From assembly GCA_026936335.1 (NCBI GenBank), contig JAPMXV010000029.1:1-64000 (forward strand): a stretch of 64,000 nucleotides of DNA. The letters are read 5' to 3'. The stretch is from Mantamonas sphyraenae STR306. Lineage: Eukaryota; Protista; CRuMs. Positions 1-64,000 of this stretch are shown piece by piece; the first letter of the stretch is position 1; each line of letters starts with the position of its first letter. The position numbers were made by a program, and so were the translations under genes. The notes under the pieces are model-generated. The model made no database searches and was not told where the DNA came from. It was given only the letters and a program-made list of their open reading frames with translations.

Positions 1-147
1 CCCTAACCTAACCCTAACCCTAACCCTAACCCTAACCCTAACCCTAACCCTAACCCTAACCCTAACCCTAACCCTAACCCTAACCCTAACCCTAACCCTA
101 ACCCTAACCCTAACCCTAACCCTAACCCTAACCCTAACCCTAACCCT
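1..147. repeat. Telomeric repeat (CCCTAA)n, i.e. TTAGGG on the minus strand; chromosome end
   Basis: About 24 tandem CCCTAA units from base 1 (one CCTAA variant at 7-11), C-rich strand at the 5' end as expected for a chromosome terminus. Confidence 0.98.
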
Positions 148-190
148 CTCCGCATCCGTTTCCGCCGACCGCGTCCATCGAGAAGGGCCT

Positions 191-631
191 GTGTCGGCCC
201 AGTCGACCGACGAGCAAAAAGCAAGGACAACCAAGCCCATGCTGTGGTCCTCCACACCGCTGGCGACAAGCCTTCACTCCACACTGTCTGGCTCCAACTC
301 GACATCGGTGCCCCCTTGTGGCCACGTGGGTCACTTTGTTGAGTACAACGTCAACAAGACGCTCGAGGCCCTGCCCGTCGCCCGCGACCTTGACTCCAGC
401 ACCATCTGCAGTGGCTACGTCTACGCCTACAGCGACAACTCAATCGCTTCCTTTGCTGTCCGTGACGGCATCTGCGAGACCCTTCTCGGAACCCGTTGGC
501 TCACCTCCTCCTCCAACTCCGCCCCGTCCTCATTCTTCTCCGAAGACGACCTCACTCCTGTGACCTACCTTGCCGTCGAAGCCATCCCTGACGACCGTCA
601 TTTGACTCTGGATGCCATCTGGCACATATAA
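191..631 (+). CDS. Small hypothetical ORF or 3' fragment of a gene next to the telomere
   Basis: 146-aa ORF with many C-ending codons and protein-like composition; the frame stays open back into the telomere; no recognisable domain. Confidence 0.35.
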   Translation: MSAQSTDEQKARTTKPMLWSSTPLATSLHSTLSGSNSTSVPPCGHVGHFVEYNVNKTLEALPVARDLDSSTICSGYVYAYSDNSIASFAVRDGICETLLGTRWLTSSSNSAPSSFFSEDDLTPVTYLAVEAIPDDRHLTLDAIWHI

Positions 632-832
632 ATCGCCCCATGCGCCGCTGATTCATGTCAGGTCTTAACCCAAGCGGGTGTCGATTTTGGAGAGGTCCAT
701 GAGCGGTAAACCACACACTGAACAGACTTTCAGACACCCATTACTCATCGTGACAACCTGGATACGTTCAACGCGCACAGGTCGAGTTCTCTGCCCGGCC
801 GCACCTCCACACAAACAAACGAGCAAGATACA

Positions 833-3800
833 ATGCACAGGGCCCTCGCTGCAGGTATCCTCGTCGTTTCTTTCCTCCTTCCTGTGCTCTTGGAGGAGGT
901 GGACGCAAGTTGCGAGCAACGTGACCAGCTCAGTGCGCTGGCAACTGCGTTGGGCGAATCCCCAGACAAAACGCAGTGCTTCTGCTCGTGGCAGAGTTTG
1001 GGTGTTGAATGCAACACGACCGCTCCAGGCTTCAATGGCACCGTTCCGTGCTGTGGCCACGAGGTTGTCCAGTTGGGCGTGATTCGGATCGGAGGGAACG
1101 TGTCCAAGGACGCTTTGACCCTCTTGCCTGGAATAACAGGTTTGATAGGAGTCGGCTTCTCATCAGTGACCTTTGCAGCCGCACCCACGGTGCTTTGTAC
1201 AATGGGATCGCTAATTGGAGTGTACATGGATGCTGTTGGCGAGACAAACATTCCTCAGTGCCTTGGGAACCTCTCGGCACTCCAGCAGCTCAGTTTGGCG
1301 GGCAACAAGCTGAAGTCTCTGCCCTTATCCTTAAGCACCTTCACACAGCTCACGTCATTGAGCTTGTACCGCAACCAGCTAACGTCACTCCCCGACTCCA
1401 TCTCGGCCCTCACCAAGCTCACGTCATTGAGCTTGTCCCACAACCAGCTAACGTCACTCCCCGACTCCATCTCGGCCCTCACCAAGCTCACGGAATTGAG
1501 CCTGTCCAACAACCAGCTAACGTCACTCCCCGACTCCATCTCGGCCCTCACCAAGCTCACGTCAATGTACATGTCAGGCAATCAGCTGAGGACACTCCCC
1601 GACTCCATCTCGGCCCTCACCAAGCTCACGTCATTGAGCCTGTCCAGTAATCAGCTGACGACACTCCCTGACTCCATCTCGGCTCTCACCCAGCTCACGT
1701 CACTGGACGTGTCCTCCAATCAGCTAACGTCACTCCCCGACTCCATCTCGGCCCTCACAAAGCTAACGGAATTGAGCCTGTCCAACAATCAGCTGACGAC
1801 ACTCCCTGACTCCATCTCGTCTCTCACCAAGCTTCCGTCGTTGGACGTGTCCATCAATCAGCTGACGACACTCCCTGACTCCATCTCGGCCCTTACCCAG
1901 CTCACGGAATTGAGCCTGTCCAACAATCAGCTGACGACACTTCCTGACTCCATCTCGTCCCTCACCAAGCTCACGTCATTGGACCTGTCCATCAATCAGC
2001 TGACGACACTCCCTGACTCCATCTCGGCCCTTACCCAGCTCACGTCATTGAAAGTGTTCTCCAATCAGCTAAAGCGACTCCCTGACTCCATCTCGGCCCT
2101 CACCAAGCTCACGTCATTGGGGGTGTCCTTCAATCAGCTGACGACACTCCCCGGCTCCATCTGGTCCCTCACCCACCTCACGTCCTTGGACTTGGACTCC
2201 AATCAGCTGACGATACTCCCGGACTCCATCTCGTCCCTCACCCAGCTCACGTCACTGGACGTGTCCTCCAATCAGCTGACGACACTCCCTGACTCCATCT
2301 TGTCCCTAACCAAGCTCACGTCATTGAGTCTGTCCAACAATCCGCTGATCTCGTTCCCCGACTTTGCGTACTTCTCGCACCTTTCCGTGCTGCGTCTGTC
2401 CGAAACCCAGCTTTCAACGTTTCCCGAGTCAATTCTGTCCCTCAAGGACCTATCAACACTGGATTTATCCAACAACCATCTTGCATCCGTGCCGGAATCC
2501 ATCGGCAGCCTATCGCAACTGTATATGTTGGACCTATCCTCCAACAAGCTGAGGTCGCTCCCCTCCTCCATGGGGAACCTCACCAAGCTATCTTATCTGT
2601 ACTGGTCGCAGAATCATCTGACTTCCGTGTCCTTCCTTGGGCAATTTCACAGCATGAATGTGTTGGATTTGTCCCGCAACCAGCTCACCATCCTTCCTTC
2701 CTCCATCGGTGCTCTGTCCCAGATGACAAGTCTGGACGTGTCCAACAACTTCCTGTCCTCCCTCCCGGACACCATTACCAACTGCACCGAGCTCGTGAAC
2801 CTGGATGTGTCCAACAACTTGCTCACCTCCCTGCCGCCTCTCTTTCGCAACTTCCACAAGCTCACCACTCTGGATGTATCCAACAACGTGCTCACGTCGT
2901 TGCCGCCCGCCTTTGGCAACTTCCCCAAGCTCACAACTCTGGATGTGTCCAACAACAAGCTTTCCGAGCTCCCCTCAACAATCGGCTCCCTGACGGCCGT
3001 TGCTTCGCTGGACGCGTCCTTCAACCAGCTTCGTTCCATCCCTCCATCCTTCAAGTCGATGACAGCACTTGTCACCGTCAACCTGGACAACAACCAGCTG
3101 GGAAGCCTCCCGACCGGTCTGGGTGCCCTCACCCAACTGCGTTCGTTGCAACTCTCCCACAACAACCTCTCTACATTCTCCGTCAATCCCAAACAGTTCC
3201 AAAAGCTTCTCGTGCTGTCGATGTCGCACAACGTCATCTCCTCCGTGCAGAATCTCGACGAGATGGTACAGTGCACCACTCTGGATCTTTCCCACAACAG
3301 GCTCACGTCCGTTCCACGCCTCCCAAAACCCCTAACAACGCTACGCCTTGAAAAGAACAACATCCAATCCAGCATCTTCGTGGGGGACCTCCCGTCAAGT
3401 CTCGTCAACCTCCACCTGGCAAACAACCGGATCCCAAAGCTGTCATTCTCCACCACCCTCCCCAACCTCCGCCTCCTCGACTTTTCCAACAACCCACATA
3501 CCATAGGCGACGTCTCTACCATGCATATGCCATCCCTGGAGACTCTCAAGGTGTACAACACCAGCCTCCGTGGCTCCATGTCTGCCTGGCGAGATCTGAA
3601 CAACCTCCAGCGCCTGGACATCCACAACACGTTGATAGGTGGCAGCTTCCCGCCTGCCATGCGCACCAGTCGCTCTTTGTGGTACGTGGACGTGCGCAAC
3701 ACGTCGACCGCGCTGGCTGGAGGCGAGGTCGGCTTCCTGCGACCGTCGCAAACAATCCAGAACCAGTTTGGCAACGTGACGTGTGCGGCCATGCAGCGAG

Positions 3801-5494
3801 CCGATGGCCAGAGCATGCTCTTCTTTTACGACCCCATCAACTGGATCGAGCAGTGCACGTGCGCGGCCCAGTTCTTTGGTCATCGCCAGCAGTGCTTGCA
3901 GTGCCCCGAGGAGTTTAGCGAGTGCCGCTGCACCGCAGGCTCCATCCGAGGGTGCCGTGTAGTGGCAGCGCCAAACGCCACACACTCATCTCTGGCAGTG
4001 CTGCCGTGTCCCGTGGCAGCCGCGTGTCCAAAGTTGCAGCAAGACAACGGCGACGGCCGTACTCGGGGCAGCGAATGTGCCCCTGGGTACCAGAGTGGTT
4101 CTCGTCTGTGCAGCGAGTGTGCACGTGGCTACTACAAGAGCGCGCGTGTGTGCTTGCAGTGTCCGACGACGGTGGAGGTGGCGTTGGGCATTGTGCTGTA
4201 CGCTGTGCTTGCGGCGCTGTTCCTCATTGTGGTGATCCGACAGCGCCTGCACCACGGAGGCGACAGTGCCACACTCAAGGTGACGCTGTTCTTTTGGCAG
4301 ATTCTTGCGACGATTGAAAAGTCGTCGATCTCACTGACGAGCGCGTTGCACCGCGTCGAGGAAGCGAACGGGTCTGTGTCGCTGAGTGGCATGTTGGGCC
4401 AGGTCATGCAGGTGGTCAACCATGTGGCCTCATCGGTGAACCTGTCTCTGTCGTCTGTGCAGTGCCTGTTTACCGCCCCGGACGGATACACAGAGCGATG
4501 GAGCGGGGCATTCGTGGCCAGCACGACGATGGTGCTGCCGTTGCTTGTGCTGGGAGCCGTTGTGTCGCTTGTTTGGGATGTGTACACAAAGAGACGGGGG
4601 AACAGTGGAGTTGATGACGATGAGGCCAACGGGGACGACACGGTCGATTTGTTCAGCGACACCAGCACGAACAACAACGGGGTTGCTCTGAAGCACAAGA
4701 TCACGGGAGTGGCTCTGTTTGCATTGCACGTTGCGTATGGACCCATCCTGCTGCAAGCACTGAGCTTTCTGATGTGCACGGACGCGGCCACGGGCGTGCG
4801 TGGGGAGACGCCGTGGCGCTACCTGAACCAATACCCGTTCATTGTGTGCCAGGGCAGACCGCTTGATGGGACGCTTGTCGACGTGCAAGGAGTTTCCTGG
4901 GCGCTTCTGGTGCTGGTGGGCATCTGCGTGCCGCTGGTGGACGTTGTGGCGCTTGTGTACGTGTGGAAGACGCAGGCGACGGAGGAACGGTGGGCACAGA
5001 CGGCGTTTGGTTTCTTGTACCGTTCTTACAGACCAGATAGGATGTGGTACGAGCTGGTGGTGATTGGGCGGCGTGTGGTGGTCACCGTGTTGGTGACGGC
5101 CGTACCATTCTACTCGCAGATCACGTTCTTCATCGTGCTCTTTCTGACGCTTGTGGTGTCGATTTGGGTGCACGGGCGGCTTCGACCATTCGTACGCTCG
5201 CTGGACAACAAGATGGAGACATTGAGCCTGTACACCCTGCAAACGGTGTTTGTGACTGGAACGGCGGTAACGCTGAGCAAGGCGCGGTTCGACACGGACG
5301 CAGTGGAAGTTGTGGCGCTGGGTGTGATTGTGGTGACGATGTGCGTTGGGGTGGCGCTTGTGGTGGCTCTGGGATCAAAGAGTGCCTACGCGGCGTTCAG
5401 GCGGATGCGGGCAGGGACCAAGGCGGGAGCGCGGTCGGATGACAAGGTCGGGATGAGGTTGTTAAACGAGCCGCTACTCTCTGAAAGAGCATGA
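833..5494 (+). CDS. Cell-surface LRR receptor-like protein: signal peptide, long 23-aa LRR array, Cys-rich region, multi-pass (~7 or more TM) C-terminus
   Basis: Uninterrupted 1553-aa ORF; hydrophobic N-terminus (ALAAGILVVSFLLPVLL); repeats such as LTSLSLSNNQLTTLPDSISALTK; CxxC motifs (CAPGYQSGSRLCSECARGYY); several hydrophobic segments, including FGFLYRSYRPDRMWYELVVIGRR. Confidence 0.92.
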   Translation: MHRALAAGILVVSFLLPVLLEEVDASCEQRDQLSALATALGESPDKTQCFCSWQSLGVECNTTAPGFNGTVPCCGHEVVQLGVIRIGGNVSKDALTLLPGITGLIGVGFSSVTFAAAPTVLCTMGSLIGVYMDAVGETNIPQCLGNLSALQQLSLAGNKLKSLPLSLSTFTQLTSLSLYRNQLTSLPDSISALTKLTSLSLSHNQLTSLPDSISALTKLTELSLSNNQLTSLPDSISALTKLTSMYMSGNQLRTLPDSISALTKLTSLSLSSNQLTTLPDSISALTQLTSLDVSSNQLTSLPDSISALTKLTELSLSNNQLTTLPDSISSLTKLPSLDVSINQLTTLPDSISALTQLTELSLSNNQLTTLPDSISSLTKLTSLDLSINQLTTLPDSISALTQLTSLKVFSNQLKRLPDSISALTKLTSLGVSFNQLTTLPGSIWSLTHLTSLDLDSNQLTILPDSISSLTQLTSLDVSSNQLTTLPDSILSLTKLTSLSLSNNPLISFPDFAYFSHLSVLRLSETQLSTFPESILSLKDLSTLDLSNNHLASVPESIGSLSQLYMLDLSSNKLRSLPSSMGNLTKLSYLYWSQNHLTSVSFLGQFHSMNVLDLSRNQLTILPSSIGALSQMTSLDVSNNFLSSLPDTITNCTELVNLDVSNNLLTSLPPLFRNFHKLTTLDVSNNVLTSLPPAFGNFPKLTTLDVSNNKLSELPSTIGSLTAVASLDASFNQLRSIPPSFKSMTALVTVNLDNNQLGSLPTGLGALTQLRSLQLSHNNLSTFSVNPKQFQKLLVLSMSHNVISSVQNLDEMVQCTTLDLSHNRLTSVPRLPKPLTTLRLEKNNIQSSIFVGDLPSSLVNLHLANNRIPKLSFSTTLPNLRLLDFSNNPHTIGDVSTMHMPSLETLKVYNTSLRGSMSAWRDLNNLQRLDIHNTLIGGSFPPAMRTSRSLWYVDVRNTSTALAGGEVGFLRPSQTIQNQFGNVTCAAMQRADGQSMLFFYDPINWIEQCTCAAQFFGHRQQCLQCPEEFSECRCTAGSIRGCRVVAAPNATHSSLAVLPCPVAAACPKLQQDNGDGRTRGSECAPGYQSGSRLCSECARGYYKSARVCLQCPTTVEVALGIVLYAVLAALFLIVVIRQRLHHGGDSATLKVTLFFWQILATIEKSSISLTSALHRVEEANGSVSLSGMLGQVMQVVNHVASSVNLSLSSVQCLFTAPDGYTERWSGAFVASTTMVLPLLVLGAVVSLVWDVYTKRRGNSGVDDDEANGDDTVDLFSDTSTNNNGVALKHKITGVALFALHVAYGPILLQALSFLMCTDAATGVRGETPWRYLNQYPFIVCQGRPLDGTLVDVQGVSWALLVLVGICVPLVDVVALVYVWKTQATEERWAQTAFGFLYRSYRPDRMWYELVVIGRRVVVTVLVTAVPFYSQITFFIVLFLTLVVSIWVHGRLRPFVRSLDNKMETLSLYTLQTVFVTGTAVTLSKARFDTDAVEVVALGVIVVTMCVGVALVVALGSKSAYAAFRRMRAGTKAGARSDDKVGMRLLNEPLLSERA
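1343..2345 (+). repeat. About 15 near-identical 69-bp coding tandem repeats (23-aa LRR)
   Basis: Recurring CAGCT(A/G)ACG(T/A)CACTCCC(C/T)GACTCCATCTCGGCCCTCACCAAGCTCACG at 69-bp spacing. Confidence 0.93.
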
Positions 5495-5712
5495 GCGCAA
5501 GAGAGGTCAACCCCGGACACTAGCGTCTCCTTGCGATGGAAAGTGCAAGAACGCCTCCTTCAACCATGACAACATGATCCGGACCACCAGCACAGAGTCT
5601 AACAACTTGGCTATGGCAAAGGCACGTGCCATGCGCGCCTACCGACTGCGCGAATCTCCACCCCCATCCCCCCTCTCCAAGACAATGAACGCCGAATCCC
5701 GTGCACCCACCT

Positions 5713-8700
5713 TCACGTGAATCCCTCTCCCCTTCCCACAATCAACGCCGCGTGATCAGCACCTACATCCTCCGGCGCCACCTTGTTCGACACCTTCGAG
5801 TACAGCGTCTCGGCGAGCCAGAAGCGCTGGTCCTTGATCTTGTCCAGCTCGTTGTCCGCCTTGGCTTCGCCCCTGAGCTTGCCGTTCACGTACAGCTTCC
5901 ACGTGCCGCTCTCCACGTCGTAGCCGGCACCCAGGCACATCCAGGTGGCCACATCCCTCCTCCGCCAGCATGTACCCCGTCTCCACAAATCTCGTCTTTG
6001 ACGGACGCGACGTGCCTTCGCCACGCGCACAACGAACAAGCGGTTGTCGCGCTTCGGGCCGCCCGTCAGCGAGTACTGGGCCTCGTTCTCCCCCGGCATG
6101 CCGTCACACTTGACCCACATCTCCACAAACATCCTCACCTTCGATCCGCCGCCCAGATCCACACAGGTGTGCTCCTCGCTGCGAAAGTCCACCGCAACGC
6201 CACGCTCAAAGCGTGCCAGCTCCACCGTCTTCTCGCCCGCCCCGTCCAGAAAACCCTGGATGTTGCCATCGGCGTCGGTCGTGCACTTGTACTCGCCCCA
6301 CGTCCAGTTGTTCTCCTGGCCCTCCAGCACGTCCACCTCGCGGAACACAAGGCTGTTGGCACACCCAGTTCACCCTCCACCTTCACCACCGTCTCCTCCG
6401 ACGGCCAGTTCAGCTCGCCCGAGAAATCGCGGCCGTCCACCTTTTTCCATCTTGAGCTCAATGGTGGCCAGGGCCCCATTCGCCGTCTACACGCCGTTGA
6501 GCTGGCGCAACTTGAACAGCGAGCCATCGGACGACGACACGAGCGAGTCCACGTTGTAGCGCACTGTGTCGCCGTTGTTCACGCTGAAGGACACGCTTTC
6601 GCCCTACGCCATCACCGTCACCGCACATGGCGCCACACGGCTCGCTGAACTGCGCGCCCAGGTTCTCGCCATTCTTGGTCACAAACACCTCACCATTGTC
6701 GTAGTCGCGGCCGATGCCCACCACGTCGCCCGCCACAGAAAACGATGTGCCCTTTCCCAGGGCCGTCACCTCCTCCTCATTCAGCTCAACCCGTCCATCC
6801 GACGTAAATGTCACCCTGCGCACGCTGACATCGTTGTCGTACACGCACGACACTCGCCATTCGCCTTCCCTCCACTTCACCCTCGCCCACCATGCCCGTG
6901 ACATAGCCCAGTGCAAGGTGTGGCTGCCCTCCACCATCGAGTGTCCACTGTGATCTCCACGCCGTCCGTGGACCACCAGCTGATCCTTGTTCGGGGCACC
7001 CTCTGCCCTGGAACTGCAGATCGTGCCACAGGTCCTGATTCGCTGCCATAGCCCAGTGCAAGGTGTGGCTGCCCTCCACCATCGAGTGTCCACTGTGATC
7101 TCCACGCCGTCCGTGGACCACCAGCTGATCCTTGTTCGGGGCACCCTCTGCCCTGGAACTGCAGATCGTGCCACAGGTCCTGATTCGCTGCCAGAGGCGG
7201 CAGGTTCTCCTCGCCTGCGGTCAGAACCCTCGTAGCGGTTGCCCAGCAGCTCGTCGTCACCCTGCACGTACTGCAACACCGACTGGACCATCTGCGCCAC
7301 GTCGATGTCCGTTTCGCCTTTCTTCGCCGTGTTGACCACCACCTCGCAACACACGTTGTCCGGCATGGCCACACGTGCCACCTCGCCCTCAAGCAAAGAG
7401 CGTGTGTTGCACAACGCCTCCTCCAGACGCTGCACCTTGGTCAGCAACACATCCGCTTCCGGATGCGTTCAGGTTTGGTGGTGGCCAGTGTCATCAGATC
7501 CGACAGCAGGTTGCTGGCCAGGAACTGGTCGCTGCTCGCGCTCTGTGTGTGCTGATCAACATCAGAGAAAGCACCTTCAGGCGTTGAACAACTTGGCCAC
7601 AGACGAGTCGCCGTCGTCGGTCGTCTCGCCCTCCTTGTGCTGCACAGCTGCCTTCAGCACAGCTCTGAATGCTTCGCTCAGACCTGCAGTCAGTGAGGAA
7701 CACATCCGTCCTTCACGGCCGCGTCGCCGTCCAGTTCGGGGGCGGTTCTGGCTCAGGTCCAGCAGCTGCGAGTCGGCCTTGACCACCTCGTCGAGCAGCA
7801 CCGGCACGTACGACGTGGTCGCACTGTACCACATCACCATGCCCAGTCTCCTCCTTCGCTCTCAGTGACAATGTCCACCACACGGCTGCTCGTGCGCACG
7901 CAGTCGGGTCAGAGTCCACCCAGCACGCTGAGTGCGCCCATCCCCAATCGCTTCACGTTCGCCCATGGCAAACAATCCGCTGCTCACGCCCTTCCATCAC
8001 GGCTGGGATGTCGCCCAGTGTACGTTTGGTCAGCGCCTGCTTCAGATCCTCGCCCCACATGTCGCACGACAGCAGCGGCCGCAGCAGCAACGCACGCTCG
8101 CCCGAGCGGCTCCCTGCACTTTGGCGTCCGTCTGCACACCCAAAGGGCAAAGGCGTTGCCCACCACACACGCACAGGAGCGAGTTTGATCAGCACAGCCG
8201 CCGGGTTGTCAGAAGACACTGTGCGCACGCCCACAAACGTCTCCACCATTCTGGCCCAGGCCCGGTCGGGTGCTGGCGTGTGAAATGCCTTGCGGCAAGC
8301 ACGGATGGCCATCGCCGTGTTTGTCCACGACGAGCTGAGATCGTTGTCCATCACAATGCTCAGCTTCAGCTGCACAACCTGTCCCATGGACACACGTGTC
8401 GCTGCGTATGGATGCACCAGCACAGAGGGGGGCAACATCGTCTGCAGGACACACTCCACGCTGTGGCTCACCAGGTTGGGCACGCTCAGCGCAACAACGG
8501 CACGTTCGGCAGCGCCTCCTCGTCCGCAGCTGCTCCCCCTTTGCTGAAGCGCACCTCAGTCACAAAACCATCCAAACCTTCCGTGACCACGCCTGTGAAC
8601 CTCCCGTCCATGCGCACCGGTGTGGTGCCGATCATGGAGCGGCACCGCCCACCTCCCGTTGCCGTTCATGACCAGTTTCAGGACAGTTTGGTGGCGCTGC

Positions 8701-10900
8701 GCGATACGGCACACATGCGTCCACGTGCGATCCAGGATCGACTCACTGCTCTCCACGCCCTGGCCACCGCATTCCCCCGTCACCTCCTTTGGTCGTCGCC
8801 GTTGCCGTTGCACAGCTTGCGGCGTGGACCTGTGGCGCTGCCGTCGCCGTCGGGCGTCTCGTTTGCTCACGACGCGACTGCCGCTGTTGCCCGCTTGTTC
8901 TTGTACAACCACAGGCCGACCGTATTCGTGGTTGGCACGCCCAATCCCTCGTTGGTGGCATGCAGGTGGGCCACGCGACCCAGCAACCACAGCGAGTCCT
9001 CGGCAAAACCTTGCCACCGCTCACGTTGTCGCTTTGCACAGTCGACAGCGCGTTGCCTGCCTCGTTCAGTGCAGACCCTTCCTTGCAGACGATGGCAAAG
9101 CACATCCTCGGCCAGGCGCTGGCTGTTGGATGGCCGTCTTCTGGCCCTTGGCTCCAAACCGGGGGTCGTTGGCGCATGGTCAGCAGGGCCAAGATGCGGA
9201 ACAGGCTCGTGACCTGCCCTTGGATGTGTCCTGCAGCTGACCATTCAGCTTCTGCCATTCGTCCAACTTGAGCTGCGCCTCCTTCACATTCTTCATGCTG
9301 CCCTCCTTGTGGCCGACATCGCGCACTTGGGCACGCAGATCCCGTGAGGCCTACTCGCGCTCCAGATCGCCCTCGAACGAGAGGAAACGGCGTACAGCGC
9401 ACCCAGGCACCTTCGATGGCATTCAGTTGCTGCGAGTCATTGTCGCGGTAGTCCACGCACATGACCTTGAGGGCCACGGCGAGGGCGTCCATCCCGCTGC
9501 CTGCGAATGCCACGCGGCTTTGCGACTGGCACATCGACTGGATGGAGTCCACACCAGCGACTGCAGCAGGTTGTTTGCAGCTGTTTTGGTCACCATTTTG
9601 GGTGTTGAGGTTGTTGCCGGACGCGTCCACGCCCTGCAGGCACACGATCAAGAGGATGTCCACCAGAGAGGTTGTCCTCCTCTCCTTGCATCCCAACCCC
9701 CCAGGGGACGTTGCACTCTCCTCGTTTGTCCACGCGTGTCTCATTGCGAATCGCCCGTGAACCGCCGCAGCACCCGGATCTGCCCCCCTGGTTGTCCTCC
9801 GGCTCCTCGGACACGCTGTCACTCACGGTGTCACATGCAGGCCGATCTCAACAGCTTCGACATGGTCTGGCAACACCATGCGATGTGGAAGCAACACAGA
9901 GCGTGTTCGACTGATGCGCACATCCAACCTACGTCAGCTTGTCCATCGTCCGCTCCAGCAAACTGCACAACTCAACCGCACGCTCTCGGACCACGGTCCA
10001 CGTCATTTTCTCCTCAATCCCCCATGCCTTCAGCTGCCCCAATCCTGTCACTTCATTATCTGCTTCAGACCCACTTCATCGTCTCCATGGCGTTCGTTCA
10101 CCCTTGTTCCTGCCGCTGCCAAACTTGCCACTCGAGCACCCCCTTCAGATTCCCTGGGGCGAGTCGACCCAAGCAACCTTTGCTGCTGCTGCCCCCCAAA
10201 GCACCGCCTGCCTTGAACGGTGTCGTCTGCAACACAACGTCGTGTTGCAGGCAGCAAGAGCCCAGCAGAAGGCCGCCACGGTGCATCAGGCACTTCCCGC
10301 TCTTCCACCCATCTTCAGCTTCCTTCCTTCTTCAAGTCCACGGCCACCTTCTTTCCTCCAGCCCAGTCGTCGTCATCCACGCCTGTGTTGGCTGACGTTT
10401 GCACCTAGTGCACAACCTTGACGGCCTGCTTGTGCACACGTCCTTCATGTTCTTCCGCGCCAGTTCGTCCTTGGGCGTTTGTGCAACCATGGTGGCCTCT
10501 ACGGACATGCCCTCGTCCGTGTTTGAGTATGGACACACACACTGGTCGAACTGCGCCAAGCACCCTCTCATCTTTGGCCATCTTCACGGCCTTACCAAGC
10601 AGCAGCGCTGTGTCCTTGTCACAATGCATCACCAGGTCGTGCTCCATGCTGGCAATGGGGTCCTGAAGGAGTGTTTCCACCTCCCCTCTTGTTGCTCTGT
10701 GAACGCGTGAGCGGCGTAGGCTTCCCTTGTCCTTGACGAGTCGCGCTTCCACGCGCCATATTCTTCCCGCCAACAAACGCCCTCAACCACGCCCAATGCG
10801 GCCCTTTCCACACAACATGGTTCCACTGTGGTCAACACTGGTTCCACTCTGGATGATTGCGTACGCGCCAAGGGATTGTTGGACAGCGCATGGATGTGTT
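5713..10900 (-). pseudogene. Fragmented large gene with a SPRY/B30.2-like domain and a C-terminal LamG/ConA-like segment
   Basis: GDVVGIGRDYDNGEVFVTKNGENLG (SPRY-like) at ~6650-6730 and LGAGYDVESGTWKLYVNGKLRG near 5870-5940; coding-like pieces are spread over several frames; the 5' extent is uncertain. Confidence 0.55.
6902..7191. repeat. Direct tandem duplication, 2 x 145 bp
   Basis: 6902-7046 and 7047-7191 both read CATAGCCCAGTGCAAGG...CCTGATTCGCTGC. Confidence 0.95.
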
Positions 10901-11251
10901 CAGCCCGTGTTTCGTCTCCCTTCGCTGCACCGTCCGCCCGAACCAGCCTCCCGTCTTTTCACAACGTGTCACTTTGCATTGTTTCCCACTCGACCATTTC
11001 CATCACACAGGCAGTGGACATGGCCATGCACTGCATTCTCTTGCCACTCACTGCGCCATCTGAAGCTCCTCCGCCACTTGCTCCGCCCATTCACACGCCT
11101 GTGTCATGTCCCCACATCTCACCTTGACATAATCGTTGCCATAGTTGTCCACACACACGTGACTAGCTCCCTAGCCATCCCCTCTCCCACCCTTTCCTCC
11201 TCTCCTGCGTCCAAAAAAGGACGTCCATTAATCCTTGATCAACCCAATCCT

Positions 11252-12739
11252 TCACTCCTCCTCCACACGTTGCCTCTTCTCCACCTCCGGTTCCTCCTCC
11301 TCCTCCACCTCATCCCTCCCTCGCTTCCTGGTCTCCCCTGACTTCCCCACAGCGACCCTTGCCGGAGCAGCTCCCCTCCCCACCCACCCAATCACCCTCT
11401 CCATTACCTCATCCGGCAGTGTCACCCACCCTTCCCACCCTGCCTCCTCCACATACTCATCCATCCCTCCACACTCAAACATCACCTCCCTCTCCTCCCC
11501 GTTCATCACCAATGCCACCTCCATCGCTTCATCCACCTGTCCACCCCACCCAATCCAATGCCACGCCTTCCTCCACCCTTCCTTCCTCACCATCTCCACC
11601 GTTTTCATCCTCGGCTTTGCACCCCACTCCCGCAACACCTCCACAATCTCATCATCCCCATCCTCAACTGCTACCTCCAGCGCAGTGTACCACCCTTGAC
11701 TACCTGCAATCGTGTCCACAGGCACACCCCACTCCTTCAATTCAGCCATCTTCTCCACATCCCCACACTCCACAAACTCCTCGTGCTGCTCCTTGTTCCT
11801 CTCCAACAGTGACAGCAACGCATCATTTTCAACGCCGTGGATAATGCAGCACGACCGATTGCCTTGCATTGCCTGCACCAGTGATGCTTTTCCTTTGTCC
11901 CCAATGCTGCTACCAAGGAACAGTGCCTGCAGGCTGCAGTTCTCAGCCAGCGCCTGAGCAAGTGCTGCTGCTCCTTCGTCGCAGATTTTGTTGCGTCCGA
12001 GGTACAGTATCTGCAAGCTGCAGTTCTCAGCCAGCGCCTGAGCAAGTGCTGCTGCTCCTTCGTCGCAGATTTTGTTGCCTCCGAGGTCCAGTGTCTGCAA
12101 GCTACTGTTCACACACAGCGCCTGCGCAAGTGCAGCTGCTCCTTCATATCCAATGCTGTTGTCGCCGAGGAACAGTGTCTGCAAGCTGCTGTTCTTCTTC
12201 AGTGCCTGCGCCAGTGCTGCTGCTCCATCTGCCCCGATGCTGTTGTCGCCGAGGTCCAGTGCCTGCAAGCCGCTGTTCACACAAAGTGCCTGCACCAGCG
12301 CAGCTGCTCCTTCATACCCTATGCTGTTGGAGCCGAGGGACAGTGTCTGCAAGCTGCTGTTCTCACCCAGTGCCCGCCCCAGAGCTGCTGCGCCTTCTGC
12401 CCCGAATCTGTTGTGGCTGAGGATCAGTGTCTGCAAGCTGCTGTTCTGAGCAAGTGCCTGCGAAAGTGCCGCTGCTTCGTGGTCACTCAAGTACCAATTG
12501 CAAAGGTCCAATTTCTGTGTTCGAGGTGTCAACACACGTCCCACCCTTCCTACTCACCATCACACCCACCCTACCCCCATCCCTCCTCCCCTTCCCCGTG
12601 CGACGCACGTCACGCTCACCAACTCCCTCCCGATTTCTTTCCGTCAACTCACCCTTCCCTGAGCCTCCAAAGCTTCCACAATCCGCCCATGGTCCCCACT
12701 CTGCAACGATTCCACCCATTCTTCTCTTTCCAAGCCCAT
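11252..12739 (-). CDS. LRR-ANK-F-box-like paralog A (8 LRR, NLS-like tail); exons 12739-12653 and 12514-11252
   Basis: Exon 1 MGLEREEWVESLQSGDH...AQGR then GTGAGT donor; acceptor ACACAG; 28-aa LRRs; ankyrin-like TALEVAVEDGDDEIVEVLREWGA; WVTLPDEVMERVIGW. Confidence 0.88.
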
Positions 12740-13459
12740 AATTCCTGCGGTACTCCACGAGGTCAGCCCCTCTTGATTCCTCCTTCTCGTGCCTCTCTCC
12801 CTATCCCACCCTCACAAGCGCACAAGTCCCCGATTCCCCCGCCCTTCCCTACCCAATGACTGCTCTAAAGTGTGTGTGTGCAATATGCGTTGGATGCACC
12901 TCCGCACAGAGGAAAAGCAGCACTCTGTTCCTTCTTCGCCCCTTCACATCCCGCGTTCACAACACACACACCCAATCACTGTTCACAAACTGCCCACCTA
13001 CATTTTACCCAACTACGCCACAACGTCCACAGTAGAACGGCGTTCCACACCCTTTGTGCGCCCCACCATGCCTCCAGTCCACTCCTGACCCTCTTCCTCC
13101 ATCCACCACCACCACCACACATGAATGAACCACACCTTCCCTCTTCACTCTACTATCCTCCACACATTCCTCCCTCGTCCTTCCCAGCAGCACCTGCCAC
13201 GACTTGCCATCTTCCTTTGGCGGTTGTCTGCCTCCACCGCCCATGCATGCCCTCGTTCACTCTGCCCAGTGCATCCATGCCGTGCTATCACTCCCCAGAG
13301 TGCTTCACACAACGTTCTGTCTTTGTCCATCAGTGCCACCAGCATGGAAGAAACAACCGTTGGCCTCGTCCTCCTCCTGCTTGCCACTGCTGTGTTCACC
13401 CATGCGCCCCATGCAATGCCAATGGCGTCCGCCAAATTCATTCTTGCGACACGAATGAC

Positions 13460-14550
13460 TCTTCACCTTGCTTCCTCTTCCCGAATCTGAGTCGCCGCCC
13501 ATCTTCCTGCTCTTCGGCCCGCGTGTGCGGATGGCTGCGTCCATGCACACACACATGCTACCCCAACCGTCCCTCCTTCCCCCCACCCCTCTTCACCACC
13601 ATCCATCCCCATACCCTCCTCCCTTGCCACCCTGGGGTGATTTTGTCGCAAGGTGGCAATCCGGCCTCCATCAACTCCGCCTCCCACACACGCCACAGGC
13701 CCCTCCACGCCCTCATCCTCCGTTCTCTGGGCCCGCATCCTCCCATTCCACCTCTCCACCAAGTTCCTCAAATTCGATGAAAAATGTGCCTGGTGGTGGT
13801 CGTGGCGTCGATTTTGCTTGTCGCCTTGCCAGCCCAGCCGCACCTCGCCGCCTTCCTGCGCCACAAACCGCCCTCCCACAGACCACACACCCCCTTGATC
13901 ACCACGCCCACCTCTTGCACCTGTGTGCAGTCACCCACACACTTCCCAAGCACACTTCTACCACAGTCAGGCTGTGCATTCGTGAGCAGTGTCGCAGAAA
14001 CTCACGCAGCTTGGTGTCAGGCGGTGGGCCGAGCACCCGCACCTTTTGCCGCCGCCCTGCTCGCACCACAGGCCACCCCATGCCCTCAGCCTCGGTCTCC
14101 GCCCTCCACACATCAACCACACCCCACTGACCCTCATTCCACTTTTCGCCACTTTTCGACCATTGTCGACATGGTGAACAACCAGCCGCTCTCCACCAAA
14201 ATCACCCAAAATACGAAACTGCCTCTGCGCGTGTGTTTCCCATGCACTCGACTACACGCATGGTCTTAGGATCCAGTGAGGGCTGTGCGCTGACACAGGA
14301 CAGGGTTTGTGTGCGTTGATCCTCACACAGGCGGAGTTTCTACTTCGCTGGTGTCATCCATACAGCCACGGTGTCACCAAAGGCCAATGCATCATCCGCG
14401 ACAGTCCCATGGTATCCACTTCACAGAGAAGGAACATCCAGAGATGACTGACAAAGCGACCAGAGGCCCTATGAGCCACTGTGTGTTGGTCTCCCTCGTT
14501 CGCACCACCATGCCACAACCTCATCTCCAGGCAGGTGCAACCCACCATCC
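13460..14550. repeat. Intergenic repeat, copy 1 (diverged copy at ~29600-30550)
   Basis: Shared blocks such as AATTCGATGAAAAATGTGCCTGGTGGTGGTCGTGGCGTCG and ACACTTCCCAAGCACACTTCTACCACAGTCAGGCTGTGCATTCGTGAGCAG. Confidence 0.85.
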
Positions 14551-14762
14551 CCGCCATTGTCACCCATGCCGTCACTCCCTTCTCCCACTCGACCCCTTGA
14601 CTGCCCAACCCCAACCCAACAACACTGCACCCTCTTTGACCGTATCACACTCCGCATCACCTTCCATTCATTCCACTCTTCAACGCCTCTCCAATCCCTT
14701 GCCCTCCTCCTCCAAAAACCACCGCCTTGAATGAACGCATCCATTCCCACACCCTCCCCACC

Positions 14763-16350
14763 TCACTCTCCCCTCCCCACCCACCCAATCACCCTCTCCA
14801 TTACCTCATCTGGAAGCGTCACCCACCCTTCCCACCCTCCCTCCTCCAGATACTCCTCCATCCCTCCACACTCAAACATCACTTCCCTCTCCTCTCCATT
14901 CATCACCAACGCCACTTCCATTGCCCCATCCACCTGTCCACCCCACCCAATCCAATGCCACGCCTTCCTCCACCCTTCCTTCCTCACCATCTCCACCGTT
15001 TCCATCCTTGGCTTTGCACCCCACTCCCGCAACACCTCCACAATCCTCTCATCCCCTCGCGTCACTGCTCTCTCCAGCGCATTCTTCCTCCCCCTCTCCC
15101 CTGCAAACGTGTCGACAGGCACCCCCCACTCCATCAACTCTCTCATCCTCTCCACATCCCCACACTCCACAAACTCCACGTGATGCTTCCTGTTCCTCTC
15201 CAACAGTGACCACAAAGAGGTATCGAAAACGCCGTAGATCCTCCAGCAGGACCGATTGCCTTCCATTGCCCTTGTCAGTGCTGCTTCTCCCTCATCCATG
15301 ATGCTGATCCTGCTGAGGTCCAGCGACTGCAAGCTGTTGTTCTCAGCCAGCGCCTGCGCCAGTGCTGCTGCTCCTTCATCCCCGAGGCTGTTGTCGTTAA
15401 CTTCCAGCTTCTGCAAGCTGCTGTTCACACTCAGTGCCTGCGCCAGTGCTGTTGCACCGTCTGTTCCGATATTGTTGAGGCTGAGACCCAGTGTACGCAG
15501 GCTACGGTTCTCACACAGTGCCTTGGCCAGCGCTTTTGCTCCTTCTGTTCCGATGTTGTTGGTGTAGACAAAGAGTGTCTGCAAGCTGCTGTTCACACAC
15601 AGTGCCTTTGCCAGCGCTGCTGCTCCTTCTGCACCAACGCTGTTGCCCCAGAGCTTCAGTGAGTGCAAGCTGGAGTTCTCGCAAATTGCCTGCGCCAGCG
15701 CTGCTGCTCCTTCTGCACCGACGCTGTTGCCCCAGAGGTTCAGTGAGTGCAAGCTGGAGTTCTCGCAAATTGCCTGTGCCAACGCTGCTGCCCCTTCTGC
15801 CCCGATGTTGTTGTTGCCGAGAAAGAGTTTCTGCAAGCTGTTGCTGGCAATCAGTGCTTGCGCAAGTGCTGATGCGCCTTCTGCCTCGATGCTGTTGTCG
15901 TTGAGGTACAGTGTCTGAAGGCTGCGGTTCATACACAGTGCCTGCGCCAGTGCTGCTGCCCCTTCGTCCCCGATTCTGTTGCCGCTTAGTTCCAGTTTCT
16001 GCAAGCTGCTGTATTCACTAAGCACCTGCGCCAGTGCTGCTGCCCCTTCGTCCCCGATACTGTTCTTGTTCAACGACAATTTCCTCAAGCTCCTGTTCTT
16101 TCCCAGCGCCTTGGCCAGTGCTACTGCCTCATTGTCTCCCAACTGCTTGTGAACAATGATCAACTTCCGTGCTCCACGTGTCAGCACACATTCTTTCCCT
16201 TCGCCCACTCGCTTCTGGACGTGACACAACCATTCCGTCCGCGTTCCGGGCGCAACACACCTCTTCCTCTGCCTCCAGAGCACTGCCAATCCGTGCATGA
16301 TCCCCGCTCTGCAGCAAAGCCACCCAATCATCCATCTTTGTTGAGCTCAT
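14763..16350 (-). CDS. Paralog B (11 LRR, no tail); exons 16350-16261 and ~16163-14763
   Basis: Exon 1 MSSTKMDDWVALLQSGDH...; the family CAG acceptor reads CGG here, with an in-frame AAG 3 nt later. Confidence 0.82.
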
Positions 16351-16759
16351 CTGCTTGCCCGTTGTGAGCGTGTGTGCACCACCGTTTCCTCTCCTTCGCT
16401 TCCACGGCCGCCCTCCTCCTCCCCCTCCCCTCCATCCCACACTTCTCTATTCACCCAAACCTACCTACACTGCGGTCCCGTAAGAATGTGACAGCTCCAA
16501 AATGCGTTGTGTGCTGCTGCGCTTGCCTACACCGTACCGCTGCAAAAGGCCTCCAAACCTTCCCTCCCTCGCAATGGACTGCCAGTGCAACCACCCCTTC
16601 CATTGCACTGGCATTGCTATCTGTGTGTTGAATGTACATTCTCCCCACATTGCCATCCCCGTCGTCCAAGATCCTCCCTACCTTCCTGCCACTCTCCTGC
16701 CCTTTCCTCCTCTCCTGCGTCCGACGTCAATTCCTCCTTGCTGATCACCCCCCAAACCT

Positions 16760-18375
16760 TCACTCCTCCTCCACACGTTGCCTCTTCTCCACCGCTTCCT
16801 CCTCTTCCTCTTCCACCTCATCTCTCTCTCGCTTCCTCGTCTCCCCTGACCTCCCCACAGCGACCCTTGCCGGAGCAGCTCCCCTCCCCACCCACCCAAT
16901 CACCCTCTCCATCACCTCATCTGGAAGTGTCACCCACCCTCCCCACCCTGTCTCCTCCACATACTCCTCCATCCCACCACACGCAAACATCACCTCCCTC
17001 TCCTCAACATTCATCACCAACGCCACCTCCATCGCTTCATCCACCTGTCCACCCCACCCAATCCAATGCCACGCCTTCCTCCACCCTTCCTCCCTCACCA
17101 TCTCCACCGTTTCCATCCTTGGCTTTGCACCCCACGCTCGCAACACTTCCACAATCCTCTCATCCCCTTTCTCCACTGCTCTCTCCAGCGCCGTAGTCCT
17201 TCCGTACCCCCGTGCAAACGTGTCCACAGGCACACCCCACTCCTTCAACGCAGCCATCCTCTCCACATTTCCACACTCCACAAACTCCACGTGATGCTTC
17301 CTATTTCTCTCCAACAGTGACTGATAAGCGGCATTGCGAACGCCTTCGATGTTCCAGCACGACCGATTGCCCTCCATTGCCTGCCCCAGTGCTGCTGCTC
17401 CTTCGTCCCCGATTCTGTTGTCGCTGAGGTACAGTATCTGCAAGCTGCTGTTCTCCCTCAGCGCCTGCGCCAGTGCTGTTGCACCTTCTTCCCCAACGCC
17501 GGTACCGGTGAGGTCCAGATTCTGCAAGCTGCGGTTAACACTCAGCGCCTGCGCAAGTGCAGCTGCTCCTTCTGCCCCGATGCGATTGCTGACGAGTTGC
17601 AGAGTCTGAACGCTGCTGTTCTCAATCAATGCCTGCGCCAGTGCCGTTGCTCCATCGGCCCCGATCCCGTTGTCCCAGAGATTCAGTCTCTGCAAACTGC
17701 TGTTCGCAATCAGTGCCTTCGCAATTGCAGCTGCTCCATCTTCCCCGATGCTGTTGAGCCTGAGGTTCATTGCCTGCAAGCTGCTGTTCTCCCTCAATGC
17801 CTGCGCAAGTGCCGTTGCTCCATCTGCCCCGATCCCGTTGTCCCGGAGGTCCAGTGTCTGCAAGCTGCTGTTCCCACCCAGCGCCTGCGCAAGTGCCGTT
17901 GCTCCATCTGCCCCGATCCCGTTGGCGCTGAGATCCAGTCTCTGCAAGCTGCTGTTCCCACCCAGTGCCTGCGCCAGTGCTGCTGCGCCTTCTGCCCCGA
18001 TGCTGTTGTTGTAGAGTTTCAGTGTCTGCAAGCTGCTGTTTAAACAAAGTGCCTGCGCCAGTGCGGCTGCTCCTTCGTCTCCAATTCTGTTCCAGCCGAG
18101 GCTCAGTATCCGCAAGCTTGTGTTCGTCCCTAGCGCCTTGGCCAGTGCTACTGTCCCATAACCTCCGAGGTTCGCGAATTCAATACTCATCATCTGTGCT
18201 CCACGTGTCAGCACACACTCCATTGTTGCTCTTCATCCGCTTCCTGACGTGCCAAACATCCCTCCGCATCCCAGTCGCAACCCACCTCTCCCACTGCCTC
18301 CAGTGCGCTACAAATCCGTTCATGATCCCCGCCATTCAGCAACTTGCGCCACTCTTTCCTCTTCGACGACTTCAT
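16760..18375 (-). CDS. Paralog C (10 LRR, NLS-like tail); exons 18375-18286 and 18193-16760
   Basis: Exon 1 MKSSKRKEWRKLLNGGDH; GT..CTGAC..CAG intron; family domains intact. Confidence 0.9.
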
Positions 18376-18949
18376 ATCGTCTGCGTTGCCCGTTGCGAGA
18401 GCGTGAGCACCTCCGTTCCCTCCCCCTCCCTTCTGCCGCCGCCCTCCTCCTCCCTCTCCACCACCACTCCATCCCACACGTCCTCTGTCCACCCCACTCC
18501 ACCTACATTGCGACCCTGCGAGAATGTGACAGCTCCAAGATGCGTTGCCTCCTGCTGCGCTTGCACCCCGCCCACTCCCTTCCCCCCTCCCTCCCCGCTC
18601 CCTCCGATTCCAGCAAAGTCACCCCTCCCCTCTCCACCTCCCCTGAACTCTAAACTCGACCCCTATCCCCTCAAAAGCACGTCCATTCCACCTGCCGATC
18701 ACCCACCACCAGCCACTGTTCACTCCTCCTCCACAACGGTTTGAGAGGTGTACCCACCCAGTGCACACTGCCGGATGAGGTGATAAACAGGGTCTTTGGA
18801 TGGATCGGAAAGACATAGTCCCACACGTGACCAACCTGAACGTGCTGCCGATTTTTCGCGTTCAGCCGGTGCGTGGAACGGGGTTGAAGCGGAGAGCAGA
18901 TGGGCAGCAGCGTGTGAGATCAGCTCACATGAAATACCGTCCAGACACA

Positions 18950-20728
18950 ATGACCACACAGGGGGCAGTCGACTGGACCACCCTGTTGCGCGACGGCGAC
19001 GAGAAGCAGATTTGTTCCGCGTTGGAGGCTGCAGGAAAGGCAAGGCGAGGATACGAGAGCGTGCAATGGCCGTGCCGTGCTGCTGACACGCGTCGTCAAA
19101 ACCAGGAATTGGATCTTGCGCAAAGACGTGTCGAAAAGTCTGCCGCGGCCACAGATGTGTTGGACGCTTTTCACAACAGAATCGGTGTCCACGAAGCAGG
19201 CGCACTGGCCAAAGCACTGGAGGCGAACACAACCATCCAAACACTGGACTTGTCTTTGCAAAGCACATGCGATGACGGAGCGGTGGCATTGGCCGCCGCA
19301 CTGGCAACAAACACGTGTTTGCGCACACTGAATCTGAAAGGCAACTGCATCGGGGCCGAGGGGACAGCTGCACTTGCCCAAGGATTGTCACAGAATACTT
19401 CATTGCAGGGATTGCATCTTGGGGCGAACAGCATTGGCGCAGAAGGAGCTGCTGCACTCGCACAGGCATTGGTTGTGAGTGTGCACCTGACCTCACTGGA
19501 CCTCACCAACTGCGACATCGGCACCCGTGGGGCGTGCGCACTGGCCGTTGCACTGGAAGAGAATCACGGGTTGCGCACACTGAACCTCAACCACAACAAC
19601 ATCGGCCCAAGAGGAGCAACTGCGTTGGCCACCGCCGCTGTGGCACGGAGCTGCAGTTTGGAGATGCTCACGCTCGGCGACAACGTGGTAGGCGCAGACG
19701 GAGCAGCAGCCATGGCCAACGCATTGCGTGGAAACCACTGTTTGCAGACACTGGACCTCAGCGCCAACTGGATCGGGGCAGAAGGGGCTGCAGCACTGGC
19801 CAAGGGGCTGCAAGGAAACACCAGCCTGTAGGAGCTCAACCTCGATCGCAACGCCATCGTCTCGGAAGGAGCCACAGTGCTGGCCGAAGCGCTGGAGGGA
19901 AGCAGCAGTTTGCAGACGCTGACACTCGGGAGAAACGGAATCGGGCCGGAAGGGGCCGCGGCTCTGGCCAGGGCACTGCAGAAGAACGTCAGCTTGCACA
20001 CACTGGACCTGAACAACAACAGCGTCGGAGAGCATGGGACCACAGTGCTGGCCGAAGCGCTGGAGGGAAGCAGCAGTTTGCAGACGCTGAAACTTGTCAG
20101 GAACGGCGTCGGCCCGGACGGGGCCGTGGCTCTGGCCAGAGCTTTGGAGAGGAACCGCAGCCTGCAGAGACTGTTCCTGCGAAACAATAGAATGGGTGCA
20201 CAGGGGGCAAAGGCACTGGCCGAGGCACTGGAGGAGAACAGGAGCTGCTGGGAAATCGACGGCATCGGGCAGAGTGCGACCACAGCAAGAAATCGTGACA
20301 TGGCCCATTCGTTCGTGATGAGTGCTGGACGAGGAGATGTCAAAGCGATGGAGGAGCTGCTGGCTTGGGGTGTGTCTGTGGACACGTGTGCAGGGGATGG
20401 AGGAGGCAAGGAGGAGACTGCGTTGGTGAGTGCTGTGCAACGCGAGGATGAGGCAGTGGTCGAGTTGTTGCGAGCGTGGGGTGCGAAACCAAGGATGGAA
20501 ACGGTTAAGATGGTGAGGGAGGCAGGGTGGAGGAAGGCGTGGCATTGGATTGGATGGGGTGGAGAGGTGGATGTGGCGATGGAGACGGCGCTGGTGATGA
20601 ATGGGGAGGAGAGGGAGGTGATGTTTGAGTGTGGTGGCATGGGAGGGTATGAGGCGACGTGTGATTGGTGGACGGTGCCGGATGAGCTGATGGAGAGGGT
20701 GTTGGAGTGGCTGGCCAAGGGAGGGTGA
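18950..20728 (+). pseudogene. Inverted, divergent paralog D (~14 LRR) with an in-frame TAG at 19829-19831
   Basis: ORFs 18800-19831 and 19877-20728 share a frame and are separated by one TAG at the Gln (CAG) position of an LRR; ankyrin and WTVPDELMERVLEW C-terminus intact; putative GC-AG intron at 19040-19105. Confidence 0.8.
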
Positions 20729-20856
20729 GCCAAGTGACATCATTGCCACACATTGAATTCTCCCTCTCCCCTCTCTGTATCACTCACCCCTCCCCTGCTG
20801 CTCCCCGTGCTCCTCCCCGCTGGATCCCCCCCTGCTGTGTCCACACTTTGGTGCCA

Positions 20857-22800
20857 TCATCGCCCGTTCACATTTGGTTGTCCATGCTTTGCATTCCCCA
20901 TCCAACCCGTCACGTAAACACTGCCATCGGCGCCAACCACAACGCCCTTGCACCCCCGGTCGTCAACTCCATGTGCCCCACACCCAAGTCCACAATTGAG
21001 TCCGATCAAAACCACACATCTCCGTTGTCCAAATGCACTTTGGCCGTCCAGCGTGCCACACACACACACACACACTGCTGTGCGGTTGGTCGCATCGCAA
21101 GCCACGGCGGCTTGTGGCATCCGCAAATGAATGAATGATGTGCCCCCACACGGTCCACGCCTTGGTCAGCACCAAATCCTTGTCGCCCACATTTGTCTGG
21201 CCATCCCACCGCCTGGTACGTGCGTCCAGAGACGTACCCATCCATGGCTACGACAGGGTCCCCACGTCCAGCCTCCCAGGGTCCTGGGTGCTCCCCAGCG
21301 TCCCGTCTGTGCCGCGTTCCTGGACAACGCCAGGGAGAGACGCCGTCTGACTCTGTGCCCAGCTGGTCGTCGCTCATTGCGACAGTGCCCACGTTGCCAT
21401 TGCTTCGAATGCCCACTGCTGCACCACGCAGGTTGGGTTGCCGACCAATGCACCCACCCACAGCACATGTGCTGTGTGTCCGAGTCCCATCATCATCACC
21501 AAACACTGCCCCTCGACTCGTCACTCCCTCCCGGCCATGCCTCCCTTGAGAGGAGTCCACCCATCCGCCAGAGAGGCACTGTCTGCCACAGCGCTGACCC
21601 TTTGCCCACTTGGCACCCACCCGCACATGCCACTGCGTCGTGCCCCCTTTGTCGACACCCCGAGTGGCCAGTCCGTCCGACCGTGGTTCACCAGCGGGTC
21701 CTCCACTGCAATCGATTCGGCTGCAACCAGCACACTGCTCCATGCCACTTGCCACACCATAGTCCGCAACTCGCACCAAGATAGAACACGTCGTTCTGTC
21801 CCTTGGCCGATCCTGGGCCAGTCACGACCAAATCCGCCAGCCTCCATGGCACAAACCCCCCCCCCCAAAAGGAACCCGCCTCGCTGGCAGTAATGCCCCA
21901 CTCCTGCCTCCAGCTCTTTGCTCCCGTTGCTCTCTTCCACAGCGTTTGCACACAATGTCCTGTTGCCCTGCGTGTGTGGGTTGCCATCCACAGAGGCGAT
22001 CGCAAAGCCAGTGCCATACACGTCGTCGTCACCGTCCACAACGACGCCGTACCCAAAGACGTGTCGTGTGCGCCCGCACCGATGCCCCAAAGACGCGTCC
22101 ACACCCTTGGCCCCGTCTGCACTCCACTTGGTCAGGAACATGGTCTGCAGCTGTCCGCGTGGTTGTCTCTGCCTCCAGTGCACCTCCACCTTCAGACCCA
22201 TGTGACAACACACACGCTTCCCTTGTGTGTGTGAGATCGACCGCACCACCCATTCCCCTTCCCGCAGTCATTGCTGCTGATGCCCCATTTTGCTTCGTCC
22301 ACACGAATGTTCCATTTGCTCGCCCACTTGTTCACAACGATATCGTGGCCACCGCCATGGGTGTGTGCCTTCTGTGACCCGGAGCTCTGCACGGCGACGC
22401 TTGCACCCTGCTCATGATGGGTGCTGCTTCCCCATGGTCGCATCCACACCCGGCTGCCATCCTTTGCATCAGTCTTGCTCGGGAACACGTCGTCCAGTCC
22501 AACGTGCGTTGTGTCCTTGCAAACTGCCCCGAGTGAGCCCCTTTGCTTCCTCTTCTCCCGAGATGCAAACCTGTCGATCCAACCCCACTGTTGGGTCCAC
22601 ACTCTCGTCCCGTTCGGCATCCAGCGGAAGCAGGATAATGGTTGGTGCCCGTCCCTGGAAAGGAAAGCCCGTCCACTGGACCAGAGGCGTGTCCACGTTG
22701 CAAAGAAGGACCCGGGAGTTCCCGAAGCTTCGCTACGTTACTGCTCAGAGCCCCTCGTCGGGCTCTTTCCATGTCCAGGCTCCCTCCGCCGCGTGTCCAC
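20857..22800 (-). pseudogene. Degraded SBBP-like beta-propeller repeat gene remnant
   Basis: Frameshifted fragments NGTRVWTQQWG, VWTRLWG, GYGVVVDGDDDVYGTGF and GVVVGADGSVYVTGW resemble the repeats at the start of the 57969-64000 protein. Confidence 0.65.
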
Positions 22801-23024
22801 ACATGCCAACCATGCAGTTCAAGGCCAGTGCAAAGAGACGCGAAGATTTCCCTCGTTTGATCATTGTTTGGCTGCCCTGCGCGCCTGCGTCAGTGTTGTC
22901 TTCTTCCACATCGCCGCACAACCCTCCAACCCAAACCCACCAAAGCAATCCCAACGATAGACTGAATCGCATTGGATGCACGTATCGCCACGCGTGGACC
23001 TGTGCACTTCAGCATGGTGTGGTG

Positions 23025-24378
23025 TCACAGATGGCCGATCCACTTTGCCACACGTTCCATCACCTCGTCTGGAACGGTGCTCCACAGGGCCGTGGGAACA
23101 TACCCTTCCATCCCTCCTGCTTCAAACATCACATCCCGTTCCTCAGCGTTCATGGCCAGGACGACTTCCAATGCGGTGTCTTGCTCCACGGTGCCCAACA
23201 CCCAATGCCACGGTTTCCGCCATTCCCAATTTGAACCCCCGATCGATTTTGTGAATGAATACGTCGCCTGTGCCCCCCAACGCCTCAGTTGTGCAACCAC
23301 AGCATCCTGTCTGGCTTCCATGGCCAGCTGCAAGGCGGTATGCCCGTGCTCGCCTGCCCGAGCGTCCACAGCGACACCCCACTCTCTCAACTCGCCCATG
23401 GTGGCAATATCGCCACGCTGCGCAGCTGTTGTAAACTTCCTCGCTTGTGTCAAGTTGAACACCCTCTTGCAGCAGTCGATGCGCAAGCAAGTCGTGTTGT
23501 TGGTCAAAGCAGTCGTCAATTCCGTTTGCCCCAAGTCGTTGATGGGATTCTTGGCCAGATCAAGAATCTGCAGAGTGCTGTTTGAATGCAGGGCTGTGGC
23601 GATGGCGATGGCTCCGTCGTCATCGATGCTATTGTGGTAGAGATTCAGAGACTGCAGGGTGCTATTTGCCAACAGAGCAGTAGCCAAGGCAACAGCGCCT
23701 TTTCATTCGATGTGGTTGTGGGCGAGTGAAAGGTCTGTCAGCCTGACGTTGTGTGTGAGCGCTGCAGCGAGGGCCTCTGCGCCTTGGCAGCTGATTTGGT
23801 TGTGGGTGAGTGTCAAGATGCACAGAGAAGTGTTTGCAGAAAGCCAACTGGCCAACGAGGCGGCAAAGGCGTCGCCAACGGTGTTGAAGGCGACGTTCAG
23901 CTCGTTCAACGTGTTGTTTGCATCCAGACGGAACGACTCGTCATCGAGGTTGGTTTTCAGGAGACTGAGGAGAGCAGAGAGTTGTTGTGGTTCAACGACT
24001 CGATGATTGCAATGCATCCTTTGCTTTCGATGACATTGCTGTTCAGCTTTAGCGTGTGGACGGTTGTGTTGGCGGTGAGGGCCTTGGCAAGGGCGGTTGC
24101 GCCGTGAGGGCCTACACCGCTCCGTGTGAGGTCCAGGACTTGAGGGTGGTGTTTGTGGCAATGCCAAATGATGCCAAAGAGGCGATTTGGGTGTCTGTGA
24201 GCTGCCATTGCCGCAGTGAGAGCGACTTGAGAGCGGGGGTGGGGTGGAGGCGAGTCAGGGCAGGTCCTTGCGCAGCAGCAAGGGGGAATGCGATTCAGCG
24301 TACTTTCCCAGCGTGTGACAGTGCCTCTTCAATAGACAATGGGTCGGAGGGGGAATCCAGCAGGTGATTCCAGTCCAT
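23025..24378 (-). pseudogene. Divergent frameshifted paralog E
   Basis: Exon-1-like MDWNHLLDSPSDPLSIEEALSHAGK then GTACGC (24378-24304); LRRs split across ORFs 23957-24208, 23703-24167 and 23025-23687; ankyrin GHTALQLAMEARQDAVVAQLRRWGA; WSTVPDEVMERVAKW. Confidence 0.8.
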
Positions 24379-24454
24379 GGTGGTTGGTTTGGGTGCGCAA
24401 GGACGCAGGGAAGAGTTTGCGCAGACACAAACCCAGTGGTGTTCATTCCCCACC

Positions 24455-26802
24455 TCACCCATCTCCTACGACCCACCCAATCACCCTCTCCATCACCTCA
24501 TCTGGCAGTGTCATCCACTCTGCACTCGGTTCATACGCCTCCATCCCACCACACTCAAACATCACCTCCCTCTCCTCCCCATTCATCACCAACGCCACCT
24601 CCATCGCCTCATCCACCTGTCCACCCCACCCAATCCAATGCCATGCCTTCCTCCACCCTGAATTCCTCACCATCTCCACCGTTTCCATCCTCGGCGTCGC
24701 TCCCCACGCTCGCAACACCTCCACAATCCTCTCGTCCCCTCGCTTCACTGCTCGCTCCAGCGCAGTTTCCTTTCCACTCTCCCCTGCAAAGGTGTCCACA
24801 GGCACACCCCACTCCCTCAAATCAGCCATCCTCACCACATCCCCACACTCCACAAACTCCACGTGCAGCGTCTTGTTTCTCTCCAGCAGTGACTGATAAG
24901 CCCAATGGTGGTGGTAAAGGATGCTCCAGCACGACCGATTGCCACGCATCGCCTGCGCCAGAGCTGCTGCTCCTTCTCCACCAATGCTATTGTCTCTGAG
25001 GCGCAGTTCCTGCAAGCTGCGGTTCTCACTCAGTGCCTGCGCCAGTGCTATTGCTCCTCCGACCCCGATGTTGTTGTAGCTGAGTTCCACAGTCTGCAAG
25101 CTTCTGTTCTCACTCAGTGCCTGCCCCAGTGCTACTGCTCCTTCTGCCCCGATACTGTTGCTGTGGAGATCCAGTGCCTGCAAGCTGCTGTTCTCACTCA
25201 GTGCCTGCGCCAGTGCCGCTGCTCCTTCGTCTCCAATACTGTTGTCGCCGAGTTCCAGTTTCTGCAAGCTGCGGTTCTCACTCAGTGCCTGCGCCAGTGC
25301 TATTGCTCCTCCGACCCCGATGTTGTTGTAGCCGAGTTCCAGAGTCTGCAAGCTACTGTTCTCGCTCAGTGCCTGCGCCAGTGCTGCTGCTCCGTCGTCC
25401 CCGATGCTGTTGTTTCGGAGGTCCAGTCTCTGCAAGCTGCAGTCCATACTCAGAGACTGCCCCAGTGCGGCTGCTCCTTCTGCCCCGATGCTGTTTTCGC
25501 TGAGGTGCAGTGTCCGCAAGCTGCTGTTCTCACTCAGTCCCTGAGCCAGTGCTGCTGCTCCATCGTCCCCGATGCTGTTGTTGTAGAGATCCAGTGTCTG
25601 CAAGCTGCTGTTTAAACAAAGTGCCTGCCCCAGTGCTGCTGCTCCTTCGTCCCCGATGCTGTTGCCATAGAGTTCCAGAGTCTGCAAGCTGCTGTTCTCG
25701 CTCAGTGCCTGCGCCAGTGCTGCTGCCCCTTTTCCCCCGATGCTGTTGCTGCTGAGGTCCAACGTCTGCAAGCTGGTGTTCTCACTCAGTCCCTGCGCCA
25801 GTGCTGCTGCTCCATCATTCCCAATCCTGTTGTTCCAGAGGTTCAGTTTCTGCAAGCTGCTGTTCATAAGCAGAGCCTGCCCCAGTGCTGCCGCTCCTTT
25901 GTCACCGATGCTGTTGTGGCTGAGTTCCAGAGTCTGCAAGCTGCTGTTCATACTCAGAGCCTGCGCCAGTGCTGCTGCTCCTTCGTCCCCGATGCTGTTG
26001 TGGCTGAGGTCCAGAGTCTGCAAGCTGTTGTTCTCACACAATGACTGCGCCAGCGCTGCTGCTCCTTCGTCACCGATGCTGTTCGTGCTGAGTTCCAGAG
26101 TCTGCAAGCAGCGATTCTCACACAATGACTGCGCAAGTGCCGTTGCTCCTACTGTCCCTATGCTGCTGCCCCCAAGCTTCAGTATCTGCAAGCTGGTGTT
26201 CTCACACAATGCCTGACCCAGTGCTGCTGCTCCTTCTGCCTCGATGTTGTTGTCGCTGAGACCCAGTATCTGCAGGCTGTGATTCTCACACAATGACTGC
26301 GCAAGTGCCGTTGCTCCTTCTGTCCCGATGCTTGCGTAACCAAGCTTCAGTGTCTGCAAGCTGGTGTTCTTACTTAGTGCGTGCGCCAGAGCTGCTGCGC
26401 CTTCGTCCCTGACTCTGTTACTTCTGAGGTCCAGTGTCTGCAGGCTACTGTTCGTATACAGAGCCTGCGCCAGTGCGGCCGCTCCTTTGGCTCCAATTCC
26501 GAAGCCGAGCTTCAGCGTCTGCAAGCTTGTGTTCGTCCCCAGCGCCTTGGCCAGTGCTACGGCCTCATTGTCTCCCAGCTTCTGCGTGATATTAATGCTC
26601 ATAATACTCAGCTTCTGTGTCCCACGTGTCAGCACACACACACCATGGTTTCCCTTCTCCCGCCCGCTTCTGCACGCGCCAAACATCCCGCTGCGTTCCA
26701 GGCGCAACCCACCTCTCCCTCTGCCTCCAGTGCCCTACAAATCTGTGCATAATCCCCGCTCTGCAGCAAAGCCACCCAATCGTCCGTCCGCAGCGAGTTC
26801 AT
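24455..26802 (-). CDS. Paralog F (20 LRR, the longest; no tail); exons 26802-26713 and 26614-24455
   Basis: Exon 1 MNSLRTDDWVALLQSGDY; conserved intron; intact ORF. Confidence 0.9.
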
Positions 26803-27443
26803 TGTGTCTGCGTTGCCCGTTGTGAGCGCGTGCACCAGCTTTCCCCCCTCCTCCTCCCTCTCCACCACCACTCCTATCTTTCACGTTCTCTACTGACCCC
26901 AATCTACCTCCTTTCTGTGATTCCTGTGCGAATGTGGCAGTTCCAAGATGCGTTGCATGCTGCTGCGCGTGCCAACTCCGAACCGCTTTTGCCAAAGGCC
27001 TCCAACCTTGCACCCCACATCTCCTTCCCTCCCAGTCCCAACTTTCCATTGTTTGCTGTCGTTGTCCACGTCACTCAGTCAGCCAATGGAATGACCACAC
27101 TTCTCCACAGCCCACCTCCACTACAGGCTTCATCACCACCTCGCTCGCAATGGACTGCCAGTGCAACCACCCCCTTCCATTGCATTGGCATTGCTATCTG
27201 TGTGTTGAATGTACCATCTCCCCACATTGCACCACCCCTCTCTACCTTCCTGCCAACCTCCTGCCCTTTCCTCCTCTTTGCGTCCGACGTCCATTCCTCC
27301 TTGCTGATCACACCCCACTGTTCACTCCTCCTCCACACGTTGCCTCTTCTCCGCCTCCCCTTCCACCTCATCCTTCAACACCTATCCAATCTTTCGCCCT
27401 CCTCCTCCACAAACTCAACCAACTTTTTCCTTCCGCCACGCCG

Positions 27444-29365
27444 TCACCACCCTCCCCTCCCTATCCACCCAATCACCCTCTCCATCACCTCATCCGGCAG
27501 TGTCACCCACTGCGCAGTCGCCTCATACCCCTCCATCCCTCCACACTCAAACATAACCTCCCTCTCCGCCCCGTTCATCACCAACGCCACCTCCATCACC
27601 TCATCCACCTGCCCACCCCACCCAATCCAATGCCACTCCTTCCTCCACCCTTCCCTCCTCACAATCTCCACCGTTTCCATCCTCGGCTTTGCACCCCATG
27701 CTCGCAACACCTCCACAATCCTCTCATCCCCTCGCTTCACTGCTCGTTCCAGCGCAGTCATCGTCCCTCCATCCCCTGCAAACGTGTCCACAGGCACACC
27801 CCACTCCATCAACTCTCTCATCTTCTCCACCTCCCCACACTCCACAAACTCCACATGCTGCGACCAGTTCCTCTCCAACAGCGACTGCAACGCATCATTG
27901 TCAGCGACGTCGATGCTCCAGCACGACCGATTGTCTTCCATTGCCTGCACCAATGATGCTTCTCCTTCTTCCTCGATGTTGTTGCTGTCGAGGTACAGAG
28001 TCTGCAAGCTGCTGTTCTCCCTCAGCATCTGAGCCAGTGCTGCTGCTCCTTCGTTGCCAATGTTGTTGCACTCGAGGTCGAGTGTCTGCAAGCTGCGCAA
28101 CCCACTCAGTGCCTGCGCTAGTGCGGCTGCTCCTTCGTCCCCGATACCGTTGATACGGAGACTCAGTGTCTGCAAGCTGTTGTTCTCACTCAGTGCCTGT
28201 GCAAGTGCTGCTGCTCCTTTGTCCCCGATGTTGTTGTATCCCAGGGTCAGTACCCGGAGGCTGCTGTTCTCACTCAGTGCCTGCGCAAGTGCTGTGGCTC
28301 CTTCTGCCCCTACGCTGTTTTTGCCGAGGTACAGTGTCTGCAAGCTGCTGTTCCCCCTCAGTGCCTTCCCCAGTGCTGCTGCTTCTTCGTCCTTGATGCT
28401 GTTCAAGCTGAGGTTCAGTGTCTGCAAGCTGCTGTTCTCCCTCAGTGCCTTCCCCAGTGCTGCTGCTCCCTCTGCACCAACTCTGTTCCATCTGAGATCC
28501 AGATTCTGCAAGCTGCGGTTCACACTCAGTGCCTGCGCCAGTGACGCTGCCCCTTCGTCCCCAAAGCCGTTGCAACCGAGGTCGAGTGTCTGCAAGCGGT
28601 GGTTCTCCCTCAGTGCCTGCGCCAGTGCGGCTGCCCCTTCTGCCCCGACACAATTCCGACTGAGGTGCAGAGTTTGCAGGCTGCTGTTCACACTCAATCC
28701 CTGCCCAAGTGCCGCTATTCCATCTGCACCGATCCTGTTGTTGCCGAGGTCCAGTGTCTGCAAACTGCGGTTCCCACTCATTCCCTGTGCCAGTGCGGCC
28801 GCGCCTTCGGCTCCTTCGGCTCTGATGCTGAAGCAGAGGTTCAGTGTCTGCAAGCTGCTGTTTTCAATCAGCGCCTGCCCCAGTGCTGCTGCTCCCTGTC
28901 CACTGAAGGGATTGTACGCGAGGTTCAGTGTCTGCAAGCTGTTGTTCTCTCGCAAAGCCTGCGCCACTGCCGCCACTCCTTGTTCTCCGATCTTGTTGTA
29001 ACTGAGGTCCAGTGTCTGCAAGCCACTGATGCCATCCAGAGCCTGCGCCACTGCGGCCGCTCCTTCGCCCCCGATGCTGTTGTCACTGAGGTCCAGTGTC
29101 TGCAAGCTGCTTTTTGACCCCAGCGCCTTGGCCAGAGTTACTGCCTCTTCGTCACCTAGATACTCGCCACGGATACACCAGCACTGTGCTCCACGTGTCA
29201 GCACACACTCCCTGGTTGTCCTTCATCCGCTTCTTGACGTGACAAACATTCGTCTGTGTCCCGATCCCAACCAACCTCTCCCTGTGCCGCCAGTGCACTA
29301 CAAATCCGTGAACGATCCCCGCTCCGCAGCAGTTCCTTCCAATCATCCGTCTCCAGATCGCCCGT
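27444..29365 (-). CDS. Paralog G (15 LRR, no tail); family ATG position reads ACG; exons 29365-29276 and 29183-27444
   Basis: Exon 1 (T)GDLETDDWKELLRSGDR...AQGE; exon 2 open; start codon uncertain. Confidence 0.72.
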
Positions 29366-29599
29366 TTCATCTGCAGTGCCTGTTGTGAGCGCGTGTGCAC
29401 CACCTTTCCCACTCCTTCCCTTCAGCGGCCGCTTTCCTCCTCCCTCGCCATCCTGCACGTTCTCCAACCACCCAAAGTACCCATCGACCCCCACTATGTC
29501 GTCAACCCACCTTGTTCGTCCATCTCCTTTTGTCAGTTGTGTTTGTTGTGCTTTGACAAGCGCACGCTCTCCCACCCCACTGGCATCTGCTGCGTATGA

Positions 29600-30550
29600 C
29601 ACTGCTGACTCTCCACCTGCTTCCTTCTCTTGAGTCTGCGTCGTCGCCCACCTTGCTGCACTTTGGCCCCATGACCTCTCCCCTTGCCACCCGGGGGTGA
29701 CTTTGTCGCAGACACATCCTCCTCCCACACACGCAACAGGCCTCATCCTCCCACTCCACCTCTCCGCCAAGTTCCCCAAATTCGATGAAAAATGTGCCTG
29801 GTGGTGGTCGTGGCGTCGTTTTCGCTTGTCGCCTTGCCAGCCCAGCCGACTACCTCGCCGCCTTCCTGCGCCACAAACCGCCCTCCCGCGGACCACACAC
29901 CCCCTTGGTCAGCACGACCACCCCTTGAACCTGTGTGTAGTCACCCACACACTTCCCAAGCACACTTCTACCACAGTCAGGCTGTGCATTCGTGAGCAGT
30001 GTCGCAGAAACTCACGCAGCTGGTTTCAGGCGGTGGCCGAGCACCCGCACCTTTGCCGCCCCCGTGCTCGCACCACAGGCCGCCCCATGCCCTCAGCCTC
30101 AGTCTCCGCCCTCCACACATCAACCACACCCCACTGGCCCTCATTCCACATTTCGCCACTTTTCAACCATTGCTGACAAGGCGAACAACCCGCTGCTCTC
30201 ACCAAAATCAGCCCAAACACGAATTTGTGTCTATCCGTGTGTTTCCCATGGACTCTTCTACCCGCTCGGTCTCAGGACCCAGCGAGTGCTGTGTGCCGAC
30301 ACAGGGCAGGTTTTGTGTGCCTTGATCCTCTCAGGCGGAGTTTCTACTCGCGCCCGTGTCATTCGTACAACCACAGTGTCATCAGTGACCAATGCATCAC
30401 CCGCAACAGTCTCATGGTATCCACTGCACAGAAGGAACACCCGGAGACGACTGGCAAAGTGATCACAGGCTCTAAGAGGCCGAGTGTGTTGGCCTCCCTT
30501 GTTCGCATCACCAAGCCACAATCTAACCTCCAGGCAGGTGCAACCTACCA
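29600..30550. repeat. Intergenic repeat, copy 2 of 13460-14550
   Basis: Colinear shared blocks with 13460-14550. Confidence 0.85.
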
Positions 30551-30857
30551 CCAGCGCATGAGCCCTCAAGATCGCCTGGGTCGACAAACCCCAACCCACG
30601 CCAAAGTGCACCTGCCTCCTCACCACTCTCATCGACCGGATCACACCCCACTTCACCTTCCGTTCTACCACCATCCCTCTCGTCAACGCCTGTCCAATCC
30701 CTCGCCCTCGCCTGGAATGAAGTCTTTCCACTTTGCACTTCAAGCACCGGAACTATTGATCCTTTGACGTGACATCCTATGTTCTCTGCATTGTACGCTG
30801 GGTGTCGACTCGTATGCGTCGCCAACGTTCTCGTATTCCGCGTCTCCATCCTCTCTT

Positions 30858-32487
30858 TCATCCACAGGCATTTCGTACGATGATGAACACGACGACTACG
30901 AAGATGAGCTCATGCCATTCACGAGTAGCAGCACGCCACTCGCTCTCGCATTCTCGACATAGGGGACTTTCCACCAGCGTCCTCGTTGGCACGACACACC
31001 TCGCCTCTTGCTTCCTCGACTCACATGACCCCATTACAGTGGCCATTGACGGTGCAGCACCCCTTCCCATCCACCCAATCACCCTCTCCATCACCTCATC
31101 CGGCAGTGTCACCCACCCTTCCCACCCTCTATCCTCCACATACTCCTCCATCCCACCACACCCAAACATGACTTCCCTCTCCTCCCCATTCATCACCAAC
31201 GCCACCTCCATCGCCTCATCCACGTGTCCACTCCACCCAATCCAATGCCACGCCTTTCTCCACCCTTCCTCCGCCACCGTCTCCACCGTTTCCATTCTTG
31301 GCTTCGCACCCCACACCCTCAACACCTCTACCAACCCGTCATCCCCTCGCTTCACTGCTCGCTCCAACGCGGTGTCCTCCCGCCCAAACCCAGCGAATGT
31401 GTCCACAGGCACACCCCACTCTCTCAACTCTCTCATCTTCTCCACATCCCCACACTCCACAAACTCCACGTGCTGCTTCTTGTTCCTCTCCAACAACAAC
31501 TGCAGTGCTTCAGCGTTGACACCCGTGATGCTCCAGCAACTTCGATTGCTTTCCAATGCTATTGTCAGAGCTGCTGCCCCTACCAACCCGATGCTGTTGT
31601 TCCAGAGGTGCTCAGTGTCCAGTGTCTGCAAGCTGCTGTTCACACTCAGCGCCTGCGCCAATGCTGCTACACCTTCGTCCCCGATGCTGTTGTCTCTGAG
31701 GTCCAGTTCCTGCAAGCTGCTGTTCTCTCTCAGTGCCTGCGCCAGTGCTGCTGCTCCTTCGTCCCCGATGCTGTTGTTGTCAAGCTTCAGTTTCTGCAAG
31801 CTGCCGTTCTCACTCAATGCCTGCGCCAGCGCTTCTGCTCCTTTGTCCCCGATGCTGTTATTGCTGAGGTACAGTTCCTGCAAGCTGCTGTTCTCTCTCA
31901 GTGCCTGCCCCAGTGCTGCTGCTCCTTCCGCCCCGATGCTGTTTTCGCTGAGGTTCAGGCTCTGCAAGCTGTTGTTCTCCCTCAGTGCCTGTGCCACTGC
32001 TGCTGCTCCTTCCGCCCCGATGCTGTTGTAGCTGAGGTACAGTTCCTGCAAGCTGCTGTTCTCACTCAGTGCCTGCGCCAGTGCTGCTGCTCCTTCGTCC
32101 CCGATTCCGTTCCAGCTGAGGATCAGTGTCTGCAAGCTGCTGTTCTCTCTCAGTGCCTGCCCCAGTGCTGCTGCTCCTTCCGCCCCGATGCCGTTGCTGC
32201 TGAGGTTCAGTTCCTGCAAGCTCCTGTTCCCCCTCAGTGCCTGTGCCAGTGCGGCTGCCTCATTGTCACCCAGACGATGGCCACGAATACGCAAACACTG
32301 TGTTCCACGTGTCAGCACACACACACTCCATGGTTTCCCTTCTCCCGTCCGCTTCTGCACGCGCCAACCATCCCGCTGCGTTCCAGGCGCAACCCACCTC
32401 TCCCTCTGCCTCCACTGCGCTGTGAATCCGTGCATGATCCCCGCTCTGCAGCAACGCCACCCAATCAACCACCTTCAGATTGCTCAT
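30858..32487 (-). CDS. Paralog H (9 LRR, unique extended C-terminus); exons 32487-32398 and 32297-30858
   Basis: Exon 1 MSNLKVVDWVALLQSGDH; conserved intron; sequence after GRGAAP differs from all other copies. Confidence 0.87.
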
Positions 32488-32575
32488 TTCGTCTGCGTTG
32501 CCCGTTGTGAGCGCGTGGGCTCCGACCTTTCCCTCTCCCCCTCCCCCCTCCCGGCTCCAGCGCCAACCCTCCACC

Positions 32576-32606
<31 letters not shown>

Positions 32607-33134
32607 GTCCATCCTGCGCCTTCTCTGTCCTTCAACTCTACCTCCTTTCTGTGATTCCTGGAAGAATGTGCTGTGCAAAGAAGCGTTGCCTGCGTCTGCG
32701 CGTGCCGCCGCTGCAACAACCTCGTTGCCAAGGCTTGGTCATGGATCACACCACGTCCCTCCCAGCCCCAACTTTCTATTGTTTGCTGTCGTTGTCCACG
32801 TCACTCAGTCAGCCAATGGAATGACCACTTCTCCACAGCCCACCTCAACTACTGGCTTCATCACCACCTCGCTCGCAATGGACAGCCAGTGCAACCCCCC
32901 TTCCATTGCATTGGCATTGCTATCTGTGTCTCCCCTCAGTGCACCAAGCCCCTCTCTGCCTTCCTGCCAACCTCCGGCCCAACTCTAACCCAACGACACT
33001 GCACACCCTCATTGGCCGTATCACACCGCTTACCTTCCGTTCATTCCACTCTTCAACGCCTCTCCAATCCCTTGCGTTCCTCCTCCAAACACCGCCGCCT
33101 CGAATGAACGCATTCATTCGCACATCTTTCCCAC

Positions 33135-34383
33135 TCACCCAGCTCTCCCCACCCACGCAATCACCCTCTCCATCACCTCATCCGGCAGTGTCATCCACTG
33201 TGCAGTCGGTTCATACGCCTCCATCCCACCACACGCAAACATCACCTCCCTCTCCGCCCCGTTCATCACCAACGCCACCTCTATCGCCTCATCCACCTGT
33301 GCACCCCACCCAATCCAATGCCACACCTTCCTCCACCCTTCCCTCGTCACCATCTCCACCGTGTCCGTCCTCGGCTGCGCTCCCCATGCCCGCAATGCCT
33401 CCACAATCCTCTCATCCCCTCCCTTGACTGCCCGTTCCAGCGCAGTCATCGTCCCTCCTTCCCCAGCAAACGTGTCCACAGGCACACCCCACTCCATCAA
33501 CTCTCTCATCTTCTCCACATCCCCACACTCCACAAACTCCACATGCTGCTTCTTGATGCTCTTCAAAAGCGACTGCAAAGTGCCGTTGCGGACGCCCATG
33601 ATGTCCCAGCACGAACGATTGCCTTGCATTGCCTGCACCAGCAATGCTGCTCCTACCGTCCCGATGCTGTTGTCACCAAGGAACAGTGTCTGCAGGCTGC
33701 GGTTCTCACTCAAGGCCCGCGCAAGTGCCGGTGCTCCTTCGTCCCCAATGCTGTTGTTGCTGAGGTCCAGTTCCTGCAAGCTGCGTAACCCAATCAGCGC
33801 CTGCGCAAGTGCCGCTGCTCCTTCGTCCCCAATGCTGTTGCGGCTGAGGTTCAGTGTCTGAAAGCTGCGTAACCCAATCAGTGCCTGCCCCAGCGCTGCT
33901 GCTCCTTCGTCCCCGATCCTGTTCTTGCCGAGGTTCAGTGTCTGAAAGCTGTTGTTCCCATTCAGTGCCTGCGCCAGTTCTGCTGCTCCTTCTGCCCCGA
34001 TTCTGTTGCGGCTGAGGTCCAATGTCTGCAAGCTGCTGTTCTCTCTCAGTGCCTGCGCAAGTGCTGCTGCTCCATCTGCCCCGATCCTGTTGAAGTCGAG
34101 CTTCAGTGTCTGCAAGCTGCTCCTCCCACTCAGTGCCTGTGCCAGTGCGGCTGCCTCATTGTCACCCAGAAGATCGCCACAAATACGCAAATACTGTGTT
34201 CCACGTGTCAGCACACACACCCCCCATGGTTTCCCTTCTCCCGTCCGCTTCTGCACGCGCCAAACATCCCGCTGCGTTCCAGGCGCAACCCACCTCTCCC
34301 TCTGCCTCCACTGCACTACAAATCTGTGTATGATCCCCGCTCTGCAGCACACTTTGCCAATCAACCATCTCCAGACTGCTCAT
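33135..34383 (-). CDS. Paralog I (7 LRR, no tail); exons 34383-34294 and 34193-33135
   Basis: Exon 1 MSSLEMVDWQSVLQSGDH; intact ORF. Confidence 0.9.
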
Positions 34384-34554
34384 TTTGTCTGTGTTGCCCG
34401 TTGTGAGCGCGTGGGCTCCGACCTTTCCCTCTCCCCCTCCCCCCTCCCGGCTCCAGCGCCCAGCCTCCTCTACCACCACCACCACCACCATCATCATCAT
34501 CAGTCCATCCTGCGCCTTCTCTGTCCTTCAACTCTACCTCCTTTCTGTGATTCC

Positions 34555-34600
34555 TGGAAGAATGTGGCAGTTCCAAGATGCGTTGCATGCTGCTGCGTGC
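34555..34600 (-). promoter_or_regulatory. Conserved upstream element (promoter-proximal motif or 5' exon) shared by most array genes; representative copy
   Basis: GCAGCAGCATGCAACGCATCTTGGAACTG(C/T)CACATTC-like sequence ~150-250 bp upstream of the ATG at ~16500, 18540, 26950, 34580, 37175, 38920, 43500, 46590, 49820 and 53895, followed by a GT donor-like site. Confidence 0.6.
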
Positions 34601-34936
34601 CAACTCCGTACCACTGTTTGCCAAAGGTCTCCACCATTGCACCACACATCTCCTTCCCTCCCAGCCCCAACTTTCTATTGTTTGCTGTCGTTGTCCACGT
34701 CACTCAGTCAGCCAATGGAATGACCACTTCTCCACAGCCCACCTCCACTACAGGCTTCATCACCACCTCGCTCGCCATGGACTGCCAGTGCAACCACCCC
34801 CTTCCATTGCATTGGCATTGCTGTCTGTGTGTTGAATGTACATTCTCCCCACATTGCACCAGCCCGTTTCTAACTCCTCCCTTTCCTCCTCTTTGCGTCC
34901 GACGTCCATTCCTCCTTGCTGATCACACCCCACTGT

Positions 34937-36980
34937 TCACTCCTCCTCCACACGTTGCCTCTTCTCCACCTCTTCTTCCTCTTCCTCCTCCTCGTCATCT
35001 CTCTCTCGCTTCCTCGTCTCCCCTGACCTCCCCACCGCGACCCTTGCCGGTGCAGCACCCCTTCCCACCCACCCAATCACCCTCTCCATCACCTCATCCG
35101 GCAGTGTCACCCATCCTTCCCACCCTGTCTCCCCCACATACTCCTCCATCCCACCACACGCAAACATCGCCTCCCTCTCCTCCCCATTCATCACCAATGC
35201 CACCTCCATCGCCTCATCCACCACCCCACTCCACCCAATCCAATGCCACTCCTTCCTCCACCCTTCCCCCCTCACCATCTCCACCATTTCCATCCTCGGC
35301 TTCGCTCCCCACGCTCGCAACATCTCCACAATCCTCTCATCCCCTCCCTTCACTGCTCTCTCCAGCGCAGTAGTCCTTCCGTACCTCCGTGCAAACGTGT
35401 CCACAGGCACACCCCACTCCTTCAACGCAGCCATCCTCTCCACATTTCCACACTCCACAAACTCCACGTGATGCTTCCCATTTCTCTCCAACAGCGACTG
35501 CAACGCATCATTCCGAACGCCTTCGATGTCCCAGCACGACCGATTGCCCTCCATTGCCTGCCCCAGTGCTGCTGCTGCTTCTGCCCCGATGCTGTTCCAG
35601 CCGAGTTCCAGCGTCTGCAAGCTGCTGTTCTCTCTCAGTGCCTGCCCCAGTGCTGCCGCTCCCTCGCTACCGATTCTGTTGCTGCTGAGGTTTAGTCTCT
35701 GCAAGCTCCTGTTCTCCCTCAGTGCCTGCCCCAGTGCTGCCGCTCCCTCGCTACCGATTCTGTTGCTGCTGAGGTTCAGTCTCTGCAAGCTGCGGTTCAC
35801 ACTCAGTGCCTCCGCCAGTGCAGCTGCGCCTTCGTCCCCGATTCTGTTGTCGTTGAGGTACAGAGTCTGCAAGCTGCGGTTCACACTCAGCGCCTGCGCA
35901 AGTGCCGCTGCTCCTTCTGCCCCGATGCTGTTCCAGCCGAGTTCCAGCGTCTGCAAGCTCCTGTTCTCACTCAGTGCCTGCCCCAGTGCTGCCGCTCCCT
36001 CGCTACCGATTCTGTTGCTGCTGAGGTTCAGTGTCTGCAAGCTCCTGTTCTCCCTCAGTGCCTGCCCCAGTGCTGCCGCTCCCTCGCTACCGATTCTGTT
36101 GCTGCTGAGGTTCAGTCTCTGCAAGCTGCGGTTCACACTCAGTGCCTCCGCCAGTGCAGCTGCGCCTTCGTCCCCGATTCTGTTGTCGTTGAGGTACAGA
36201 GTCTGCAAGCTGCTGTTCGCACTCAATGCCTGCGCCAGTGCTGCTGCGCCTTCTTCCCCGATGCTGTTGTTAATGAGGTACAGTATCTGCAAGCTGCTGT
36301 TCTCCCTCAGTGCCTGCGCAAGTGCCGCTGCTCCTTTGTCCCCGATGCTGTTGTTAATGAGGTACAGTATCTGCAAGCTGCTGTTCTCCCTCAGTGCCTG
36401 CGCAAGTGCCGCTGCTCCTTCGTCTCCAATACTGTTGTCGTTGAGGATCAGTGTCTGCAAGCTGCTGTTCTTCTTCAGTGCCCGCGCTAATGCGGCTGCT
36501 CCTTCGTCCCCGATCCTGTTCTTGCCGAGGTTCAGTGTCTGTAAGCTGCGCAACCCACTCAGTGCCTGCGCAAGTGCTGCTACTCCATCTGCCCCGATCC
36601 TGTTGGTGTTGAGGTCCAGTGTCTGCAAGCTGCTCTTCCCACTCAGCACCTGAGCCAGCGCTGCTGCCCCTTCGTCCCCGATCCTGTTGTAGTCGAGGTA
36701 CAGTGTCTGCAAGCTGCTCCTCCCACTCAGTGCCTGCGCCAGTGCGGCTGCCTCATTGTCACCCAGACGATGGCCACGAATACACAAACACTGTGTTCCA
36801 CGTGTCAGCACACACACACCCCATGGTTTCCCTTCTCCCGTCCGCTTCTGCACGCGCCAAACATCCCGCTGCGTTCCAGGCGCAACCCACCTCTCCCTCT
36901 GCCTCCACTGCGCTGTGAATCCGTGCATGATCCCCGCTCTGCAGCACACTTTGCCAATCAACCATCTCCAGATTGCTCAT
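34937..36980 (-). CDS. Paralog J (15 LRR, NLS-like tail); exons 36980-36891 and 36790-34937
   Basis: Intact ORF; contains an internal duplication of a 4-LRR block. Confidence 0.9.
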
Positions 36981-37533
36981 TTTGTCTGTGTTGCCCGTTG
37001 TGAGCGCGTGGGCTCCGACCTTTCCCTCTCCCCCTCCCCCCTCCCGGCTCCAGCGCCCAGCCTCCTCTACCACCACCACCACCACCACCATCATCATCAG
37101 TCCATCCTGCGCCTTCTCTGTCCTTCAACTCTACCTCCTTTCTGTGATTCCTGGAAGAATGTGGCAGTTCCAAGATGCGTTGCATGCTGCTGCGTGCCAA
37201 CTCCGTACCACTGTTTGCCAAAGGTCTCCACCATTGCACCACACATCTCCTTCCCTCCCAGCCCCAACTTTCTATTGTTTGCTGTCGTTGTCCACGTCAC
37301 TCAGTCAGCCAATGGAATGACCACTTCTCCACAGCCCACCTCCACTACAGGCTTCATCACCACCTCGCTCGCCATGGACAGCCAGTGCAACCACCCCCTT
37401 CCATTGCATTGGCATTGCTGTCTGTGTGTTGAATGTACATTCTCCCCACATTGCACCAGCCCGTTTCTAACTCCTCCCTTTCCTCCTCTTTGCGTCCGAC
37501 GTCCATTCCTCCTTGCTGATCACACCCCACTGT

Positions 37534-38731
37534 TCACTCCTCCTCCACACGTTGCCTCTTCTCCACCTCTTCTTCCTCTTCCTCCTCCTCGTCATCTCTC
37601 TCTCGCTTCCTCGTCTCCCCTGACCTCCCCACCGCGACCCTTGCCGGTGCAGCACCCCTTCCCACCCACCCAATCACCCTCTCCATCACCTCATCCGGCA
37701 GTGTCACCCATCCTTCCCACCCTGTCTCCTCCACATACTCCTCCATCCCACCACACGCAAACATCGCCTCCCTCTCCTCCCCATTCATCACCAATGCCAC
37801 CTCCATCGCCTCATCCACCTGTCCACCCCATCCAATCCAATGCCACGCCTTCCTCCACCCTTCCTTCCTCACCATCTTGACCGTTTCCATCCTCGGCTTC
37901 GCTCCCCACGCTCGCAACACTTCCACAATCCTCTCATCCCCTTTCTCCACTGCTCTCTCCAGCGCCGTCTCTTTTCCTCCATTCCCTGCAAACGTGTCCA
38001 CGGGCACGCCCCACTCCCTCAACTCTCTCATTTTCTCCACAACCCCACACTCCACAAACTCCACGTGCTGCCTCTGGTTCCTCTCCAACATCGACCGCAA
38101 CGCGACATCGAAAACGCCCTCGATCTTCCAGCACGACCGATTGCCTTGCATTGCCTGCGCCAGTGATCCTCCTCCTACGGTCCCGATGCTGTTGTAGCTG
38201 AGGTCCAGAGTCTGCAAGCTGCTGTTCTCAATAAGTCCCTGCGCCAGTGCTGCTGCTCCCTCGCTACCGATTCTGATGCTGCTGAGGTTCAGTCTCTGCA
38301 AGCTCCTGTTCTCCCTCAGAGCCTGCCCCAGTGCTGCTGCTCCTTCGTCCCCGATTCTGTTGAGGCTGACGTCCAGTTTCTGCAAGCTGCTGTTCTCAAT
38401 AAGTCCCTGCGCCAGTGCTGCTGCTCCTTCGTCCCCGATTCCGTTCCAGCTGAGGATCAGTGTCTGCAAGCTGCTGTTCTCCCTCAGTGCCTGCGCCAGT
38501 GCGGCTGCCTCATTGTCACCCAGAAGATCGCCACAAATACTCAAACACTGTGTTCCACGTGTCAGCACACACACACTCCATGGTCGCCCTTGATCCGCTT
38601 CTTGCACGTGCAACACGGCCCTCTGCCAAGTCCCAACCCACCTCTCCCTTTGCCTCCACTGCGCTGTGAATCTGTGCATGATCCCCGCTCTGCAGCAACG
38701 CCACCCAATCAACCACCTTCAGATTGCTCAT
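37534..38731 (-). CDS. Paralog K (5 LRR, the shortest; NLS-like tail); exons 38731-38642 and 38547-37534
   Basis: Intact ORF; conserved intron. Confidence 0.9.
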
Positions 38732-39361
38732 TTTGTCTGTGTTGCCCGTTGTGAGCGCGTGGGCTCCGACCTTTCCCTCTCCACCCCACCCCCCCCCCCG
38801 GCTCCAGCGCCAACCCACCACCACCACCACCATCATCATCATCAGTCCATCCTGCGCCTTCTCTGTCCTTCAACTCTACCTCCTTTCTGTGATTTCTGTG
38901 CGAATGTGGCAGTTCCAAGATGCGTTGCATGCTGCTGCGCGTGCCAACTCCGTACCACTGTTTGCCAAAGGCCTCCACCATTGCACCCCACTTCTCCTTC
39001 CCTCCCAGTCCCAACTTTCTATTGTTTGCTGTCGTTGTCCACGTCACTCAGTCAGCCAATGGAATGACCACTTCTCCACAGCCCACTTCAACTACTGGCT
39101 TCATCACCACCTCGCTCGCAATGGACAGCCAGTGCAACCCCCCTTCCATTGCATTGGCATTGCTATCTGTGTCTCCCCTCAGTGCACCAAGCCCCTCTCT
39201 GCCTTCCTGCCAACCTCCGGCCCAACCCCAACCCAACGACACTGCACACCCTCATTGGCCGCATCACCCCACATCACCTTCCATTCATTCCACTCTTCAA
39301 CGCCACTCCAATCCCTTGCCCTCCTCCTCCAAACACCACCGCCTTGAATGAACGCATCCAT

Positions 39362-41198
39362 TCACACATCTTTCCCCACCCACCCAAGCACCCTCTCCAT
39401 CACCTCATCCGGCAGTGTCATCCACTCTGCACTCGGTTCATACGCCTCCATCCCACCACACTCAAACATCACCTCCCTCTCCTCTCCATTCATCACCAAC
39501 GCCACCTCCATCACCTCATCCACCTGTTCACCCCACCCAATCCAATGCCACACCTTCCTCCACCCTTCCCTCGTCACCATCTCCACCGTGTCCGTCCTCT
39601 GCTGCGCTCCCCATGCCCGCAATGCCTCCACAATCCTCTCATCACCTCCCTTGACTGCCCGTTCCAGCGCAGTCATCGTCCCTCCATCCCCTGCAAACGT
39701 GTCCACAGGCACACCCCACTCCATCAACTCTCTCATCGTCTCCACCTCCCCACACTCCACAAACTCCACATGCTGATCCCGGTTCCTCTCCAACAGCGAC
39801 TGCAACGCATCATTGTCAGCGACGTCGATGCTCCAGCACGACCGATTGCCTTCCATTGCCTGCACCAATGATGCTTCTCCTTCTTCCCCGATGTTGTTGC
39901 TGTCGAGGTACAGAGTCTGCAAGCTGCTGTTCTCCCCAAGCACCTGAGCCAGTGCTGCTGCTCCTTCGTTGCCAATGTTGTTGCACTCGAGGTCGAGTGT
40001 CTGCAAGCTGCGCAACCCACTCAGTGCCTGCGCCAGTGCGGCTGCTCCTTCGTCCCCGATTTCGTTGATACGGAGACTCAGTGTCTGCAAGCTGTTGTTC
40101 TCACTCAGTGCCTGCGCCAGTGCTGCTGCTCCTTTGTCCCCGATGTTGTTGCCGTCGAGGTACAGGGTCTGCAAGCTGCCGTTCTCACACAGTGCCTGCG
40201 CAAGTTCTGTTGCTCCTTCTGCCCCTACGCTATTTTTGCTGAGGTACAGGGTCTGCAAGCTGCTGTTCACAGTCAGTGCCCTCCCGAGTGCTGCTGCTCC
40301 TTCGTCCCCAATGCTGTTGCTGTTGAGGTTCAGTGTCTGCAAGCTCCCGTTCTCACTCAGTGCCTGCCCCAGTGCTTTTGCACCTTCAACCCTGATGCTG
40401 TTCAAGCCGAGGTTCAGTGTCTTCAAGCTGCTGTTCTCCCTCAGTGCCTGCCCCAGTGCTGCTGCTCCTTCGTCGTCGGTGCTGTTGTAATTGAGGCTCA
40501 GTGTCTTCAAGCTGCTGTTCACCCGCAATCCCCGTGCAATTGCTGCTGCTCCTTCTGCCTCGATGCCAATGTTGTTGAGGTTCAGTGTCTGCAAGCTATT
40601 GTTCTCATTCAGCGCATGCGCCAGTGCTGCTGTACCCTCTGCCCCGATGCTGTTGCTTCCGAGGTCCAGTGTTTGCAAGCTGCCGTTCTGGCACAGTAAC
40701 TTCGCCAGTGCTGCTGCTCCCTCGCCTGCAATGCTGTTCTTCCTGAGGTCCAGTGTCTGCAAGCTGCTGTTCTCACTGAGTGCCTGCTCAAGTGCTGCGG
40801 CTCCTTCATCCCCGATGCTGTTGTCGCAGAGATTCAGTGTCTGCAAGCTGCTGTTCTCCCTCAATCCCCGTGCCATTGCTGCTGCTCCTTCTGCCTCGAT
40901 TTTGTTGCTCGTGAGGTTCAGTGTCTGCAAGCTGCTGTTCTCCCTCAGTGCCTGTGCCAGTGCGGCTGACTCATTGTCACCCAGACGATGGTTACGAATA
41001 CACAAACACTGTGTTCCACGCGTCAGCACACACACACTCCATGGTTTCCCTTCTCCCGTCCGCTTCTGCACGCGCCAAACATCCCGCTGCGTTCCAGGCC
41101 CAACCCACCTCTCCCTTTGCCTCCACTGCGCTGTGAATCTGTGCATGATCCCCGCTCTGCAGCAACGCCACCCAATCAACCATCTCCAGATTGCTCAT
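39362..41198 (-). CDS. Paralog L (14 LRR, no tail); exons 41198-41109 and 41008-39362
   Basis: Intact ORF; conserved intron. Confidence 0.9.
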
Positions 41199-41290
41199 TT
41201 TGTCTGTGTTGCCCGTTGTGAGCGCGTGGGCTCCGACCTTTCCCTCTCCCCCCCCCCCTTCCCCCCCCCCGGCTCCAGCGCCAACCCTCC

Positions 41291-41321
<31 letters not shown>

Positions 41322-41755
41322 GTCCATCCTGCGCCTTCTCTGTCCTTCAACTCTACCTTTTTTCTGTGATTCCTGGACGAATGTGCCAAAGAAGCGTTGC
41401 CTGCGTCTGCGCGTGCCGCCGCTGCAGCAACCCCGTTGCCAAAGGCCTCCACCATTGCACCCCACTTCTCCTTCCCTCCCAGCCCCAACTTTTCATTGTT
41501 TGCAGCCGTTGTCCACGTCACACAGTCAGCCAATGGAATGACCACTACTCCACAGCCCACCTCCACTACAGGCTTCATCACCACCTCGCTCGCCATGGAC
41601 TGCCAGTGCAACCACCCCCTTCCATTGCATTGGCATTGCTATCTGTGTGTTGAATGTACATTCTCCCCACATTGCACCAGCCCGTTTCTACCTCCTGGCT
41701 TTCCTCCTCTCCTGTGTCCGACGTCCATTCCTCCTTGCTGATCACACCCCACTGT

Positions 41756-43356
41756 TCACTCCCCCCCCACACGTTGCCTCTTCTCCACCTCTTCTTCCTC
41801 TTCCTCCTCCTCGTCATCCCTCTCTCGCTTCCTCGTCTCCCCTGACTTTTCCACAGCGACCCTTGCCGGTGCAGCACCCCTCCCAGCCCACCCAATCACC
41901 CTCTCCATCACCTCATCCGGCAGTGTCATCCACTGTGCAGTCGGTTCGTACGCCTCCATCCCTCCACACGCAAACATCGCCTCCCTCTCCTCCCCATTCA
42001 TCACCAATGCCACCACCATCGCCCCATCCACCTGTCCACCCCATCCGATCCAATGCCACGCCTTCCTCCACCCTGCCTTCCTCACCATCTCCACCGTTTC
42101 CATCCTCGGTGTCGCTCCCCACGCCCGCAACACCTCCACCACACTCTCATCCCCTCGCTTCACAGCTCGCTCCAGCGCCGTTTTCCTCCCTTCATACCCC
42201 GCAAACGTGTCTACTGGCACGCCCCACTCCATCAACTCCCTCATCTTTTCCACATCCCCACACTCCACAAACTCCGCATGCTGGTTCCTGTTCCGATCCA
42301 ACAGCGACTCCAAAGCGTCATTGCGAACGCCTTCGATGTTCCAGCACGAAAGATTGCCTTCCATTGCCATGGCCAGGGCTGCTGCTCCTTCGTCCCCGAT
42401 GCTGTTGTTTCCGAGGACCAGTGACTGCAGGCTACAGTTCCCATTCAGTGCCCGCGCCAGAGCTGCTGCACCATTGTCCCCGATGTTGTTAAAGTCGAGC
42501 GTCAGCGTCTGCAAGCTGCCGCTCTCACTCAGTGCCTGCGCCAGTGCTGTTGCTCCTTCGTCGCCGACCCTGTTGCACCTGAGGTCCAGTGTCTGCAAGC
42601 TGCCGAGTGCATGTGCCAGTGCTTTTGCTCCTTTGTCGCCGACAATGTTGCCTCTGATGTTCAGTCTTTGCAAGCTGGGGTTCTCACTCAGTGCCTGCGC
42701 CAGTGCTGTTGCTCCTTCGTCCCCGATGTTATTGTTCCCGAGGTCCAGTGTCTGCAAGCTGCGATTCTCACTCAGCCCCTGCGCCAGTGCTGTTGCTCCT
42801 TCTACCCCGATGCCGTTGTCACCGAGTATCAGTTCCTGCAAGCTGCTGTTCTCACTTAATGCCTGCGCCAGTTCTGCTGCCCCTTCGTCGCAGATGTTGT
42901 TCTCGCTGAGGATCAGTGCTCGAAAGCTGCTGTTCTCACTCAGTGCCTGCCCAAGTGCTGACGCTCCTCCTGCACCAATGTTGTTGCTCTCGAGGTCCAG
43001 TTTCTGCAAGCTGCTGTTCTCTCTCAGTGCCTGCCCCAGTGCTCTTGCTCCTATTTCCTCGATGCTGTTGTTGAAGAGGTCAAGCGTCCGCAACGTGCTG
43101 TTCTTCCCTAGCGCCTTGGCCAGCGCTCTTGCCTCATAGTCACCTAGATTCTCGCCATTAATACACAAGCGCTGTGCTCTACGTGTCAGCGCACACTCCA
43201 TTGTTGCTCTTCTTCCACTTCTTGACGTGCAACAGTTGCCGCCGCTTCCCAGTCCCAACCACCCACCTCTCCCTCTGCCTCCAGCGCACTGCAAATCCGT
43301 TCATGATCCCCACTCCGCAGCAACTCCATCCAATCATCCGGTTCCAGCGCGTTCAT
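41756..43356 (-). CDS. Paralog M (10 LRR, NLS-like tail); exons 43356-43267 and 43171-41756
   Basis: Exon 1 MNALEPDDWMELLRSGDH; intact ORF. Confidence 0.9.
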
Positions 43357-43449
43357 TTCATCTGCATGCCTGTTGTGAGCGTGTGTGCACCAGCCTTACC
43401 TCACCCTTCTGTGCCTTTCCTCCACTCTACATGTTCTCCATCCAACCAA

Positions 43450-44010
43450 TATTCCTACCTTCAGAGTCAGATTCTGTGAGGATGTTCAGGTTGTTAGATG
43501 CGTTGCATGCTGCTGCTGCGCTTGCCAAGGACCCCGTGCACACCCTGCGTCCGCCTTCCTCCTCCCTCTCCATCACCAGCCAAATCTGCACGTCCTCTAT
43601 CCATCCACTTTACTTGCCTTCTGAATCAAATTCTTCTGTGAGGATGGTCAGGTTGTTAGATGCGTTGCATGCTGCTGCTAGGCTTGCCAAGGACCACGTG
43701 CACACCCTGCGTCCGCCTTCCTCCTCCCTCTCCATCACCAGCCAAATCTGCACGTCCTCTATCCATCCACTCCACTTGCCTTCTGAATCAAATTCTTCTG
43801 TGAGGATGTTCAGGTTGTTAGATGCGTTGGATGCTGCTGCTAGGCTTGCCAAGGACCCCGTGCACACCCTGCGTCCGCCTTCCTCCTCCCTCTCCATCAC
43901 CAGCCAAATCTGCACGTCCTCTATCCATTCACTTTACTTGCCTTCTGAATCGAATTCTTCTGTGAGGATGTACAGGTTGTTAGATGCATTGGATGCTGCT
44001 GCTGCGCTGG
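43450..44010. repeat. 162-bp tandem repeat, about 3.3 units, upstream of paralog M
   Basis: TTCTGTGAGGATG recurs at 43472, 43634, 43796 and 43958. Confidence 0.95.
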
Positions 44011-44029
44011 AAGGACCCCGTACACCCAA

Positions 44030-44560
44030 AAGTCCCCTCCACACCCAGCCCCGACGTCCCATTGCTGCGCCGACTGCCCGATGGGTCGTCCTACGCATTG
44101 CACATTCACACTCTGGACTGACTGCCCAGCGTTGGCCTGCTGTGGTGCGTGGGGCGGCAGCACGACGTGCCCACGCCACTTTGTTGATTGCGCAAACCTC
44201 CTTCCCGCCAAAACGGGAAGACGCCGGTTGCACGCAGCCCCAGCACCGCACCCACCAACCACCATTGCCAGAACGACACACTGACACCCACTATGTCATC
44301 AACCTACCTTGCCTGGACATCTTTATGTCAGGTTGTGTTTGTCCTGCTTTGACAACCGCTCCTCCTCCCACACCACTTGGCTGCTGCTGCCCAAACATCG
44401 TCCATCCGACAAAGACAGGACACTCCTCCCACGACATCGACTGCATTCACACCCATCCACCCACATGCACACACACCCGCGCGCCCAAGCGACAACCCCA
44501 CCAGCCCCACCCCTGTGTGCGCCCCTCATCACCCACACCAGGTTCAATGTCACTCCGACA
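44030..44560. repeat. Second intergenic repeat family (related copies at ~46650-47000, ~56990-57500, partial at ~29480-29580)
   Basis: Shared GCCGGTTGCACGCAGCCCC, CACGACATCGACTGCA and CATCACCCACACCAGGTTCAATGTCAC. Confidence 0.8.
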
Positions 44561-44610
44561 CCTCTCGCTTCAAAAGGACGTCCATTTCTCCTGCTGATCA
44601 GCCCCACAGT

Positions 44611-46421
44611 TCACTCCTCCTCCACACGTTGCCTCTTTTCCTCCTCCTCTTCTTCCTCCTCATCCCTCACTCGCTTCTTCGTCTCCCCTGACCTCTCCAC
44701 AGCGACCCTTGCCGGTGACGCACCCCTTCCCACCCACCCAATCACCCTCTCCATCACCTCATCCGGCAGTGTCACCCACCCTTCCCACCCTCCCTCCTCC
44801 ACATACTCCTCCATCCCACCACACCCAAACATCACCTCCCTCTCCTCACCATTCATCACCAATGCCACCTCCATCGACTCATCCACCTGTCCACCCCACC
44901 CAAACCAATGCCACGCCTTCCTCCACCCTGCCTTCCTCACCATCTCCACCGTTTCCACCCTCGGCTGCGCACCCCATGCTCGTAACACCTCCACAATCCT
45001 CTCATCCCCTCGCTCCACTGCTCTCTCCAGCGCAGTTCTCGTCCCTTCATCCCCTGCAAATGTGTCCACAGGCACCCCCCACTCCCTCAACTCTCTCATC
45101 TTCTCCTCATCTCCACACTCCACAAACTCCGCGTGCTGCTTCTTGTTCCCTTTCAACAGCGACTGCAAAGCGCTGTTGGGAGCGCCCAGGATGTTCCAGC
45201 ACGACCGATTGCCTTCCATTGCCTTTCTCAGTGATGCTGCTACTCGTTTGTTGACACTGTTGTGTTTGAGGTCCAGCGTCAGCAAACTCTTGTTCACACT
45301 CAGTGCCTGCGCCAGTGCTGCTACTCCTTCTGCCCCGATGCTGTTCCGGCTGAGGTCCAGTGTCTGCAGATTGGTGTTCACCCTCAATCCCTGCCCCAGT
45401 GCCGCTGCTCCTTCGTCACCGATGCTATTGTTCCAGAGAATCAGTGTCTGCAAGCTGGAGTTCTCACCGAGTGCATGCCCAAGTGCTGCTGCTCCTTTTG
45501 CACCGATGCTGTTGTACTGGAGGTTCAGGTTTTGCAAACTGCTGCTCTTGCTCAGTGCCTGCCCCAGTGCTGCTGCCCCTTCTGCCCGGATAAAGTTGTT
45601 CCTCAGGTCCAGCGTCTTTATGCCGCTGTTCCCACAGAGCACCTGCCCAAGCGCTACTGCCCCTTCGTCCTCGATGCTGTTGTCCCAAAGATTCAGTGTC
45701 TGCAAGCTGTTGTTCTCACTCAGCCCCTGCGCCAGTGCTGCTGCTCCTTTTGCCTTGATCCTGTTGCCGGAGAGGTCCAATGTCTTCAAGCTGCTGTTTC
45801 CACTCAACAACTTGGCAAAGGTTGCTGCTCCTTTCTCCCCGATGCTGTTGTCTCTGAGGTTCAATGTCTGCACGCTGGAGTTCTCTCTGAGTGCATCTGC
45901 CAGTGCTGCTGCTCCTTTGTCCCCGATGCCGTTGTATCTGAGGTTCAGTGTCTGCAAGCTTCTGTTCTCCTCCAGTCCCTTGGCCAGTGCTGCAGCTCCT
46001 TTTGCCCCGATGCCGTTGTGTTCGAGAACCAAGCTCTGCAAGCTGTAGTTCTCAACCAGTCCCTGCGCCAGTGCTGCTGTTCCTTTTGCACTGATACTGT
46101 TGTGGCTGAGGTCCACGGTCTGTATGCTACTGTTTTCGCAAAGTGCCTGCGCAAGCGCTGCTGCACCCTTCGCTCCGATGTTGTTCCCCCCGAGCAGCAG
46201 TGTCTTCAAGGTGCTAGTCTTCCCCAGCGCCTTGGCCAGCGCTACTGCCTCATTGTCTTTTAGCCCAACGTCAACAATACTCGTCACCTGTGCCACGCGT
46301 GTCAGCACACACTCTGTTGTTGCCTTGAGTCCCAGACACAACCCACCTCTCCCTCCGCCTCCAGTGCACTGCAAATCCGTTCTTGATCCCCACTCTGTAG
46401 CAAGTCTTCCCAATCAACCAT
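44611..46421 (-). CDS. Paralog N (13 LRR, NLS-like tail); exons 46421-46347 and 46287-44611
   Basis: Exon 1 MVDWEDLLQSGDQ; 59-bp intron; intact ORF. Confidence 0.88.
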
Positions 46422-48132
46422 CTTCGGCCTCCATTCGTCTGCATTGCCTGTTGTGAGCACGTGCGAACCAGCCTTCCTTCTCCTCTTCTGCAGCCTCTTT
46501 CCTCCTCCTTCCGCCATGCATGTTCTCCATCCACCCAGTCACCTACCTTCTGCGTGTGATTGAGTGAGAATGTGCGGGTTGTGAGATGCGTTGCCTGCTG
46601 CTGCTGCGCTTGCCAAGCACCCCGTGGCCCCAAAGTCCCTTCTGGTCTCCTTCCTCCCGCCAAAACGGGAAGAAGCCGGTTGCACGCAGCCCCAACTCCA
46701 CACCCACCAACCACCAGTGCCAGAGCGACACACCGACACCCACTATGGCATCAACCTACCTTGCCTGGACATTTTACGTCAGGTTGTGTTTGTCCTGCGT
46801 TGACAACCGCTCACTCTCCCACCCCACTTGGCTGCTGTTGCCCAAACACCGTCCATCCGACAAGGACAGGACACTCTACCCACGACATCGACTGCAGTCA
46901 CACCCACCCACCCACATGCACACACTCCGTGCGAAAGCGGCAACCCCCCACCCCCACCCCTGCGTGCGCCCCTCATCACCCACACCAGGTTCAATGTCAC
47001 CACCCCCCTTTGCAGCATCTGTTTACTCCTTTCTGCTCTCTTTCTCCCCTTTTCTCTGTTCCATCTGACGCACCCATGGCACAGGAGGAGGACAACAACC
47101 TTCGTTGGTGGGCGTGGACCCAATCCCCCTGCTCACCAGGATGCATCACCGCCAAAGCACTCACCATGGACCCGAGGATCTCTCCATGGACAGCGTGTAA
47201 TGGCGTCGACCAACCCCGCTGTGATGCGATGATGGGCCAGAACACGTCCACGCCCGGTCTCACCCACCCACCACGGGTTCACGACACGCACCGAATCAAC
47301 CGACACTCGCCCACCGTGACGGGCACACCGTCATACACCGTCCTTCGCAACCACGCCACTTCATCTGTGAGCAAGCCCACTGTCGTCACAGTCCTCGATC
47401 CTCCCCTGTGTCCCCCCAAACACTACTTTTCGACCTTGGCAAACACAGACTGGCCCCGTCGACCAAACGCCCCACCTCCTTCCTTACCACACCCTTCCCC
47501 GCCAGTGTTCACTTTGCCTTCAACATGCCACTTGTGTGCCCATCCTTGACCTCAGGGCATCCAGGGCGAGACGGCGTCGGCCTGGCACGCGTTCCCGGGA
47601 ACTCCTCCTCCTCCCACGTGCCTCCACTTCCCGTAATGGCCCACAAGTTCGCGCCAGCATCATCATCCTCCCCACATGGTCCCACACGCCACTCCTTGAC
47701 CAGCAATCCACCCTGCTTCCCACCACCCATCACCTTTTGCCAAGCTCGACACAACGAGCACTCCTCCTGCTGAGCCCACCTCTCCAACCCCACACCCACC
47801 CTTCACCCACCCACACCACCCCATTGCACAGCCACCACCACGCCCACCTCTTCGTTGCCCACAGACCCCACTGCGCACCAGAATGGGTTCACAATGTGAT
47901 TGGCCATGGTCGTGGCAACCCCCCCTCCCGCTGCTGTGGTCGTTGTCGCTCTTGCTTTGCAGCACACCGCCCTTCAGCAGTATCGACACCACTGATTACA
48001 CTCACACCTGCCCATCTCCGGTCTATCAACGCAATTTCGTGCAGCCCCCAATCTTCACTCCTTCTCCACATCCTCTTCTCCATCTCTCCTTTCTCCTCCT
48101 CTTCAGCCTCATCTCCCTCTTGCATCCTCGCG

Positions 48133-49637
48133 TCACCTGGGTGCAGCACCCCTCCCCACCCACCCAATCACCCTCTCCATCACCTCATCCGGCAGTGTCA
48201 TCCACTGCGCAGTCGGTTCGTACGCCTCCATCCCTCCACACTCAAACATCGCCTCTCTCTCCTCCCCGTTCATCACCAGCGCCACTTCCATCGCCTCATC
48301 CACCTGTGCACCCCACCCAATCCAATGCCACGCCTTCCTCCACCCTGCCATCCTCACCATTTCCTCCGTTCTGCTACTCGGCTTCGCACCCCACGCCCGC
48401 AACACCTCCACAATCCTCTCGTCCTCACCCTTCACTGCTCGCTCCAGCGCCGTATACCACCCTTGCTCACCTGCAAACGTGTCCACAGGAACACCCCACT
48501 CCCTCAACTCTCTCATCTTCTCCACATCTCCACACTCCACAAATACTTCATGTTGCTTCTGGTTCCTCTTGAACAACCGCTGCAGCGCTTCAGCGTTGAC
48601 GCCTCTGATTTTAGAGCAAGCTCGATTTCTTTCCATTGCCATGGCCAGAGCAGCGGCCCCTTCTTCCCCTATGCTGTTGTTAATGAGGTCCAGCATCTGC
48701 AAGCTGCTGTTCTCATTCAGACCCTTTGCCAGTGCTTCAGCTCCCTGATCCCCAATGTTGTTGTTCCAAAGGTCCAGAGTCTGCAGGTTGCTGTTCTCAC
48801 TCAGTGCCTGAGCCAGTGCCGTTGCTCCTTCTGCACCGATGCTGTTGCGGCTGAGGTTCAGTAAGTGCAAGCTGCGGTTCCCCTTCAGTCCCTGCGCCAG
48901 TGCTGCTGCTCCTTCGGCCCCGATGCTGTTGCTTCTGAGTTCCAGTCTCTGCAAGCTGCTGTTTACACCCAGTACCTGCCCCAGTGCTGCTGCTCCTTCG
49001 TCCCCGATCATGTTGTCGTAAAGGTTCAGCCTCTGCAGGCTACTGTTCTCTCTCAGTGCCTGCGCCAGAGCTGATGCTCCTTTGTCACCGATGCTGTTGC
49101 GACCAAGCACCAGTTCCTTCAAGCTACTGTTCTCACTCAGTGCCTGCGCCAGTGCTGCTGCTCCTTCTGCCTCGATGCCGTTGATGCTGAGATCCAATGT
49201 TTGCAAGGTGCTGTTGACACACAGTGCCTGGGCCAATGCTACTGCCCCCACTGCCCCGATCCTGTTGCGACCAAGTACCAGTTCCTGCAGGCTTTTGTTG
49301 ATACCCAGTGCCTGTGCCAATGATGCTGCTTCTTCTGCCCCGATGCTGTTCCACTGGAGCGTCAACGTTGTCAGGCTGTGGTTCGCAGCCAGCGCCTTGG
49401 CCAGCGCTACTGCCTCCTTGACTCCTAACTGCTTGTTGTTAATACGCAGCTTTTGTACACCATGTATGCCATGTCAGCACTCCACTGTTGCCCTTCTTCC
49501 ACTTCTTGACCTGCAACACGTCCCTCCCGCTCTCTCCTTGCGTTCCGGTCCCAGCCTACCTGTCCCTGTGCCTCCAGTGCACTACAAATCTGTGCATGGT
49601 CCCCGTTCTTCAGCAGATCAATCCAATCGGTATTCAT
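48133..49637 (-). CDS. Paralog O (10 LRR, no tail); exons 49637-49560 and 49449-48133
   Basis: Exon 1 MNTDWIDLLKNGDH then GTAGGC donor; an AAG acceptor restores the frame. Confidence 0.85.
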
Positions 49638-51727
49638 CTGTGTACCCAATCTGTGTCGGCTCTCCGTGGTGAGCGTCGTGCGCACCACCCACCCACGCTC
49701 CCTCCCACAGCGACCGCCCCCTTCCCTTCCTCCCCTCAACAGCCCACCACCCGGGTGTTCTCCACCCAGTCACCTCACTTACCCTGAGATATTCCTGTTC
49801 GATGCCACCAATTCCAAGATGCGTTGCGTCGTTCCGCGCCTTCACCGCTATTCTCGCCCAATATCCTCTCCCCGTACGCTGCACACTCCAACACCCACTC
49901 CTCCGGGAATCTTGAAACCTCTTCTGTGCATCCATGTCCACCATGTCACCCATGACACACGTGATAGACTCGGCAGGAAAATTCTTGTCTGACACGTTGG
50001 TCCTCCTCCTCCGTTGAGTTGCGCTTTTGGCTGCCACCGTCGGGTTGACTCATAATGTTCGGGGTCCATCATCCGTTCCCAAAATGTGAACGGCGTTCTT
50101 TTTTCTCCACCTCTTCGAGTCAGGAAAATCCCGTAGCTGCACGTGAGACTCAACAGCGACCAAAGCACCGCCTTGGATGACTCACCCATCCATCACGACC
50201 CCACTGGTGGCGTCTCCGCCGTCCACACGTTCTCAATCATCCACACAGGTCGGTCGAAAATAGCAAGGCGTTTCACATCGCACTTGAAATGGTCGCAGAT
50301 GGGAACACACATCACCAGCTTCCTCCATTGGAATACCCGTGTATGTGTGTGCACCCACACTGAAGTTGTGGTCCTGGGGACACATGCACACACCCACCCG
50401 CCGAGTTGCGCCTTTGCACCCACCAGAGTTCCCGCCCTCCCTCAACATCGTGGAACAGTAGTGAGAATGACGTTGCACCAACACATGTACAAACACATGT
50501 GCGGTCGCGTACTGTCGTCAAAGTCGGTTCGAATGTCCTCCCTGCCTCTGTGATGGGATTCTGGCAGACGGCGACCAAGGCGCCCGGCAACCGAGGCCAC
50601 GTTCAACACCATGGGCGCCTTATCACACCTTGGAACCGGACAGATGCACCAATCCCACGTCTGAGGGGCCCATGGCACCATCCCCAGTCGTGCCTCGGAT
50701 GTCCTCCGTGGCACACGTCACGCTTTTGGCGGCCCGTGCGCTCCGGCTTGTTCTCGCGCTTCAGACGCACTCTCAAGCCGCCTCTGTGGCTGCAGACACA
50801 ACTCGCACGCACGCGAGAACAACCTCTTGACCAGTTGGGACAAAGATAGGTCAACCCAGTCCGAAGCCAAAGGGAAGCCACGCACGCACAGGCGTGTGTG
50901 TGACACGCGGAAAGTACGCGCGTGAAAAAGGCGCTGCTCGCCCGACCCAAGGAGAGAGAAGTCGCCGCAGAGGGAGAACAAAGGGATGGACAAACCGCAG
51001 AACGTGTGCATCCACCCATGAAGAGAAACACAGGGTGTTTGCGTGGTGGACGTGAGGAGGGTGCGAGTGTGTGTGGAGCAGTGCGCGGGAGTGTGCGCGC
51101 GTCTCCAGGAACCCCCCCTCTCCCCCGGGGGACGTGCGTGGGTCCGTTCCAGTGTCCATCGGCCATGGGCTTTGGCAAGCCAGAAGTGGACGCAGCATGG
51201 AGGCGCTGGTTGGAGGATGAAAGGGGGAGACAAGCGTAGCAGCAGGCAGCTGGAGGCCACGTCGACGTGCGACGCGCCAAGTTGCAACCACAACCACAAC
51301 GACAATGACAACGAAGAAGATGGGACTGGGTACGTGGAAGGGGTATGGTGGAGGGTGGGTGAACCCCCGTCCCATCCCAACGACCCCCCCTCACCCAACA
51401 ACGGGGACGGAGGACGGTGGAGGGCAGACTCAGAAGAGGACAATCCCGCCATGGAACACGAGTGACCGCGCATGGTGTGTGGGTGTCCAAATGAGGAACC
51501 TGCTTTGCATGTGCAGTGACGATACTACCAAGCAAGAGGACTCGCCGGTTGTGCCCGGAACGCAGTTACTGGGACTCTCCTGTCTGTACTCGTGGTGAAC
51601 AACAAACACGCGTGTGTAGCACCGCCTTTTACTCCTCATGCTGCTGCTTCATTCCTTGCCCCTTTCCCTCACAACCACACACTCAACCAACTTCTCACCG
51701 TCAGCTCTTCCTTCCGCCACGCCATCA

Positions 51728-53728
51728 TCACCTTCCCCTCCCCACCCACCCAACCACCCTCTCCATCACCTCATCCGGTAGTGTCACCCACCCTTCCCAC
51801 CCTCTCTCCTCCACATACTCCTCCATCCCTCCACACTCGAACATCGCCTCCCTCTCTTCCCCATTCATCACCAATGCCACCTCCATACCCTCATCCACCT
51901 GTCCACCCCATCCGATCCAATGCCACGCCTTCCTCCACCCTTCCTCCCTCACCATCTCCACCGTTTTCATCCTCGGCGTCGCTCCCCAACCCCGCAACAC
52001 CTCCACAATCCTCTCGTCCTTTCGCTTCACTGCCCTCTCCAGCGCAGTCGTCTTCCCTTCATCCCCTGCAAACGTGTCCACAGGCACACCCCACTCCCAC
52101 AACTCTCTCATCGTCTCCACATCCCCACACTCCACAAACTCTACATGCTGCTTCCTGTTTCTCGTTAAAGGCGACTCCAAAGTGCCATTGCGAACACCCG
52201 CGATGTCCCAGCACGACCGATTGACTTCCATTGCCTTTGTCAGTGCTGCTGCACCTTCTGCTCCAACGCTGTTCCAGTTAAGGTTCAGTTCCTGCAGGCT
52301 GTTGTTCTCACTCAGCCCCTGCGCCAGTGCTGCTGCTCCTTGGTCCCCCATGCTGTTGTCCCAGAGGTCGAGTACCTGTAAGCTGCTGTTCTCCCTTAGT
52401 GTCTGTCCCAGTGCTGCTGCTCCTTGGTCTCCTATGATGTTGAACCCAAGTCGCAGGGTCAGCAAGCAGCTGTTCTGACTCAGTGCCTGCGCCAGTGCTG
52501 CTGCTCCTTTTGCATCGATGTCGTTTCCCGTGAGGCACAGTGTCTGCAAGCTGCTGTTCTCACTCAGTGCCTGCCCCAGCGCTGCTCCTCCTTTTGTATC
52601 GATGCTGGTGTTCTGGAGACTCAGTACCCGCAAGCTTCTGTTCTTCGCCAGTCCCTTGGCCAGTGCTGCAGCTCCTTCGTCGCCGATGCTGTTGTTGCTG
52701 AGGTCGAGTGTCAGCAAGCTGTTGTTCTCATCCAGTGCCTTGGCCAGGGCGGCTGATCCTTCTGCCCCGATCAAGTTGATGTGGAGGTCCAGAGTTTGCA
52801 AGCTGCTGTTCTTCCTCAGTGCCTGCGCCAGCGCTTCTGCACCTTCCACATCGATTACGTTGCCGCTGAGGTTCAGCTTCTGCAAGCTACTGTTCTCCCT
52901 CAGCGCCTGGGCCAATACTGCTGCACCTTTGCCCCCGATGCTGTTCCTGCTGAGGTTCAGTTCCTGCATGCTACTGTTCTCTTTCAGAGCCTGCCCCAGC
53001 GTTGCTGCTCCTTCTGCTCCGATGTTGTTGCTAGAGAGGTCCAGCGTCTTCAAGTTGTTGTTCTCCTTCAGTGCCTGCCCAAATGCTGCTGCTCCTTCTG
53101 CCCCGATGCCGTTGTTTCCGAGCTCCAGAGTGTGCAAGCTGCTGTTCTCGCTCAGTGCCTGCCCCAGCGCTGTTACTCCTTTGTCCCCGATGCTGTTGCA
53201 GCTGAGATTCAGCTTCTGCAATGTTCTGTTCTCACCCAACGCCTTGGCCAATGCCGTTGCCCCGACATCCTCCATGCTGTTCTGGCTGACGTTCAGCACC
53301 CGAAGGCTTCTGTTCACACACAGCGTCTGCGCCATCACCGCTGCTCCTTGTGCCCCAATCATGTTGTCGTCCAGGACAAGGGTCTGCAAGCTGTCGTTCT
53401 CGCTCAGTGCCTCCGCGAGTGCTGCTGCTCCTTTGGCCCCAATACTGTTGCGGCTGAGGTCCAGCTCCTGCAGGCTCTTGTTCTTTCCCAGCGCCATGGC
53501 CAGTGTTGCTGCCTCTTGGTCCCCCAGCTTCTTGCCATGAATAACCAACTCCTGTGCCCCGCGTGTAAGCACTCACTCCGTTGGTACCCTTTGCTACCAT
53601 GCCAAGCGTCAACGTGCGTTCGTCCCGTCCCAGCCCACCTTTTCCTCTGCCTCCAGTGCAGCACACACCCGTGCATGATCCCCATCACGCAGCAAGGCAC
53701 GCCAGTGATTTGCATCCATTGAGCTCAT
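51728..53728 (-). CDS. Paralog P (16 LRR, no tail); exons 53728-53639 and 53551-51728
   Basis: Exon 1 MSSMDANHWRALLRDGDH; intact ORF. Confidence 0.9.
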
Positions 53729-54779
53729 TGTGTCTGCCCTGCCTTTGTGAGTGTGAGTGTGAGCGCGCCTGCAGCTGTGGGTGCACCCGCCTTCCCCTCC
53801 TCTCCCCTCTCCACGGCCACAGTCCATCCCGCGCATTGTCCATCCATCCAACCCACCTACCCTGAGGTTTCCTTTACAATGTGGCTGTTCCAAGATGCGT
53901 TGCATGCTGTTGCGCAAGCCGACTCTCTGCCCATGCCTCTGCAGGTCCTCTCTCCCCAACTGTGCATGGTTTGCGTGCGTCCCACCCAGCCCCTGAAGTG
54001 ACCAGCCGCCTAGCAGGCAACCAAACCCACCATGCACCAGTTCGATGCGATATCCTCCATGTGGCCATCCACACACCCGTCGTCTCCCTCGCCCAAAGTC
54101 ACACACCCAATGTATTGATGGCATCTCTCCACAACGACCACCTGCCCTGCGGATCCGTCCTCCACCACCCTCTTCCCGTACACAGGTCCCGCTCCTCCTT
54201 GTCTGCCTGTCCTGTGCATGCCCACTCTCTCGCAACCACAGAGCCCCTCTGCCAGTCTCAAAGTGTGCATCCCAGCCGCTGCCTTTGTTCCTCTCCACAG
54301 CATCCTCCCATGTCGATCTCCCCTTCCGTCCATCTCCCACTCAACCACACAACCAGCTCTGGTTGGTCCTTCTCGACCACCGAGCCATCGCACGAGAGCA
54401 CACCGCATCAGCCTTGTGCAATCCCACTGTCGACACCGGGACTATGTCCCGCCCACAATCACCTTGGTGTCCTCCAAACACCCCTTTGCCCACCTTGGCA
54501 AACACAGACTGCCCGCGTCGACCAAACACCTCCTCCCTTACCATCCTCCCTTCCCGATGGTGTCCACTTTGCCTTCAACCTCCCAATCCTGTGCCCACCC
54601 TTGACCCCAATGCCTCCTGGGCGACGATGGCGTTGGCCTGCCAGCGTTCCCGGGAACTCGTCTCCTCCACCTTGTCTCCACTCCCCGTGATGGCCCACAA
54701 GTCCACGCCAGGATCAAACCCTTCCCAAATGGTCCCAAAGAAGTGCACACACCATTTCTCGACCAGCAATCCACCCTGT

Positions 54780-54908
54780 TCACTCCTCCTCCACACGTTG
54801 CCTCTTCTCCACCTCCTCTTCTTTCCCCTCATCCCTCTCTCGCTTCCTCCTCTCCCCTGACTTCCCCACAGCGACCCTTGCCGGTGCAGCACCCCTCCCC
54901 ACCCACTC
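54780..54908 (-). repeat. Orphan copy of the family's 3' tail cassette (WVGRGAAPARVAVGKSGERRKRE...KRQRVEEE*)
   Basis: Second tail directly downstream of the paralog Q stop, with no LRR or ankyrin part. Confidence 0.85.
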
Positions 54909-54933
54909 ACTGCTGCTGATCAACCCCCACTGT

Positions 54934-56584
54934 TCACTCCTCCTCCACACGTTGCCTCTTTTCCACTTCTTCTTCCTCCTCATCCCTCTCTCGCTTCTTC
55001 GTCTCCCGTGCTCTCAGCCACCAGGGGACCCTTGCCGGTACAGCACCCCTCCCCACCCACCCAATCACCCTCTCCATCACCTCATCCGGCAGCGTCATCC
55101 ACTCTGCACTCGGTTCATACTCCTCCATCCCACCACATCCAAACATCGCCTCCCTCTCCTCCCCGTTCATCACCAACGCCACCACCACCGCCTCATCCAC
55201 CTGACCACCCCATCCAATCCAATGCCACGCCTTCCTCCACCCTTCCTCCCTCACCAACTCCACCGTTTCCACCCTTGGTTTTGCACCCCACGCCCGCAAC
55301 ACCTCCACAATCCTCTCATCCCCTCGCTTCACAGCTCGCTCCAGCGCAGTCTGCGTCCCTTCATCCCCTGCAAACGTGTCCACAGGCACACCCCACTCCC
55401 TCAACTCCCTCATCTTCTCCACATCCCCACACTCTACAAACTCCACGTGCTGCATCTTGTTCCTTTTCAACAGCCACTGCAGATAGCAATTGCCAACGCC
55501 CAGGATTGCCCAGCAGGACCGATTGTCCTGCATTCCCTCCGCCATTGCTGCTGCTCCTTTGTCCTCGATCCTGTTCCGGCTGAGGTTCAGTGTTTGCAAC
55601 CTCTTGTTCACCCTCAACCCCTGCGCCAGTGCTGCTGCTCCTTTGTCCTCGATGGTGTTGTCCGTAAGGCTCAGTGACTGCAAGCTGTCGTTCTCGCTCA
55701 GTGCCTTTGCCAGTGCTGCTGCTCCTTCTGCCCCGATGCGGTTATTGTCGAGCACCAGTCTCTGCAAGATGGTGTTCTCACACAGCGCCTGCGCTAGTGC
55801 TGCTGCTCCTTTGTCCCCGATGCCGTTGGCCCTGAGGTTCAGTGACTGCAAGCTGCTGTTCACACTCAGTGCCTGCTCCAGTGCTGCTGCTCCCTCGTCC
55901 CCGATGCCGTTGGCCCTGAGGTTCAGTGTCCGCAAGCTGTTGTTCACACTCAGTGCTTGCAGCAGTGCTACTGCTCCTTCTTCCTCGAAGCTGTTGTTGT
56001 TGAGGTGCAGCGTCTCCAAGGTCGTGTTCTCTCTCAGTGCCTGGCCCAGGGCTACAGTGCCTTCGTCGCCGATAAAGTTGAAGCCGAGATCAAGTGTCTG
56101 CAAGCTGCTCCCATTCAGTCCCTCTACCAGCGATGCTGCTTCTTTTTCCCAGATTTTGTTCCAACTGAGGCCCAGCGTCTTCAAGCTGCCGTTCACCTCC
56201 AGTGCCAGCGCCAGCTCCACTACTGCTTCGTACTCGAGGTTGTTGTCGTCGAGGAAAAGTGTCTCCAAGCTGCTGTTCCAACACAGTGCCCGCCCCAGTG
56301 CTTCTACCCCTTTGACCCCAATGTTGTTGGAGTCGAGGTGAACTATCTGCAAGCTGCTGTTCCTTCTCAGTGCGTCTCCCAGCGCTACTACCTCGTGGTC
56401 TCCTAGCCCCATGCCACTCATACTAAAACACTGTGTTCCACGTGTCAGCGCACCCTCCATTGTCCTCCATCCACTTCTTGAGGCACAAGACGTCCTGTGC
56501 CTCCCAGTCCCAACCCACCTCTCCCTGTGCCTTCAGTGCACTGCAAATCTGTTCATGGTCCCCCTTCCGTAGCAGCTCATCCAT
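54934..56584 (-). CDS. Paralog Q (11 LRR, NLS-like tail); exons 56584-56519 and 56430-54934
   Basis: Exon 1 MDELLRKGDHEQICSALKAQGE; intact ORF. Confidence 0.88.
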
Positions 56585-57968
56585 ATCCAAGTCTGCTTCC
56601 CCCTTTGTGAGTGCGTGTCACCAGCTTTCGCTATATCCTTCCCTTCTGCGTCCGCCTTCCCTCCCTCTCCACCACCAGCCCAACCCGCACGTTCTCCATC
56701 CATCCACTTTACTTGCCTTCTGGTTCTGATTCTGGTTCTGATTCCCATTCTGTGAGGACGGACGGGTTGTTAGACGGCGTTGCAAGTGCTGCTGCGCTTG
56801 ACAGGGCACCCCCTGCACCCGCCTTCCTCCTCCCTCTCCACCACCGGCCCAAAACACCCGTTCTCCATCCACCCAGTCACTTACCGTCGCCGGAGTATGA
56901 ATCTGTGAGAATGTGCGGGTGGTGTGAGACGCGTTGCATGCTGCTGCCGCGTTTGGCAAGACTCCCTTGCACCCCGCGGGCCCAAAGTCCCTTCCCCACC
57001 CAGCCCCCGGCGTCCCGTTGTTGTGCCGACGGCCCGATGCGTCGTCCTACGCATTGGACAGTCGGACACTGGAATGGTCGCCAGGCGTTGGCCGTCTGTG
57101 GTGCGTGGGGCGGCAGGACTTTGTTGCTGGCGCCAACCAGCCTCCTTCTCCCCGCCCAAACGGAAAAGCCGGTTGCACGCAGCCCCAGCGCACCCACCAA
57201 CCGGCATTGCCAAACCGAGACACCCACTGTGTCGTCAACCCACCTTGTTCGTCCATCTCCTTTTGTCAGTTGTGTTTGTCCTGCTTGGACGCGCGCTCTT
57301 TCTCCCACCCCCACTCGGCTGCTGCCCACCTGAATGCCTCCCCACCCCCCGTCCATCCAACAGGCCCAGGTCACTCCAGCCACGACATCGACTGCAGTCA
57401 CACCCACACATCCACCCACACATACCGCGCTCTGCGACAACCACCCACAGGATGCGCCCTTTATCACCCACACCAAGTTTAATGTCACCATTCCCCCTTT
57501 GCAGCCCCTGCTTACTCCTTTCTACTCTCCTCCTCTCCTTCTCTCTGTTCCATCTGATGCAACCATGGCACAGGAGGAGGAGCTGTGGTCCTGCCCACCA
57601 CGATGCACATCCCCGTCAAAGCACAAATCATGACCCGACGATCTCTCCATGGACAGTGTGTGATGGTGTCGACCACCCCGCTGTGATGCGATGATGGGCC
57701 AGAACAGGTTCGCGTCTGGCGCCACAAACACACTCACACAGCCACAGCAACCAGAAGGAGCACACGGCACTGCTGAAACACATGCACACCTTGGCCAACA
57801 AGCATCCCTTCAACAACGTCCCCGACCTCATGACCAGCAATCGCGTGCTCTTGGTCTGCCATGGCACCCTGAACACGCATGCTGATCCAACAGATCCAGC
57901 TCGTTCATGCCAACGTGCTTTCCATTTGCTCCTCGCACTTCTTGCAGACCTCCTCCCTTTGCTCCTCA

Positions 57969-60900
57969 TCACAAGTCATCCATCTCAATCTTGTTCTCAT
58001 TGTCCCTAGAGTCGTCTCTTACGCGAGACCTCGTCCACATACTCATCCACGAGGTGTTGTACGACTCGAGGTCCTGCACGATGCTGGTCAACGCAGAGTC
58101 CGGGTTCTGGTCAGCATGTAGGACCAAGGAGCTGTACCACTCTGGATTGATCATATTCTGTGCGCTCTCCAGGCGTTGCACGGTGCAACCTTGCTTCACC
58201 TCCTTCAGCATCTGCACCTCCGCAAGCAACTTCTCCAACACTTGGTCATCCATTCGTTCCGTGGCGATTTTCTCCAAGCTTCCGTGGTAGTCGGCATGGA
58301 ACAGTGCGCGCACAGCCACCATGAACGTGTCTGCAGTTCCAGCTTTGCCGGCGTCCACGGTTTTGTCTCGTTGCAGCTCACGTACGCCGGTCCAAAGATC
58401 TCTCACGACGTAGGCCACACACACCACCAGCACACTGATGCCCACAGCCATCGTCAGATTGCCCCAATCATCGGCACTGCCCGAGTCGCTCTCGGTCACA
58501 AACACCATCCCAGCCACAAGCAAAACGAACGACTCGATCAGAAGAATGCTCTCCAAGTTGTTTTGCATGCTGGTTTTGTACGGCTGAGTGCGATCATGCA
58601 CCACAGTGGCACCACCGAGCACAAGCATGCCCATCAGACCCTGCAGCGCTGGCAGATTGGTGGCGAACAACTTGACACCCACCACTGCTCCTTTGCGCAG
58701 CAACACCATGGCTTCAAACCAAAAGTATTGCGGACCATACTTGTTGAAGATACTTGAGTACTTTTGCTGAAACTCTGTGCTTTCTCTGTTCTCAGCATCT
58801 CGACCTGTGAGCATGATGGACAGAAACACCACAGGCGTGCCCAGCACGTACACCAGCCCAAATACCACTGCAGGTCCCACCAGTTTGCTGTGGATCCCAC
58901 CTTCCACCCAGCAGAGCACATCTGGGGACGCGTCCATCACAAACACTCCGGTGCGCACCTCGGTGCAGTCAAACACCTCTAGCACGCGTGTGCACAGCGT
59001 AATGTACAACAGCCCCATCGAAAACAGCATCTCGTTGGTCAAATATCGCAGTGTAGATTGATCCACAACCTCTGCTTCCGTAAACAACGTGGAAACGTAG
59101 TGGCGCGTCAGTCCCAGCACAAACGACCCTTTGCTCTGCGCAGGATCGGGCTCGGCGCAGAACTCTGCGTGCTCCAATCGAAAGCGTTCACCGTTTTGCA
59201 TCACCCAATTGGCGTGCACGTACTGGACGAGGACACGCGTGAGCAAGCCGATCAGCAGCGCCACGGGCAGAAGCATGGTGACCCAGAATCGTGTTTCCGC
59301 GTTCCATCCCTGCGCCACGGAGCACTCGGGAGCCGCCGTGTCGATGTTAAAGTTGGCCAAAGAGAAGTAGTTGAACACACTCTGCACACCCTCGGGCCAG
59401 TTTAGACGATACTCGGCAAATGTGCTCATCACCTGCAGATGCGTAATGGCCAGTGCGGCGACTTTGCCCGTCTTTTTTTTTGGCGAGCTGCGGACTTGGC
59501 GCCGCACAAACACGAGGTAGAGGACAAAAAGCACGACCAAAATGGCCAGTGTTCCACCAGAGCCTTGGCGGCAGGGCTGACACGTGTCTCCCAGCTTGTA
59601 GTAGCCGGTGGAACATGTTCCACACAGGGTGCCCTCGTAGCCGGTCGCACATGCAGACGAGTTGCCACCCAAACATGCCGACTTGACCGCGCACTGTGTA
59701 AAACGCAGGTCGCCCGCTGTGCCGGTAGAAAAGTAGCCAGGTTGGGCAACGGGTTGGTTCAAGCGCCCCGTGCATTTGGCATTCGGTGGACACGGGATGC
59801 AGGGCAAGCCAGTCTGTAGGTTGGGTTGGTAAAAGTCAGCCTTGCACTGACAGTCGGACAAGCTCGTCGGCGCGTCGCCCGTGGCTTCCGTGTTGTCGGG
59901 GCACGTGAGCGCTTCCTGCAATACTCGGAATTGGACGGTCGGCTCCGATGCGAATTGCTGTCCCGCATTCAGGCTGACTTCCACCAAGTACTCACCCTGC
60001 GGTTGTGAAGCAGGCGAGACAAGCACAATTGCCGTGGTGGCGATGCTTGTCGGCGTGAACAGATTGCCCGTTCCCAACTGAACCGTGACGAACCCCGTGT
60101 CCAGAAACCCGGATCCGACAATGGTCACCGCTGCAGTTTGGCCGGGTGTCTTGCGTGCGGGTGTCACAGAGGTTACCGTCGGCGTCGGGTACGCGGTTAC
60201 TTTCAGCGACGTGTCCACCCAATTCAATCCGTTCAGAGCCACAAAGACGTCCAGCGACACCGCGGCACCTTGTGTGCGATGGTATGCAGGCAATGTGGCA
60301 ACCAACGTGTCCAACGACTTGCTGGCCTGCACGCTCGCAGACTGCCATCCGTTCCCGTCTTGGAGGCGCACCGAGGTCACATCGCTCACAGGTGCAAATC
60401 GTCCAGTAAGCGACACCACCGTGCCACCTGTGAGCGGCATGGCCCCTGGAATGCTTGCGTTCAAAGATGGTGCTGCGTACACGCGCATGGTCCTGCCGTT
60501 GCTTGTCCAATCGCCTCCGGCATTCGTGCTCACTTCCACACCCACGTCCACGTACCCCCCACCGTTCAGAGTGACCTTGCCTTCCAACGAGGGCATTGTA
60601 AAGCTGCACGATGTCCCCGCGTCCGTGCCAGTCACGTTGATGTACACTGGCGGCGAACTTTTGATCCACACACGAAGCGACCCGTCCACACCCGCCGCAT
60701 CGAGCATGTCGGTACCGGTGAGGGTGACATGGGTGGAACCTGTGATGGGTGCACTCGTGGGCGATGTGCTACTCACCACAGGCGACACCGTGACGAATGA
60801 GGCAGTCGTGTTGCCGCTGACCTCCACGCCGCCGTTGAGAGAGATGTCGACAGTAGCCGTGGTGGCCACCAAGGGCGGTGACCAACAGCTCACGCTTGTG

Positions 60901-63900
60901 CTGGAAACGTACGTGCAGGGCGTTGGTGCCTGTCCAAACTTGACGATCAGGTTGGGCACGTCGAGAAAGCCCGTGCCGAACACCAGTGCAGGCACGCGTA
61001 GGCCTGCCGGTGCCTTTGTGACACTGATGGCCTGCACACTGAGCGCTCCATGGTATGTAAAGGTGCCTGGATTCGTCGCCTTGACCCAGTCTTGGCCATT
61101 CAAGGCAACCCACAGCGTGGTTTGCAACGGTCGCGTTGTGACTGCGGAAGGCAATGCAGGCGTCACCACTTGCAACACACTCGCACTGGGTGTAATGGCG
61201 CTGAGCATACTGCTGTTCCATGCCATGGACGTCAACCTGACCTTGATGCCCACCAACGTGTGCAAGTACTCTCCCCGCACGGTGGTGGTCGTCCCTCCAG
61301 TCTGCTTGCCGTACTCGGGTGACGTGTGGTTAAACACGGGTGTGGCGTACACGCGCATGGTCCTGCCGTTGCTTGTCCAATCGCCTCCGGCATTCGTGCT
61401 CACTTCCACACCCACGTCCACGTACCCCTCACCGTTCAGAGTGACCTTGCCTTCCAACGAGGGCATTGTAAAGCTGCACGACGTCCCCGCGTCCGTGCCA
61501 GTCACGTTGATGTACACTGGCGGCGAACTTTTGATCCACACACGAAGCGACCCGTCCACACCCGCCGCATCGAGCATGTCGGTACCGGTGAGGGTGACAT
61601 GGGTGGAACCTGTGATGGGTGCACTCGTGGGCGATGTGCTACTCACCACAGGGGACACCGTGACGAATGAGGACGCACCATTCGTCGATGTGAACTGGTT
61701 CTCTGCGGTTTGGCCGTTTAGAGACACCTGAACGTTTGCTGTGCCCGCGACAATGCCTGGCACGGTGCATGTGATCGAAGAACTGTTCACAAACGTACCT
61801 GGCACCGTGGCACCGCCGATGCGCACGAGGATGTTTGGTGTGGAAACAAAGCCGGCGCCGAACACGGTGAGTTGCACGGGCAACTGCACAGGTGACTTTG
61901 CAGGATGGATCGCTGTCACGACGGGCATCGCGTACGTGTTCATGGTCACGTTGGTGTTGCTTGTGTAGTCGGCACTGTTGGTGGTCGCAGCCACCACCAC
62001 ACTGCCGACTGCCATACCAGCCGGCGTGGTGCATGTCAACACGGTGTCACTCACCATGGTGGCACTCACCGACGATCCACCCCCGAATCTGCACTTGATG
62101 AGCGCCGGGCTGTTGTCCGTCAGGTTGAACCCATGCCCGTGAATGGTCACCACAGTACCACCACTTGTGGGTCCCCACAACGGCGATATGCTGTCCACAC
62201 GGAAGAATCGCAACTCTTTCCACGGGCTCCATTGCTGCCCATTGAGCGCGATGCCCACTTCAGCATATCCGCTTGCGGGGATCGCCGGCAGCGTAGCACG
62301 CACAAGCACGTTGCTGACCCAGGTGCCCGTCACAGTTACCACCGTGTTGCCACTGCTACGCACTCGTGCACGTATCTCCACACCCGTGTTTGCAAATTGC
62401 TTTCCTCCGTCCGGAGCCAAGTCCAAAGAGATGCCTGACGTGGACACTGGCAACGTCCGTGGAGTGGCTCCAGCCAGCCCATGATCTCCGTACAACCCAA
62501 ACGAAATGGACCCTCCTACATACTGCACGCCATTGGGTGCAACCGTGACTTGTGTTGCGTGGGTCGCTCCGGGATCTAGCGCTGGGATGTTGAACGCAGG
62601 TGTCGTCACCAGAATTCCACTGCCCACAAACGCTGCGTTCGGCTGCTTTGCGGCGGTCGTTCCGGTGGGATCCATGTTCACCACAGGCGTGTCCCCTCCG
62701 TTTGTGAACGATGTCCCAGACAAGGTGATCACGGTGCCTCCACTGCTCAGGCCGCTGTACACCGTCGATGTCGTCAGTGTCATTGCGGACGTGTAAACGA
62801 GAAATCCAGGCGACTGCACCACAGAGTACTGCTGTCCGTTCAGGGTCACGTAGACAAGGCCACGTTGTGCATGCGCTGTGGCTGGCGAGGTGGTGCATTG
62901 CACCACCGTCCCTGAGGCCGATACAGTGGCCGCTACAGACACGTTTGTCGCCCCGCCGTTGGTTTCAAAAACACACTTGGAGGCTGCAGGCACGTGTCCG
63001 GTCGCGTTTTGAGCGTGGATGTCAACGACGGTGTTTCCAGACGATGGTCCGCTCACGGGGCTCAGCGCCAGCATATCTCCAGAGTAAAAGGAGAATGTGG
63101 GCGGCACGAACAACGGGCTGGTATTGTTCGACAGGATACTGACTGTGGCGCGTGCAGGATGGTCAAACGAAGGAGAGCGGCAAACCAGCTTGGATGAGCT
63201 CACCAGTTCGCACTGCGTCGACGCATGCTGGATTCCGCCAGAGACAAACGTCGGTTTGTCCGACGCGTCAAACACGCCGCCGACAATGGTTATCAGAGTG
63301 TCTCCACTTGTAGGACCGGCTTCAGGAGTGATGCCATTGACAACGGGGAAGGTTGCGTTGCACACGGTCGAACCCGGCAAAAAGTTTGCTGATCCCTCTG
63401 GGCAACTTGCACACGAGGTCACTCCGGTTGTGTTGGCAAAGGTGCCCGCCCGGCAGAGAGGACAGTCCACCAGACCGTTGTCTCCCGTCACAGCGGTTTG
63501 CAGGACGGAACCTGAAAAGGTGCCCACCTGTGTGCAGTTGAACACGGACTTGGTCATGCTCAGCACAGAGTCGATCCCGCCATTGTTGGCACTACTGAGT
63601 GCGCCCGAAGTGTACCCGGCCACAAAAACCATGCCTGTGGCGGATACGGCAACGGCACGGCCAAAATCGTCCGCAGCTGTGCCCCACACCTTGGTCCACA
63701 CAGTGGTCCCAGCCGAGTTCAGCTTCACGACAAAGATGTCCTTCAGCCCGGCATTGACTTGGCCACCCAAGTTTCCCGTGGTGATGCCAACGACGTAGAT
63801 GTCGTGCGCGGTGGACACGGCTACACCGTACGCCACTTCGTTGCCCGACGTGCCGATTTGTCTCGTCCACTGTCGTCCTCCGGTTGCGTTCCACTTGGTG

Positions 63901-64000
63901 ACAAACGCGTCGTCGCCCCCATGAAACTGTTGTCCGTCCAACGATGCTGACGTGTAGCCGGCAACATAGGCGTCACCCGAGGCAGACACAGCCACATCCT
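57969..64000 (-). CDS. Large surface protein, 5' end outside the window: SBBP-like beta-propeller repeats, Cys-rich repeat, multiple IPT/TIG domains, Cys-rich region, multi-pass TM C-terminus
   Basis: Uninterrupted ORF of over 2000 aa; AVSASGDAYVAGYTSASL...DDAFVTKWNATGGRQWTRQIGT; ISPLWGPTSGGTVVTIHGHGF (IPT/TIG); CATGYEGTLCGTCSTGYY; YSSIFNKYGPQYFWFEAMVLLRK. Confidence 0.92.
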   Translation of the reverse strand, partial: DVAVSASGDAYVAGYTSASLDGQQFHGGDDAFVTKWNATGGRQWTRQIGTSGNEVAYGVAVSTAHDIYVVGITTGNLGGQVNAGLKDIFVVKLNSAGTTVWTKVWGTAADDFGRAVAVSATGMVFVAGYTSGALSSANNGGIDSVLSMTKSVFNCTQVGTFSGSVLQTAVTGDNGLVDCPLCRAGTFANTTGVTSCASCPEGSANFLPGSTVCNATFPVVNGITPEAGPTSGDTLITIVGGVFDASDKPTFVSGGIQHASTQCELVSSSKLVCRSPSFDHPARATVSILSNNTSPLFVPPTFSFYSGDMLALSPVSGPSSGNTVVDIHAQNATGHVPAASKCVFETNGGATNVSVAATVSASGTVVQCTTSPATAHAQRGLVYVTLNGQQYSVVQSPGFLVYTSAMTLTTSTVYSGLSSGGTVITLSGTSFTNGGDTPVVNMDPTGTTAAKQPNAAFVGSGILVTTPAFNIPALDPGATHATQVTVAPNGVQYVGGSISFGLYGDHGLAGATPRTLPVSTSGISLDLAPDGGKQFANTGVEIRARVRSSGNTVVTVTGTWVSNVLVRATLPAIPASGYAEVGIALNGQQWSPWKELRFFRVDSISPLWGPTSGGTVVTIHGHGFNLTDNSPALIKCRFGGGSSVSATMVSDTVLTCTTPAGMAVGSVVVAATTNSADYTSNTNVTMNTYAMPVVTAIHPAKSPVQLPVQLTVFGAGFVSTPNILVRIGGATVPGTFVNSSSITCTVPGIVAGTANVQVSLNGQTAENQFTSTNGASSFVTVSPVVSSTSPTSAPITGSTHVTLTGTDMLDAAGVDGSLRVWIKSSPPVYINVTGTDAGTSCSFTMPSLEGKVTLNGEGYVDVGVEVSTNAGGDWTSNGRTMRVYATPVFNHTSPEYGKQTGGTTTTVRGEYLHTLVGIKVRLTSMAWNSSMLSAITPSASVLQVVTPALPSAVTTRPLQTTLWVALNGQDWVKATNPGTFTYHGALSVQAISVTKAPAGLRVPALVFGTGFLDVPNLIVKFGQAPTPCTYVSSTSVSCWSPPLVATTATVDISLNGGVEVSGNTTASFVTVSPVVSSTSPTSAPITGSTHVTLTGTDMLDAAGVDGSLRVWIKSSPPVYINVTGTDAGTSCSFTMPSLEGKVTLNGGGYVDVGVEVSTNAGGDWTSNGRTMRVYAAPSLNASIPGAMPLTGGTVVSLTGRFAPVSDVTSVRLQDGNGWQSASVQASKSLDTLVATLPAYHRTQGAAVSLDVFVALNGLNWVDTSLKVTAYPTPTVTSVTPARKTPGQTAAVTIVGSGFLDTGFVTVQLGTGNLFTPTSIATTAIVLVSPASQPQGEYLVEVSLNAGQQFASEPTVQFRVLQEALTCPDNTEATGDAPTSLSDCQCKADFYQPNLQTGLPCIPCPPNAKCTGRLNQPVAQPGYFSTGTAGDLRFTQCAVKSACLGGNSSACATGYEGTLCGTCSTGYYKLGDTCQPCRQGSGGTLAILVVLFVLYLVFVRRQVRSSPKKKTGKVAALAITHLQVMSTFAEYRLNWPEGVQSVFNYFSLANFNIDTAAPECSVAQGWNAETRFWVTMLLPVALLIGLLTRVLVQYVHANWVMQNGERFRLEHAEFCAEPDPAQSKGSFVLGLTRHYVSTLFTEAEVVDQSTLRYLTNEMLFSMGLLYITLCTRVLEVFDCTEVRTGVFVMDASPDVLCWVEGGIHSKLVGPAVVFGLVYVLGTPVVFLSIMLTGRDAENRESTEFQQKYSSIFNKYGPQYFWFEAMVLLRKGAVVGVKLFATNLPALQGLMGMLVLGGATVVHDRTQPYKTSMQNNLESILLIESFVLLVAGMVFVTESDSGSADDWGNLTMAVGISVLVVCVAYVVRDLWTGVRELQRDKTVDAGKAGTADTFMVAVRALFHADYHGSLEKIATERMDDQVLEKLLAEVQMLKEVKQGCTVQRLESAQNMINPEWYSSLVLHADQNPDSALTSIVQDLESYNTSWMSMWTRSRVRDDSRDNENKIEMDDL
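60475..61672. repeat. Near-identical 328-bp intragenic duplication (60475-60802 and 61345-61672)
   Basis: Same ~109-aa IPT-like domain encoded twice, 870 bp apart, with only a few mismatches. Confidence 0.93.

Follow-up and report, generated by a model that had tools for sequence, protein, structure and literature searches.

A subtelomeric array of variable leucine-rich repeat genes with a constant orphan C-terminal module in Mantamonas sphyraenae

Introduction

To our knowledge, almost nothing is known about cytoplasmic defence in free-living protists. In animals, the ASB proteins carry ankyrin repeats followed by a C-terminal SOCS box, an adaptor of the helix-linker-LP-helix type. The expansions of F-box and MATH-BTB genes in nematodes and plants are reportedly under positive selection, and a role in innate immunity is said to have been proposed for them by Thomas in 2006. 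In the NEX1/PEX1 proteins of the Parachlamydiaceae (PMC4209131) and the GALA proteins of Ralstonia (PMC2244805), leucine-rich repeats (LRRs) are joined to a constant ligase-adaptor domain. The Orientia F-box consensus singles out positions 1, 2, 4, 9 and 17 as those that matter for Cul1 binding (PMC11895443), and cowpox CP77 reportedly needs only the first F-box helix to bind Skp1 (PMC4353913).

Here we describe a 64,000-nucleotide stretch (the window) of the marine flagellate Mantamonas sphyraenae. It lies at the left end of contig 29, which is a chromosome end and opens on the plus strand with the telomeric repeat (CCCTAA)n at positions 1-147 ((CCCTAA)x24.7, a TTAGGG telomere). An initial annotation had reported an array of variable LRR-ankyrin genes with a near-constant, F-box-like C-terminus in this region, and we found no paper that describes the family.

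Results

Seventeen paralogs are located 11.3-56.6 kb from the telomere, of which 14 are intact, one lacks the family ATG and two are broken. A tblastn search with the constant region found 17 full copies between 11255 and 55533, and also two short remnants at 18738-18812 and 54783-54905, the latter a duplicated acidic/basic tail remnant on the minus strand (154-bp tandem). Both tblastn and the gene models agree with the 17 paralogs, starting about 11 kb from the telomere, of the initial annotation; the count stands, but not all of them are complete genes, as g19 and g23 are broken and g28 is without the family ATG. Sixteen of the 17 copies are on the minus strand and point toward the telomere, and one is on the plus strand (18950-20728). 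Among the 15 conserved copies the C-terminus shows 72-90% identity, against 58% and 41% in the two divergent ones. An Rfam search gave no match.

Numbered from the telomere, copies 1 to 3 are the intact g11 (11252-12739, 449 aa, intron 12652-12515), g15 (14763-16350, 496 aa, intron 16260-16164) and g17 (16760-18375, 507 aa, intron 18285-18194), with an acidic/basic tail in g11 and g17. Copy 4, g19, is the sole inverted copy; it is divergent, has a predicted GC-AG intron at 19040-19105 and is broken by an in-frame TAG at 19829-19831. Copy 5, g23 (23025-24378), is divergent and broken by frameshifting and a TGA near 23702; its counterparts on contigs 54 and 75 are 95-97% identical, and that on contig 54 (97%) has an open frame of 423 aa. 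Copy 6, g25 (24455-26802, 749 aa, intron 26712-26615), is intact and has the longest LRR array, of about 19 units. In copy 7, g28 (27444-29275, measured from the stop to the intron donor), the main exon is open (579 aa) and the first coding exon has no family ATG, while copy 8, g31 (30858-32487), is open (509 aa) with a tail that continues in a different frame. The remaining copies, 9 to 17, are all intact: g33 (33135-34383, 382 aa), g35 (34937-36980, 647 aa, with identical internal LRR duplications), g38 (37534-38731, 367 aa, with the shortest LRR array), g40 (39362-41198, 578 aa), g42 (41756-43356, 501 aa), g45 (44611-46421, 583 aa, with a short 59-nt intron), g48 (48133-49637, 464 aa), g52 (51728-53728, 637 aa) and g55 (54934-56584, 520 aa), the ATG of which is at 56584, where the initial annotation had ended the array; g35, g38, g42 and g45 have an acidic/basic tail. 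All copies from g23 to g55 are on the minus strand, as are copies 1 to 3.

The coding sequence of each gene opens with a short exon for a helical N-cap, followed after a phase-0 intron by the LRRs, two ankyrin repeats and a tail module of about 65 aa. Both introns of g55 are spliced out in public contigs, namely the coding intron at 56518-56431 and a GC-AG intron upstream of the ATG (56593-56716, minus strand), and the exon motif upstream of the latter recurs ahead of most copies. The run that shows splicing also covers the unique LRR stretch 52806-53160 of g52, the public sequence compared being assembled contigs from one study. Transcription and splicing are seen for at least one copy, to which the lack of expression that the initial annotation had named as an argument against its own reading does not apply. 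The suspicion of an assembly artefact, likewise raised there, is countered by DNA contigs from two public runs, which align free of mismatches to unique stretches as long as 792 bp; no contig spans the whole stretch, and as far as testable the array is not an artefact. Searches and folds were made per exon, and exons were joined only to check frames. The proteins are soluble solenoids and have neither a signal peptide nor a membrane helix.

The 84-bp LRR arrays are present in all 15 conserved minus-strand copies and in the plus-strand copy, and two copies match the Pfam LRR_6 model with E values of 7e-27 and 6e-35. From 4 to about 19 LRR cores are detected per copy, spaced nearly always by exactly 28 aa, and the 28-aa LxxLxLxxN solenoid is of the ribonuclease inhibitor (RI) type, which bears out the variable N-terminal RI-type arrays first noted; in fold comparison it resembles ribonuclease inhibitor, the LRRs of NOD2/NLRP and LegL1. 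An ankyrin domain is also present, as helix-turn-helix repeats with a TAL/TPL motif that are helical in the predicted model and for which an alignment profile finds PDB ankyrins at E 6e-15, but it amounts to two repeats only and scores weakly in Pfam. No NACHT/NB-ARC or effector domain was matched in Pfam, and the first exon before the LRRs is only 22-30 aa long. A search with the whole exon turned up nothing but generic RI-LRR proteins, and two of these that end in an LP helix were rejected, as their profile comparison was at noise level.

Variability is concentrated on the concave face of the LRRs, and the tail is under purifying selection. Entropy in the LxxLxLxxN motif is highest at positions 5, 7 and 8 (3.1, 3.0 and 3.7 bits). 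Calculated on 67 disjoint pairs of existing repeats, pN/pS at the concave positions is 1.56 relative to the pS of the whole unit (95% CI 1.34-1.80) and 1.17 relative to the pS of their own codons (CI 0.89-1.63, not significant), compared with 0.32 in the framework and 0.92 at exposed convex positions; in the tail module pN/pS is 0.22. Since the own-codon interval includes 1, positive selection on the concave face is only suggested by these sequence comparisons. Internal duplication alters the number of repeats, and paralogs and chromosome ends exchange whole segments: contigs 29, 54 and 75 have terminal blocks in common, and the nearest neighbours of g40 differ by segment, making it a mosaic. 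A 99-100% identical segment comprising the spacer and the 3′ tail of g35 and g38 is found at 34391-35200 and again, 2597 bp away, at 36988-37800, which probably reflects a recent conversion or unequal crossover. A mobile-element reading was rejected, as introns are kept and the tail is conserved at the protein level; no transposase or reverse transcriptase was found among the ORFs scanned.

The tail module, exemplified by 33144-33340 (minus strand) in g33, follows the pattern WxxxxH, a long helix with D..E..L.MN..ER..MF.GGM, a loop and a terminal LPDEV helix, with 14 invariant columns among 44 diverse members. It marks at least 238 loci in the genome, behind RI-LRR, degenerate-LRR or ankyrin arrays, and the family is put at between 238 and about 390 loci. 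Nearly all retrieved members carry the full module at the C-terminus, and the ankyrin members contain a shorter internal copy with a degenerate last helix (hhalign 78%, E 2e-5). The main exon of g33 (33138-34193) was folded with a pLDDT of 93.9 as a continuous structure from the LRRs to the tail, in which the tail, residues 270-352 of that exon, is predicted to form a helical hairpin with a single F-box-like helix at its end. No homologues of the tail were found in 1.84 billion representatives, where the 150 hits listed were due to the ankyrin part, in 5.8 billion proteins covered by two region searches with restrictions on length and exact words, in contigs of viral, metagenomic or prokaryotic origin, or among PDB sequences. 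Fold searches with the tail model returned generic hairpins only (best Z 5.2, TM at most 0.51), and DUF5903 of giant viruses, an Atlas lead, was rejected, no PF19260 match being present in the genome. The search with the constant region that the initial annotation had proposed has extended the family to at least 238 loci in this genome, with no relative in the databases and folds searched, and the variable-region/constant-region design holds more widely than first seen.

The F-box likeness claimed for the C-terminus holds in part. The terminal helix fits the helix-1 consensus L1 P2 x E4 with hydrophobic positions 9, 10 and 13, a short motif for which profile comparison is not significant: among 44 members, P2 and E4 are present in 44/44, L1 in 34/44, V/I at position 9 in 44/44, and a hydrophobic residue at position 10 in 42/44 and at position 13 in 44/44. 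However, there is one helix only and no model scores. Helices 2-3 and D17 of the three-helix F-box motif of about 45 aa are missing, many copies ending about 17 residues after the L of LP, and F-box, PRANC and SOCS models gave no match to the tails of the 17 and the 44 members at E up to 10. Searches for F-box-like and SOCS matches across the genome returned none of the listed family loci, and profile comparison of the tail with F-boxes, made against a small F-box alignment, gave a probability of 1-4%. The layout is that of PRANC proteins, with N-terminal repeats and a truncated F-box position at the C-terminus, but the tail shows no PRANC domain (PF09372), D17 or helix 2. The family loci likewise show no BC-box pattern and no PF07525 match, as would be expected of a SOCS box. 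T-L-P-D-E is a common helix-start motif. Canonical F-boxes gave 73 hits in the genome, which also has several cullins and two genes of the Skp1 family; a Skp1 lies in the region 38361-38504 of contig 35. Since the helix fits the helix-1 consensus and a one-helix precedent exists, the proposed function as a degradation effector appears plausible.

Discussion

The explanation we tentatively favour, at a little less than an even chance, is that the family supplies a cullin-RING ligase, most likely of the SCF type, with a lineage-specific set of intracellular substrate receptors. In such a model, the concave LRR face would bind varying targets, the terminal LPDEV helix would act as a minimal one-helix F-box docking on Skp1/Cul1, and the bound targets would be ubiquitylated and then degraded, with copies that have a basic/acidic/basic tail possibly being directed to the nucleus. 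The targets might be proteins of viruses, intracellular bacteria, prey or selfish elements, which is purely conjectural.

Several features argue for the SCF reading. First, the constant module is C-terminal behind several kinds of solenoid, which is the layout of ANK-PRANC and ankyrin-SOCS adaptors. Next, the concave face diversifies while the framework and the tail are purified. Finally, the terminal helix matches the Orientia F-box consensus and has the precedent of CP77, and Skp1-family, cullin and F-box genes are all present in the genome. Against it, no F-box, PRANC or SOCS model scores and helices 2-3 and D17 are absent, most of the invariant residues are upstream of the helix, where an F-box would not explain them, the hairpin model matches nothing, T-L-P-D-E is a common helix start, and the own-codon interval for the concave face includes 1.

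The invariant residues span all 65 aa of the module, beyond the last helix, and this fits a second possibility, which we consider rather unlikely, that the proteins are variable sensors with a constant adaptor other than for a cullin ligase. The hairpin would then bind one fixed host partner or self-associate, with a role in signalling, autophagy, trafficking or chromatin, and the F-box likeness would be a chance helix-start motif. The internal module copy of the ankyrin members, with its degenerate last helix, and the failure of every ligase-box model to score the tail point the same way. However, the helix agrees with an F-box at six positions, almost every retrieved member has the full module at its C-terminus, as truncated F-box adaptors do, and no search suggests another partner or fold.

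It is improbable that the proteins act by themselves as inhibitors, in the manner of ribonuclease inhibitor or Legionella LegL1, with an LRR face that blocks foreign enzymes or toxins by binding them and with an ankyrin pair and hairpin that serve only to cap and stabilise the solenoid. Such a cap would need no 14 invariant, partly polar residues, nor would it be expected to persist at hundreds of loci behind unrelated solenoids, although the LRR fold does match those of ribonuclease inhibitor, NOD2/NLRP and LegL1 and the predicted model is continuous from LRR to tail. Mostly neutral birth-and-death, with ectopic recombination at chromosome ends amplifying a gene with a modest function under relaxed surface constraint, would account for the shared terminal blocks, the near-identical spacers, the broken copies and the own-codon interval, but is very unlikely given that 14/17 copies are intact, both framework and tail are under purifying selection, exposed convex positions vary less than concave ones and splicing is seen.

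Returning to the SCF reading, its furthest extension, that in this deep-branching, free-living eukaryote 2.5-4% of the genes form a germline-encoded, recombination-shuffled intracellular recognition repertoire, whose LRR and ankyrin sensors are all plugged into the ubiquitin system via a one-helix F-box in a previously undescribed C-terminal docking module and give cell-autonomous immunity that mirrors the ANK-PRANC effectors made by viruses and by intracellular bacteria, is speculative and in our view doubtful. A diversifying face coupled to one invariant orphan module nevertheless offers a single testable handle, the partner of the 65-aa tail. If this is Skp1, hosts as well as pathogens would have come up with C-terminal one-helix F-boxes, and present F-box models would miss an entire class; any other partner would define a new adaptor module.

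The ANK-PRANC/F-box proteins of poxviruses, Orientia and Wolbachia (PF09372; PMC4353913, PMC11895443) likewise place a repeat solenoid first and a short LPxE helix at the C-terminus and occur in multiple copies. In contrast, the Mantamonas proteins are encoded by host nuclear genes with introns, consist mostly of RI-type LRR arrays, number in the hundreds and end in an unrelated 65-aa module without a PRANC or F-box score, helix 2 or D17. The animal ASB proteins share the order of ankyrins and C-terminal adaptor, whereas the present family is without a BC-box pattern or a PF07525 match. NEX1/PEX1 of the Parachlamydiaceae (PMC4209131) and GALA of Ralstonia (PMC2244805) are also expanded families with a variable number of LRRs and a constant part, but they are bacterial and have a canonical N-terminal F-box, BTB or U-box, while here the order is reversed and the box not canonical. 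The NLR proteins (NOD2, NLRP) and ribonuclease inhibitor have the same 28-aa RI-type solenoid with a variable concave face, although the family has no NACHT/NB-ARC and no CARD, PYD or TIR domain, for which the 22-30-aa first exon is too short. Finally, the nematode and plant F-box and MATH-BTB families resemble it in that their paralogs are clustered, number in the hundreds and combine a docking part that stays constant with a substrate part that diversifies; they have a recognisable N-terminal F-box or BTB, whereas in Mantamonas an orphan C-terminal module takes this place and the genes are concentrated at chromosome ends.

Organization and expression of the array

Contig 29 belongs to a 78-contig, 25,061,354-bp assembly from the CRuMs flagellate Mantamonas sphyraenae, whose genome was assembled with FALCON, has telomeres of TTAGGG repeats and carries 9,416 gene predictions (PMC10492846). 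The window, bases 1-64000 of the contig, opens with 24.7 telomere repeats. The initial annotation of a 17-paralog array close to a telomere is borne out, as the constant region occurs in 17 copies between 11.3 and 55.5 kb, of which 16 read toward the telomere and copy 4 (18950-20728) is inverted. In the conserved copies, the first coding exon specifies 22-30 amino acids that form two paired helices and contain a W..LL..GD motif; a phase-0 GT-AG intron (59-138 nt, CTGAC-type branch site) separates it from a single long exon. Fourteen copies are intact, one of them with an altered tail. Of the three others, two are broken and the third is missing the family ATG. Neither a signal peptide nor a convincing membrane helix was found in any of the 17 copies, and seven have a basic-acidic-basic tail that looks like a putative bipartite nuclear signal.

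Contigs of one public run exactly skip 56431-56518 and 56593-56716, the predicted coding intron of copy 17 and a GC-AG intron upstream, and thereby show transcription and splicing of this copy; the type of this run is unrecorded and it is taken as RNA because of these splice joints. The same run covers the unique LRR stretch of copy 16. Its contigs are also present on the spacer between copies 16 and 17 (54256-54673), one with a 255-base loose end, and may derive from a long UTR or from transcription of a paralogous spacer. Two other public runs match unique segments without a mismatch over as much as 792 bp, so the assembly is locally supported and the array does not appear there as an artefact. 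At 43472-44025 lies a 162-bp tandem repeat (3.4 copies, 94%) whose unit is the upstream exon/promoter of copy 13, and a similar duplication precedes copy 17. Throughout 10000-57000 the coding strand has a strong G-over-C and A-over-T bias, in genes and spacers alike, with GC skew down to -0.6 on the + strand, and the bias fades past 58 kb.

Protein architecture and the tail module

In the AlphaFold2 model of the copy 9 main exon (pLDDT 93.9), seven LRR turns lead into a long helix and a pair of ankyrin repeats; after these come two short helices, a helix of 23 residues, a loop and the final helix, which begins at PDEV. Pfam scores the two ankyrin repeats weakly, but a profile shows them clearly. 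The LRR part matches the folds of NOD2, NLRP, ribonuclease inhibitor, LegL1 and giant-virus LRR proteins, which is a generic RI-type solenoid and uninformative on origin.

The tail module spans ~65 amino acids with 14 invariant columns among 44 diverse members. Searches of Pfam, PDB sequences, two large protein collections and three contig collections, together with four fold searches, found no relative of the tail; among them, the profile search was flooded by ankyrins and the word searches required exact 5-mers and similar length. The proposed F-box-like character of the C-terminus stands only in part. The last helix agrees with F-box helix 1 at positions 1, 2, 4, 9, 10 and 13, but D17 and helices 2-3 are missing and, compared as profiles, the tail and F-boxes show similarity no higher than noise; the tail thus fails membership in the F-box, PRANC and SOCS groups. 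Poxviral C-terminal F-boxes consist of two helices, CP77 is reported to bind Skp1 by the first helix alone, and most Skp1 contacts come from the first F-box helix and the loop preceding it (PMC4353913). Given the CP77 precedent, the tail may work like an F-box despite the failed membership. Skp1, cullins and 73 canonical F-box hits are present in the genome; the ligase partners therefore exist in the organism, from which no tie to the family follows. A helix-loop-LPxE/D-helix is also carried, or formed at the C-terminus, by two unrelated RI-LRR proteins (P0226:430-480 and the P0232 C-terminus), one from the fungus Jimgerdemannia, and is possibly a recurrent design, the similarity being below significance.

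Our best reading, a tentative one, is that the variable solenoids would bind changing, perhaps foreign, targets, while the constant tail would dock on Skp1/Cul1, so that the bound targets could be sent for ubiquitylation and degradation. Of this reading, the architecture, the pattern of variation, expression and recombination are observed, and docking, degradation and the foreign nature of the targets are inferred. With the tail conserved and outside the known ligase boxes, it might bind another fixed partner, which we regard as somewhat unlikely. The ribonuclease inhibitor-like solenoids could also act as stand-alone inhibitors with a cap, an improbable alternative to docking on Skp1/Cul1.

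Diversification and recombination

A variable LRR array joined to a near-constant C-terminus had been proposed, and the pattern of variation agrees. Among 135 exact 28-residue units, the most variable positions of LxxLxLxxN are 5, 7 and 8 (3.0-3.7 bits), which in LRRs face the concave binding surface. In 67 disjoint repeat pairs, selected by identity and with recombination left out of the model, pN at these sites was 1.56 times the whole-unit pS (CI 1.34-1.80), and the ratio to their own pS was 1.17 (CI 0.89-1.63). Elsewhere pN/pS was 0.92 at exposed convex positions, 0.32 in the framework, 0.45 in the ankyrin part and 0.22 in the tail module. Diversifying selection on the concave sites is likely, short of proof, and a mostly neutral expansion appears the least probable of the explanations.

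The LRR number varies from ~4 to 19 per gene, with identical units within one gene. Unequal crossover and gene conversion appear to shape the family, as pointed to by nearest units lying in the same gene (34 of 135 against 9.5 expected), by nearest neighbours that switch between segments along a gene, and by a ~0.8-kb spacer and tail that is 99-100% identical to a segment 2597 bp away, the remaining unit being 80-90% identical. A separate ~1-kb spacer (13733-14706) is repeated at 29741-30709 (83%) and matched in contig 75 (91%); it was without match in Rfam and no coding role was found.

Genome-wide distribution

The constant-region search of the genome gave 386 candidates, of which the best 150 were scored, and the tail profile gave 390. 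By hand count, pooled hits of the family searches amount to at least 238 loci, or 2.5% of the gene number. Mapping relative to contig ends placed 37 of the best 150 candidates, each of them on the - strand, within 20 kb of a contig start, a zone that makes up ~6% of the genome; divergent members are often internal. A family gene stops ~4.0-4.5 kb from the end at about a dozen left and at least three right contig ends. On contigs 4, 7, 9, 18, 19, 22, 30, 31, 41, 60 and 68 (left ends) and 46, 54 and 73 (right ends) the distance is ~4.0-4.2 kb, which suggests a shared terminal block, unlike the block in the window. The end of contig 29 is common to contigs 75 and 54, including the inverted copy and the broken copy 5 (23025-24378).

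In the loci fetched from elsewhere in the genome, the tail module stands behind RI-LRRs, degenerate LRRs, long ankyrin arrays or mixtures, and the family is defined by this module rather than by the LRR. Some ankyrin members carry an extra, shorter internal copy near the N-terminus without ~20 middle residues (L047:1884-2045, L046:1697-1837 and L031:6698-6850; 16 genome hits).

Neighbouring genes

Adjoining the telomere is a single-exon gene (833-5494, +) for a 1553-residue protein with a likely signal peptide, many 23-residue LRRs (a 69-bp repeat, 14.5 copies), a Cys-rich linker and a multi-pass membrane region matching TRP weakly, which we read as a putative receptor-like surface protein. 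The region upstream of the gene (148-800) has a 100% copy at the end of contig 75 and a 95% copy in contig 54. At ~5700-7800 (-) lies a broken gene whose SPRY (E 3e-6) and LamG-like (E 1.5e-4) parts fall in separate frames; an exact tandem duplication of 145 bp (6902-7193) interrupts it. The 2009-residue open frame at 57969-63998 (-), extending to the window edge, contains ~8 IPT/TIG domains, SBBP, ephrin-receptor-like Cys repeats and DUF7630, and probably encodes a surface protein.

Relation to known systems

The genome paper (PMC10492846) was not found to mention LRR or ankyrin families, nor did a literature search find a paper combining "Mantamonas" with "leucine-rich repeat". The genes constitute an undescribed host family that is very large, enriched at telomeres and marked by an orphan module. 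In its presumed working it resembles the repeat-plus-ligase-box expansion of ANK-PRANC proteins, as well as the chlamydial NEX/PEX, GALA and nematode F-box expansions, while being a member of none of them.

What the first reader, a model, noticed from the sequence alone, without database searches (positions are those of the whole stretch)
11385..11570. F-box-like motif at the C-terminus after ankyrin repeats (PRANC-like orientation) in intron-bearing nuclear genes
Seen: every copy ends the constant region with WRKAWHWIGW..VDEAMEVALVMN...W(V/M)TLPDEVMERVIGWV, and it is retained even in the divergent D and E. Established: canonical cellular F-boxes (LPxExxxxI) are N-terminal, whereas ANK plus C-terminal F-box is typical of poxvirus PRANC proteins and Orientia Ank effectors. 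Inference: either a host domesticated a pathogen-type effector tail or the arrangement arose convergently. A SOCS/Cul5-box-like role is an alternative.
Basis: partly seen in the sequence, partly recalled or inferred. Interest (0 to 1): 0.82.

Follow-up and report, generated by a model that had tools for sequence, protein, structure and literature searches.

The report
F-box-like helix ending orphan tail module
More than 200 repeat proteins of the protist Mantamonas sphyraenae, many encoded near chromosome ends, finish with the same conserved 65-residue module; its last helix looks like the first helix of an F-box, but the module is not a recognisable F-box, PRANC or SOCS domain, and a link to ubiquitin ligases remains untested.

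Summary
The window holds 17 complete copies and one fragment of the tail, from the WRKAWHW stretch to TLPDEVMERVIGWVGRG. The window starts at a telomere of Mantamonas sphyraenae. The core P-D-E-x-M-E-R occurs 222 times in the 25 Mb genome, always at a protein's C-terminus. It follows LRR_6 arrays plus two ankyrin repeats, true multi-ankyrin domains, or unassigned N-termini. Selection acts on the protein (dN/dS 0.016 at dS 1.4).

The F-box reading holds only for one helix. Profile-profile comparison with this genome's own 30 best F-boxes aligns 20 columns, the LP plus helix 1 (probability 45%, P 2e-4). Helices 2 and 3 cannot exist, because 71% of copies stop 14-20 residues after the proline. 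No member hits Pfam F-box, F-box-like, PRANC or SOCS_box. The L of LP can be V or Q, whereas D, E, M, E and R are invariant. The strongest conservation runs 45 residues upstream, where F-boxes have no counterpart. A profile search of 1.84 billion proteins found no relatives, viral or bacterial, so nothing supports a domesticated pathogen tail.

My reading: an orphan constant docking module. A helix-1-only, CP77-like SKP1 docking site stays possible (about 25%). The scan had already met this family on other DNA (s1-579931).

The parts
11366..11578 (-). Conserved C-terminal module of the copy in the finding, from GWRKAWHW to GWVGRG. Family pattern: H-x8-D-x3-E..L.MN..ER..MF..GGM..Y...W.T.PDEVMER[VI]..W
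   Evidence: Columns invariant across 36 diverse members: H, D, N, E, M, F, G, Y, W, T, P, D, E, M, E, R.
11372..11422 (-). Terminal amphipathic helix TLPDEVMERVIGWVGRG, the F-box helix-1 look-alike
   Evidence: hhalign against the genome's own F-boxes aligns it to F-box columns 4-23. AF2 predicts a helix here at low confidence. dN/dS of PDEVMER is 0.016.
11255..11371 (-). Optional 39-residue basic/acidic tail (AAPARVAV..RKRGRDE..EKRQRVEEE) before the stop at 11252-11254. It is present in 18 of 76 copies. It is not F-box helices 2 and 3.
   Evidence: pLDDT is below 50.
11579..11797 (-). Two ankyrin repeats between the LRR array and the tail module
   Evidence: A profile of A2 matches ankyrin and DARPin chains in PDB at profile positions 24-92. 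Pfam Ank models are below threshold on this copy. pLDDT is about 90.
11798..12544 (-). RNI-type LRR_6 array and its C-cap, in the same ORF
   Evidence: PF13516 E 1.8e-31, 6 stretches.
14766..14975 (-). Tail module, paralogue (short class)
16874..17086 (-). Tail module, paralogue (charged-tail class)
18765..18818 (+). Isolated fragment holding only the last helix (CTLPDEVINRVFGWIGKT, then a stop), with no module upstream in frame
20525..20725 (+). Tail module, divergent paralogue on the plus strand (TVPDELMERVLEWLAKGG)
23028..23231 (-). Tail module, divergent paralogue (TVPDEVMERVAKWIGHL)
24458..24658 (-). Tail module, paralogue
27447..27650 (-). Tail module, paralogue
31059..31265 (-). Tail module, paralogue with an aberrant long read-on after GWMGRG
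33138..33338 (-). Tail module, paralogue
35051..35263 (-). Tail module, paralogue
37648..37860 (-). Tail module, paralogue
39365..39565 (-). Tail module, paralogue
41870..42073 (-). Tail module, paralogue
44716..44928 (-). Tail module, paralogue
48142..48345 (-). Tail module, paralogue
51731..51940 (-). Tail module, paralogue
55039..55242 (-). Tail module, paralogue

Best explanation
The finding is the end of a lineage-specific, all-helical C-terminal module of about 65 residues. At least 222 Mantamonas sphyraenae proteins share it. Their front ends are variable binding domains: hypervariable RNI-type LRR arrays plus two ankyrin repeats, true multi-ankyrin domains, or unassigned sequence. Shown: the module is one conserved unit, always terminal and under strong purifying selection at the protein level. 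Shown: its last helix matches only the LP plus helix 1 of an F-box, and it belongs to no known family by profile. Inferred: the module is the constant 'handle' of an adaptor-type family, which docks many different recognition domains onto one shared partner or effector. Inferred: the LPDE helix is an integral part of that handle, and its likeness to F-box helix 1 is convergent or a remnant, not evidence of a working three-helix F-box. The partner is unknown. SKP1 is the leading named candidate and is treated as a separate rival.
For: The motif occurs 222 times in the genome and 0 times in the control. At least 150 scored family members were found, many about 4 kb from contig ends. The window starts with (CCCTAA)n. 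The same module follows different N-termini: strong Ank in L083 and L084, LRR_6 in L090, L092 and L093, and nothing assignable in L091 and L095. Sixteen columns spread over 55 residues are invariant, including polar H, D, N, E, Y, T, D, E, E and R. dN/dS is 0.245 in the core and 0.016 in PDEVMER, at dS of 1.0-1.4. No Pfam family covers the module in 55 members. The tail profile finds nothing in PDB, and a profile search of 1.84 billion representatives gives only a spurious Cys-repeat hit. The F-box likeness is confined to 20 columns. The stop lies 14-20 residues after the proline in 54 of 76 copies.
Against: No structure of usable confidence was obtained: tail pLDDT is 46-59. That the module folds as one domain is therefore inferred from conservation only. 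No partner, no expression data and no localisation are known. The helix-1 match to F-boxes exceeds all 1820 shuffles, so a real SKP1 link is not excluded. The absence of relatives is weakened by the absence of this genome's own proteins, and probably those of other mantamonads, from the searched libraries: neither search returned a self-hit.
Confidence: 0.5

Rival explanations
1. Minimal C-terminal F-box. The terminal helix, LP plus helix 1 only, docks on SKP1, as reported for cowpox CP77. The family would then be a very large set of SCF substrate receptors in reversed, PRANC-like orientation that recognise targets with variable LRR or ANK surfaces and send them for ubiquitination.
For: All consensus positions of helix 1 in this genome's own F-boxes (L, P, E, V, L, I, F, L) have matching or conservative residues in the tail. 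hhalign gives probability 45% and P 2e-4. The F-box HMM scores the tails above every shuffle, and only 2 non-F-box background hits of that strength occur in 243,275 residues. F-box clusters are the first named families in the language-model look-alike list, though at a score of only 0.77. SKP1 is present. The literature reports that poxviral F-boxes lack helix 3, that CP77 binds Skp1 with helix 1 alone, and that most Skp1 contacts come from helix 1 and the loop before it (PMC4353913). A variable-repeat-plus-constant-end architecture is what substrate receptors look like.
Against: No F-box or PRANC profile hit in any member. The tails score 6 bits, against 22-33 bits for true helix-1 fragments. 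The L of LP, a key F-box residue, is V or Q in 9 of 76 copies, whereas D, E, M, E and R are invariant, and an F-box does not require those. The 45 conserved residues upstream have no F-box counterpart. A match of this strength is expected some tens of times by chance in a whole proteome.
Confidence: 0.25
2. Intramolecular or self-association element. The last helix packs back on the module or on the ankyrin/LRR solenoid as a cap, latch or oligomerisation helix, and recruits no ubiquitin machinery.
For: The helix is always coupled to the upstream 45-residue core and co-conserved with it. Invariant charged residues on the helix (D, E, E, R) fit fixed salt bridges within a fold. AF2 predicts three to four helices for the module.
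Against: hhalign finds no similarity between the tail and the family's own ankyrin repeats (probability 0.4%). In L083 and L084 a linker of about 50 residues separates the last ankyrin repeat from the module. The models are too uncertain to show any packing.
Confidence: 0.15
3. BC-box / SOCS-VHL-like helix. The single terminal helix binds Elongin C and recruits a Cul2- or Cul5-type ligase, as in ankyrin-SOCS-box (ASB) proteins.
For: A BC box is a single helix at the C-terminal end of repeat proteins. The tail reads T-L-x-x-x-V-x-x-x-V, close to [APST]-L-x-x-x-[CSA]-x-x-x-[AILV]. An Elongin C gene is present: L102 has two exons, ending EIALELLMAANFLDT.
Against: Position 6 is V, L or I in all 76 copies, never C, S or A. 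No Cul2 or Cul5 box can follow, since the protein ends. No SOCS_box hit in any member, nor at family loci in the genome scan.
Confidence: 0.05

Closest known systems
Cellular F-box domain (Pfam PF00646 / PF12937), e.g. FBXL-type F-box plus LRR proteins
   Same: The LP-x-E-V-h-x-x-h-h-x-aromatic-h pattern of helix 1; it coexists with an LRR domain in one protein; a constant small module is joined to variable recognition repeats.
   Different: It sits at the extreme C-terminus instead of the N-terminus. Helices 2 and 3 are absent, with only 12-18 residues after LP in most copies. There is no profile hit. L is replaceable. Extra residues D, E, M, E and R are invariant, and a conserved 45-residue stretch upstream is foreign to F-boxes.
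Poxvirus ANK/PRANC proteins (Pfam PF09372), especially cowpox CP77 with a helix-1-only F-box; Orientia Ank effectors
   Same: Repeats come first and a truncated F-box-like helix sits at the very C-terminus. Both are multigene families at genome ends. There is literature precedent that helix 1 alone can bind Skp1 (PMC4353913).
   Different: No PRANC profile hit. No sequence relatives in any virus or bacterium among 1.84 billion representatives. The front end is mostly RNI-type LRR with only two ankyrin repeats. This is a cellular, nuclear gene family of a free-living protist.
ASB proteins (ankyrin repeats plus C-terminal SOCS box) and other BC-box receptors
   Same: Ankyrin repeats followed by a short C-terminal helix of the form T-L-x-x-x-h-x-x-x-V; Elongin C is encoded in the genome.
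   Different: The diagnostic small residue (C/S/A) is V. There is no Cul5 or Cul2 box and no SOCS_box profile hit.
Subtelomeric variant gene families with a constant end and a variable repeat body
   Same: Tandem arrays that start at telomeres, with a variable number of LRR units and constant ends.
   Different: No signal peptide, transmembrane segment or anchor was noted in the tail. The constant end is a folded helical module, not a membrane anchor signal.

Membership tests
F-box (PF00646 / PF12937) | Profile match at or above the Pfam gathering score | tested here: not met
   No F-box family is listed for 55 members at E<=10. The six-frame PF12937 scan of the genome gives 79 matches, none at family tails.
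F-box (PF00646 / PF12937) | Domain of about 45 residues made of three helices (H1-H2-H3) | tested here: not met
   The stop lies 14-20 residues after the proline in 54 of 76 copies; the remaining 22 read on further, 18 of them by more than 40 residues into the low-complexity charged tail. hhalign covers F-box columns 4-23 of 57 only.
F-box (PF00646 / PF12937) | LP motif and the hydrophobic pattern of helix 1 | tested here: met
   P is invariant; L in 67, V in 6 and Q in 3 of 76 copies. V5, M6, V/I9, W12 and V/M/L13 match the genome's own consensus LP.EVL..I..FL. hhalign P 2e-4.
F-box (PF00646 / PF12937) | Binds SKP1 | not testable with these tools
   This needs a binding experiment. The one modelling attempt gave no verdict; see Tried and rejected.
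PRANC (PF09372) | Profile match to PRANC | tested here: not met
   Not among the families hit by any of 55 members at E<=10.
PRANC (PF09372) | Ankyrin repeats N-terminal to a truncated F-box-like motif at the extreme C-terminus | tested here: met
   Two ANK repeats lie before the module in the window copies. L083 and L084 have strong multi-ANK domains. The motif is terminal.
PRANC (PF09372) | Sequence relatives among poxviruses or intracellular bacteria | tested here: not met
   The word search found none. The profile search of 1.84 billion representatives gave one spurious hit only.
SOCS box / BC box (PF07525) | SOCS_box profile match | tested here: not met
   No hit in 55 members. The genome scan gives two sub-threshold hits elsewhere, none at family loci.
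SOCS box / BC box (PF07525) | BC-box consensus [APST]-L-x3-[CSA]-x3-[AILV] followed by a Cul2 or Cul5 box | tested here: not met
   Position 6 is V in 72, L in 3 and I in 1 of 76 copies. The protein ends 5-8 residues after the helix.
Ankyrin repeat | 33-residue helix-turn-helix repeats recognised by a profile | tested here: met
   The A2 profile matches ankyrin and DARPin chains over positions 24-92 (best chain E 4e-24, single stretches weak). 26 of 55 members hit Ank_2. The tail module itself is not ankyrin-like.

The most novel reading that the evidence does not exclude
A free-living, deep-branching eukaryote carries more than 200 genes for cytosolic receptors, many of them subtelomeric. Each receptor joins a hypervariable LRR (or ANK) recognition surface to a minimal, helix-1-only C-terminal F-box embedded in a new module. 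Together they would form a diversifying 'recognise-and-degrade' SCF repertoire. This orientation is otherwise known only from poxvirus and Orientia effectors, and here it would have arisen independently in a cell.
Probability: 0.2. Interest if true: 0.8.

Novelty: new variant of a known kind. Interest (0 to 1): 0.45.

Why it matters
If the tail docks on SKP1, Mantamonas would have one of the largest substrate-receptor repertoires per megabase known. It would be built in the reverse order to all cellular F-box proteins and linked to fast-evolving LRRs, which would make it a candidate innate-immune or self/non-self system in a lineage close to the base of Amorphea. It would also show that the PRANC-like layout is not confined to pathogens. 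If the tail does not dock on SKP1, the module is still a new, strongly constrained protein domain that marks about 1-2% of this organism's genes. It also warns that a 13-residue LPxE helix is not enough to call an F-box.

Tried and rejected
1. Continuation of the F-box in a downstream exon. Many copies stop inside GTGAG-like strings just after GWVGRG. However, the DNA alignment shows that the next gene's shared upstream motif starts about 300 nt later, with no conserved coding block between. Rejected.

2. The LPDE helix as helix 2 of a degenerate ankyrin repeat. By eye it resembles GDERIVEVLRAWGA. hhalign of the tail against the family's own ANK region gives probability 0.4%. Rejected.

3. Complex prediction with a full-length SKP1 and residues 23-166 of A2. 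I used P0012, which is 87% identical to the genome's own SKP1 C-terminal exon. The score was 0.14 against a mark of 0.34. The verdict was 'no answer', so it is evidence neither for nor against. The genome's own SKP1 gene is spliced (exons at C35:37348-37449 and 38361-38504).

4. Structure. AF2 on ANK plus tail gives tail pLDDT of 46-53, and on the tail alone gives a mean of 58.6 and pTM of 0.29. Foldseek against PDB found no match. The models are too poor for any fold claim.

5. RNA evidence. No run was listed for the stretch. The 3' end, splicing and expression remain unverified.

6. ESM Atlas look-alikes. The best hits are unnamed clusters at 0.86, and F-box clusters score only 0.77, below the level at which such hits mean anything.

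7. The only hit of the big profile search, P0121, is a Cys-rich tandem-repeat protein that matches the GGM..Y..W stretch four times. It is spurious.

8. A conserved C-terminal dipeptide as degron or sorting signal. The ends are heterogeneous, with GG in only 14 of 54 short copies. Rejected.

9. DNA-level homogenisation as the cause of conservation. dS is 0.8-1.4 with dN/dS of 0.016-0.25. Rejected for the diverse set, although the window copies themselves are recent and similar.

Full report
WHAT IS THERE

The finding lies at the 3' end of a 430-codon open frame on the minus strand (11252..12544). The frame encodes six or more RNI-type LRR_6 repeats (PF13516, E 1.8e-31), a short ankyrin-like stretch and a tryptophan-rich tail. 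The tail runs from GWRKAWHW to WVTLPDEVMERVIGWVGRG and is followed here by a 39-residue basic/acidic extension.

A six-frame motif scan finds the same tail 18 times in the window. Sixteen copies lie on the minus strand, including the one in the finding. One complete copy lies on the plus strand (20525-20725). One isolated last-helix fragment also lies on the plus strand (18765-18818).

The window begins with (CCCTAA)n. The assembly matches the published Mantamonas sphyraenae FALCON assembly: 25,061,354 bases, 78 contigs, longest contig 751,365, N50 contig 375,077 (against PMC10492846). This confirms the lead from earlier agents.

SIZE AND SHAPE OF THE FAMILY

A search of the genome with 148 residues of one tail returns 372 candidates, and all 150 that were scored match. 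Many sit about 4 kb from a contig start, pointing towards the end. The degenerate DNA pattern for P-D-E-x-M-E-R-[IVM] occurs 222 times, and the reversed control occurs 0 times.

Codon choices differ between clusters (GAT/GAC, GAG/GAA, AGG/AGA/CGN) while the peptide stays the same. Over 36 diverse members, dN/dS is 0.48 before the module, 0.245 in its core, 0.20 in the last helix and 0.016 in PDEVMER, at dS of 0.8-1.4. The constraint is therefore on the protein, not on the DNA.

Divergent, non-telomeric members carry the same module behind other front ends:
- strong multi-ankyrin domains (L083, L084);
- weaker LRR_6 arrays (L087, L090, L092, L093);
- nothing assignable (L091, L095).

The module is thus an independent C-terminal unit of about 65 residues. 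Sixteen columns are invariant: H, D, N, E, M, F, G, Y, W, T, P, D, E, M, E, R.

IS IT REALLY C-TERMINAL?

Many copies stop within GTGAG-like strings, which raised the possibility of a splice donor and a further exon carrying the rest of an F-box. The DNA alignment argues against this. Identity among copies ends right after GWVGRG. The copies then fall into a short class and a charged-tail class. The shared upstream motif and ATG of the next gene follow after about 300 nt.

In 76 distinct copies the stop lies 14-20 residues after the proline in 54, and more than 40 residues after it in 18. No RNA run was listed, so this rests on DNA comparison alone.

TEST OF THE F-BOX, PRANC AND SOCS READING

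(a) Curated profiles. No member of a 55-sequence set hits F-box, F-box-like, PRANC or SOCS_box, even at E<=10. The only recurrent hits are ankyrin models on the region before the tail. A six-frame PF12937 scan of the whole genome recovers 79 F-boxes and none of the family tails. A SOCS_box scan gives two sub-threshold hits elsewhere.

(b) Solved structures by sequence. The profile of LRR-cap, ANK and tail matches ankyrin and DARPin chains over positions 24-92, which corresponds to two repeats. The tail-only profile finds nothing.

(c) Profile against profile. I aligned the 30 best F-boxes of this genome (A3; consensus LP.EVL..I..FL....L.....VC...........LW). hhalign of the tail profiles A4 and A6 against A3 gives one local match of 19-20 columns. 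The stretch GWVTLPDEVMERVIGWVGRG aligns to F-box columns 4-23, which are the LP plus helix 1, at probability 45% and P 2.2e-4. Nothing aligns to helices 2 and 3.

(d) Calibration. An HMM of A3 scores the 91 tails at a median of 6.2 bits (maximum 11.8), always on HMM positions 4-18.
- Across 1820 composition-preserving shuffles the maximum is 6.1 bits.
- In 243,275 residues of other open frames from this genome, only two non-F-box hits reach 6.2 bits, about 6e-4 per 70-residue segment.
- Real F-boxes cut down to helix 1 score 22-33 bits. This is an upper bound, since they trained the model.

The likeness is therefore real and above composition. It is far weaker than a true helix 1. At proteome scale, some tens of such matches are expected by chance.

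(e) Residue logic. Of the F-box hallmark LP, the P is invariant but the L is V or Q in 9 of 76 copies. D, E, M, E and R are invariant, although no F-box needs them. The heaviest conservation lies in the 45 residues upstream (MN.EER..MF..GGM..Y), where F-boxes have no counterpart.

(f) Structure. AF2 is confident for the LRR cap and ankyrin repeats (pLDDT about 90) but not for the tail (46-53; tail alone 58.6, pTM 0.29). It predicts helices only. Foldseek finds nothing. No fold statement is possible.

(g) Relatives. The word search over 5.8 billion proteins found nothing for the tail region. The exhaustive profile search over 1.84 billion representatives returned one spurious Cys-repeat protein. 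Neither search returned a self-hit, so this genome's proteins are not in those libraries, and other mantamonads may be missing too. Even so, no viral or bacterial relative exists there, so the 'domesticated pathogen tail' idea has no support.

WHAT KEEPS THE F-BOX IDEA ALIVE

All consensus positions of helix 1 are matched. The poxvirus literature states three relevant points (PMC4353913):
- the viral C-terminal F-box lacks helix 3;
- CP77 binds Skp1 with essentially helix 1 alone;
- most Skp1 contacts come from helix 1 and the loop before it.

The genome encodes SKP1, and a divergent SKP1 paralogue lies 4.5 kb upstream of it. It also encodes Elongin C. The architecture, variable recognition repeats plus a constant small end, is that of substrate receptors.

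The BC-box alternative fails its consensus: V sits at the C/S/A position in all copies and no Cul box can follow.

A complex prediction with SKP1 gave no verdict and counts neither way. The genome's own SKP1 is spliced.

VERDICT

I read the tail as an orphan constant docking module of an adaptor-type family (0.5). The rivals are:
- a CP77-like minimal F-box that binds SKP1 (0.25);
- an intramolecular or self-association helix (0.15);
- a BC-box-like Elongin C site (0.05).

The same family was met by this scan on another contig (s1-579931). That follow-up reached the same cautious conclusion, that the ligase-adaptor role rests on one short terminal helix.
- the genome-wide count;
- the module's occurrence behind other front ends;
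- the selection analysis;
- the calibrated F-box comparison;
- the exhaustive negative homology search;
- the CP77 precedent.

Noticed in passing
L002 (G000:C35:33786-33926, + strand), 4.5 kb upstream of SKP1 (L001, C35:38361-38504): A second, divergent SKP1-like gene lies in tandem with SKP1 (PF01466, 53.5 bits against 104.9). Its C-terminus differs (PWLHNG instead of WCEE) and it ends in a long acidic/serine tail. It could be a dedicated adaptor for a non-canonical partner set.
   Followed up: partly
window 11255-11371 (-) and the same place in 17 other copies held: There are two tail classes. Most copies stop 5-8 residues after the helix; about a quarter add an extension of about 39 residues with RKRERD and KRQR clusters around an acidic run, which looks like a bipartite NLS. 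In copy 27503 the extension's last codons reappear out of frame, so the classes interconvert by small indels.
   Followed up: partly
window 18765-18818 (+): A lone last-helix fragment (CTLPDEVINRVFGWIGKT, then a stop) has no module upstream. It sits where the array changes strand, and is probably the relic of a deleted inverted copy.
   Followed up: partly
window 36790-36980 (-), 5' end of the copy ending at 34940: A candidate first exon (ATG at 36980, about 30 codons) ends at GAG|GTGGGT. A candidate intron of about 100 nt ends at ACACAG, just before the codons for CLCIRGHRLGDNE. There is no RNA evidence.
   Followed up: no
G000 contig starts (C4, C7, C9, C16, C18, C19, C22, C27, C31, C38, C41 and others), about 3.95-4.15 kb from the end: At many chromosome ends the first family tail sits at almost the same distance (about 4.0-4.15 kb) from the contig start, on the minus strand. 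This implies a conserved subtelomeric block with the gene's 3' end facing the telomere. This window is an exception: a 1553-aa LRR_4/LRR_8 protein with a TRP-like C-terminal region comes first (833-5494).
   Followed up: no
L102 (G000:C37:132100-132880, + strand): An Elongin C gene in two exons (from the YIRLYSAEDHVFII stretch to EIALELLMAANFLDT). It was missed at the default threshold of the Skp1_POZ scan because each exon scores low on its own.
   Followed up: partly
window 57969-63995 (-): A large open frame of 2008 or more codons with seven IPT/TIG domains, a beta-propeller repeat and an ephrin-receptor-like Cys-rich domain bounds the array on the centromere side.
   Followed up: no
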